Of a stretch of 64,000 nucleotides of DNA, positions 1 through 64,000 are shown in pieces. The DNA lies in assembly GCF_035084215.1 (NCBI RefSeq), contig NC_090334.1, forward strand, positions 65,720,001-65,784,000. Direction: 5' to 3'. The notes below the pieces were generated by a model, which was not told the origin of the DNA, made no database searches, and saw nothing but the letters and a program-made list of their open reading frames with translations. Source of the stretch: Heptranchias perlo (taxonomy: Eukaryota). The translations under genes and the position numbers were made by a program. The number at the start of each line of letters is the position of its first letter. The stretch's first letter is position 1.

Positions 1-35
1 GTTGGTGCAAATATTCGAATTGGATTTAAGTGAGG

Positions 36-68
36 TGAGGGTTAGGGTTGGGGTTAGGATTAGGGTTA
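36..68 (+). repeat. Short degenerate (TTAGGG)n-like simple repeat
   Basis: tgagggttagggttggggttaggattagggtta, about 5 imperfect hexamers. Confidence 0.45.
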
Positions 69-635
69 TACCTCTCAATGTGATGTCACGGCATCTTCTG
101 CCTCAATTTTCCTCCCTCAATGCTGGGTGAGCCTCGCCTCCTCCTAGGCCGATGTCATTGCTTAGGATGGATGAAGGCTTCACCCCTTCAGACCCTACAC
201 CACCACCCCCCAGCACCCCCCCCCCACCACCCCCCCCCCACCCCACCCCTGTCGTCTCGAATAATCTTTGGGCCTTGGAACCTTCTGGGCTGGTGTTGGA
301 CACCTTGGCTTGATTGGATACTCTTTGGAAAAAATTGCAAGAAACATTTCCACTGACAATCCTGAGTTTTTATGCAGTTCCTGCTGAACCAAGAACCGTG
401 TCTTTAACCTTGTGCTGTCATTATCTCTGCATTTTAATGTCTGAATAAAAAGGCGTTGTGTCACCTTGGGGCATAGTTAATGAAAAATTCTTTTGCTAAA
501 CTGGGGAGATTTATACTGCCAGTCAGTAAAAGAACTTTCCATTAACTCTACACAAAAAGCAAAATCTTTCTCGATAAATACTAAGTACAACTGCTGATGA
601 ATGCTATCTCCTTTCAAAGTTCTGAATCAATGGAG

Positions 636-791
636 CTTAAAACCTACCTCTTTGACGAAGCATTTGGTCACCTGTCCTATTACCTCCTTATGTGGCTTGG
701 TGTCAAATTTTGTTTGATAATCGCTCCTGTGCAGCACCTTGGAGCGTTTTACTACGTTAAAGGCGCTATATAAATGCAAGTTGTTGTTGTT
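636..791 (+). mobile_element. L2-clade LINE 3' end fragment
   Basis: Matches the 3' end of the L2 at 36672-39340 (acctacctctttga...caccttgg...gcgctatataaatgcaag) and ends in a (TTG)n tail. Confidence 0.8.
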
Positions 792-2720
792 AATATGGAA
801 ATGGTTGTAATGAGATGTCCTAAAGAAGAAGTAACGTGTTCCCATCACTATGCAATCCTCATACATAGTTAGTGATATTTATTTACTGTAATGAAGCTTT
901 AGTAATGTTGGCCCTCTAGTACAATGCATATGCTTATCAGCACCTTTTGGTATAACAATAGGATCAAGTGCAATTAATGGTTGAAGAACATGTTTTCTTC
1001 CATTTCTGTTCTGTTCAGTTCAGGGGCACTTAATATTCACTTAAAATAAAGTGGGGCACGAAGGTGAATTTTCCAGGTGTCAGTAAAATTTCTGCCAACT
1101 TTCAACTAGCTGGGAAATAGAAAAAGTGAAGCGGCATCATTGATCTGCAAGAAATATCTGAAAACATTATTTCAAAATACATAAGTATTACTGTATAAAA
1201 CTTGTCAAAGAATAACCGTGAGGGAGTTAAATGTGGAAGTTAGTTTGAAATGATACAACGTTTCATCAACAATGACCCTTTGAAAGTCTCAACGGCAACT
1301 TCCTGATATGGTAAGGTGAAGGTCTGGTCAAGTTTAAGAAGTTTGTGTGCCATTTGACTGGACAGCTGGCATGTTGTGACACCTGAGACCCAGATATGGT
1401 AAAATGTTTAACAATTTGCCTATATTTTTAAATATATGGTTTAACTCACACTGTACAATATTCACAATTGTATCTAGCTGCTGATAGATGGGCCTAAGGT
1501 TCTACTCCTGCATGCTTTGGGACTATGGTAGGAACATGAATGGCTGACACCTGTTCACTCTGACTCATGTGTCTCTTTAACATGTGCTGGTCTTGTGGAG
1601 CATACCTTCATACTACAGATTGCTTTCCATTGCCCAACTCTATGCCCTTGGGTTTGTTTCCCTCATGGATATCTGTTCTGTCTCCATGCCTTGCTCAGTA
1701 ACACTAGATTCCTTGTGCTATACATTGTCATCCTTGAAATCATGGCAGAATGGTAGCCCACGGCCCTTTCTAGTGATGGCAATGTTAGGTAGGTAACCAA
1801 TTTTATCTTGAACATTCCCCTGTCATGCAGAATACCTTCTTCTAGATCCATTGGCTCCTCTGGTTGCCATCCCAGAACCCAGATAGTACTGGTCAGCTCT
1901 GCTAATGGGAGGGAGCAGCGGTCAGGCTTCTCCAGTCTGAACCAGGAGTTCTCAGGATATGGAAGCTTATATATCATATTATCGAATGCTTAATGCTAAT
2001 AGCTGGAGCTGCAATATTTGAAGAAATGGAATATGAGTTTGACAAAACAACCTTACCAGAATCACTGGAGTCAAAGAAAGTGCAGGATCCATGATGTATA
2101 GGTGGAATTAGGAGCCAGCCTTTTTTTCTGCCCACATGGATTGGCTTTTTAACTTTTTTTTTGGTAAAGTATTTTTTTTCTTGTGTGCCACATTATAAAT
2201 TGTTGATGAGCTTTCAAAATCCCTCAGGTGTTTGTGCTGCTTTGGAAGCATTGTTAATATTGTGGTAATAATGTTCTAGCCACATCACACACTGGAGGAA
2301 AGGTGGAAAGGTGATATTGCATTTTAAGTCTTTAACAACTCAGCTCACTCAAATATCACAAAGCAGCGAAGGATTTTGACCTTTCTTCCGCTAGCATTTA
2401 GAAGGCACGATGACTTAGTAGTCAACCAGCCATTATGAAACAACAAAACAAAAGGTTCCTCTCCAGGGAGGAAAAGGAAGCAAAATAAAACTTTTTGTTA
2501 CCTTAGGAAAGTCATGCAAATGGCTCATGCACTTACGGTGATGTACTTATTTGGTTTGCCTTAACCAATTGAATTCCTAGCTCTTCTGCCAGTGTAGTGA
2601 ATTAGTCAACTGGTTGGAATTGATAAAGAACAATCCTCAGGTGGTAACCCCAAGGTTGGTCACAGACTTTGAAGTCTATAACTGTGTGAGTCACAGTTCA
2701 ACCAAATCCAATAATACCTA

Positions 2721-2951
2721 AATTAAAAGCAAAAAACTCCGGATGCTGGAAATCTGAAGTAAAAACAGAAAATGCTGGAAATACACAGCAAGTCACACAG
2801 CATCTGTGAAAAAGAAACAGAGTTAGCGTTTCAGGTCGATGAACCTTCGACGGGTTTGACGAAGGTTCATCGACCTGAAACGTTAACTCTGTTTCTTTCT
2901 CCACAGATGCTGCCTGACTTGCTGAGTATTTCCAACATTTTCTGTTTTACT
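2721..2951. mobile_element. PLE-derived inverted-repeat mini-insertion (family B) with degenerate hammerhead motif
   Basis: Arms ~2756-2849 and 2860-2953, 10-nt spacer, one-sided extension 2724-2755; flanked by tccaataata(c/a)cta at 2707-2720 and 2952-2965; TGACGA-AGGTT-catc-GACCT-GAAA-CGTT motif at 2857-2884. Confidence 0.7.
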
Positions 2952-3146
2952 TCCAATAATAACTAGGTGTGTGTTCTCTTTGTTACACTAGACTGTTCCA
3001 ATGTTATTGCACATTTGGGTCCCGCTACAAGCCCTTTTACCTTGTCAGGAATTGTCCTGCTTACATCAGGGTTTCTTCAGATAAAGAGACCAACTTGCAC
3101 TTCAAACTATTTAAACCATACGTCCAGTGACTGAAACTAAAACCTA

Positions 3147-4808
3147 AGGCAGTTGTTTTTCAGACTGGAGGGAAGTATACAGTGGTGTTCCCCAGGGGTG
3201 GCTATTAGGACCATTGCTCTTTTTGATATATATTAACGGCCTGGACTTGGGTATAGAGGGTATAATTTCAAAGTTTGCAGATGACTCGAAACTCGTGAAT
3301 GTAGTAAACAATATGGAGGATAGTAACAGACTTCAGTAGGACATAGACAGACTGATGAAATGGGCAGACACATGGCAGATGAAACTTAGACCATAAGACC
3401 ATAAGAGATAGGAGCAGGAGTAGGCCATTTGGCCCCTCGAGCCTGCTCCGCCATTTAATGAGATCATGGCTGATCTGATTTTTACCTCAACTCCACTTTC
3501 CCGCCTTTTCCCCATATCCTTTGACTCCCTTGCTGATCAAAAATTTGTCTAACTCATCCTTGAATGTATTCAATGACTCAGCCTCCACAGCTTTTTGAGG
3601 TAAAGAATTCCAAAGATTCACGACCCTCTGGGAGAAGAAATTCCTCCTCATTTCCGTCTTAAACGGGCATCCGCTTATTCTAAGACTATGCCCCCTAGTT
3701 TTAGATTCCCCCATGAGGGGAAACATCCTCTCAGCATCTACCCTATCGAGTCCCCTCAGAATCTTGTATGTTTCAATAATGTCTCCTCTCATTCTTCTAA
3801 ACTCCAATGAGTATAAATCCAAGCTGTTCAATCTTTCCTCATAAGACAACCCTTCCATACCCGGAATCAACCTAGTGAACCTTCTCTGAACTGCCTCCAA
3901 TGCAAGTATGTCCTTTCTTAAATAAGGACACCAGAACTGTACGCAATACTCCAGGTGTGGTCTCACCAGCACCCTGTACAGTTGTAGCATGACTTCCCTG
4001 CTTTTATACTCCATCCCCCTAGAAATAAAGGCCAATACTCCGTTTGCCTTCTAGATTACCTGCTGCACCTGTATGTTGACTTTTTGTGTTTCATGTACTT
4101 AACGCAGAGAAGTGTGAAGTGATTCATTTTGTTCGGAAGAATGAGGACAGGCAATGTGAACTAAATAGTACAATTTTAAAGGGGGTACAGAAACAGAGAG
4201 ACCTGGGGGTGTATGTACACAAATCTTTGAAGATAACAGGACTTTTATAATACACTGGTTAGGCTTCAGCTGGAGTATTGTGTTCAATTCTGGGCACCAC
4301 ACTTTAGGAAGGATGAAAAGGCGAGAGGGTGCAGAAGAGATTTCCTAGAATGGTACCAGGGATGAGGAACTTCAGTTATGTGGAGAGACTGGAGAAGCTG
4401 GGGTTGTTCTCCTTAGAACATAGAATGTTAAGGGGAGAATTGATAAGGTGTTCAAAATCATGAATGGTTTTGACAGAGTAAATAAGGAGAAACTGTTTCC
4501 AGTGGCAGAAGGGTCGGTAACCAAAGGACACAGATTTAACGTGATCAGCAAAAGAGCCAGAGGCGACATGAGAAAACATATTTTTATGCAGTGAGCTGCA
4601 ATGGTCTGGAATGCATTGCCTGAAAAGGTGGTCAAAGCAGATTCAATGGTAACTTTCAAAAGGGAATTGGATAAATACTTGAAGGGAAAAAAATTATAGG
4701 GCTATGGGGAAAGAGCAGGGGAATGGACCTAATTGGATAGCTCTATCAAAGAGCTGGCACAGGCATGATGGGCCAAATGGCCTCCTTCTATGATGTAACA
4801 TACTATGA
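3147..4808 (+). mobile_element. CR1 LINE, 5'-truncated and decayed, interrupted by a younger CR1
   Basis: RT motifs (SGVPQG..LGPLLF, KFADD) at 3180-3290; resumes at 4097 and runs to a CR1 3' UTR ending in ctatga. Confidence 0.85.
3389..4096 (-). mobile_element. CR1 LINE 3' fragment with open ORF2 C-terminus (3487-4035)
   Basis: LYRVLVRPHLEYCVQFW...RRFTRLIPG...FFSQRVVNLWNSLP; (tcttatgg)n tail; TSD actta at 3384-3388 and 4097-4101. Confidence 0.9.
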
Positions 4809-5798
4809 ACATAAGAACATAAGAAATAGGAACAGGAGTAGGCCATACAGCCCCTCGAGCCTGCTCCGCCATTCAATAAGATCATGGCTGATCTTCGACT
4901 TCAACTCCACTTTCCCATCCTCTCTCCATATCCCTTGATTTCCTTGGTGTCCAAAAATCTATTGATTTCAGTTTTGAATGCACTCAATGACTGAGCATCC
5001 ACTGCCTCTGGGGTACAGAATTCCAAAGATTCACAACCCTTTGAATGAAGAAATTTTTCCTCATCTCAGTCCTAAATGGTCGACCCCTTATCTTGAGACT
5101 ATGACCCCTAGTTCTAGACTCTCCAGCCAGGGGAAACAGCCTCTCAGCATCTACCCAGTCAAGCCCTCTAAGAATTTTATATGTTTCAATGAGATCTCTC
5201 ATTCTTCTAAACTCCAGTTAATATAGGCCATTCTACACAATCTCTCCTCGTAGGACAACCCTCTCATCCCTGGAATCAATCTAATGAACCTTTGTTGCAA
5301 CCCCTCTAAGGCAAGTATATCCTTCCTTAGGTAAGGAGACCAAAACTGTACACAGTTCTCCAGATGTGGTCTCACCAGAGCCCTATATAATTGCAGCAAG
5401 ACCTCCTTACTCTTACACTCCAACCCCCTTGCAATAAAAGCCAACATACCATTTGCCTTCCCAATTGCTTGCTGTACCTGCATGTTAACTTTCTGTGATT
5501 CGTGTTTAAGGACACCCAAATCCCTCTGAATACGAACATTTCTTAATCTTTCACCTTTTAAAAAATATTCTGCTTTTCTATTCTTCCTACCAAAGTGGAT
5601 AATTTCACATTTCCCCACATTATACTCCATCTGCCACCTTCTTGCCCACTCACTTAACCTGTCTATATCACTTTGCAGCCCCTTTGTGTCCTCCTCACAG
5701 CTTACTTTCCCACCTAGCTTTGTATCGTCAGCAAACTTGGATACATTATACACGGTCCCCTCATCTAAGTCATTGATATAGATTGTAAACAGCTGAGG
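4809..5798 (-). mobile_element. CR1 LINE 3' fragment (frameshifted ORF2)
   Basis: ORFs 5199-5753 (SKFADDTKLGG...WQMEYNVGKC) and 4984-5202; (ttcttatg)n tail; TSD ctatga at 4803-4808 and 5799-5804. Confidence 0.9.
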
Positions 5799-7254
5799 CT
5801 ATGATACTAAGATAAATCAAAACAGTACTTCTAATGTGCTCTTGTGAAATTAGACAATGGTCGACAGTATGCAACACACTCTCTGCATGGAGTTCAAACA
5901 TGAATAACATCAGAGATATTGCACTTCAATCACGATTAGTCGACATGCCAGGATCAGGAATTATATACGGTGTGATTGACGCCAATAGAAAATTATGTGC
6001 TGCAGTGAAATTATGTGCTTAGGTTAGAATTACGTTCAGAAAAGGAATGCTTTTATCGAGAGTCAATTGTATCAAATCTTTAACATGTATTAAGGCAAAT
6101 AAGGCACCGTCATGTTTGTTTTACTAAGGTTGCAGTTTAAGGCAGGCAGCTGACACAGCTGGGTGAGTTTTTGCTACAAAAATCTTCTCCACATTCAACT
6201 CCTTGCCCTCATTAGAACATTGTTTCCCCCTCACCCCCACCTTGACTTCTATGGTGAGAGAAAATCATTAATATATATTCCAGCAGACTAATTCTTTTTT
6301 TGTGATGCAAAATGGCCTTGAGTCCTACTTTTTATACATCTCATTAAAATGGTACTGTCTTCCTCAAAGAGTCTTTGGCAAATCCTTCTTTATTTATTTC
6401 CAAGCAAATGGTGCAATGTTGTAAATCTCCACCGAACATATTGTATCACTTACGCATGAATTCATGAAGACAAAACTGGGTGTACGTGTCTTCTGGCACT
6501 TTCTCCTCCTCAACTAAAGAAATGTTTTGTCAAATACCTTTTTTTATAAAGACAGTGCCCTTTTAACTCAGTGACATAATACATTGGCTGCTTCAGTTCC
6601 CAGCTTAAGTTAGCCACCAGGCCTGGTGTACGGCTATACCAGTTTGTTTTTGCTCGCTGGGGCTGTTCTTATTCCGTGGATGTCATTTCTGTCTTTTGAA
6701 TGAAATCAGGACTTGGATGGAATTATTATGAGCCACTAGTCTTCAGATAGCATGAGAAGATTTCACTTGTGTGCAGTATGTAACTAAATGATAAACCAGC
6801 TCTTTATAAATGGGTGTAGGATTCTGTTATGCAGAGCGCACAGAGCATATCATGTCCAGCTTGTCTTTTCCCTTGTCACATAATGTGTGCTGGTACGAAC
6901 TTGTCAGTATGACACAGGAACTCCTTCAGGCAATCATCGATCATTTCATACAAGAGAAAATCAGCATATATACATATATGGCCACGTGTCTGGAAAGTGA
7001 CAGTGGAGCTCACGTTCAATTTACCACTTCCAAAGCCAGGCCTCAGCTGATTCACCTCACATCTTCCCACTGCTGATTTTTATAACTTTGGCATTTGTGT
7101 TATGCAGCTGCATTTTGATTTGAATGGAGGATTATACCTCCTTTGCTATGCTGCACATTTCTACTGGGCCACCAGACTCGAACATCAGACCCCAGTGCTG
7201 TTGAATTTGGCCACACTGCCTAATTCTTATTCCGGTTATTAGCTCAGACGCCAT

Positions 7255-7438
7255 GGGGGTAATTTTGTTGGTGCGATAGTGTAAAACAGGTGATAGTGAG
7301 CTGGCAGCCCATTTTACATCTCTCCCGATTTTTAATTCCTTTGAAGTCAGTAGAAATGAATATCAGGAGAGATGTAAAACGGGCTGTCAATTCACTACTG
7401 CCCGTTTTATACTATCACGCAAAGTCAAAGTTACCCCT
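7255..7438. mobile_element. Fold-back MITE, probably PIF/Harbinger type
   Basis: Imperfect palindrome gggggtaatttt...aaagttacccct; 3-bp TSD cat on both sides; a related half-copy lies at ~55140-55253. Confidence 0.7.
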
Positions 7439-7726
7439 CATTAGTTATATGATCAATTTGTTTTTACTAAATTGCGCACTGAACACTTACACTTCCAGTA
7501 CCAACATTTTGTCATTGTAAACTATAGAGGGGGATTGGCTGCTCATTATATGCGTGTGCCCAAAGTGAAAATATCTCCATGTAGTTCACTTTTCATTGTA
7601 TTATTTTTGATTTTTGCTTGTTTCACATCAGGCCATTTGGATACAATATAATCAGTGAGATATAACTGAACGAGTACGATAAAGATTATAGCAACTCGGA
7701 AAATAAAGTTAAATAACATCCATTGT

Positions 7727-8588
7727 ATCCCGAATATACTCGGGGCCATGAAGAGAGCGGGGGTGGGGGGAGGGTGGGAGGGCTGGATTTCCGGACGGGA
7801 AACCTGGAAGTTTAGGCTTCCCGAGCGCCTGACGATTTTGACATCAGGACGTCTTTTAAATTCTTTCAGCAGGTTTCCCGCCCCGAGAGGCAGCATGATT
7901 GACGGGCTGGCTGCCTGTTTAGATGGGAAAGAGGCCAGGGAGAGGATGCTAAGTAAGTGGGACGTTGTGGGGGGGGGGCGGTTGGGGCCGGTCATCGGGA
8001 GGAGGGGTTGGTCATCGGAGGGTGGGGGTCAGAGATCGAGTGGGGGTCGGTCATCGGTGGGGGGGGGGTCGGAGATCATTGGGGAGATAGGAGATTGTGG
8101 GGAGTGGTCGGAGATCGTGGGGGGATGATCAGGCATGGCAGGGGGTGTCGGAGATCATGGGGGGGGTCAGACATTGAGGAGGGTGTGGGGGATCGGCCTA
8201 TCGCATGTGTGGGATCACGGTTGGTGAGCTTGTTGGGCCTGGAAGGTGCACTCCAGCTCCTCCAGGCCTACAAGCAGTGCAATAAAGGCACTTACCAGTT
8301 GATCCGGGCCGGCCGTCTCGCCTCCTCTTATGTGGCGAGAATCAGAAGGCCTGGGAATCCCGGCCCGTAGGAATTAAAAATTTAAAAATTATTAGAATGG
8401 AGGCCCGCAGCCTCCTTAAAAGATTTTACTGACCAACCCGCCTCCTGAAAGTGGATTGGTCACCGGCTCCCCGCCTGTCTCCGTTAAAACTGGAAGTGGA
8501 CGGGTTGGGATCGGGTTTTACATTTTTACAATTTTTACTTTGCCACCCGCCCCCAACCCACCCGTCTTTGGGAGGTAAAATTACCCCC
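7727..8588 (+). mobile_element. GC-rich non-autonomous DNA transposon (Harbinger-like termini)
   Basis: Ends ggtaaaattaccccc; colinear similarity to 9641-10287, 31901-32525 and inverted 54206-54926; internal G-rich ggagatcg repeats. Confidence 0.65.
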
Positions 8589-9640
8589 ATTGTATCACTA
8601 ACACATGAATTCATGTGTGTGTGTGTTTCCTGGCTCTCTCTCCTCCTCAACAAAAGAAATTCTTTGACAAATGCCTTTAAAAAGATGTAATATGAGGTGC
8701 CGGACTACATCCATGGAATCAAAGGTAGTGACCTACTTATGCTAGTTTATTTTTACCAATGGTGCTCCTTTCAGTTTAGCAAATCCTTCAATGCACACAA
8801 CTACAACTCAAATAATATTGGCAACCATTGATCACTTAACACAGGCAAGGGCATAATGGATAGAACAGCCTCATTCTGTGTTAAATGATTTTATACCTTA
8901 GGCAATACAATGAGCTTTCTGTCATTATTTTATATGTCTATGACTATTACAGTTGCTTACAGTTAAATTGAGCGGAGTTGACAATGTTTTACTTTTAGGG
9001 CCCCGAAGTCTAAGTCTCCAAACTTCATGTGTAGTTTCAAAGATATGTTCCACACATAGATTAGACATGGTTTTGTTAGCTTACATCAAGCGCATAAATA
9101 TGTAAGCTTTTAAGAACAACTGTTTCAGGCTTTCATCCCTGTATTCTTTTTGAAAGGCCCATGTGGACATAAGATTGATTCATATCATGCTCTTAGAGCA
9201 CGCTGCTAGTGTTTTAATCCGTTTACTGTCTGCCTAATACTGCAGGCACCTGCTTTATCTCTAAAGGGGCACTCAGCCTCTCCGACTTTCTCACAGACAC
9301 ATCAGTTTCACAGTTCTCATGCCTCCTGATCGTTTAACGTCAGCTGTTATCACAGACATTAGCTGAAATAAGACTGTGAAAAATGTTTTCAGACAAAGAT
9401 TTCTCAGACGGAGAGACACACACGAGAAACAACCAGGCCCATTAAATACTGATTTCTTCCTTGTTGTATTTTAAAAATAAATAATGACACTCTCAGTGTT
9501 TGCATGGCAACACTTCCACTGTATCTGAACATACTGATTATACATTTTAAGGGTTCTTTCTGAAGGGGATTGCCATCATGGTAAAGCGACCTGCAAGAGG
9601 GCACGAAAACATGATCCGATTAAATCAGTGTGTTTCACAT

Positions 9641-10287
9641 GGGGCTCAATTTTAAAACGGAGCCGGGAAAGGGGTGGGGGTCAAAATGAGGTCGGGAAAC
9701 CCATTAATACGGGTTTCCCGAAGTCCTTACGATTTTGACGTAAGGACGTCTTTCATTTTTTTTGTTGGTTTCCCGCCCAACCGATTGGATCAGGGGTCAT
9801 CAAGGGGTCCGCGATCGTCGAGGGGAGGATCGGGGTTGGAGGTCGGGATCGGAGGGGTCCGCAATCGGGAGCCGGGGGTCCGCGATTGGGGGTTGGGGGT
9901 CTGGGATCATTGAGGGGTCGGTGCAGGTAGGCTTGTTGGGCCTGGGGGAAGCACTCCTGCTCTCTTCCGGGCCCACAAGCTGTGCCTTTCTGGGCACCTA
10001 CCTGTTAGTCTCGGGCCTTCTCACCTCCTTTCATGAGGCTTAAAACAGAAGGCCCATGAATCCCGGCCCCCGGGGTTGAAATCGGGAATTGGAGAAAAAT
10101 GGAGGCCTGAAGCCTCCTTGAAAGGTTTTAAGGCCCGACCCGCCTCCTGGGAGCGGGTTGGTCGTCCGCTCCTCTTTCCGCCCCGGTGAAAACCAGAAAT
10201 GGGCAGGTTGGAGGTGGGTCAGAAATGGTGGCAATTTTCAATGCCCCGCCTCCAACCCACTAGTTTTTTACTTTAAAAATTGAGCCT
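9641..10287 (+). mobile_element. Non-autonomous DNA transposon with TIRs
   Basis: TIRs ggggctcaattttaaaa / tttaaaaattgagcc; internal similarity to 7727-8588. Confidence 0.7.
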
Positions 10288-11012
10288 ATCATGTTTAATG
10301 TCACTATATTTAAATCTTAGCATTAATTAAAAATACAAAAAGCTTTTAAAGTGTCTGCTGCAGTTATAATACCTGCTGCAAAGCCAACTGACCATGTTGG
10401 TAGTGATCAAGCAGCAGAATCTTTGGAATGGGGTTGGGAGGGGGTTAAAATCACACTGCAATATTAGTTACAACCATGTTCATCTATTCAGATAAAATTC
10501 CATTGTTTGCTATATTAATACAATTATTAACTGATTCAAAATAAATCGATTAAATGGATTATTGCTTTTGTTAAAATGGTGGATACAGGAATTTCATGCG
10601 AATGTGTTAACAAATTCATTTGTAATATCACACGGCTCAATTTAAAACTAAGCTGGTCCAGGAACTAATCCTGTTTGAAAACCCATCACCTCATTGAGCC
10701 ATCAATTCTCTTTTAGCCCTTATAACATTTGTTGTTCTATGATGTTCCCATTTATGCCAAAAAACAACATTTCAGCTAACAAAACTTCCAGGTATCACCA
10801 CTATATATTTGGGGCTGAATTTCCTTCTTGATATTTACAATGGTACTAAGGCATCATTAATTCTGTTCGGTGAGACAAACACAACAGAAACACTTGCAAA
10901 AGGGAAAAGCTGAGGAACAAGCAGTTCTCCAGTGCTGAGGTGAACTTTCTCATTGAAACAAAACTAATCTAATTGGAGCGTAATAATGGACAACACAATG
11001 GAGGCCTCCCCC

Positions 11013-11055
11013 AGTTCACCTGAGGAAGGGGGAAGCCTCCGAAAGCTTGTGAATT
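11013..11055 (+). ncRNA. Minimal type I hammerhead ribozyme-like motif
   Basis: AGUUCAC-CUGAGGA-A-GGGGG-aag-CCUCC-GAAA-GC-UU-GUGAAUU; stems I and II can pair. Confidence 0.6.
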
Positions 11056-11104
11056 TAAAATAAAATTGCTGGACTATAACTTGGTGTTGTAAAATTGTTT
11101 ACAA
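11013..11104 (+). mobile_element. PLE (family A) 3'-terminal fragment with hammerhead motif
   Basis: Near-identical to the reverse complement of 16196-16285; ends at ...tgtttacaa like the other copies. Confidence 0.85.
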
Positions 11105-11423
11105 AGGTATGGGAATGCATTGTGAAAAAGTTAATGGTGACTCTTCCATTAAGCAGTAAAACCAGCATTGTTGAAAGAGGTTGAAAAATAAGCAGGGTGA
11201 AAGATAAGATAACCAGGGTAATGAAGCAGCTGGAGGCCTCCAGTAGCCTTCGCCCTCTCTCCTTCTGGTTTGACAGTTGAAGATATGGCAGGATTCTGGG
11301 AGAACCCCTGTGGACTTTTAGGGTCACCTTCTTTAACTTTACATGTAGCCCTTTACAATATGCCCTTTTGGGATGAATAGTTGATTATATACAAAAACAT
11401 ACCGAAAGTGTATTGAAGGTGAA

Positions 11424-11769
11424 TTTTTTTCATAAAATATACTTTATTCATAAAATTTGCAGCAAAACATACAATACAGTTGTTATATCATATTCCAAAT
11501 GTACACAATACAGATTATACAATTTGCAGGTTACATCAAGTACAGTTCAATGAACACATTGTACATAATTACAGTTCATGACACTCTGGGGTTCTCATTG
11601 CATTATACTCAACACAGATTATTGATTACAGATTCATTACAGGTACATTACAGATTCATTACAGGTACATTACATCAATGTGAATTTTACATTCTGCCCG
11701 GGGGGGGGGGTTTCCCTGATTGCAGCCCCTCGGTATACAATGGCGGGAACGCTCTAAATGGTTGCCTTT
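11424..11769 (-). mobile_element. L1/Tx1-like LINE 3' end
   Basis: Minus strand ends aataaagtatattttatg plus poly(A); atttt duplicated at 11423 and 11770 at a TTTT/A site; internal 21-bp tandem duplication. Confidence 0.6.
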
Positions 11770-13182
11770 ATTTTACCTGCAGAGATAGGTGCCAGGAATT
11801 TTCTCAGAACTGCTCGCTGTCTGCTGCCGTAACTTTGGCTGAAGCCCAGTTTACGTATGTAAATATGGTTTCCATCGCACTCTCAGCAAAGTTACATCGG
11901 TGGTGCATGAGCAGGTCTGAAGAAATTTCCAGACGGAGTCTAAACTGGAAGTGTCTGTCCCGCCCACTTTTTAAATTTTTCTCTTTAAAAATGAATCAGT
12001 TGAGTAAGAAAAATGGAGACTTTGACATCGCCATGATTAAGGGGCTAAAATACAATATAATTGCACCCATTTAGAAAAAGTACAGCAGAATAGCAAATAC
12101 AAGTATTGAATAACATTTGAAAGCACCAACTGAAGGAAATCCTCTCCTGCAATGGGCAAAAGTGCATGATTAACTGATTTCTGTGTGAGCTCAGGCATGT
12201 ACATTTAGAAATGCATTATCTTTATTTTGACCTCGTGGATCTTTCCTAAAGAATGTATTTGCCTGTTCCTTTTAAACCAATAACCTGTGTTAATTTAATG
12301 CATTCATAGTTTCTTTTCATTTATACATAAAATGATATCAGCTGTTGTTATATTAATGTCTCTACAATAGTTCATAAAGTAAATTAGCTTAACATTTTCT
12401 GAGGTAAACTTTATATATAAATTATGCTGCATATTTAAACTATACTTTAAACTTGAACATTTGCTTCATAGGAAAATAGTTGAAGCTTCTTAATTCGGCA
12501 AATTAAATAATTAGCTGATAATCATGACTGAACACTGAAACTGATTATTAGACTTCAGCAAAGTGTGTTCGTACGCAGAGCAACCACACACGCAGATATA
12601 TATAAATATAAAAATATATATTCCTCGCCTAACTTTAGTTTATGTCACAGAATACATTTCATAGCACTTTGTTTATTTTCTCTTAAATTGAAGCTTTTCT
12701 GTAGCCTGTCTCCCCCATGGAGATCACTGCAGAAATCTCAGAGGTGTTAAAAAACCGAGTATAGGTCAAAAATTGCTTGTTGGTTTTGATCTCCTGATGA
12801 TGCAATGATTGACAGGCTGGCTGTCTGCCGCACAGAAACAACTGAAAGGGAGCATTTGACAGAATGTCAAAACTTCGTGGCTCTGTACAGTTTTTAACCA
12901 TTTTCTCCTCCATGTCGGAAAATGATGTTATAGTTCCACAGTCGTTATGTAAAATAAAGTTGCAATCAAGAAGATCAACCGTGTTAAATGGTGCAGCAAC
13001 TTAGTTCGAATCAAGCAGGCAAATGTCAGGTCTGTTGGGAGCTCATGTATCGATGTATATTTAAAAATGGCTGCCCTCGAATAAAGATTTTCCAAATTCA
13101 CACATTTTCTCAGAGAATCTCAGAGGCTGTTTAGAAATTGTTATTCACACAAATAACATACAGCTCTTCAGTAAGTATAAGT

Positions 13183-13271
13183 TTTAGTGAAGGGTCTCCA
13201 ACTGAAACCTGAAGCTGTCTTTTCTCTTTCAGATGCTGGTTACTTCCAGAATTTTATTTTTTTTATTTTCA
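13183..13271 (+). mobile_element. Degenerate single arm of a PLE family B terminus
   Basis: gtgaagggtctccaactgaaacc...tctttctctttcagatgctg resembles 2860-2950. Confidence 0.45.
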
Positions 13272-13444
13272 ACTGTTACCAATAAATGTTGCTCATCCAG
13301 TCAGATTTGTATTGGGAGGCCAGATGACAGAGAGGTAGGAGAGTCGAGAGAATACAGAGGAGACCAGGTCCTCAGGAGAGCAGAAGACCGGATCCAAGGC
13401 AACGGTAATAAGGAGCACAAAACTCTAGCTCCCAGCAATGCTCA

Positions 13445-13800
13445 CTCACAGGACGTATGATCTACAGGATGCTCTGCAGCAAATCACCACAGTTACTTCA
13501 ACAGAGCCTCCCTTCCAGAACGTTCTTCCACCAAGAAGGACAAGAGCAACAATGCCGTGGGAACACCCCATCACCCCCAAGTTGCCCTCCAAGTCAAGCA
13601 CCATTCTGACTTGGACAATATATCACAGGTTCTTCATTGCCACTGGATCAGATCCTAGAATTCCCTACCTAAATCCATTATGGGAAGCACCATCATCACA
13701 GTGATTCAAAGAGAAGGCCCACCACCAAACTTCTCAAGGCAACCAGCAATAAATTTGGCCTTGCCAGCGTCATTCCAGTCTCAAGACCAAAAAAAAAGAC
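13445..13800 (+). mobile_element. Old LINE 3' fragment (same family as 29177-30027)
   Basis: tctacaggatgc...ccaagaaggacaagagc...gcaataaatttggccttgccagcg, A-rich end. Confidence 0.7.
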
Positions 13801-14049
13801 ATATAAAGGACTCAAAGCTCAACCGACCTAGAAACGAGTCACAATTTTTAAAGTAACTATAGGACCCTGTCCCTCCAAGAGGGGTATCAGTGGGCCTTCC
13901 GCCTCTGCCTCGGGTCCTCCCACTATCTCTCTCTCGGCAGTCCTTGGGGTTTGTAGAATCAGCAGATCAAGGCAGGGAAATGGTACAGCTTGCTGAGCCC
14001 TACCTCCCCGCCATCATGTTCAAATGATGGACGTCTAGCGGGGGGGGGG

Positions 14050-14912
14050 ACAGGGGAGAGAATAGAGGCTGGGATGGAAACGTGACAGGGTAGAATGGGG
14101 GTTGGGACGGAAACGTGGCAGGGTAGAATGGGGGTTGAGGCAGAACGTGACAGGGTAGAATGGGGGTTGGGGCAGAACGTGACAGGGTAGAATAGGGGTT
14201 GGGGCAGGAACGTGACAGGGTAGAATAGGGGTTGGGGCAGGAACGTGACAGGGTAGAATAGGGGTTGGGGCAGGAACGTGACAGGGTAGAATAGGGGTTG
14301 GGGCAGAACGTGACAGGGTAGAATAGGGGTTGGGGCAGGAACGTGACAGGGTAGAATAGGGGTTGGGGCAGAACGTGACAGGGTAGAATGGGGGTTGGGA
14401 CGGAAACGTGACAGGGTAGAATGGGGGTTGAGGCAGAACGTGACAGGGTAGAATGGGGGTTGGGGCAGAACGTGACAGGGTAGAATGGGGGTTGGGGCAG
14501 AACGTGACAGGGTAGAATAGGGGTTGGGGCAGGAACATGACAGGGTAGAATAGGGGTTGGGGCAGGAACGTGACAGGGTAGAATAGGGGTTGGGGCAGGA
14601 ACGTGACAGGGTAGAATAGGGGTTGGGGCAGGAACGTGACAGGGTAGAATAGGGGTTGGGGCAGAACGTGACAGGGTAGAATAGGGGTTGGGGCAGGAAC
14701 GTGACAGGGTAGAATAGGGGTTGGGGCAGAACGTGACAGGGTAGAATAGGGGCTGGGACAGAAACGTGGCAGGGTAGAATAGGGGCTGGGGCAGAACGTG
14801 ACAGGGTAGAATAGGGGCTGGGGCAGAACGTGACAGGGTAGAATAGGGGCTGAGGCAGGATTGTGATGGGGTAGAATAGGGGTTGGGGCAGGAACGTGCT
14901 TGGGCAGGGGTA
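14050..14912 (+). repeat. G-rich minisatellite, 32/33-bp unit, about 26 copies
   Basis: Unit gtgacagggtagaat(a/g)ggggttggggcag(g)aac. Confidence 0.95.
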
Positions 14913-15399
14913 GACTCCAACTTCTCCCTCTTTGTCGCAAGCTTCCTTATCTTTCTTTGTTTTATTGATACAATTATTGTCAGTGCTCCTCTGAGCTTTC
15001 CTTTCTTGCATCCCCTAAGCTCCAAGTGCACAAGTCTACACAGTCCTCTTGCATCCTCACTGTGTTGAAATCAAGGCACATCATTCTATCTACCATTTAA
15101 ATCCATTCCTTCCCAAAACAACAACACTTCCATTGTGCTTTTAACATAGCAAAATGTGGCAAAGTATTTGTCAAAAATGGGGCTGAACCAACACAGAACA
15201 ATAGTTAGGAGAAGAGTTAGTGGAGATGAAGGTGAGGTTGAAGAGGTAGGTTTTCAGGGGGCTTTTGATGGTAGGAAGAGGTGTAGAAAGGCCTCAAACC
15301 TTTGGAACTCCTTACATTCCTCAATCTTCTCATTAAACCCATTAAAATTAACAGGTCAAGATATAGACTTGGGGAGAATTTGTTGATCACTTGTTAAAG

Positions 15400-16080
15400 G
15401 CGTACAAGTAGTCTGAGGTGGCTATTGGGAAAGCAAATAGAGTTTTGGGTTGTATTGCTACGACCAGTGCATACAAAATGAATGAGGTTACATAAGACTC
15501 TAATAAATCTGCATTAAAGTCCTATGTCAAGTTTGGTCCCTGCACATAATGAAGGATATCAAGTTTCTGGAGAGTTGCAGAGAAGGACAATCAGGATGAT
15601 ACCAAGTCTTATAGCTCTTAATTATGAGGATAGGCTACAAACGGTAAGACTATTTACTTTGGAGAAACACAGATCTTGAGGGATATGATTGAAATATTTT
15701 TAATGATATGAAGAATTTGGATTCAGTCCAGTTAGATAGGTTATTTGAAGTGGAGAGGCATCGTAGATTGAGAGGCCATGCCTAATAAATCCATTGCAAA
15801 GAGCTAGATTAGATTCTAGAAGTATTTATTTTCAAGAGAGTCATCACTTTCCAGTTATAGAAGGTAAGTCACCACTTAGTTGAATCATGGAGCTTATTTG
15901 ATTATGTTTGGGAGTCAAAGGTGAAATTTGCAGTTTTTTCTGGATTATCTGCTGATATTTTGCTCTGATCTTTTACTTCTTCTAGAAAGCATGATTAGAC
16001 TGCATGAATGATGTGCAAGGTTGTGCCATTGACTGGACGGAGCAGGCTTGATGGAACTGATTGCCTTTCCTTACCCTTCC
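15400..16080 (+). mobile_element. Ancient, highly decayed CR1 3' fragment
   Basis: Residual aaagcaaatagagttttggg, aaggatatc...ggagagttgcagagaagg and ttatgaggataggct motifs. Confidence 0.55.
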
Positions 16081-16244
16081 TTTTGTACATTCATTTCCTT
16101 CTGAAACCTAAAGGTTTTTAAAACCCAAGCTTGCCAGCGTCTAACAGTACTTCTTAATTTAGCTCATCTTTTCTCCTGCTCCCTTCAATATCAATTGTAA
16201 ACAATTTTACAACACCAAGTTATAGTCCAGCAATTTTATTTTAA

Positions 16245-16285
16245 ATTCACAAGCTTTCGGAGACTTCCTCCTTCCTCAGGTAAAT
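16245..16285 (-). ncRNA. Minimal hammerhead ribozyme-like motif in the PLE 3' terminus
   Basis: AUUUAC-CUGAGGA-A-GGAGG-aag-UCUCC-GAAA-GC-UU-GUGAAU, in the same sense as the PLE ORF. Confidence 0.65.
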
Positions 16286-16530
16286 GTTTCAGGAGCTCCT
16301 TGAAGCCTACGCATTTATACATATAGAACAATACATGGTGTTTACAGACTGCCCCTGCAACTGCCCGTTGCCAAGGCAATCACCGTGTTCAGACAGAGAG
16401 GTGTCACCTGCAGAACCCCCGAATACACATTCAACAAAAAAACAAACAGGGAAAAAAAAAACAGAGAAAAAAAACAGAGAGAGGCAGAAACATCCGGAAG
16501 GCAGAGAGAGCCAGCAAATGACCCATTATA

Positions 16531-18031
16531 TTAAAAACAGATAACATTTGTTCGCTGGTGGGGTAACGTGTAGCGTGACATGAACCCAAGATCCCGGTTG
16601 AGGCCGTCCTCATGGGTGCGGAACTTGGCTATCAATTTCTGCTCGACGATTTTGCGTTGTCGTGTGTCTCGAAGGCCGCCTTGGAGTACGCTTACCCGAA
16701 GGTCGGTGGATGAATGTCCATGACTGCTGAAGTGTTCCCCGACTGGGAGGGAACCCTCCTGTTTGGCGATTGTTGCGCGGTGTCCGTTCATCCGTTGTCG
16801 CAGCGTCTGCATGGTCTCGCCAATGTACCATGCTCTGGGGCATCCTGTCCTGCAACGTATGAGGTAGACAACGTTGGCCGAGTCACAGGAGTATGAACCA
16901 TGCACCTGGTGGGTGGTGTCCTCTCGTGTGATGGTGGTATCTGTGTCGATGATCTGGCATGTCTTGCAGAGGTTACCGTGGCAGGGTTGTGTGGCGTCGT
17001 GGACGCTGTTCTCTTGAAAGCTAGGTAATTTGCTGCGAACGATGGTCTGTTTGAGGTTGGGTGGCTGTTTAAAGGCGAGTAGTGGAGGTGTGGGGATGGC
17101 CATAGCGAGGTGTTTGTCCTCATTGATGACATGTTGAAGGCTGCGGAGAACATGGCGTAGTTTCTCCGCTCCGGGGAAGTACTGGACGACAAAGGGTACT
17201 CTGTTGGTTGCGTCCCGTGTTAGTCTCCTGAGGAGGTCTATGCGATTTTTTGCTGTGGCCCGTCGGAACTGTCGATCGATGAGTCGAGCGTCATATCCCG
17301 TTCTTACTAGGGCGTCTTTCAGCGTCTGTAGGTGTCCATCGCGTTCCTCCTCGTCTGAGCAGACCCTGTGTATTCGCAGGGCCTGTCCATAGGGGATGGC
17401 CTCTTTGACGTGGTTAGGGTGGAAGCTGGAAAAGTGGAGCATCGTGAGGTTGTCCGTGGGCTTGCGGTAGAGTGAGGTGCTGAGGTGCCCGTCTTTGATG
17501 GAGATTCGTGTGTCCAAGAAAGAAACTGATTCTGAGGAGTAGTCCATGGTGAGCTTGATGGTGGGATGGAACTTGTTGATGTTATCGTGTAGTCTCTTTA
17601 GTGATTCCTTGCCGTGGGTCCATAGAAAGAAAATGTCGTCGATGTATCTGGTGTATAGTGTTGGTTGGAGGTCTTGTGCAGTGAAGAAGTCCTGCTCGAA
17701 CTTGTGCATGAAAATGTTGGCGTATTGGGGTGCGAATTTGGTCCCCATGGCTGTTCCGTGTGTTTGGGTAAAGAACTGGTTATCGAAGGTGAAGACATTG
17801 TGATCCAGGATGAAGCGGATGAGTTGTAGGATGGCTTCCGGAGATTGGCTGTTGTTGGTGTTGAGTATTGATGCTGTCGCAGCGATGCCGTCATCGTGGG
17901 GGATACTGGTGTATAGTGCCGAGACGTCCATCGTGGTGAGAAGTGTTCCTGGTTCAACTGGTCCGTGGGTACTGAGTTTTTGTAGGAAGTCTGTAGTGTC
18001 GCGACAGAAGCTGGGGGTTCCCTGTACGATG
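16531..18031 (-). CDS. PLE polyprotein (partial): reverse transcriptase plus GIY-YIG endonuclease, Neptune-like Cys linker
   Basis: About 500 codons with no stop: TMDVSALYTSIP, GTAMGTKFAPQYA, RYIDD, FLD, LYRKPT; linker CHGNLCKTC; VVYLIRC..C...YIGET..R...H, E...GLN. Confidence 0.9.
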
Positions 18032-18742
18032 TCAATATCAGTGGTGCCCTGCACCATGGGCTTCTGCCTAGGCTTAGGAATTTAAAAATATAGCAATTGC
18101 CTAGGGACGGATCTCAGAATATAAAGACACGGTCTCTTTCTATTTAAAAACCCTTTTCTTTCAAACGTACTTCTCCGGTTAGTAGCGCTAAAGAACTAAC
18201 CACCCCATTCCGCCTACACAGAGTTTTTTTTCCCCCATCAAAGAGCAATACTGTTTGTTTTTAAAACTCTGTCAAAACATAATAATGCCTGTCAGTCATG
18301 CCTACACCACAGCTGTGACTTGCGTTATGGGGCACTGCAGCTTTAAGCTAAAAACCTGCCTTCTAAAAATAATAATTAGAAGATGCCTAATCTAAACTGA
18401 TCGCTCCAGGTATTTACAGGCCACTGACAGGAGTAATAAACTGTATTTTGTGAGACATTTTAAAGCATACTGTTTGTTTTTTTTTGGTCAAAGCAACGCT
18501 GACACTCGAAAAATATTTCCTACAATTATTTCCGAGTTAATTGCTCAGGCACCAACCTAAAAGTACAAATGATTAGTTTTGGAAGATTAATCGAATAATA
18601 AACATGGGCAAAAATGGAAGGCCCAATTGAGGTTTCACCTCCTACTCTGCGACAATCTTCTGATCTCTTCAACTTATGGTCGATACTTTGGTCAGATAAA
18701 ACTTTTGGCGTAAGAGGTCATAGAATGACTGCACCAAACGTG

Positions 18743-19768
18743 TGAAGGGATTCGCAAAATTTCACATGTCCACCCCCCCACCGAAGATTTTATTGGAGTT
18801 ATTAAAGAAACCCTGGTGTGACTGTTTTAAAAAATCCAGGGTCTCTCAAAATGGCTGCGGTCAGACACATGGCCTAAAAGCCTGCAGCATTCTCTAACAA
18901 CTTGGCAGGCTTCGTGTTTCAGACAGGTTTCTTTAAACAATGCAGTTGCATTCAAGCCCTGAGGCAAGCTATCAACATGGCCGGCCAACACATCAAAATT
19001 CGAGCAGGAGAAATTCCAGGACAAAAGATAAACCATCAAGGAACGTTCGGAACAATGGTAAAGCAGTTATGGAACAGATCAGTACAGGAAACGGCCATTA
19101 TGTAAATAGGCCAGAAATGAGGTCCTTTGTCTTACGTTTTCGTGCTTAAATCAAACAATGAAGCAAGCTGATGAGGTACGAAAAAAACCTGTTACCAAGA
19201 GGGTATAACTGGTGACTTCCCAGTATCTCTCTCTCTCTTCTCTCTTCGCCTGGTGGCCGGGGTCCTGCTGCTTGCTAGCAACCAAGAAGGAAGGCCATCC
19301 AGTAAACCTCGTAAACACATGTCGACGGCAGCAGCAGGAGGCCAGGCCTTTTCATCTGTTTCACCGGTGAGCATTAATTTTCTGGCCGCCACAAGACAAC
19401 CTCGCATAGGTCTAAGGGTGGGGGTTAAAGGGGATATTGCTAAACTTGTGATTTTAGAATTTTCCCTCGATGTGTCCGTTTCTTCCACCCCTTAAAGTGT
19501 AAGACTGTATTGTATCTATAGCGATTTCTTTATCTTCTGTATAATACTGTTTACCTTGTAGTTTTAGTTTTCTTATTAATAAACATTGGTTTTCCTTGTA
19601 CCGATCCACTGGTCTGTTCGTCTGTCCTTGTTACCGCCCGATAAGTCCTCAGCTCAGAATCAGGAAGGGGAAAGCGATTCGCAACCGCACAGCGGGCAGG
19701 GCAGCTCAGGAAAAACATAACTGGCTGACCTATAATAAGCCCGAGAAACAGTAAAAAAAACCCTTACA
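18743..19768 (+). mobile_element. Solo LTR (ERV or Gypsy type)
   Basis: TG...CA termini with short inverted ends (tgaaggg / cccttaca); 4-bp TSD cgtg at 18739-18742 and 19769-19772; TATA-like gtataa ~19203 followed by a CT tract; aataaa ~19578. Confidence 0.7.
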
Positions 19769-21611
19769 CGTGCAAATGCAGCGCTACATATAAGCAATTC
19801 ATCAAATAAGCTAGCAGATGGCTACAAATGGCCTACGGATCAAAGGTATTATTCAAAGCAATCAATCAAATTGTTAATACACGCTCAGCGCCTTCAAAAG
19901 GTTTCTTTCATATTTTCAGGTTGTCAATGTTTCTTGTTCTGTATTTTTTTGCAGATTTTTTTTTTCGAGCAAACACCATTTAATTTAGCTGTTGCATACA
20001 CAAACACAAGGCAGATGTCAAGTCATCACAAAGCTGGGAGAGGAAAGAGGGAATGAGACAGAATTGGAGCAAATCTGGGAGGAGGCACAGCAGTCAAAGC
20101 TGGACCATGACTGGGACATGCAGAAGTGAATGGTCCCAAGCTTGACAGTGAAAGAAAGGCCTAGATACAAAGACAAAGTGGACCAATTATCGATTTTTTT
20201 TTCCAGATTGGCCAAAGGGCCTGTTGATCCTAAGGCAATGGATATTCTGCAACATAAATATTAGTTCTATATTTGGGGACTTGAGAATGGAATGGGGAGG
20301 AGTATAGTAAATACTTGGGTGCTTTATTTAGTAAATTTAGGAAAATAAATAATTGCATCCTGCTAAAGCGGCCCATTTAATAGGCTTGAAGTTTCAACTC
20401 CATTAATACGTGCTCAATCTCCAGCGACAGCTAACATGTAAAACTGTCATGCACACATGCTGAACTTCCTTGGGAGAGAATATATATTCTGTTAGCATCT
20501 GCACAAAACAGCAATGCTATAAGTGGTCTCCTGTGTCACTGCTTCAAAGTTATTCTGTTGGGTAGTGTGGTGCCACGAGAAGCATTGTCAACATCGATGC
20601 AAATTTCCACTTATGTGCACTCTTGACACTATTGTGCTCTCTTTGACGTGCTGGAGAAAAGCAGTCAAAGAAATTGCTTTTTATGGTTTGGCCTTTACTG
20701 CTGCTTCTGTGTAAAATTTATATTTCAAATTGAAAAGAACGTTTAATGTTTAAATGCTGTTTTCTGTTTTTGGCCATTAGGTATAGGAGCACTTCTTACT
20801 GTTTATGGTGAATGCAGTACAAATTAAGTAGCGCCTCTCTTAACCCAATATCGACTTATCTGGACTGCTAGGTCAATACCAGTATGATAATAATAAACTG
20901 TAATTGAATGTAATATGTGGTGTTTGACTGTGAGCAAACTGATTTTCTTGTCTCTACGCAACCTGTACAGAGGAGCAGTAAAATCCTGCACCATGCACGA
21001 GGTGGAGAGGGGTAGGTGGGAAATGGAACATATAATTTTTGATGGCATCACTTAACAGTACTTCTTGTGCAGGTAATAGTGACCTTGCTCTGCGATACCA
21101 ACCTTCTCAGTATAAAGGGAGCTAATAGAGGAGAGCTGTGTGGAAGAATGAAGAATTTCTGCATGTATGGATGTCACGTGAGGACCTGATCAAGCTCAGC
21201 TGCGATACCATCCATGGTCGAGCAGCCTGCTGCCACTCACCGTCAAGGCTCAAGTCTTGCAGGAAATATATCTTAGCCCTGAAATTCTGCAGGGCTACCA
21301 ACAGTCTTCCCTCTCTCATGGGTTTCTGCTGGTCTCCTGCTGATGTTATGTTGGGAGTCCAGTGGTCTCTGTAATCAATAAGCAGTATTGGGTCCCAAGT
21401 ATAGGTTTCTTTTAGAAAGTTTAAAAATATTATTTAACACAAAATGCAGATTATACAAGAAGCTTGCAACTTGTAAAGCAGAATAATACATTTTGCATTA
21501 CATGATATAATGTTCCTGGCCTTATCAAACAGCATTTCTTCTGACTCATCGAAAGCAGTGCCATGAGAATCTCCTTGTATTCATGAATATTTAAATATTA
21601 ATTCTGAGACC

Positions 21612-21915
21612 TTGAACCCAGGCCCTGTCTGCCCTCTCAGGTGGACGTAAAAGATCCCACGATGCTGAAGAAGAGCAGGGGAGTTTTCCCCGGTGTCCTG
21701 GCCAATATTTATCCCTCAACCAACACCTACAATAGATGATCTAGTCATTTATTTCATTGCTGTTTGTGGGAGCTTGCTGCACACAAATTGGCTGCTGCAT
21801 GTCCTACATTATAACAATGACCACTTCAAAAGTACTTCATTGGCTGTAAAAACACTTTGGCACATCCTGAGGTCCTGAAAGGCGCTATGTAAATGTACGT
21901 TTGTTGTTTCTTTCT
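21612..21915 (+). mobile_element. DeuSINE (SacSINE1-like) 3' part with L2-type tail
   Basis: Deu-domain-like ggccctgtctgccctctcaggtggacgtaaaagatccc...ggtgtcctggccaa; tail aaggcgctatgtaaatg. Confidence 0.75.
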
Positions 21916-22156
21916 TTACCACACTAAATTATTGCAGGCATAGTTGTTATTTACATTACTATTAAGGGAGTAATTATCTGACTTTCTGTTCCTGGTGAGG
22001 TGCCTTGCATGCCTACAGCACGTATTAGAAAATCAGGCACTCATTGTGCATCACTTTCCAACTATTTAAATTAACAGTTGGATAAACCTGCAGCATCAAT
22101 GGGCAAGACTCCCTTCCAGGAATACAACATCAAAACATAACCCTTTAATGTGCGAA

Positions 22157-23395
22157 ACTTAAAGAAGTAACAAAGAGAGTTGATGAAAGTAATGTATCAG
22201 ATGTTGTATATAAGGACTTTCAAAAAGCATTTGATGAAATACCACATAACAGACTTATTCAGAAAATAGAAGCACATGGGATTAAAGGGACAGTGGTAAT
22301 ATGGGTATGTAATTGGCTAAGGAATAGGAGGCAGAGAGTAGTGGTGAACGGATGTTTTTCTGACTTGAGAGAAGTATACAGTGGGGTTCCCAAGGGATCG
22401 GTATTAGGATCATTGCTTTTCTTGTTATATATACATGACCTGGACTTGGATGTAGGGAATACAATTTTGAAGTTTCTGAATGATACAAAACTTGACATAT
22501 AGTGAAGAGGATAGTAGCAGACTTCAGGAGGACTTACATAGGCTAGCGAAATGGGCAGATGGATGGCAAATGCAATTTAATGGAGATAAGTGTGAAATGA
22601 TGCACTTTGGGAGGAATAACATTAAGAAGCAGTATAATCTAAATGGTACTATTTTGAGGGGATGCAAGAGCAGAGGGACCTGGGGGTGCATATTCACAAA
22701 TCTTTGAAGGTGGCAGGGCAAGTTGGTAAGGTGGTTAAGAAAGCGTATGGGATACTTGGCTTTGTAAATAGGGGTATTGAATACAAAAACAAGGAAGTCA
22801 TGCTAAACCATTACAAATCACTGGTTAGGCCTCTACTGGAGTATTGTGTACAATTGTGGGCACCACACTTTAGGAAGGATGTCAAGGTCTTGGAGAGGGT
22901 ACAGAGGAGGTTTACCAGGATGATACCAGGGATGAGGGACTTCAGTTATGTGGAGAGACTAGAGAAGCTGGGATTGTTCTCATTAGAGCAGAGAAGGTTA
23001 AGGGGAGATTTAATAGATGTATTCAAAATTATGAGGGGTTTTGATAGAACAAGTTGGGAGAAACCATTTCCTCTGGTAAGTGGGTCGGTAACCAAAGGTC
23101 ATAGGTTTAGAATAATTGACAAAAAGAACTAGAGGGGAAATTAGGAAAACATTTTCACACAGAGGGTTGTTAAGATCTGTAACACACGACCTTAAAGAGT
23201 GGTGGAATCAGATTCCATAGGAACTTTCAAAAGGCAATTGGACATGTACTTGAAGAGGACTCATTTGTAGGGTTATAGGGAAAAAGCTGGAGTGTGGGAC
23301 CAAATTGTACAGCTCTTTCAAAGAGCTAGCACAAGCACAATGGGCCAAATGGCCTCTTTCTGTGCTGTAAGATTCAATCATTCTATGATTCTATG
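22157..23395 (+). mobile_element. CR1 LINE, 5'-truncated, frameshifted
   Basis: Successive ORFs 22293-22502, 22480-22707 and 22662-23132 carry RT/C-terminal motifs; (attctatg)n tail. Confidence 0.9.
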
Positions 23396-23432
23396 TATTG
23401 CAAAGTGTCTTATCAAAGGATCTTGCAAATAA

Positions 23433-23750
23433 AGTCCCCTGATGGCTCAATGGGCTTTCCAAGGAGTATTTGATCCATAAAATACAGAAAGATCTCAGAT
23501 TTGACCTCCAGTCTGGGCTGAGTTGGCTGCTCTCAGCCAGGGAGACAGTAGAGGCACTAAATGTGAGCCCAGTATCCTGGGTTAAGGAGGAAAAATTAGC
23601 CAGGGTTCCTGTACACTATCCAGCCACCCCTTTTGAAAGTATGCATGTATGAATGTTATGTGAAGACCTGATTGGACTCAGCTGTGATACCATTCATGGT
23701 TGACCAGCCTGATACCAAGTCACTGTCGAGACTCAAATATGAGTAAATGA
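23433..23750 (+). mobile_element. Old SINE-like repeat (related segments at ~21150-21250, 47290-47580 minus, 49060-49200)
   Basis: Shared core catgtatg.atgt..gtga.gacctgat...ctcagctg.gatacca; tRNA-like head gatggctcaatggg. Confidence 0.5.
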
Positions 23751-23874
23751 CTACTTGTTCGAGGTACTGGAGTGAGAGACCAGCATCTGCAGAAGCAACA
23801 AGGAGTTATGACCTCCAAGGGAAAAGGGGACGGGGAAAAAGATAACCACATGCCCAAGAAAAGAAAAAGAATGA

Positions 23875-24003
23875 AACCAAAGCAAAATACTGCAGATGAT
23901 GGAAATCTGAAATAAAAACAAAATATGCTGGAAACATTTTCTGTTTCCCTCTCCACACGTGCTGCCTGACCTGCTGAGTCTTTCCAGCATTTTCTGTTTC
24001 TAT
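23875..24003. mobile_element. PLE family B mini-insertion with collapsed centre
   Basis: Same ends as 2721-2951 but the central hammerhead part is missing; 16-bp TSD aaaagaaaaagaatga at 23859-23874 and 24004-24019. Confidence 0.75.
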
Positions 24004-24398
24004 AAAAGAAAAAGAATGATCTATAAAGTGATTAAGTGGAAAACAGCAGATAATTAAATAACAGGTGTGATAATAACGTATGACAAAAGGAGGCACGATG
24101 AGAGAAATTAGAGAAATAAAAAGACATATACAAGACCCAGAGGATGTGGTGAATGGTTAAAGCAGAATAGCAGAGGGGGAGGGAAGGGAGGGAAGCATGG
24201 AAAAGCTAGCAAAGCGGAGTAGGATCCAGTGGCCTGAGAGTGTGGTGAAAGAAAAGGGCAGGTAAACCCCAGGGGTGCCAGCCACATTGTCGGGCGTGTA
24301 TCGATAAGGGATCTCAATCCCAAGCAGCAGCGTTCCCTGTCCCTGGATGATCTGAGATCGAAATTCATAATATATTAAAATGACATTACAAACCTTAT

Positions 24399-26075
24399 GG
24401 GCGCTAAATTGGGCTGTGTAGCGCCCATTGTTTTGGCGCTACGCGGCCTCCTGAAGTGCCAAGACGGAGTCTTGGCTACGCAAGCACCATTCCAGCATGA
24501 CGTGCGCCGGACGCCATCTTGGTATATGAGTTAGCGTGGGCTCAGATAACGAATGCCGGAAGCATGTGAAGTAAGGAGACAATGGATACAATCAGTGTGC
24601 AACGCTAATTTAAAGTGATAGACACCATTTTGGGACTTAATGCTCAACTCAATGCACAGTCTTAACCCCAACCATCTGAAAGTGCCTTCGAGTGCCTGGA
24701 GGACTGCCACCAGTGCTATTTAAAGGGACCATGCAGGATTTACAGGTTAGTGGCTGGATTATTGCTTCTGGCTGTGAGTCATTTGTAACCGTTTTTGGAG
24801 GCATCCTATACTTGAATACTAGGACGCGGGGACATAGCCTAACATTTAGAGCCAGGATGTGCAGGAGTGAAGTTAGGAAACGCTTCTACATGCAAAGGGT
24901 GGGAAACATTTGGAACGCTTTTCTGCAAACGGCAGTTGCTGCTAGCTCAATTGTGAATTCTAAATCTGAGATTTAAAGATTTCTATGAACCAAGGGTATT
25001 AAGGGATATGGGGCTAAGGCGGGTATATGGAATTGGGTCACAGATCAACCATGATGTCATTGAATGGCGGAACAGGCTCGAGGGGCTAAATGCCACTGAT
25101 ATTTGAAGCCACCTGTTAGGCGCCACCTTCTCCTGCAAGAAAGCTGGACGTGTGTCTGGGTGATGTGCCTGTCGTGGTTGAATAACTGCCAGTGTGTGTG
25201 GCCTGTGATTTGTGGGTGGGCAGCTTGCAACAGTGGTAATGTGTAACGGTGAGAGGAAGTATCTCATTTGAAGAGTTGAGTACTGATGGAAAGAGTTTGT
25301 TGGTATGTGGGTGATGGGGGGTGTAGTGCACAGAGCAGTGGATGTGGCTGGAGGTGCAACTGGTAGGAGACGCCACTTGACAGTTGACCTCACTCACCTT
25401 GACCACTCATGTCAAAGCATTGAACTTCTTCCTGCACTGCATCCATGTTTGTGGTGCTATGCGCCTGGCATTGGCTTTGTCCCTCATTCCCTCACATTGC
25501 CTTTTGGGTATATGTCTGGAAGGCCTCTTGCCCCTCCCCCCCATGGATATAGGATGTCCCTCCTTCTGTCCACCTCTTGCACCAAGGCCTCCAGTGCCTA
25601 AGCAGAGAACCTTGGTGCACGCAGTCTCACAGGCCTGGCACCACCTCAGATCGGCAGATTGGTAAGGCCTGGCATGCAGATTGGAGGATGTGAGATTTAG
25701 TAGTGCGCAACCTTTATTCAAAGTTTTAACATAACTCATCAGTTTGTAAATATAGAGACGGGACTGCATCTGTATTTTATGTGTGCGATGTCTGATCTCC
25801 ATTCAGACTCCGTGCAGACAGCAGATAACAGGTACCAGCTACCTTTAAGAGATTTTTAAGAGACAATTTGCCTTTAAGAGATTGGAGCTCCCACTGCTGG
25901 TGGAAAGTGCAAATTGCATGGAATCCTCGATCAACACTGATTTCCAACGCAGATTGCAGGTAAGTCCTCAGGCCTGGCGAAAGTCTGGTCCTGCCTGCGT
26001 AGGGACATTGGGCGCGGGGTAATAGCGAATCTCGCTACCCCCACCCAAAAACAGGCCCTATCCAATTTTTCCCCC
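24399..26075 (-). mobile_element. Internally deleted Harbinger element with Myb/SANT remnant and a captured CR1 3' fragment (~24810-25095)
   Basis: Termini gggcgctaaattggg / ccaatttttccccc; minus-strand ...TWMQCRKKFNALT matches the Myb exon at 62584-62826. Confidence 0.75.
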
Positions 26076-27211
26076 TTTATGTTTAAATATACCTATATTT
26101 AAATTCAAAACAACATTATAATACTATAAATTAAACCCTTCCACTGAAAATGTTCATTAAAAAATGTCAATTTATGCTGAACATATATGTGCAGATGGCC
26201 CACACAAATCAATAAGGTGCCAGATAGGAAAAGAAAGAAAATGCAAAAGCCTCAGGACAATCGACCATTACAATACAAAAGACTTCCTGAGCTCATTGGA
26301 ATGCCCTGCCCTATCTACGTAGCATGACAGGAACATGGCAGGGACATTAAACCAAGAGCACTGACTGCTCGCATACGACAGGGCCAAGGTCAACAAAACT
26401 GCCCTCAATTTAAAACCCAGTAGGACTTGTTAAGCTCTTAAATTCTGGGAGATAACAAAGAACCACAAGAGTGTTGCTTAGGGGAAACAATTTCCTGCTG
26501 TCTGCCAAACCACAAAGTCAAATATATTTTAAAAAAATCGTCCTGACATACCACATGAAATTAGTGTGGTCGAATGATCCACATCTCCCTAAATCATGAA
26601 GTAAAAGATTGCCACTTGCCATAAAATTAAATGTAATGTTGCCCAAAGCCTAAATTAATTTTCTCTGCACCTACCCCAAATGAACAGTCAGTTATACAAT
26701 AAGTATATGGATCCACGGTCCATATACTTCAGATATGGCTGACTGCAGTGGTCATTTGGCAACTAATTTCAAATTAAACAAAGGCACTATCCCAAACATC
26801 CAACATAAACTTTCTTTTACCCCATTATCATTTGAAGTACCTCTGTTTATAATCCTTACAGCCAAGGTGTATATCTGACAATATAACAAGCCTCATATCT
26901 ATCCATAAATTACTTCATGTGCTGGCTGCCAAAGCTACAACCAAGCTCACCTTATAATTAATGTGCGATCTATGATCAATCAATCTTAAATAAAGCCAGT
27001 CACAACAAGTCCCTCCACTATCTCAGCATATATATCAGTATAAATCATAACTGTAGGTGCTTTATCTAAAAGAACAGATTTAACATTAATCTAACCCAAG
27101 AATGAATCTCCTTAAACAACTGAAATAAGCCAGAGAGAGGTATGAAAGAAAGAAAACCTTGGATTCATATAGCACCTTACCATGTCTCTCAGAAATGTTT
27201 TCAAACACAAT

Positions 27212-27977
27212 GGGCCGGAAAGTGCTTAAAAAAGAACAGTGAGCTCAACACCACTCTGCGTGTTAGTGGCGAAATCGAGGAGCAAGTTCCAGCGTTCGCA
27301 CATGCACAGTAAAACACGGAAAACAGGAACATGCTCCTCCTGGTTCAACGGTGATATGACAGCTTTGCATTAAAGGGAGACCGCCTGCTGGAATCAGTAG
27401 AATCAATGGACCAGTGCCAACTTGCTCTTCTGCCCAGCTGGAAAGTAATTAATTTTGCCCCAAAACAGCTACGCTTAAAAATACCAGGTCTAAACTAAAT
27501 TTTAACAGCGTGGTATGTCTTAATGGCTGCCAAACAACTAAAAATCAACTTTTAAAAATGTGGAGTCTCATTACTCATTATTTTAATAGTTTTTGGACAC
27601 TAAAAAAAATTTGAAATTAAAAAATTATTTTTTAAAAAACTTTTTCCTTCTGTCTCTTTTATTTAATATGATTATTTCTTACCCTCTCTTTTTTCGCTGT
27701 CTATAACTGTTTTTATAAATGTTTTTAATGTTGTACCTTTCACTTCCTGGATTTCATGTTACAGCTTGCAGAAACCCTTCGCAGTGTGTCAAAAAATGCT
27801 GCAATCTGATTGGTTGAGGGGAGAGATCGATCCTCTCGCTTCTCCCATGGGTCCTAGCTTCTCTGGAGTTAACGCTGGGCTCATCTCCGCTCCCTGTTAG
27901 AGGACGTGCACCCAGTAAGTAAAAATCTATGGAGCGGCGAGCACTGTTGATTCACCGCTCAGAGCAATTTCTGGGCC
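27212..27977. mobile_element. Non-autonomous DNA transposon (Harbinger-like TIRs)
   Basis: gggccggaaagtgct ... agcaatttctgggcc; AT-rich centre; splits a SINE. Confidence 0.6.
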
Positions 27978-28092
27978 ACTGAATTGCTTTGAAATGCAGT
28001 GACTGTTGTTATACCATAAGCCATTTTCTACACGAAGAGTTGCACAAACAGCAATGAGATGATTGACCAGTTAATCTGCTATTGGTAGAGGA

Positions 28093-28169
28093 TTGTAAAC
28101 AATTTTACAACACCAAGTTAAAATTGTTTACAATTGTCAACCCCAGTCCATCACCGGCATCTCCACATC
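28093..28169. mobile_element. PLE family A mini-insertion, collapsed palindrome plus tail
   Basis: Same start (ttgtaaacaatttt) and tail (gtcaaccccagtccatcaccggcatctccacat) as 37805-38039; 12-bp TSD attggtagagga at 28081-28092 and 28170-28181. Confidence 0.85.
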
Positions 28170-28489
28170 ATTGGTAGAGGAAGGAATGCTGTTCATGACT
28201 CCTTGAGAACTCCTTGCTCTTCCTGAAATAGTGCCTTTATAATCTTGAGCGTCCTCATGAATTGTTAAAATAGACCTTGGTTTAAGATCTCATCTGAAGG
28301 GCAGCACCTCTGACAACATGCCACTTGTTTGCTACTGTGATGTAGTGTTGACCTAAATTATGTCTTGATGAAAAGCCCAGAGCCTTTGATCCGGAGGCCA
28401 GAGGGCTACCAATTGAGTCAAGCTTACATTAAAGCTATTAATAGCATTTATACTACAGTAAAGAAAGCCACACTTCCCATAATTCATGT

Positions 28490-30652
28490 TCAAAAACATG
28501 AGGGGTAAAATTAAAAAGGAAATTAGGTAAGCAAAGAGATAGCATGAAAAAATACAGGCAAGTAAAATCAAGGAAAACCCAAGGATGTTTTATAAATGCA
28601 ATAAATACATAAAGAGCAAAAGAATAACTAAGGAAAGAGTAGGGCTTATTAGACACCAAAAAGGTAATCTATGTATGGGGCAGAAGATGTGGGTACGGTT
28701 CTTAATGAATACCTGTCTTCACAAAAGAGGGGTACGATGCAAAGATTATAGTTAAGGAGGAGGAGTGTGAAATATTGGATGGGATAAACATTGCGAGAGA
28801 GGAAGTATTAAGGGGTTTATATATATATTACTAAAGGTCCCTTGCTTTTTGTGGTATATATTAATGATTTGGACTTGAATGTAGGGGGCATGATCAAGAC
28901 GTTTGCAGATGATACAAAATTGGTTGTGTGGTTGATAGTGAGGAGGAAAGCTGTAGACTGCAGGAAGGTATGAATGGACTGGTCAGGTGGGCAGAAAAGT
29001 GGCAAATAGAATTCAATCTGGAGAAGTGTGAGTGAATGCATTTGGGAAGGGCAAACAAAGCAACGAAATACACAATAAATGGGAGGATACTGAGAGGTGT
29101 AGAGGAACAGAGGGACCTTGGAGTGCACGTCCACAAATCCCCAAAGGGAGCAGGACAGGTAGATAAGATGGCTAAGCAGAACGTGCCTGCATTCAGCAAG
29201 ACCTGGACAACATCCAGGCTTAGGCTGATAAGTGGCATGTAACATTCGCACCAGACAAATGCCAGGCAATGACAATCTCCAATAAAAGAGATTCTAACCA
29301 CTTCCCCTTGACATTCAACGGCATTACCATCGCCGAATCCCCCACCATCAACATCCTGGGGTTCACCATTGACCAGAAACTTAACTGGACCAGCCACCTA
29401 AATTCTATGGCTACAAGAGCAGGTCAGAGGCTGGGTATTCTGTGGCGAGTGACTCACCTCCTGACTCCCCAAAGCCTCACCACTGTCTACAAGGCACATG
29501 TCAGGAGTGTGATGGAATACTCTCCACTTGCCTGGATGAGTGCAGTTCCAACAACACTCAAGAGGCTCGACACCATCCAGGACAAAGCAGCCCGCTTGAT
29601 TGGTACACCATTCACCACGGTAAACATTCACTCCCTTCATCACCGGCGCACTGTGGCTGCAGTGTGCACCATCTACAGGATGCACTGCAGCAACTTGCCA
29701 TGGCTTCTTTGACAGCGCCTCCCAAACCCGCGACCTCTACCACCTAGAAGGACAAGGGCAGCAGGCACATGGAAACAACACCACCTGCACATTCCCTTCC
29801 AAGTCACACACCATCCTGACTTGGAAATATATCACCGTTCCTTCATCGTCGCTGGGTCAAAATCCTGGAACTCCCTTCCTAACAGCACTGTGGGAGAATC
29901 TTCACCACACGGACTGCAGCAGTTCAAGGAAGCGGCTCACCACCACCTTCTCAAGGGCAATTAGGGATGGGCAATAAATGCTGGCCTTGCCAGCGACACC
30001 CACATCCCATGAACGAATAAAAAAAAAGAAGGCATACGGGATACTTTCCTTTATTAGCCGAGGTATAAAATATAAGAGCAGGGAGGTTATGCTAGAACTG
30101 TAGTTAGGCCACAGCTTGAGCACTGCATACAGTTCTGATCACCACATTACAGGAAAGATGTGATTGCACAAGATAGGGTACAGAGGAGATTTACGAGGAT
30201 GTTGCCACGGCTGGAGAATTTTAGCAATGAGAAAAGTTTGGATCAGCTGGGATTGTTTTCTTTGGAACAAAGGAGGCTGAGGGGAGATTTAATTGAAGTG
30301 TATAAAATTATGAGGGGCCCAGATAGAGTGGATAGGGAGGACCTACTACCCTCAGCAGAGGGGTCACTGACTAGGGGGCATAGATTTAAAGTAATTGGTA
30401 GAAGGAATAGAGGGGAGCTGAGGAGAAAATTTTGATGGGGGTCTGGAACTCACTGCTTGAAAGGGTGGTAGAGGCAGAAACCACAACTCATTTAAAAAGT
30501 ACTTGGATGTGCACTTGAAGTGCCGTAACCTACAGGGCTACGGTCCAAGAGCTGGAAAGTGGGATTAAGCTGGATGGCTCTTTTTTGTCCGGCACGAACA
30601 TGGTGGGCCGAATGGCCTCCTCCTGTGCCGTAACTTTCTATGATTCTATGAT
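28490..30652 (+). mobile_element. CR1 LINE with an internal deletion (~28817-28836) and a nested LINE
   Basis: KYIKSKRITKERVG pre-RT region joined through a (TA)n patch to GPLLFVVYIND...FADD; C-terminus 30160-30435; (attctatg) tail. Confidence 0.85.
29177..30027 (+). mobile_element. Second non-LTR family (CR1/L2 group) 3' fragment nested in CR1
   Basis: ORF 29269-29712 (ILGFTIDQKLNWTSH...YKAHVRSVMEYSPLAW...IQDKAARLI); ends cccatgaacgaataaaaaaaa; host CR1 resumes at gaaggcatacggg. Confidence 0.85.
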
Positions 30653-31900
30653 CTAAGAATGAGGCCAGCACTCATGAGAATATATGGGTCATTTTTTGAG
30701 TATGCAGTAGCGATGGGGAACCTTGCTTCCTGTCAATGCATATCAGAAAATTGCTGGCATGCCGCCCATATCCCTGAAATTCCACATGGGTCCTCCCAGT
30801 CTCCCACTTAACTCCAACCGGAGATTGATGCAACCCCCAGGGAAACTGCATAGAGCCGTTTTCAAACATTTATATTGTTTCCCAGCGATTTCCAACGGTC
30901 TCCTGCTGGAATTGCAGTGGGAGGCCGGGAGAAGCCCCATGAAATTTTAGGGCCACTATTTTCTGTCTATCTACTCTGTATACAACCTATAATGTCAATG
31001 AGGCCATCGTGTTGCCATACCATGATACCATGTTTCTTTATTACAACTGCATTGAGGCAGGTTAACCATGGTTCCACTGACATGTTGTTCTATTTGTCAG
31101 ACATCACCATTTCCCAGTTGGGAGGAGAAGGTGATTTCTCCACCAATGTTAAGTGGATGCATCTGGGGGGAGTTCCTGGGCTATATCAGGAATTATGCCC
31201 ATTCAGCCCTTATAAGGCCACAGTAAAGCTTTTGCCAGCACATGCTCCAAACCTTTAGGAGACAACGGTAATAAACCCTGGAAGGGCTTAATTACCTTAT
31301 TTTAAATTAATCCAGGCTCTTATTGTAGCTAAAGACGTCTTTGGTCCAGGAAAGGCCTTGGAGCAGCTCAAATGGAGCAGCTGTGGGCCACTCCATCTTA
31401 TAGTTTGGGACGGAGTCTGGGAAGTGTCATGCTTGGGCAGACAGGGGCTTCCACTCCACCACACTTGCACTTGGCACGGGGCCCCAGGAATTTCAGGCTG
31501 ATTTGCATGTATGAATTATTTCAAATTCATTGAGCACTAGTAAGCAGCAAACAAAAACATAGATGGAAGGAGGTGGGCAGTGTAAGAGTTAAATATATAA
31601 AATATTTAGAAATCTTTATACCGTACACCCCTGAATAGTCAGGAGCATTGCTTGCTGGTGAAAGCCTCAAATACTCTGGTCAAGTCAACAGCAAAAGAAA
31701 TATGTATGATCCCTGGCCGTGGATGTGTGTTTTGTTTTTAACAATTTGCCGTTTTATGATCAGTGGCTACCAAATAGACGATTTATTTTTTTGTGGTGCT
31801 AGGCTTTAAGGTGAAGATTAAAATCAAGAACTATGTTGGTCTCACAATGACTTTGTTGTTAAGGGCAGTCTGATTGAAAATACTGTGGAATCTATGTTCT

Positions 31901-32525
31901 AGGGGATTCTACAGCCCCCATATTTACGGGAAGGCAGGAAGGGTGCGGGGAGCGAGTCTAAAACGCGGAAAGCCCCAGGACGCGATTTGGCAGGACCTCA
32001 CTAACATTAGATTGACAGGCTGGCCAGCCGTCAGCGGGAAAATCAACGGCAGGAGGCCACAGCTGGGGACTGTAGGGGATTGGGGCTTGGTGGGGGGGTG
32101 TGAGTCAGAGTCCGGCAGCGAGGGGAGGCCACAATCGATAGAACGGAGGCCGAAGGCTTCCTTGAGGGGCCAAGGGGAGCAATCCTGCTCCTTCTGGTCC
32201 ACAAGGAGTGCTATTAAAAGCACTAACCTGCTGGAGCCAGCAGCAACCATCTCCATTTTGCTGCTGGGTTTCCCGCACCCTGGGAAACCTAGCTGGCAAC
32301 TGTTAAATTTAAATCAGGCTCCCAGCTGCACCGTGAGAGCCTGATTTAAATATGATAATGAAGTGTCCCACCTCTCCAAAACGGAAGACTCACGCAGCAT
32401 GCAAACCGCGGACGTAAAAATGGCGGCAGGGACGCGTTTCCCGATTTTTAATTTTTAACCCCCCCTCCATCCACAACACACTCCCGCCCGTCGTGCAGGG
32501 GTGTGGGTGGTTAATATCATGGCCT
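31901..32525 (+). mobile_element. GC-rich non-autonomous DNA transposon (relative of 7727-8588)
   Basis: Shared blocks gattgacaggctggc, ctgctccttctggtccacaagg, aaagcactaacctg, ttttaatttttaacccc. Confidence 0.55.
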
Positions 32526-34084
32526 ACGAGTTTCTAGAGTGTAGTTTCTTCCACACACTTTATAGATCAGCAAATGCCTCACAATTTTATAAACATGAGA
32601 GAGAACTTTAAGACTACACAGATCTCAGGGAATTATACCTGCAAAGTACTGTAAAATTATAAAAAGTGAAACTGTAATTAATGAAATAATCTTTGAACTA
32701 GTTACTTCAGTCAAATAAGCTTTGCATTGATTTGTTGATCCCAGTCGAATTTAAACAATACAAGACAAGATGTGAAGTAATGTTCCAAAGGAACAAGAAC
32801 TTCATCTAGGTTATTGACTCACTGCTCTTACACATACAGCAGCTAATGCAAAGGCATCTCATCCAGGGTCTGGGTGAGAGTTGTTTATTGCTGAAGGTTC
32901 CTCATGTGCAAACTATCACAGCTTCATTCCTGGCTCCAAACACAAATACGCTCTGAGGTCGGGGGTGGGGGAGGGAGCAAGGTTGAATTCTGTTTGGATT
33001 CCCATCGGGCATGAGACAGTGATGTTGTGTGATTTCTACATCAGCAGATGGTTGATAGCGCTTTGAATGTTTGTTTCATGCTACATGGAAATTACCTCAT
33101 AACAAGAAGCATCTGGTCATGTTTCCAATTTTCTAAATTGACAACAGTGGAGTCAAACCTGTGCACAGAAAATTAGAGCTATCAGGCGCCTGAATATAAA
33201 TACTGACTTTTAAGCATTTTTACTTTTCAAACATAAATTTGGTCATTAGTACCAAATTATAGAAATTTGATAAACTCTATTGATGCAATTAACATAAATA
33301 ATTCCATCTAATCTGCTTATATTTGCTTTCTCTCATTACATTTATTATTCTATTTGAATGTTTATAACTATGTTCATTAGCCTTTTCTCATTCAATTGAG
33401 GAGTGTATTCAGGGTTTCTGCATTGATATATTTACCCCAGTTGTGAAGCTCCAAGGTAATTTTGTGCTGTGTGCACATACCCAATGGGACTGGAATAAAA
33501 CTGCCTGAAATTATTTTGCTTAAAACCTATAATAGCTACCAAATAAAAGCACAGTTTCACACTAGTGTTTGAAGTCAGTGCAAACGGTAAATCCCAGATA
33601 CGAAAGGGTAATGTTCCCCTGTAGACTATGGCAGTAAACAGATCTTCGAGCCCATTATCTTCCCAACATCTTTTAACAAATAACATTGCAACTTTTTTTC
33701 TTAAAAAGCTTACTCAAATAAATATTATATATTTATTCTGTACAGGGGTGGGCTTAACTCTGAAAGTAAACCATCTGCAGAATTTTTATTAATTAGCTAT
33801 AAAATGAATACCATTAATCACTTATTTCACTTATTTTCACTTATTTCCCTTCAAGTAAAATTAGAATGCTTCTTTCTATCGAAAATCGTGATCTTAATTC
33901 CTCTTACCTTTCATCTGGAATTCACCTTTCCATTTTCACAGGTCAATTATGCACACAGTTTGCTCCAACTCAAAGAGCTTTTGCCTACATAAATTGTGTA
34001 GTATACCTTGAGATGATAAGAGTAATTCCAACTGGTACAACATGCAATGCAAAGTTTGCAGAGTTCATTACAGTGCCTGGAAAC

Positions 34085-35250
34085 TTTTAAACTTTTTTTA
34101 TCCATTGGTTTTTTATCCTTTCTATAATGGAGTGCCCGAAACTGCACACAATATTTCAACTGCAGCCTAATTAAGGTTTTGTGTGTGTTCAACATTACCT
34201 CTTTGTTTTTGTATTCTATACCTGTAGATATAATATCAAGGTTTCCTTTTTTATGGTCTTACGTTCTCGTTTCTACTTTTAATGACCTGTTTATCTGCAT
34301 ACCAAGGAACCTCTTTTCAACTTCATTTAAAATGTTACCATTTAAAGTGCATTCCTTTCCCTATTCTTACTTCCAAAATGTGTTGTTTCACATTTTTCTC
34401 CATTGAACTGTATCTGCCACCTATCTGCACACCCCGTTAGTCTATCTCTGTCCTCCTGCAGTCATCACAATTCTTGTCATCATTTGCCACATCCCTCGCT
34501 TTGATGTGCTAAAAAAATTCAATATTGTTCCCTTGACTACTCCAGATCATTTATATATATAGTAAAGAAAAGCATTACCAACACAGACCCCTGTGAAATA
34601 TAACTCACAATATCTTTCCAGTCTAAAAACCTTCCACTTGCCCCTGCCCTTTGCTTTCCTTTCACCAATCATCTCTTTATCCATGTGGCCACGTTCCCCT
34701 TAATTCAATGTGTCTTTACTTATGCCACAAGTTCTTTATCTACTCCCTAATCAAATGCTTTCTCCAAGTGTTTAATAATTTCATCCTCTATTATAGAGTC
34801 TTGTAAGCTACCAACAACTGGAGTAAGACTAATTGGCCTGTAATTTCGTGCTTCATCTCTGTCTCCTTTTCTGATGTGGATTCCACCTTTCCCTCTAGGT
34901 ATCTGGCACAGTTTTTCTTTCCACAGAACAATGGAAAATTATAGTCAGAACCTTTACTATCTCTCCCCGGGCTTCACTTGGGATCCTTGGCTGTGAACCA
35001 TCAGGTTCTGGTGATTTCTTTATCTCAAATGTGAGTGTCCTCCTTAGCACCTTTTGTCTTTGAATTTACTAATTGTCCTAATCCACGTCTGGTGGTTCTA
35101 CAATCTAAATATCCACCTCCTCTCAGGCAAAGCACTTAATTAGTATTTAGTTTTATTTACTTATTTAGTATCTCTGTCATCTCCTCATCTCTTTCATTTC
35201 ACAAAGATTCTACCCCTACGTTGACTACCTCTTATTAACATGCATAAAAG
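34085..35250 (-). mobile_element. Ancient CR1 ORF2 fragment
   Basis: Minus-strand LIRLQLKYCVQFRALHYRKD (ORF 33947-34195) and further decayed RT-like sequence. Confidence 0.65.
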
Positions 35251-37804
35251 ACATTGTTTGTCTCCTTTCTGCTTTTTGCTACTTTTCTCCAATACTCTGC
35301 CTTAGCTTTTTTAATCCCCATCATTGTCGCTTTCCCATCATTTAAGGCCCTAAATTTTCACAGGGCCAGTGGCGTACACCCACTAAGGAAGTCGGCTAGG
35401 AATGCAGCATTGCCTCTAGAAAAATTGGCTAGAATCCGGATATGTCAGGTCTGAATCCACACAATGAGTTTCCATTGGGTCCTGTTTAGGGCAGGACCTC
35501 TGCCTGCATCAAATGTGGTCCATTACATTGGAGGGGGAAGGGGAGGAGCAGGGGCCAGGACCGGGGCCGAGGGAGGGAATTCCCATGCCAGGAATTACCG
35601 CAGCCCTGGCCTTCCTAACACCAATGACTAGATGCCGAGATGAACCAGACGTATAGGTCTACTCAGTAGTGCAAATGGGGCCCACCTAGGGGTCCAGGCC
35701 TGAATCCTGCCCTACCCCTAATCAAAATCCACCTCCGTTTTCACTATTGGCCTCCTTATAAAGGGGCCCAATTGAGAATGCACAAAAGGTGCTGGCACAT
35801 CAACAGATAGCATGCTGGCACTGCCTTCCCTACCCCTCTCCCTGTAGCTCAAGACGCATTAACAGTGACCCAGGTTTCCACCAATTCCAAACAATTTAGG
35901 TGACCTTCATGATCCACTCTGGTAGGATCAGGAGCAAAGGTAACTGACATCCACTCGATTGCAATTCTGCTGGCAGAACGAGATTGAAATTTTCTACCCC
36001 TTTATAATTATGATCTGCTCTGTGAGTGTTAAATGCCACTCTGTCCATTTTCAAATTGATCAAACGTTTTGACACATTCCCTTCATTCTTTACTGGAGTA
36101 CACTTGATTTGTATATTTTCCATCTGTGGGTTAAATATCTCCCATTTGCTCATCCACGGTTATATTTGCCAATTTTATTTTCCATTTTATTTCACTATAT
36201 TTAGCTTTCATCCAGCCATGTCCTCAACTTTTCTTTTCCCTCTTTATTCTTATGCTGATCCTATTTATATTGTGGTCACTATTTTCCAATTGTTCTCCTA
36301 TCTTGTGGTCACCCACTTGCTCTGTTTCATTACCCGGAACCAGGTCAGGCAATGCTTCCTTCCTTGTTAGAGCAGTAACATAATGACTAAGAACACTGTC
36401 CTGAACACACTGCAAACTACCTCCCCTTTCTCACCACATTTTCCTTATACCAGTCTTTTTTTTGGATTGTAAAAATTTCCTACAGTGGAGGGAAGTTAAT
36501 GGTGAGGGAGAGGCTTGGTCTCCAGTGAAAAAATAATATCTGTGCTGATTGGAGCTGCCCCCATGTTGGGCCGGAGTGAAGTGATGGGAGGAGGTATTGG
36601 TTTGTGATGTGTTTATTTTCTCTTCCATATAAATAAACCTCTACTGTTAATACATGCCTCTCTAATTTATGCCTCAGGTCATCTTCTGCTGAAAGCCTCA
36701 TCCATTTTTTTGTTACCTCTAGACTTGACTATTCCAATGCTCTCCTGGCCAGCCTCCCACCTTACACCCTCCATAAACTTGAGTTCATCCAAAACTCTGC
36801 TGCCCATATCCTAACTCGCACAAAGTCCCGTTCACCCATCACCCCTGTGCTCGTTGACCTATATTGGCTCATGGTCCAGCAACGCTTCGAATTTAAAATT
36901 CGCATCTTCATTTTCAAATCCCTCCATGGCCTCGCTCCTCCCTATCTCTGTAACCGCCTGCAGCCTTACAACCCTCTGAGATCTCTGCGCTCCTCCAATT
37001 CTGGCCTCTTGCTTATCCATGATTTTACTCACTGCACCATTAGCATGCGTGCCTTCTGCTGCCTTGGCCCTAAGCTCTGGAATTTCCTCCCTAAGCCATC
37101 CACCTCTCCACCTCTCTCTCCTTCTTTAAGACGCTCCTAAAAAACTTACCTTTTTGAGCAAGCTTTTGATCACCTGTCCTAATATCTCCTTACGTGGCTC
37201 AGTGTCAAAATGTGTTTGATAACGATCCTATAGAATCATAGAAAGGTTACAGCCTGGAAGGAGGCCATTCGGCCCATCAAATCTATGCCGGCTTTCTGCA
37301 AGAGCAATCCAGCTAGTCCCGCTCCCCCGCCTATCCCCATAGCCCTGCGATTTTTTTCCTTTCAAGTACTTATCCAGTTCCCTTTTGAAAGCCATAATTG
37401 AATTTGCCTCCACCGCCCCCTCAGGCAGTGCATTCCAGATCCTAACCACTCGCTGTGTAAAAAGGTTTTTCCTCATGTCACCTTTGTTTCTTTTGCCAGT
37501 CACCTTAACTCTATATCCTCTGGATCTTTACCCTTCTGTCAATGGGAACAGTTTCTCTCTATCTACTCTGTCTGGACCCTTCATGATTTTTAATACTTCT
37601 ATCAAATCTCCTCGCAACCGTCTCTGTTCCAAGGAGAACAACCCCAGCTTCTCCAGTCTATCCACGTGACTAAAGTCCCGCATCCCTGGAATCAATCTAG
37701 TAAATCTCTTCTGCAGCCTCTCCAAAGCCTTCACATCTTTCCTAAAGTATGGTGTCCAGAACTGGACACAATACTCCAGCTGTGGCCAAACCAATGTTTT
37801 ATAA

Positions 37805-38039
37805 TTGTAAACAATTTTACAACACCAAGTTATAGTCCAGCAATTTTATTTTAAATTCACAAGCTTTCGGAGATTTTCTCCTTCCTCAGGCAAATGTTTC
37901 AAGATCTTGAAACATTTGCCTGAGGAAGGAGAAAATCTCCGAAAGCTTGTGAATTTAAAATAAAATTGCTGGACTATAACTTGGTGTTGTAAAATTGTTT
38001 ACAATTGTCAACCCCAGTCCATCACCGGCATCTCCACAT
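37805..38039. mobile_element. PLE family A mini-insertion: perfect palindrome plus tail
   Basis: 37803-38006 is self-complementary around aga|tct; tail to 38039; 12-bp TSD aatgttttataa at 37793-37804 and 38040-38051. Confidence 0.9.
37914..37954 (+). ncRNA. Minimal hammerhead ribozyme-like motif (mirror copy 37855-37895 on the minus strand)
   Basis: AUUUGC-CUGAGGA-A-GGAGA-aaa-UCUCC-GAAA-GC-UU-GUGAAU. Confidence 0.6.
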
Positions 38040-40957
38040 AATGTTTTATAAAGTTTCATCATGACTTCCTTGCTTTTGTACTCCATGACTCTATTTATAA
38101 AGCCCAGGATCCCTCATGCTTTTTTAATTGCTTTCTCAACCTGTCCTGTCACCTTCAACGATTTGTGCACATATACCCCCAGATCTCTCTATTCCTGCAC
38201 CCCTTTTAGAATTGTGCCCTTTAGTTTATATTGTCTCTCCTCATTCTTCCTACCGAAATGTATCACTTCGTATTTTTCTGCGTCAAATTTCATCTGCCAC
38301 GTGGCCGCCCATGCCACCAGCCTGTCTATTTCATCTTGAAGTCCATCACTATCCTCCTCGCTGTTCACTACACTCCCAAGTTTTGTGTCATCTGCAAATT
38401 TGGAAATTACACCCAAGTTCAAGTCATTAATATATATCAAGAAAAACAGTGGTCCTAGTGCTGACCCCTGGGGAACACCACAGCACATCTCCCTCCAGTC
38501 CGAAAAACAACTGTTCACCATTATTCTCCATTTCCTGTTCCTTAGCCAATTCTGTACGCATGCTGCTACTACTCCTTTTATTCGATGGGCTTCAATCTTG
38601 ATTATAAGCCTATTATGCGGCACTTTATCAAACGCCTTTTGAAAGTCCATATACACCACATCAACTGCATTGACTTCATCGACTCTCTCTGTTACCTCAT
38701 CAAAAAACTCTATCAAGTTAGTTAAACACGATTTGCCTTTTACAAATCTGTGCTGGCTTTCCCTAATCAATCCACACTTGTCCAAGTGATTGCTAACTCT
38801 GTCCCGGATTATCGTTTCTAAAAGTTTCCCCACCACTGAGGTTAAACTGACTGGACTATAGTTGCTGGATTTATCCTTACACCCTTTTTTGAACAATATT
38901 TGCAATTCTCCAGTCCTCTGGCACCACCCCCGTATCTAAGGATGTTTGGAAGATTATGGCCAGTACCTCCGCAATTTTCACCCTTACTTCCCTCAGCAAC
39001 CTAGGGTGCATCCCATCTGGACTGGGTGACATATATACGTTAAGTACAGCGAGACTGTCTAGTGCCTCCTCTTCATCAATTTGTAGCCCATCTAGTACCT
39101 CAACTACATCGTCCTTTACTAAGACCCTGGCAGCATCTTCTTCTTTGGAAAAGACACATGCAAAATACTCATTTAGTACCTCAACCATGCCTCTGCCTCC
39201 TTTTTGGTCTCTAATAGGCTCCACCCCTCCTCTTACTACCAGTTTACTGTTTTAATGCCTGTAGAAGACTTTTGGTCTATGAAACACCTTGGGACCTTTT
39301 ACGATGTTGAAGGTGAGATAGAAATGCAAGTTGTTGATGTATATAAAATTAATCCTCAGTTTCCTTTCCACTGTTCAGCATTCTATAATATCTTCCAAAT
39401 AATGGTGGCTAATCCTTTGCTATTTCTTAGCTCAATCGAAGGGATTTTGTATGGCCCACTTCTCTATTTGAAGCCTTATGCCCTAGTGATATGGTAATAT
39501 CTCTGATTAATAACATTCCTTCCTTATTGAGCTAATTGTAATATTGAAAGGCAGCCCATGCATGCTGGTAACGCAGCCTCAGTTTTGTTCCATAAATTGC
39601 CCATAGAAAATGGAGGGTCCCACGAATCAGTCACGGGAGGTTTTACACCTAAATTTCTGGCTCCTGCCCTCTGCTTGAGAGGCCCCAAGCTACCTGAAGG
39701 CTTTGTACAATCGGCCCTTTGGAGTTCACTTTCCCTTCCAAGCTGTTCACTCTCCTCTCCTGACTTTCTCCTCCCCTGCCAAGTTAGTTTAAAATTTAAA
39801 GCAGGCAATTTGTGGAATCGCATGCAGGCCAATAATTCATCCTGCTTGATAATTACATCCTTAAGCAAAAAAACAAGATTACTATTGTACCTGGGAACCC
39901 TGTCACAATATAGTGAACATACATTTACTGCCACTTAGAATGCCCATTTGCTCACATTTTCTGACTCATTTTCAAAAGGCACTCCTGGAAACATACATAG
40001 GATTTTATTTTGCAAAAATCAATTACTGAGGAACAATTTTCAGACACTAATAGAAATTTGCCGGGCGTGATTTTCTAAATCTGCCTTTCTATTTTCTGCG
40101 TTTACAACAGTTAGACTCATGTTGAAGCAGAAATTGATTTTTCTAGTTTGATTCCAACTGTTGTCCACGCATTAAACTAAAATTCAGAAAAATAATGGCC
40201 AGAGAATTTCTATTAGGAACTGCAAATTGTTCCCCAGTCACTGCTTTGATCAAATCCCTTTCCTTTTACCAGGGACACCTTTTTGAAGATAGGTGCAAAA
40301 ATGTGGATAAATGCTGCATTTAGACTGGGACTGATTGCAGATTGATACCGTTCTCCACCCGAAAAAAGGGCACAAAGCATACCAATTTATCAGTGGAATG
40401 GCCTGCTTCTAACCTATGTATGTGTTTGTTCCACTGCTAAATTCCTGGGGCCTTTTTTGAAGGCAGCCCGAGCGGATGAGTGGGGCAGGTGTCGAGCTTG
40501 CCCCATTGGATTCGTCAGGGGGGCCCAGGACCGGCCAATTACAGGTAAGTTTGAAAATTATTCTTTTTTAAACCATTCTGTGGAGCCAGGAGCAGCAAGA
40601 GTGCTAATTGAATATGTAAATTAGGGGCTAACGCCTGTTAAAGGACCCCTTTGAGAAATTAGTCCACGAATGCTCAGTATTCTTCAGCGATTTCCCCTGT
40701 GGCTGCCAACAAAACGTAAGTGTGCAGACGGGAAGCAGATGCTGTTCAGTGTTTTCTTTTCATTCATTCTCGGGATGTGGGCATCTCTTGCAGGGCTGGC
40801 ATTTGTTGCCCATCCCTAGTTGCCCCGAGAACTATTTTCCTGAATCGCTGTAATCCGTGCTGGGAAAGTGAGCAGTTTGAGACAACTGAGTGGCTTGCTG
40901 GGGCAGTTAAGAGTCTTTGGTGCAGGACTGAAGTCACACATAGGCCAGACTGGGTAA

Positions 40958-42918
40958 CATAAGAAATAGTAGGAGGAGAAGGCCATACGGCATCTTGAGC
41001 CTGCTCCACCATTCAATAAGATCATGGCTGATCTTAGACCTCAACTCCACATTCCTGCCCGATCCCCATATCCCTTGATTCCCTTAGTGTCCAAAAATCT
41101 ATCGATCTCAGTCTTGAATATACTCAACGACTGATCATCCACAGCCCTCTGGGATAGAGAATTCCAAAGATTCACATCCATCTGAGTGAAGAAATTCCTC
41201 CTCATCTCAGTCCTAAATGGCCAACCACTTATCATGAGATTATGCCCCCTAGTTCTTGACTCTCCAACCAGGAGGAACAACCTCTCAGCATCTTCCCTGT
41301 CAAGCCCCCTCAGAATCTTTTCAACGAGATCACCATCCATTCTTCTAATCAAAGGACAACCCTCTCATCCCAGGAATCAATCTAGTGAACCTTTGTTGCA
41401 CCACCTCTAAGGCAAGTATATCCTTCCTTAAGTAAGGAGACCAAAACTGTACACAGTACTCCAGGTGAGGTCTCACCAAAGCCCAGTACAATTGCAACAA
41501 GACTTCCTTACTCTTATACTCCAACCCCCTTGTAAAATAGGCCAACATACCATTTGCCTTCCTAATTGCTTGCTGTACCTGCATGTTAACTTTCTGTGTT
41601 TCATGAACAAGGTCATCCAAATCCCTCTGAACAACAATAGAAACAATAGTTTCTCACCATTTAAAAAATATTGGGCTAGAAATTGGGCCGTCTAGCGCCC
41701 GTTGTTTCGGCGATACGCAGCCTCCTGAACTTCCAAGATGGCGTCTTGGATGCGCACGCACACTTCTAGCATGACATGCGTCGGATGCCATCTTGATAAA
41801 GGGTTTAGCACATGCACAAATATCGAACGCCGGCAGCATGGTAGGTGAGTGATTGGAGCTTAGTGCATGGAGCAGTGGATGCAGCTAGTGGTGCAGTTGT
41901 TAGTTGATACCACTTGACAGTTGACCTCACTCACCTTGCATCAAAGCATTGAACTTCTTCCTGCACTGCATCCATGTTCATGGTGCTATGCGCCTGGCAT
42001 TGATCTTGTCCCCAACTCCCTCCCACTGCCTCTTGAGCATATGTCTGGAGGGCTTCTTGCTCCTCCACCTCCCCCGTGGATATAGGATGCTCCTCCTTCT
42101 GTCCACCTCTTGCACCAAGGCCTCTAGTGCATCAGCGGAGAACCTTGGTGCACACACTGTCGCAGGCCTGGTACCAACTCAGACCAGCAGATTGGTAAAG
42201 TCTCACGTGCAGATTGGAGGATATGGGATTTAGTGGTGCGCAACCTTTATTCAATGTTTTAAAATAACTCCACAATTTGTAAGCATAGGGACGGGACCTG
42301 CATCTGTGCGATGTCTGATCTCCATTCAGAATCCGAATAACAGGTACCAGCTACCTTTAAGAGATTTTGGCAGGCTGTCAGAGAGACAGCCTACCTTTAA
42401 GAGATTGGGGCTATCCCTGCTTGTGAAAAGTGCAACTGTCCTTGAATTCTCGTGGCATGCTAATTTGGAACAAATGACTCGTCCTGCCTGTGAAGGAAGC
42501 ACTGGGTGTGGATTACTTACAATACCCTCACCCAGTTTCGGGCCCTATCCAATTTAACCCCCATTCTGTTTTTCTATTCTTCCTACCAAAGTGAATAATT
42601 TCACATTTCCCCACATTATAGTCCATCTGCCACCTTCTTGCCCACTCACTAACCTTTCTATTTCCTTTTGCAAATTCTTTGTCTCCTCCTCACAGCTTAC
42701 TTTCCCACCTAGCTTTATATTGTCAGCAAACTTGGATACATTACACTTGGTCCCTTCATCTATATTAATTAGTCATTAATATAGGTTGTAAATAGCTGAG
42801 GCCCAAGTACTGATCCTTGCAGCACCCCACTAGTTACAGCCTGCCAATCTGAAAATGTCCCCTTTATTCCTACTCTCTGTTTTCTGTCCATTAACCAATC
42901 TTCTATCCATTACCCCCA
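40958..42918 (-). mobile_element. CR1 LINE fragment, itself interrupted at 41673-42562
   Basis: ORFs 41345-41620 and 41041-41352; RT part 42563-42910; same family as 4809-5798. Confidence 0.88.
41673..42562 (-). mobile_element. Internally deleted Harbinger derivative with Myb remnant (relative of 24399-26075)
   Basis: Termini gggctagaaattggg / ccaatttaaccccc; 3-bp TSD att restores the CR1 sequence aaaaatattctg. Confidence 0.8.
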
Positions 42919-45900
42919 GGGTAAGTACAGCAGGTTTCCTTTCCTAATGGATATTAGTGAATCAGTTAAGCTTTAATGACAATCCGACAGCTTTGTGGTA
43001 ACTTCTAATGATACCAGCTCTTCATTTCTTAAACTGAATTCAAATTCTTAAATTGTCATGGTGGGATGTGAACTCACATTCTCTGGATTATTAGTCCAGC
43101 CCTCTGGATTACTAGTCCAGTAACATAACAACTACACTACCATACCCAGTGCTAAATGGATAAATATGAAGTAATACATTTTGGAAGTAAGATTATAGTA
43201 GCACATTATACCCAAGATAGTAAGATTTTCAATGAGTAGAGGAGCAGAGATATCTTGTTGTGCAAATGATCATTAAAGATGGCAGTGTGAATAGATAATG
43301 GCATAAAATGGCAAATTAAATTCTTGGTGTTGAATATAGATTGATTCCAGTGGTCAGCCAGATGGTAACCAGAACGCACAAGTTTAAGAGTTAAAGGTTA
43401 GTGGGGTCAAAAATTCACAGCCCTACAGGCATTCTCCCAATCGGGATTACAGCAGAAAGGCTTCAAATTAGGCTAAACTAGGTCCTGATTTTACATCAGG
43501 GATTTCTCAGGGATTGTAAGGGGAGTAGCCTCTGCCTATCTCAAACAAGGCTAGCGGCATAGGATGGAGTGACGTGAGGGCTCCTAACCTGTGAGTTACC
43601 ATCTTCTCAATCTCTCAAAGGACCAACTGATCCTAAGCGGCCAATATGCCAAATAGCAGGCATGCCGGCTGCTTGATTGGCCGTAGTGCTCTGGGAGTCC
43701 AAGCCAGGGACCTCCAGTGGCCTGGACCTCTGAAGAATAAGGCATCAACTGAAGATTTTTGAGCCTCCTTACAAAGGTGGTTGATGAGGACCATTATTAA
43801 GATGTTTTTGGGAGACCTCTCGACTTGCCGGCTTTCGGTGCAGTTTACAACATCCAGGGAAAGATGGATGTTCAAGATGTTCCCTTAGTGGCTTTGGCCA
43901 CCCACAATTGGCATTCAGATGAAGGAACCTCTCCTGACCTCGTGAACTTTGGCAGGATCAGCACCTCAGTGCCAGGAGTCCTAGGCGGGTGCATCCTGGC
44001 GCTTAAGTCAGGTAGCATCCACCATGGATCTTTGGCCTCAGTTTCTTTCCACAGAAGGTGGTTAGAATGTGGAATTCCCTGCCCTAACCACTAGTGATGC
44101 ACAGTCCATTTTATTTTAAAGCAAAGTAGATGATTTCTTAAAAAGGAGGAATGTCAAAGAGTATAGGGAGCAAGCAATTGATTAGGATTAGACTAAGTGG
44201 CTCATGTGGCAAAATGCACTGATGCAAACTTGATAGGCCGGATGACCTGTTTCTGTGCTGTAACATTTTATGATTATATAAGTCAATATGTTCAAAAGAG
44301 GAGGGAAGAAAATCAGCCGTAAAAACGTTCCATTTAATGCCTTAAGTAACCATTGGAGGCAAATTAACATTAATACACTGTTACCACCAAATCAGCCTTT
44401 CCAGCAGTAATGTTCTTGTTTTGAACTTGTTTCATGGTTCTTTATAATTCAAATTTGATGAAAAGGAATTAAGGTTTGAAAACAACATAATATAGCAGAT
44501 TTTTAGCTTTTGCTAACAAACTCCATGCAGTCTGGAGCAGATTGTTTCAAATTGGTTTCTAATCGCTGTTAGACACTAATTGTTAAAGGAATGTCTCTAA
44601 CTTGCATAAATGAAGCAAAGGGACATCAATAAGTGCTCATAATATATAATGACATCTTAAAAACAAGTTAATATTTGCACTTACTTATAACCAACATACT
44701 CAAACTGATGTGACACTTGTAAAGGAATATTTATAAATGCTCATACCGTATCATTACAAAACCCGCAGGCAGGTAAGTTTACAATTTACTGGCTTTTAAG
44801 TCAGCATCGGCTAATGTCACACAGAAAAGTTTTACTGATAGCACTGGGGATTTGAGAAACGAGACTGAGTCTGAAGCTGCATTTTAAAAAAAATGACGGT
44901 GAATTCCGTGGAGGTATCATTTTTTTTTCAGTTTAAGGGAACAGACATGGCCAGAAATGCTCTGCTAGTTGCAGGCTGCTTCTCTCTGCAAAGCCTTGCA
45001 ATGGTTATTTGAGCTTTCTGACGCTACATTGTACGATATCTGTAGAAAAGGCCAAACGATGCCAGTCAGCTTTTAGATTTCTTCCAATTGTAAAAGAGAG
45101 CCCTGCAGACTAATAAACGAGGTCCTCATAAAAGCTGGCACTGTTATCTCTGCCTAACTGTTTCATACTGGAAGGGAAGATAAACACAAGAGAATATCAG
45201 CTGATGGAAAATCCACAACCTTTTAACCTGTGACTCCAGCTGAATTTCTTCAGTTGCTTTCACTGAATCCTGTCATTATACTCTTTTTTTCTCTCTGTAA
45301 TTTCTGATTTTTGTTTTGTTTGCCTCTATCCTGTTTGTGCTTTCCAAAGGTCTTTGTTTATTTGTGTTATCGTCTACCTCCTGGGATTCTGTTCAGGGGT
45401 GAGGGGGGTGGTTATAGTCATAGATGTTTTGAAGTCCCTTTCAAGCTTACTGGGAATTCTGATCAAAGGCCATGAAAAGAATAGTGAAAGCACCTTCTGC
45501 CTCTTTATAAAAAAATGGAGATTGTCTCCTGCTCCCCATGGTTCTGTCTCAACCGATTGTTTATCTCTTGTCTACACATTGCTGTCAATGAAAACACTAT
45601 GGATAATAGGACCAGAAGATGGTGATCTAAAAACAGAAGTAAGGAATAGATGCATTTTTTTTTAAACAACAAATAAAGTCTTGACTGTCTTTTAATGAAG
45701 TTTTTACAGTTGGGGTTGATTATCCAGTGGGGTACAAGCACTTCCCAAAACCCAGTTGGTTTGACATTAGTGGGGGTGTACCAGGCACTATTTAGTTAAG
45801 CTCACTTTTGGGAGCTTTACTGTCATGGAGCCAAGCTCATAATATTTATGAAAGTGCTACACAAATGTTTACAGTTTTAGATGGCTAAGTGCAAGAAAAC

Positions 45901-47063
45901 CATGGGACTGTCTTTTGTCAAACATTGCCTGAGCATGGCCAGGATTAGCTGGTGCATGGAAACAGACAGGTCGAAGTTGTGTTGTTTGAGAGAGTGCTAG
46001 AATTTCAACATGTGTGCCCGTTTATAGGCAAAGTAGTACCAGGCATGCACAGAAAATACAGGTGACTGGTATTTTTGAACAAAGTTGCAAAGGTGGTAGA
46101 AAATAGTAAGGGGAGAATTTTCCTCTGCGATCGGGCAGCATTGGATTGTAGAGTGAAGGAAAAATCAGGTGCCTCACTGCCCTGAAGGATTTCCCTCCCC
46201 CCACCCCTGCCTGGGCTGCCGCTGGCCACTCCTTCCCCACCCACTGCATTAAAATGGTGCCAGAGGGCCAGAGTCCGGGTCCATAGAGTATTTCCCTCCT
46301 GTCCGCCCCACTTACCACCGCTTCCCGGGGTTGCCATGCGGCTGGTACTGGTAGGTCGCAGGAAGCAGTGTTGAAGACCTTAACGCTCCCCAATAGAGGG
46401 AGTAGGCCTTGTAGCTGACTCCAATCAGCCCCAAATGCTCACCTGCTGAGCCTTGATCCAATCTTCAGTGCAATTCTGTCCCTTTAAGCTGCCTTGCTGC
46501 CTCTTCTGGTACTGTTAGGCTCCCCCTTAGTGGTGGGAATCCCACTGGCATTGCCACCGTGCATATGGGATGAAGCCCGACCCGGTTAAATGATTCAGGG
46601 TTGGGAAAGATCCAAAGGGCAGATGGAAGCCCCACCATTCCGGAACTCTACCCTGTAGAGGAGGATCCTGTTTAATTCTTTTAGCCAGATGTTTGGTGTG
46701 TGTACAGCTAAAGAATAATTATTTTACTAAACTGCCATTATAATCCTCACTAGTTAAGTAAAATATTATTTCTTTAATTTGGAGCATGGAGCAAACCTTA
46801 CTCTCTGGTTATACAACACACACCTGGTACTTTTAAATGATTTGTTTCACTTCAAATGACAAAACACTCCAGTGCTCAAGTGCTTTGGATCAGTCCCCAT
46901 TACACAAAACACCAGTCCTCATTTCCCATTTAAGACTGAATCCATTTGTTTTAACATGTATTGTATCCTGACACAAGCCGCCAATTACTGAGTTTAAGCA
47001 GCAGACGACACACCAGAAATTAAAGTATGATGCATCTGATTTCAAAGCAAATGAGTTATATCA

Positions 47064-47176
47064 TAGAATCATACAGCACAGAAGGAGGCCATTCAGCCCA
47101 TCGTGCCTGTGCTGGCTATTTGAAAGAACTATCCAATTAATCCCGCTCCCCTGCTCTTTCGCCACGGCCCTGCAAA
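47064..47176 (-). mobile_element. CR1 3' UTR fragment
   Basis: tagaatcatacagcacagaaggaggccattcagccc, homologous to the tails at 23330-23395 and 37232-37350. Confidence 0.75.
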
Positions 47177-47799
47177 TGTTTCCTCACAATATATTTACAA
47201 TATTGTTCAGCCAATTTTCTTCTGTAGGCCCTTATTGTTGCTGGTGTACGGATCTATGTGAGGCATCACCTGGTAACCAGCCAAATTATTATTTTGCAGC
47301 TGTGAATATAAGGTTGACCAGCAATTTGAGTATGGATGGTGACATAACTGAGTCCAATCTTGTCCTTGACCAATATCTGAACATGTACGCTTTTCCTCAA
47401 GACAGCAATCAAAAGGGGGAATGCTGGCTAATTCTTCTCCTCCCCAACCCAAGAGGACTGAGGCTAATTATGATGATTTTGTTAACTCAGCGCAGACCAG
47501 GAGTTGATCTTGGGATTGTCTGGTTTGTATTACTTAGTACTGCACTACACTGGTGTATTTACCCAGCAAACCATCAGGTGAGCTTTCTATTACTTTAAAA
47601 ATGAAACATTACTTGAAATGCTTGCCTTTATATAGTGCTTTATCATGTCATTGAAGTGTCTCAAGGCAACTCACAAAGCAAATTGCTTTTTCTGGAGTTC
47701 ACCAACTTGTTATGTAGGCAAACATGGGAGCCAATATCTGTAGGCAATATGCCACAAACAGCAGAGCTGAGTGACCAGTTACTCTAAGTAAAATAAATA

Positions 47800-48238
47800 T
47801 ACATTTATATAGCATCTTTCATGACCTCAAGATATCTCAAAGTGTTTTACAGCCAATGAAGTACTTTTGAAGTGTAGTTACTGTTGTAATGTAGGAAACG
47901 CGGCAGTCAAATGCACACAGCAAGGTCCCACAAACCTTGTGATATTGTGATATTCATCAGATAATCTGTTTTAGTGATGTTGGTTGAGGGTTAAACATTG
48001 ACCAGGATACGGGGAAAACTTACCCTGCTTCAAAATAGTGCCATGGGATCTATTGAATCCACCTGAGAGGGCAGGCAGGGCCTTGGTTTAACATCTATGG
48101 CACCTCCAACTGTGCAGCACTCCCTCAGTACTGCACTAGGAGTATCAAGCTAGATTTTGTGCTTAAGTCTCTGGAGTGGGACTTGAACCCATGACCTTCT
48201 AACTTAGAAACAAAAGTGCTATCACTGAGCCACAGCTG
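47800..48238 (-). mobile_element. Near full-length DeuSINE (SacSINE1-like)
   Basis: tRNA-like head (tggctcagtg A box, gggttcaagtccc B box), Deu-like core, L2-type tail. Confidence 0.8.
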
Positions 48239-49959
48239 ATCCTATCTGTGTTTTTGGTAGTAAAAGATATTCTTAATACATAACTAGAATTCGGCAGCCC
48301 AATGCCATCCCGAAATACTTCAGGTACCACTTCTCATATATTTCATTGAGGACAACAAAATATGTTTTATTGGTTTTATTACTATTATTGCTTTGGTTCA
48401 CAAAGTAGCTTCTTGTCAATTAGAGGGTAACAACCCTTGGCTGCTCTCAACAGGGACACCAAGAACAAACAACGTAAGAAAGAAAGGAAGAATACAGCAC
48501 TGCTGGAGAGAAAGCAGTGAAACAGTGCACACAGCAAGCTGACCTGTTGCAACAGTCTCTGTAACCATGTCTGTTACTAGCGGTTTTCTTATTAACCTCT
48601 AATCACTGACAAAGTCATAATCACCAGGGACACAAATACAAAGGGCATCATACAATAACGAAATAAAGCACAATGCAGAGGTTTAGTGTACATTATTAAT
48701 TAGGAAACCTACCAATTGAGCTTTCAGACAACCAATTTTAAAATGAATTGTTTTTTCAATTTTACAAACTGACCCGCATGAGGTGAATTTGTGCTGTGGT
48801 ATTCATATTGAACGCATTAATGCGTTCGCACGAAGATCCTTTCTTGCATTACTTTAATGAAAACATCCACTTTAAACAGGTTAACACCTTTGTTAAAGTA
48901 GCACAGAAGAATTTCATACCAGTGCGTTTACTGATTTGTTACTAATACAGCACAATGCAATTCCAATCCCATAAAAAATCACCGCATTAAAATTGTGTAA
49001 ATAGAATAGCCAGAGCTCAATAGGCATGAACAAGAGAGAAAGGAAATCATCCAGAATAAGTGATCCCAACTACTATCCAGTGACCACCTGCTGGAAAGTG
49101 CCTTATGTGTAGATGCTGGTTGAAGAATAATCAAGGAGCAAGGATATTATCCATGGGTGAATTTCCCATTGACACTCACTAGCATGGTTCAATGAAAAAT
49201 GGCTATTTGGGTGGGGTATCAGATAGCTGCTGTCACTTATACCTCAGCATGAGACATTACCAACAGGAAAGGAGGCAAGAACTGAAGACCAAATTGATTT
49301 AGAAACTGAGCTCTCCTTGAATTGAGAGAATTTTCTTGAAAGAATAAACTGTAACTAAGTTAACTTATTATTATTTTGTGTCGCGATGCACATATGGGAC
49401 CACAGATGGCTGACAGATTATTCAGTATATAAGGTGCTGACACCTTCAAGATGTTGTAGTGAATCAGGGAACACAAAGGATTTATATTCAATTACCAAAA
49501 CCTATACCTTTCCATCTGTTTTCTCTCCTTTTTCCTTGTGTTTTTCACTTTTTTTCATTTTAACTCCCTAGAACTAAAGAAGTTTCCAGCATGGAGGGAA
49601 GCCATTCAGCAAAACACATGCCAGCTATTCGCTATTGCAATCCAAAACAAATCCCACTCTCCTGATCTCTTTCCATGGTCCTGTATCTTGCTCTGCAAAT
49701 CAGGGGCCTAATGCCTGTTTCAAGCCCCTTTGGGAAATTGGTTTGCAAGGAATTGCTGAACAGAGTGGTATGTGCCAGGGAAATGCACATTCATGTGCCG
49801 TGAATGCTGCGGTCAGTTTTATCAGGAGCTCAGCAGCCAAACCAGCGTTCCTTAAAGGGTCTGCTGGGGGCTGCTACCCAAAAGGTAAGTTTCATGTCCT
49901 TGCTATCCGACTGGTGAATCAATGCTATCCACTCTCTATGGTTTTAATATTCTTCCCAT

Positions 49960-62826: not shown

Positions 62827-63591
62827 TGTGTTTTTTGGTCTTTGCTGCAGCAAAAGCCTTTGGGGCAATGGCCCTATAAATAGACCCGCCCCGGCTGACA
62901 GCCTGTCATGCAGGTGCGCAGTCCACCCATTGCGGCAAACCTGGGAGCTGCATTAAGGGCCATCTATTAACTTGTGATCGCGTGGAAAACGGTAAAATGT
63001 TATCAGTCAGGTTACCTGCGTGTCCATTAAAGCCCCCCACTGCCATCCCGCCGCCCTTTGAAAATCAAGCCCCCTGTGTTTGCCCCCTCAGGTGGATGTA
63101 AAAGATCTCCTGGTACTACTTGAAGTGCAGGGGGATTCACCTAGTGTCATGGCCTATATGTATCCTGCAACCAAAATGACTAAAACAGATTATCTGGTCA
63201 TTTATCTCCTTGCTTTTTGTGGGAGCTGCTGTGCACAAATTCCCTACATTACACTCACAACGGTGTAAGTCTGCCTACAAAAACAATAATGATCACGCTT
63301 CAAAATCAATTCTGTGGCTGTGAAGCACTTTGGGACTTACTGAGGATGTGAAAGGTGCAAAGTAAATGCAAGTCTTTTTAAAATTCAAACAAGGAAACTA
63401 TAGTAGCAGATCATACTGTGATTCACCTGCACTGTCGCATCTGAACGAAGTGCTTTGATAACAAGTCAGTGCTGTGTACATCCCACTATAATAGCGAGAG
63501 CCAACGCAATGTTCCCTAACATAATGCACGTCAGAACAACTTGACATACATTAAAACAAATGTGCATCAGTTCCGATCGGGGGAGATTGTT

Positions 63592-63813
63592 TTCTTTAAG
63601 GCCAGTTATTTAGTAATATGGAAATACTCTTCCCCTTTCTCCAACAATAACTTTCTCCTTTAAAAAACAATGACTGTGTAAAAGGATCGGTTACGTTTTA
63701 TGAGTGGCACCCTTGTGTCCTTTTACACAGTCATTGTTTATTTAAAGGAGAAGGTTATTGTTGGAGAAAGGGGAACAGTACTTCCATATTACTAAAGAGC
63801 TGGTCTTAAAGAA
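63592..63813. repeat. Long inverted repeat (95/96-bp arms, 31-bp spacer)
   Basis: 63592-63686 is the reverse complement of 63718-63813 with about 6 substitutions and 1 indel. Confidence 0.9.
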
Positions 63814-64000
63814 TTATCAGCCAAAGGACACAACTGCGATAATTATCTATTGAGTAGCTAATGAGCCGTTTAATCAATGTAAATATTGATTATTTTAATC
63901 ATCTAACTGGAGATTTTGCAGTTGTAGTCGTAGATGGCCAAACACAATGGTGAAAATCCCAATTTACCCAAAGAACACGCCAGGCCATATAATGTGATGG

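Follow-up and report, generated by a model that had tools for sequence, protein, structure and literature searches.

Features of the window

The window, a 64,000-nucleotide stretch of Heptranchias perlo DNA, contains a 5′-truncated Penelope-like element with an open reading frame (PLE; the ORF copy) and short inserts of two sequence families, A and B. The original prediction had placed four hairpin-tail inserts at 2721–2951 (B1), 23875–24003 (B2), 28093–28169 (A1), and 37805–38039 (A2), and all four were confirmed at these coordinates, with lengths of 77–235 bp. We also observed further copies without a hairpin that the prediction had not included, namely A0, a decayed B-like arm, and the ORF copy. 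Within the 64-kb window, the hairpin-tail form was seen in 2 of 4 family A copies and 2 of 3 family B copies. The features are given below (TSD, target site duplication).

2707–2720: B1 left TSD, 14 bp, 1 mismatch against the right copy
2721–2757, minus strand: B1 tail, 37 nt, 49/56 match to the B2 tail region
2758–2851, minus strand: B1 tailed arm, 92–94 nt
2852–2951, plus strand: B1 untailed arm, 94–100 nt, putative damaged minimal hammerhead at its start
2952–2965: B1 right TSD
11015–11104, plus strand: A0, a lone untailed family A 3′ end with a hammerhead
~13180–13275, plus strand: decayed family-B-like arm, weak (nhmmer E 0.027), no inverted partner seen
16185–16193: left TSD of the ORF copy, 9 bp, exact
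16194–18031, minus strand: ORF copy, a 5′-truncated PLE of predicted Neptune type, ORF 16531–18030, hammerhead 16251–16279 in the 3′ UTR
18032–18040: right TSD of the ORF copy
23859–23874: B2 left TSD, 16 bp
23875–23911, minus strand: B2 tail, 37 nt
23912–23934, minus strand: B2 tailed arm, 23 nt
23931–24003, plus strand: B2 untailed arm, 64–73 nt; the arms overlap by 4 nt if the start is 23931
24004–24019: B2 right TSD
28081–28092: A1 left TSD, 12 bp, within an older dispersed repeat
28093–28120, minus strand: A1 untailed arm, 28 nt, same sequence as the end of the ORF copy
28119–28133, plus strand: A1 tailed arm, 15 nt; the arms overlap by 2 nt
28134–28169, plus strand: A1 tail, 36 nt, of which 35 nt are identical with the A2 tail
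28170–28181: A1 right TSD
37793–37804: A2 left TSD, 12 bp, within a CR1-type LINE copy
37805–37904, minus strand: A2 untailed arm, 100 nt, hammerhead 37861–37889
37905–38004, plus strand: A2 tailed arm, 100 nt, both arms identical, hammerhead 37920–37948
38005–38039, plus strand: A2 tail, 35 nt
38040–38051: A2 right TSD

As predicted, TSDs were flush with both ends in all four inserts (14 bp with 1 mismatch, 16, 12, and 12 bp). For a chance control, 2949 random window loci of matching lengths were scanned with 6 bp of slack at each boundary; an exact repeat of at least 12 bp was found in 1/2949, and one of at least 14 bp with at most 1 mismatch in 0/2949. The four TSDs are far above chance. 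The TSDs here are 58–92% AT, and comparison of five events showed no nick-site consensus beyond A/T richness. A1 and A2 sit within older repeats, paralogues of which are without the insert, and the inserts are true insertions. No TSD was found in the flanks of A0, and the sequence upstream of A0 differs from that of the ORF copy. Three other palindromes (7256–7437, 40016–40247, and 63592–63813) were rejected from the class, since they match neither A nor B, lack a hammerhead motif, and are flanked by no repeat longer than 8 bp. When bacterial and archaeal genomes were scanned for stray DNA of shark origin, 4 matches appeared, all confined to a 20–23 nt motif, with ~2 expected by chance.

Family A and the ORF-bearing element

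The ORF copy encodes part of a reverse transcriptase (RT), a CX4CxxC linker, and a GIY-YIG endonuclease, and its protein shows 93% identity to a Heptranchias protein. The RT matched RVT_1 (E 4e-10), and the C-terminal 149 aa matched GIY-YIG with an E of 2.7e-4 and 21.6 bits, slightly below the cut-off of 22.6; relatives of the protein carry PF01541. Endonuclease-containing PLEs are recognized by RT joined in one ORF to GIY-YIG at the C-terminus, with a CCHH motif that has two cysteines between GIY and YIG; by inspection, the translation contains VVYLIRCRTGCPRAWYIGET, followed by two conserved histidines. A CX2-5CxxC linker ahead of the endonuclease marks the Neptune/Nematis clades, and the family A linker, CHGNLCKTC, fits this pattern; by its linker motif, family A is classified as Neptune/Nematis-type.

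The 3′ end of the ORF copy is untailed and without an inverted piece. The predicted match of the family A arms to this end was borne out, as the terminal 86 nt differ at 2/86 positions, and family A is, on sequence grounds, PLE-derived. Both arms of A2 share 2 differences against the ORF copy. The family A inserts also have the PLE layout of a 30–40 bp tail at one end, an inverted repeat, and a TSD, and the tail RNA of A2 is predicted to pair with the arm around the inner end (folding z −2.79; 2/200 shuffles). This pairing hints indirectly that the tail follows the pseudo-long terminal repeat in tandem or full-length copies, the single ORF copy here being 5′-truncated. When the 120 listed relatives of the family A protein were compared with the window through tblastn, neither the arms nor the tails were credibly matched, leaving an ORF start inside the repeat without support. 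A PDB sequence search gave nothing significant.

A pattern comprising the core, bulged base, stem II, GAAA, palindromic closing bases, and stem I yielded 4 matches for the minimal type I hammerhead in family A, compared to 0.01 expected. The Rfam scan reported no hammerhead, its miRNA matches being generic hairpins far below threshold, and the fold z-scores of the family A hammerhead were unremarkable.

Identity of family B

Family B shows a one-sided tail, inverted arms, and long TSDs of variable length, and B1 carries a hammerhead-like motif at 2857–2884, the only one in B. The first core C of this motif is missing, and its palindromic closing bases are those typical of PLEs (1 match versus 0.01 expected, with a pattern written after the site had been seen). 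From the layout and the damaged hammerhead, we infer that family B probably originated from a PLE.

Alternatively, family B could belong to the MITE/TIR DNA transposons or represent a SINE/LINE fragment. Such an origin would agree with the lost core base, with the silence of Rfam on this motif, and with the protein searches, a weak proxy for genomic adjacency, in which no RT or GIY-YIG attached to B was found. Against a representative protein library, family B gave 22 matches, with RT or GIY-YIG in 0/22; a family B peptide profile against longer proteins gave 2 matches among 248 candidates, one CR1-like and one a host-gene model, neither of them a PLE; and the upstream part of one matching protein, searched on, gave 0/73 candidates. 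However, the long and unequal TSDs (14 and 16 bp), the one-sided tail, and the varying centre are unlike TIR elements, the LINE and SINE copies of the window do not match B, and the PLE-typical closing bases of the hammerhead-like motif also argue against a non-PLE source, which we consider very improbable. For the inserts in general, a MITE/TIR DNA transposon, in which terminal inverted repeats are symmetrical and TSDs short and constant in length, was rejected, since the tail is one-sided only and the TSDs are variable at 12–16 bp.

Antisense-then-sense read-through of family B was observed in 5/22 outside protein records. Family B arms also enter shark gene models as false N-terminal exons.

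Ends, arms, and junctions

Since the ORF lies on the minus strand, the arm termini are 3′ ends. Each insert is bounded on both sides by a 3′ end of the element; one of these falls at a fixed site, the other lies 35–37 nt further and thereby includes the tail, and the truncated 5′ ends of both arms meet head to head in the insert centre. The extension was restricted to one arm in each insert, in both families, as had been predicted; the tails, expected to be 30–35 nt, measured 35 (A2), 36 (A1), 37 (B1), and 37 nt (B2). The untailed end fell at the same base in all four family A copies and within ~2 nt in both B copies, and this constancy indicates a defined start site rather than truncation. 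Primer-template complementarity at the untailed ends was 0–3 nt, near chance in AT-rich targets.

The untailed and tailed arms measured 28/15 (A1), 64–73/23 (B2), 94–100/92–94 (B1), and 100/100 nt (A2), the tailed arm never being the longer in 4/4 inserts, with near equality in B1 and equality in A2. Segment 2852–2857 of B1 is readable as a spacer or as a stem-I strand. In read-through peptides from other records, which are frameshifted and imprecise, the untailed arm was longer in P0138 and P0129, and the tailed arm apparently longer in P0140. The A2 turn falls at a natural palindrome of the ORF copy, whose last 347 nt contain no other perfect palindrome with zero loop and 5-bp arms, and in B2, 23935–23947 is an exact repeat of 23988–24000.

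The turn-around points differed in every copy (two copies per family), with overlaps of 2 nt in A1 and 4 nt in B2, indicating that the inserts are independent integration products and not copies of one hairpin element. The original prediction had offered, as one option, a non-autonomous hairpin element, which would be transcribed and re-mobilized as a unit by PLE proteins in a SINE- or retrozyme-like manner. PLE-derived non-autonomous retrozymes do occur in vertebrates, including a chondrichthyan (10.64898/2026.07.22.740005), and pseudo-long terminal repeats (pLTRs) act in trans (PMC3846280). However, no two copies have a junction or length in common, and retrozymes are direct tandem repeats, whereas the inserts are inverted. 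Furthermore, in a hairpin transcript the untailed outer end would lie at the 5′ side, which is open to erosion, yet it is exact and without erosion; the hairpin element is thus disfavoured, and we regard it as scarcely probable.

Proposed mechanism

The prediction of a stereotyped fold-back or abortive integration product held in part. The inserts appear to be truncated integration products of a stereotyped kind in two unrelated families; simple folding back of a cDNA started at the tail is incompatible with A1 and B2, where the untailed arm exceeds the supposed tailed template. We judge it about an even call that the inserts are extremely 5′-truncated PLE integration products primed at both ends. 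The element protein would nick both target strands 9–16 bp apart, and each free 3′-OH would prime reverse transcription of the element RNA; the untailed end would come from priming at the inner start site, and the tail from priming at the outer one, 35–37 nt downstream. Both cDNAs would stall early, after which their 3′ ends would pair through a few complementary bases or a natural palindrome, each then being extended with the other as template. Gap filling would make the TSD, and the outcome would be two copies lying head to head, either boundary being formed by a 3′ end. We infer both the annealing step and the occurrence of the two primings in one event.

Double priming is the best reading of the fixed untailed end, the varying junctions, the A2 turn at a palindrome, the arm lengths in 4/4 inserts, and the tail-arm pairing. 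In Frangieh 2024 (PMC11167929), an anole PLE protein cuts and extends both strands in vitro, two internal start sites bound the tail, and a dimer is predicted; these in vitro data come from the Poseidon clade, while family A appears to be Neptune-type. The reading draws on four events, two of them clearly asymmetric, and the B1 asymmetry needs the 6-nt spacer to be element sequence. Later loss of the palindrome centre could give short unequal arms, so that the reaction may not be reflected in arm length. The differences shared by the A2 arms would also be expected if one arm was copied from the other, and the repeat in B2 makes its junction readable as a local snap-back.

Self-priming fold-back at a palindrome or microhomology, copied to the tail end, might also produce these inserts if GIY-YIG cut the arm that served as template back to the inner site and the resulting hairpin were inserted at a staggered cut. 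Arkhipova 2013 (PMC3846280) takes head-to-head junction palindromes as self-priming, and Craig 2021 (PMC8557442) attributes the tail to EN-mediated resolution. The natural palindrome at the A2 turn and the identical A2 arms fit this route, which also predicts a tailed arm no longer than the untailed one, as observed in 4/4. However, A1 offers just a 2-nt overlap for priming, P0140 apparently has the longer tailed arm (imprecise), and untailed ends are present in the ORF copy and A0, which are without an inverted arm. Both tail boundaries also act as RT start sites in vitro, according to Frangieh 2024 (PMC11167929). We consider fold-back with trimming possible but rather unlikely; two independent primers allow both directions of the peptide asymmetry.

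Alternatively, long inverted-pLTR insertions may have collapsed, with the unstable palindrome middle lost through microhomology-mediated deletion, in which case the small size and asymmetry would post-date insertion. Published PLE structures include long inverted ones flanked by TSDs, and deletions at microhomologies are described as well (PMC3846280); the 2–4 nt junction overlaps are compatible with slippage. A1 and A2 are nevertheless young, with arms and tails identical mutually or to the ORF copy, yet short already; collapse leaves the two 3′ ends themselves unexplained, and A2 is a perfect palindrome without a spacer. Deletion rarely leaves a perfect spacer-free palindrome, and collapse seems distinctly improbable.

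Returning to double priming, we tentatively suggest, with somewhat more doubt than confidence, that much of the PLE insertion load in sharks consists of double-primed scars in which a protein dimer primes both nicks, one subunit per start site. With dimer priming from both nicks, a single reaction would account for both the tail and the head-to-head inversion.

Significance

In PMC11167929, PMC8557442, and PMC3846280, the origin of PLE inverted repeats with a one-sided tail is called unresolved. The inserts described here may record how a PLE copies itself into both cut DNA strands. They keep just two ends and a junction between clean TSDs, so that a table of many copies, listing arm asymmetry, junction overlap, and variants between the arms, could distinguish double priming from fold-back even without an experiment. 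If double priming is true, the inserts would be a genome-scale read-out of the second-strand step in Penelope transposition, and hairpin-tail inserts of two families may recur every few tens of kb (4 in 64 kb). Double-primed scars could then account for unclassified hairpin-plus-tail repeats in other vertebrates. Annotation would be liable to take such inserts for MITEs or for hairpins of miRNAs; in Rfam, plant miRNA models score on A2, though far below threshold.

Comparison with known systems

In L1 twin priming, a second nick primes a second cDNA, and microhomology joining results in an inversion; the two primers copy separate, non-overlapping parts of a single RNA. In contrast, the shark inserts would have one terminal sequence copied twice, from two fixed start sites.

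The layout of inverted pLTRs, tail, and TSD is already published, and the inserts are its miniature form; no description of the miniature shark form was found. Inverted-pLTR insertions are described for Adineta vaga Pen2/Pen2a (PMC3846280) and D. virilis Penelope (Schostak 2008, PMC2377424), with a scheme in Craig 2021 (PMC8557442). In common with these, the shark inserts have head-to-head 3′ ends, a 30–40 bp tail at one end, a TSD, and a junction palindrome. In the published insertions, arms of ~180–220 bp or more enclose an ORF or a partial tandem, and the TSDs measure 8–10 bp, whereas the shark inserts consist of two ends only, without an ORF, with arms of 15–100 bp and TSDs of 12–16 bp.

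Similarities to Poseidon PAc of Anolis carolinensis, as described in PMC11167929, include two 3′ end positions a tail apart, AT-rich targets, an upstream hammerhead, and, for family A, a start region in a stem-loop. PAc belongs to the Penelope/Poseidon clade, whereas the family A linker is Neptune/Nematis-type, and the consulted parts of Frangieh 2024 do not derive an inverted genomic product from the two start sites.

The inserts also resemble non-LTR retrozymes (Li 2026, bioRxiv 10.64898/2026.07.22.740005) in being short, non-coding, and PLE-derived (probably so for family B), with a type I hammerhead in family A. Retrozymes, however, are built from a fixed unit, present singly or in direct tandem arrays, whereas the shark inserts are inverted with variable junctions; identification as a non-LTR retrozyme was rejected, as the arms are inverted and a tandem array is absent at the four loci.

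For Schistosoma mansoni, a single sentence in Cervera and de la Pena 2014 (PMC4209133) reports two PLE minimal hammerheads on opposite strands, 100–700 bp apart and without an ORF; tail, TSD, and junction are not analysed there. These opposite-strand hammerhead pairs and the inserts A2 and B1 are likely structures of one type.

The inserts are true insertions

The original prediction placed four short inserts with flanking duplications (TSDs) in the window, and all four were present as described. Each carries two arms, which are copies of the element's terminal segment, and a tail on one arm only.

Family A and B features in the window
28093-28169: A1, family A insert; untailed arm 28 nt, tailed arm 15 nt, 2-nt overlap, tail 36 nt
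37805-38039: A2, family A insert; both arms 100 nt, no spacer, tail 35 nt
2721-2951: B1, family B insert; untailed arm 94-100 nt, tailed arm 92-94 nt, tail 37 nt
23875-24003: B2, family B insert; untailed arm 64-73 nt, tailed arm 23 nt, possible 4-nt overlap, tail 37 nt
16194-18031, minus strand: ORF-bearing copy of family A, 5'-truncated, with a 9-bp exact TSD
16531-18030, minus strand: ORF with an RVT_1 domain match

Among 2949 random loci, each boundary being allowed 6 bp of slack, an exact repeat of at least 12 bp turned up in one case, and a repeat of at least 14 bp with one mismatch in none. The empty-site comparison covered A1 and A2, each inserted into an older repeat that has further copies elsewhere in the window; B1, B2, and the ORF copy offered no paralogue of this kind. 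A2 was absent from all four aligned CR1-type copies, and the alignment gap of 247 columns corresponded exactly to the insert plus one TSD. A1 was likewise absent from four of four aligned host-repeat copies, with a gap of ~81 columns versus 89 expected in these diverged copies. The inserts are a real feature. CR1-type LINE fragments, nested, rearranged, and in both orientations, were observed at 3150-5800, 22164-23389, 37230-38935, and 40956-42800, one of which hosts A2.

A sensitive search of the window yielded four family A copies (two hairpin-tail inserts, the ORF copy, and a single arm, A0, at 11015-11104) and three of family B (two hairpin-tail inserts and one weak, decayed arm at ~13180-13275). 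Window comparison detected no sequence common to the two families. The single end A0 (window 11000-11104) is untailed and lacks a TSD. Upstream of the hammerhead its sequence is unlike the ORF copy, and there too a 10-bp palindrome lies just before stem I; A0 may represent a second subfamily or a monomer of retrozyme type.

Family A derives from a Penelope-like element

The predicted derivation of family A from a Penelope-like element (PLE) was borne out by the ORF. Besides RVT_1, it matched GIY-YIG over the C-terminal 149 aa (E 2.7e-4, score just below the curated cut-off), and its translation contained a CCHH arrangement and a CX4CxxC linker; Craig 2021 (PMC8557442) describes such a linker as characteristic of the Neptune and Nematis clades. 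The top relatives of the ORF, 93% identical over 487 aa, were from Heptranchias perlo, followed by other sharks and turtles. The PLE origin of family A is secure. The ORF copy itself has neither tail nor inverted piece.

A minimal type I hammerhead was found ~60-90 nt from the family A end (4 matches vs 0.01 expected). Cervera and de la Pena (PMC4209133) list a bulged base, a closing G-C pair, and palindromic closing bases, and the motif has all three. It had no Rfam match, and its folding energy was ordinary. The B1 motif resembles a hammerhead with the first core base missing.

Architecture and origin of the inserts

With polarity set by the ORF, the arms of family A are outward-pointing element 3' ends, whose truncated 5' ends join head to head at the centre. 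The untailed end lies at the identical base in all four family A copies, and the A1 and A2 tails are identical over 35 nt. RNA folding showed that the A tail base-pairs with the arm (z -2.79); it gave no tail-arm pairing signal at the family B end (z 0.15). The A2 turn coincides with the sole perfect palindrome in the final 347 nt of the ORF copy that has 5-bp arms and no loop. All insert boundaries are defined 3' ends and every junction is private to its own copy, which argues against a re-mobilised hairpin master and thus disfavours the non-autonomous hairpin element suggested earlier.

A cDNA begun at the tail and folding back could not copy an untailed arm longer than the tailed one. The untailed arms of A1 and B2 exceed the tailed arms, so plain fold-back, also predicted originally, did not hold. 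Self-priming fold-back (Arkhipova 2013, PMC3846280) followed by endonuclease trimming, the latter suggested as the origin of the tail by Craig 2021 (PMC8557442), is the main rival. With the template arm trimmed, it predicts exactly the observed arm asymmetry, and the identical arms and palindromic turn of A2 fit well. However, the A1 overlap is just 2 nt, and P0140, an outside protein record matching family B, seemingly has the longer tailed arm, by imprecise peptide evidence; we regard this route as rather unlikely. Longer palindromes may also have collapsed after insertion, which would make arm lengths uninformative, and this we consider improbable.

The anole PLE protein cut and extended both target strands in vitro, used two internal start sites bounding the tail, and is a dimer by prediction (Frangieh 2024, PMC11167929). 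Joining these data to the insert geometry gives a double-priming explanation, to which we assign about an even chance. Each of the two target nicks would prime a cDNA, one at each start site; both cDNAs would stall and then anneal at microhomology or a palindrome. We infer the coupling in one event and the annealing. A literature search, thin for subscription papers, found no double-priming model for PLEs.

Family B recurs in other sharks

In the family B sequences at 2850-2951, 2726-2830, and 23876-24003, one reading frame runs uninterrupted through most of the arm and tail. A profile built from four peptides of a single open family B frame in the window matched 24 proteins (2 in one search and 22 in a representative library), of which P0124 and P0142 were set aside as chance repeats. 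In five of the 22 remaining, a peptide of the antisense arm lay upstream of that from the sense arm and scored higher than any of 30 shuffles (P0132, P0138, P0139, and P0140 clearly, P0129 narrowly); P0134 had a marginal match downstream. These antisense-then-sense proteins are spurious ORFs through B hairpins in other records, indicating that the head-to-head layout recurs. Three matches could be named: the two from the first search were from Heterodontus francisci, and one of the ten looked up among the 22 representative-library matches was from Scyliorhinus torazame. Matches in other shark records therefore make family B a shark-wide dispersed repeat. Gene models of sharks also contain family B peptides as false exons, an RNF14 isoform among them (P0121, P0122, P0126). 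None of the 22 representative-library matches carried an RT or GIY-YIG domain, so the PLE origin of family B is still putative.

Other repeats

The shark DNA of the window is rich in repeats.

Further repeats in the window
59700-62952: DDE_Tnp_4 ORF (plus strand) facing a Myb/SANT-like ORF (minus strand), a decayed PIF/Harbinger-type DNA transposon
63592-63813: MITE-like palindromic element, 76-bp arms (91%), ~70 nt between; no relation to A or B and no long TSD
7256-7437, 55150-55250: two copies of another palindromic family, scoring weakly against miRNA models
40009-40254: old, imperfect palindrome whose arms are 68-74% complementary; single copy in the window
14079-14898: G-rich minisatellite with ~25 copies of a 33-bp unit at 94%
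43053-43130, minus strand: tRNA-like match (Rfam 36.9 bits; no ARAGORN call), probably a SINE head
8228-8590, 9931-10268, 32161-32241, 54200-54900: unclassified GC-rich dispersed repeat with short internal inverted repeats, at least 4 copies

Comparison with known Penelope insertions

Palindromic Penelope fragments of vertebrates are listed in repeat libraries. Our literature search, thin for subscription papers, turned up no account of two-ended mini-inserts lacking an ORF in sharks. The hairpin-tail inserts provide a countable trace of a step in PLE integration. Their layout is already published: Craig 2021 (PMC8557442) gives the general scheme of inverted PLE terminal repeats (pLTRs), tail, and TSD, and Arkhipova 2013 (PMC3846280) describes, for Adineta, inverted pLTRs flanked by a TSD of 8-10 bp, with a 31-bp tail as an optional feature. 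Drosophila Penelope has a 34-37 bp repeat and inverted termini (Schostak 2008, PMC2377424), and in Schistosoma hammerhead pairs lie on opposite strands, 100-700 bp apart (Cervera and de la Pena 2014, PMC4209133). The inserts are best placed at the short end of this known Penelope insertion form, in two shark families.

Follow-up and report, generated by a model that had tools for sequence, protein, structure and literature searches.

What does a hammerhead ribozyme do for the retroelement that carries it, and is the RNA that becomes inserted cut by it? The function of PLE hammerheads is still called unclear (PMC8557442), and a sequence-only reading of this locus had proposed minimal type I hammerheads in three PLE copies, with stems under selection and a cut after CUU. 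Here, "the window" is the whole 64,000-nt stretch of Heptranchias perlo DNA that was analysed, and published systems are compared on the basis of the available parts of the cited sources.

Hammerhead motifs in the window

A structural descriptor combining the core with a stem II of 4-9 bp and a stem I of at least 4 bp matched the window exactly four times, at the four motifs already noted, and had no match in 100 dinucleotide shuffles. All of their coordinates were confirmed, and the stem I and stem II variants of the copies were as previously given. In copy 1, stem I is formed by 11014-11019 with 11049-11054, with a seventh pair at 11013/11055. When the window motifs were folded as monomers, both stem I and stem II were recovered, with energies from -9 to -13 kcal/mol. 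Thirteen further loose core matches in the window failed the structural descriptor. The Rfam covariance models gave no hammerhead match in the window at E ≤ 1, and a PDB search returned no significant match. Rfam microRNA models matched the perfect hairpin over 37840-37969 with scores far under gathering, and this candidate was rejected. The features of the window are as follows.

11014..11054, + strand: minimal type I hammerhead, copy 1; predicted cut between 11048 and 11049
11014..11105, + strand: solo PLE end fragment of 92 nt, from the hammerhead to the untailed end, without coding sequence
16194..18031, - strand: 5'-truncated PLE insertion with a 9-bp target-site duplication (16185-16193 / 18032-18040)
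16245..16285, - strand: hammerhead, copy 2, in the 3' pseudo-LTR; predicted cut between 16251 and 16250
16289, - strand: putative transcription start, placed from copy ends; 31st base from the first T of the TATA-like box, 4 nt before stem I
16313..16319, - strand: TATA-like box, by sequence
16531..18031, - strand: unbroken C-terminal ~500 aa of the PLE ORF with RT, CX4CX2C linker, GIY-YIG-type endonuclease motifs and Cys/His
37805..38039, no strand assigned: head-to-head inverted mini-insertion of 235 bp, one arm tailed and one untailed
37855..37895, - strand: hammerhead, mirror arm of copy 3; predicted cut between 37861 and 37860
37914..37954, + strand: hammerhead, copy 3; predicted cut between 37948 and 37949
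38006..38039, + strand: PLE tail of 34 nt, which in full units continues to the ATG of the next ORF

The description of these loci as three PLE copies is right in that they belong to one PLE family, but coding sequence is present only in the copy at 16.2-18.0 kb. Of the other two, copy 1 consists of an end fragment of 92 nt and copy 3 of an inverted pair spanning 235 bp. The mini-insertion of copy 3 lies within another LINE remnant and is flanked by a 12-bp target-site duplication (37793-37804 / 38040-38051); no clear target-site duplication was found at the flanks of the copy 1 fragment.

The carrying element

Full PLE units of 3,081 bp were found in tandem, each with an open 902-aa ORF and in the order TATA box, hammerhead, 92-nt leader, ATG, ORF, 3' region and next hammerhead, which places the predicted cut 92 nt 5' of the ATG. 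The RT is identified by an RVT_1 match in the window copy (E = 4e-10) and also in the 902-aa ORF. The GIY-YIG endonuclease of this ORF was assigned from its motifs and from an alignment with a relative that is itself Pfam GIY-YIG-positive, the ORF having no Pfam GIY-YIG match of its own. The linker between RT and endonuclease, CX4CX2C, agrees with the CX2-5CxxC definition common to Neptune and Nematis, of which it is a mark (PMC8557442). The carrier is thus best described as a putative Neptune-type PLE family, a clade call that rests on the linker motif. Pattern searches of the 3.25-Gb host genome, which has vertebrate-type telomere repeats, gave 43,338 exact matches to the core and 61,611 to a downstream anchor. 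Tandem and inverted arrangements with an optional tail were seen among the genomic PLE copies.

In organization, the element resembles the canonical EN+ PLE unit of the Neptune clade, with partial tandems, an adjacent inverted 5'-truncated copy, a 30-40-bp tail at one end, target-site duplications of ~9-12 bp, and a putative TATA box and Inr in the pseudo-LTR (PMC8557442, PMC3846280). The motif itself is like the min-HHR of metazoan PLE pseudo-LTRs in its core, the extra base between 9 and 10.1, the G10.1-C11.1 pair, the palindromic 15.2-16.2, the pseudo-LTR position and the mostly solo genomic copies (PMC4209133). The core, the helices and the position in the pseudo-LTR therefore support the earlier assignment as a minimal type I hammerhead in a PLE terminal repeat. 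The window family possesses every sequence feature of the min-HHR class, and catalysis is predicted. This motif class is already known from PLEs, including Neptune and Poseidon elements of fishes (PMC4209133), and here another PLE family carries it. The more than 43,000 exact matches compare with about 4,000 in coelacanth and 9,000 in Xenopus, and no shark entry was found in supplement files 2-3 as available for that study (PMC4209133). Animal non-LTR retrozymes, reported in one chondrichthyan, share the type I hammerhead and the PLE pseudo-LTR origin, but they are short head-to-tail repeats with a ribozyme per unit (bioRxiv 10.64898/2026.07.22.740005). Identity with a retrozyme was rejected, as the window copies are solo or head-to-head and the tandems seen are 3-kb coding units.

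Conservation of the fold

Since inserted copies decay neutrally, only variants common to many copies report on the active lineages. A sample unbiased with respect to the core was drawn from the first 100 of the 61,611 anchor matches, of which 91 remained after removal of duplicates and 69 span the whole motif. Recurrent variants, present in at least three copies, fell at none of the 15 core positions and at 12 of the 26 others (p = 0.0014). One of these 12 is likely CpG decay. N7 is among the recurrently variable positions (G/C), and G5, G8 and G12 were invariant in the 69 copies. All core elements (C3 U4 G5 A6 N7 G8 A9, G12 A13 A14, A15.1, U16.1 and H17) are present, as are the extra base after A9 and the G10.1-C11.1 pair. 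H17 is U, the weakest of the bases allowed there. A stable helix III is absent, and the palindromic 15.2-16.2 is AGCU in the window family.

The pairing was assessed on 17 haplotypes, comprising 16 of the 22 recurrent ones and window copy 1. Paired cells amounted to 95.2%, a value reached by 2 of 500 shuffles; both-side changes occurred in 3 of 11 pairs (47 of 500 shuffles), and the covariation score within the family was matched by 19 of 500. Wobble intermediates were found for all three doubly changed pairs, and within-family double changes in the 69-copy sample gave p = 0.16. Strong covariation is seen only across families, not within the window family. The 5-bp stem II reported for all copies holds for the window, but one recurring genomic subfamily has an A.C mismatch that breaks the last, loop-closing pair, together with a stem I of only 4 bp. 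Changes at G15.2, found in 79 copies (~0.2%), were all uncompensated single changes. The leader downstream shows about the same degree of conservation as the core, so conservation by itself is not specific to catalysis.

The three window copies, on which the proposal of a selected fold had been based, are weak evidence for it. Their six stem differences are all transitions, four of them informative, and since only one in two transitions within a Watson-Crick pair leaves the bases able to pair, the chance of all four being kept is ~0.06. The strongest evidence for selection is instead a second PLE family, outside the window and at 33% protein identity to the window family, which keeps the same core on unrelated stems of 7 bp and 5 bp, with palindrome ACGU and a GUC site. 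The core contrast and this distant family suggest that the fold was likely under selection in the active lineages. A neutral pattern would mean that the subfamilies are too close for stem changes to matter and that the ribozyme is a decayed passenger; the restriction of informative stem changes to transitions, the modest within-family covariation and the U at H17 are in its favor. We regard this as highly improbable, given the contrast between core and non-core positions and the retention of the fold across such a protein distance.

Ends of the genomic copies

Copying of cut RNA should give short insertions that start on the base after CUU. Among the 91 sampled copies, however, no such start was found, and 84 extend across the predicted cut. 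Genome-wide, with filters of equal acceptance, 70 starts were counted at +1 and 70 at +2 (about 160 of an estimated 42,000); these counts cover +1 and +2, and those at -1, -2 and +3 come from a by-eye list. In that by-eye count, covering 100 of 761 rows, 9 starts fell at +1 compared with 5, 3, 3 and 2 at its neighbours (nominal p = 0.02), which leaves room for a small excess at the cut. A marked cleavage footprint after CUU was thus not found among genomic ends, either in the 91-copy sample or genome-wide at +1 and +2. The crossing of the cut by 84 of 91 copies and the equal starts at +1 and +2 indicate that the retrotransposed RNA is likely mostly uncut. Because cut RNA would lose its cap and might not be mobilized, the ends limit what served as template, not cleavage itself.

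The ends are instead related to the TATA box. Starts at TATA+24 to +33, counted from the first T, were seen in 27 of the 91 copies compared with 5 in the 10 nt upstream (p = 1e-4), and 21 of the 91 run past 300 nt. In subfamily C, where 2,362 copies pass the truncation filter, 15 of the first 30 scored begin precisely at +31, and a further 8, at +36, are partner arms. In subfamily A, where 3,704 copies pass, the ends of the 29 scored are spread over +30 to +42 rather than sharp, with none at +25 to +29. The upper edge of the ends lies 46 nt before the cut in subfamily A and 39 nt before it in subfamily C; as it shifts relative to the cut, it tracks the TATA box and not the ribozyme. By-eye inspection of both subfamilies revealed extra A or T runs at copy ends, which fit slippage at the template end. 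Older subfamilies have a degenerate TATA box. The spacing from a TATA box to the transcription start is ~30 nt. The pile-up 30-31 nt after the TATA box likely marks the transcription start, the copies then being run-off cDNA. Among other PLEs, the Penelope promoter of D. virilis is TATA-less (PMC2377424), and a putative TATA box and Inr are described for a rotifer PLE (PMC3846280). Short copies that end at a TATA-defined position are seen here, and no description of them was found for canonical EN+ PLEs in the available parts of PMC8557442 and PMC3846280 or in the searched literature on genomic PLE ends, although subscription papers and supplements may contain one.

A splice acceptor was rejected as an explanation of the pile-up, since no AG precedes the site in subfamily A or C. 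Stalling of the RT at a hairpin upstream of stem I is a possible source of copy ends in subfamilies B and C, which have such a hairpin, but subfamily A is without it and yet shows the same upper edge.

The long copies bear on a further alternative, obligatory cleavage followed by re-ligation, in which successive hammerheads dimerize, the unit-length RNA circularizes and the RT reads across the resealed junction, as proposed in PMC4209133. In favor of this, cleavage at one motif and the next would set free exactly one unit of 3,081 nt whose ORF is intact, and both the long copies and the tandems extend across the junction, which a circular template allows. Moreover, in the distant family, which is subtelomeric, 29 of 29 matches have one junction at which the repeat restarts exactly at the predicted cut; these junctions are, however, one sequence and likely one inherited event. 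A circle has no end near TATA+30, yet the 27 copies described above stop around that position. We therefore consider circularization unlikely as a general route, while it could still apply to the 21 copies running past 300 nt.

Inverted pairs and the dimer question

The inverted pairs were counted in fetched loci, which are not a random sample, and of these 93 pairs 86 have exactly one tail, 5 have none and 2 have both. The motif differs between the arms in 10 of 50 pairs, three times at the subfamily-polymorphic N7, suggesting two priming events and sometimes two RNAs. Five pairs share a G15.2 change in both arms, which fits one source or later homogenization. The mirror arm of copy 3, which had been a candidate dimer partner in cis, cannot serve as one, because it is antisense on a single transcript and folds the motif into a 102-bp hairpin. 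In the energy model, a double fold in trans reached -13.7 kcal/mol and two separate monomers -14.6 kcal/mol; pairing in trans thus brings no gain in stability, and dimer formation would need help.

Such pairs could also mean that the motif is kept mainly as structure, with the AGCU palindrome and the stems pairing two RNAs for a protein dimer or stopping the RT to give twin-primed inverted insertions. The predominance of one-tailed pairs, the arm differences pointing to two templates and the need for help in trans folding are all consistent with this idea. Pairing alone does not require the invariant G5, G8 and G12, however, the stop position follows the TATA box, and Naiad PLEs form inverted insertions without canonical hammerheads (PMC8557442). 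A mainly structural role thus appears very unlikely.

Proposed role of the ribozyme

Taken together, the motifs are probably a minimal hammerhead in the terminal repeat of an abundant Neptune-type PLE, predicted to cut only slowly and with the aid of a partner RNA or an element protein, the retrotransposed RNA being likely mostly uncut. Transcription would start 39-46 nt 5' of the cut, at a point 30-31 nt past the TATA box, and reverse transcription would begin at an internal position ~57 or 92 nt 3' of the cut. Running off the 5' end of the RNA, it would yield the many copies of ~100-135 nt; alternatively, with a tandem transcript as template, the whole unit could be copied. Cleavage, when it occurs, would leave the mRNA without its cap and reduce tandem transcripts to unit-length RNAs, and the hammerhead may thus act as a processing or off step that is not obligatory for insertion.

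A PLE family with more than 60,000 copies offers a countable in vivo read-out of RNA templates. These templates are for the most part uncut and likely begin shortly upstream of the ribozyme, which agrees with one in vitro study and argues against cleavage as a requirement for insertion. In that study, on the Poseidon element PAc of Anolis carolinensis, the RT begins at two internal positions of the RNA, which delimit the tail, cleavage occurs only with protein, and uncut RNA is the dominant inserted substrate (PMC11167929). As here, two end points define the tail, and the available text reports no RNA ends found at the PAc cut. The systems differ in that the PAc cut lies 26 nt inside the ORF, compared with 92 nt before the ATG here, in the Neptune/Nematis-type Cys linker of the present element, and in strand preference, which was not seen in vitro between the two RT starts of PAc (PMC11167929), whereas one-tailed pairs make up 86 of 93 here.

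A broader reading can be put forward only tentatively. The genome may hold a fossil 5'-end map of PLE RNA, in which the tens of thousands of mini-copies would be run-off cDNAs of a capped leader with the hammerhead as its first structure, and at most about 0.5% would come from cut RNA. The ribozyme would be a cap-removing off-switch, inactive in the transposing particle, and insertions would be twin-primed from two RNAs under a fixed long-arm/short-arm rule. The same genome would also harbor a vertebrate PLE of chromosome ends, so far undescribed, whose endonuclease looks intact and in which one junction restarts exactly at the cut.

A second family at chromosome ends

This second family accounts for 86 of the first 100 of 650 pattern matches (31 in the control), and could be of greater importance than the motif: it would be a relative of telomerase RT that is associated with telomeres, in a genome of vertebrate type. 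A limited search of the literature, including the available part of PMC10088271, returned no telomere-associated EN+ PLE in a vertebrate. Its ORF2 has RT and GIY-YIG matches, and its ORF1 a weak esterase-like match (E = 0.011); esterase-bearing Neptune-like PLEs are known from fish (PMC5408684). In the second family, stem I lies 30 nt after a TATA box. The family forms head-to-tail arrays of 7.4-8.7 kb and carries a degenerate reverse-complement telomere tract, and two truncated copies are capped by perfect telomere repeats. Four arrays (C1 right, C4 right, C5 left and C9 right) have the 5' end directed toward the end of the contig, and two arrays ~1 Mb inside (C1 and C10) have it pointing away.

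Inverted pairs of the main family

Like the head-to-head insertion at 37805-38039 in the window, 86 of the 93 inverted pairs in the fetched loci carry exactly one tail; the arms are unlike each other in 10 of 50. In subfamilies B and C, a short palindrome lies immediately upstream of stem I (16290-16305, minus strand, in the window), and the join of the window pair falls inside this palindrome. AATAAA occurs about 10 nt downstream of the predicted hammerhead cut (11055-11065 in the window and equivalent positions elsewhere) and may direct polyadenylation of transcripts that come from upstream.

Arrays of a second PLE family and other hammerheads

Head-to-tail 7.4-8.7-kb arrays near contig ends (loci L270-L278) belong to the second PLE family, which has further places in the genome besides the following ranges.

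Arrays of the second PLE family, by contig
C4: 141.42-141.81 Mb
C1: 198.12-198.27 Mb
C5: 0.13-0.19 Mb
C9: 89.32-89.38 Mb

Its ORF1 encodes 741 aa with a weak SGNH/GDSL match, and its ORF2 encodes RT and GIY-YIG. The family carries a degenerate telomere-like tract and a hammerhead of its own, and perfect telomere repeats cap truncated copies. The 5′ end faces the contig end in four arrays and is reversed in two. The family resembles Athena-type end addition, but the endonuclease is retained.

A 52-nt duplication in this family restarts precisely at the predicted hammerhead cut (L272, L280-L308). Its single junction is common to all 29 of 29 matches and likely represents one inherited event.

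A third family consists of scattered, older minimal hammerheads (L248, L263-L267) in which the palindrome is CG and stem II varies; they adjoin a short shared repeat sequence.

Other features of the window

14049-14907: G-rich minisatellite, 32-33-bp unit, about 26 copies
43053-43130, minus strand: tRNA-like match exceeding the Rfam gathering score
7268-7423: short inverted-repeat element
63592-63813: short inverted-repeat element

The tRNA-like match is likely a SINE head, and the two inverted-repeat elements are possibly miniature DNA transposons.
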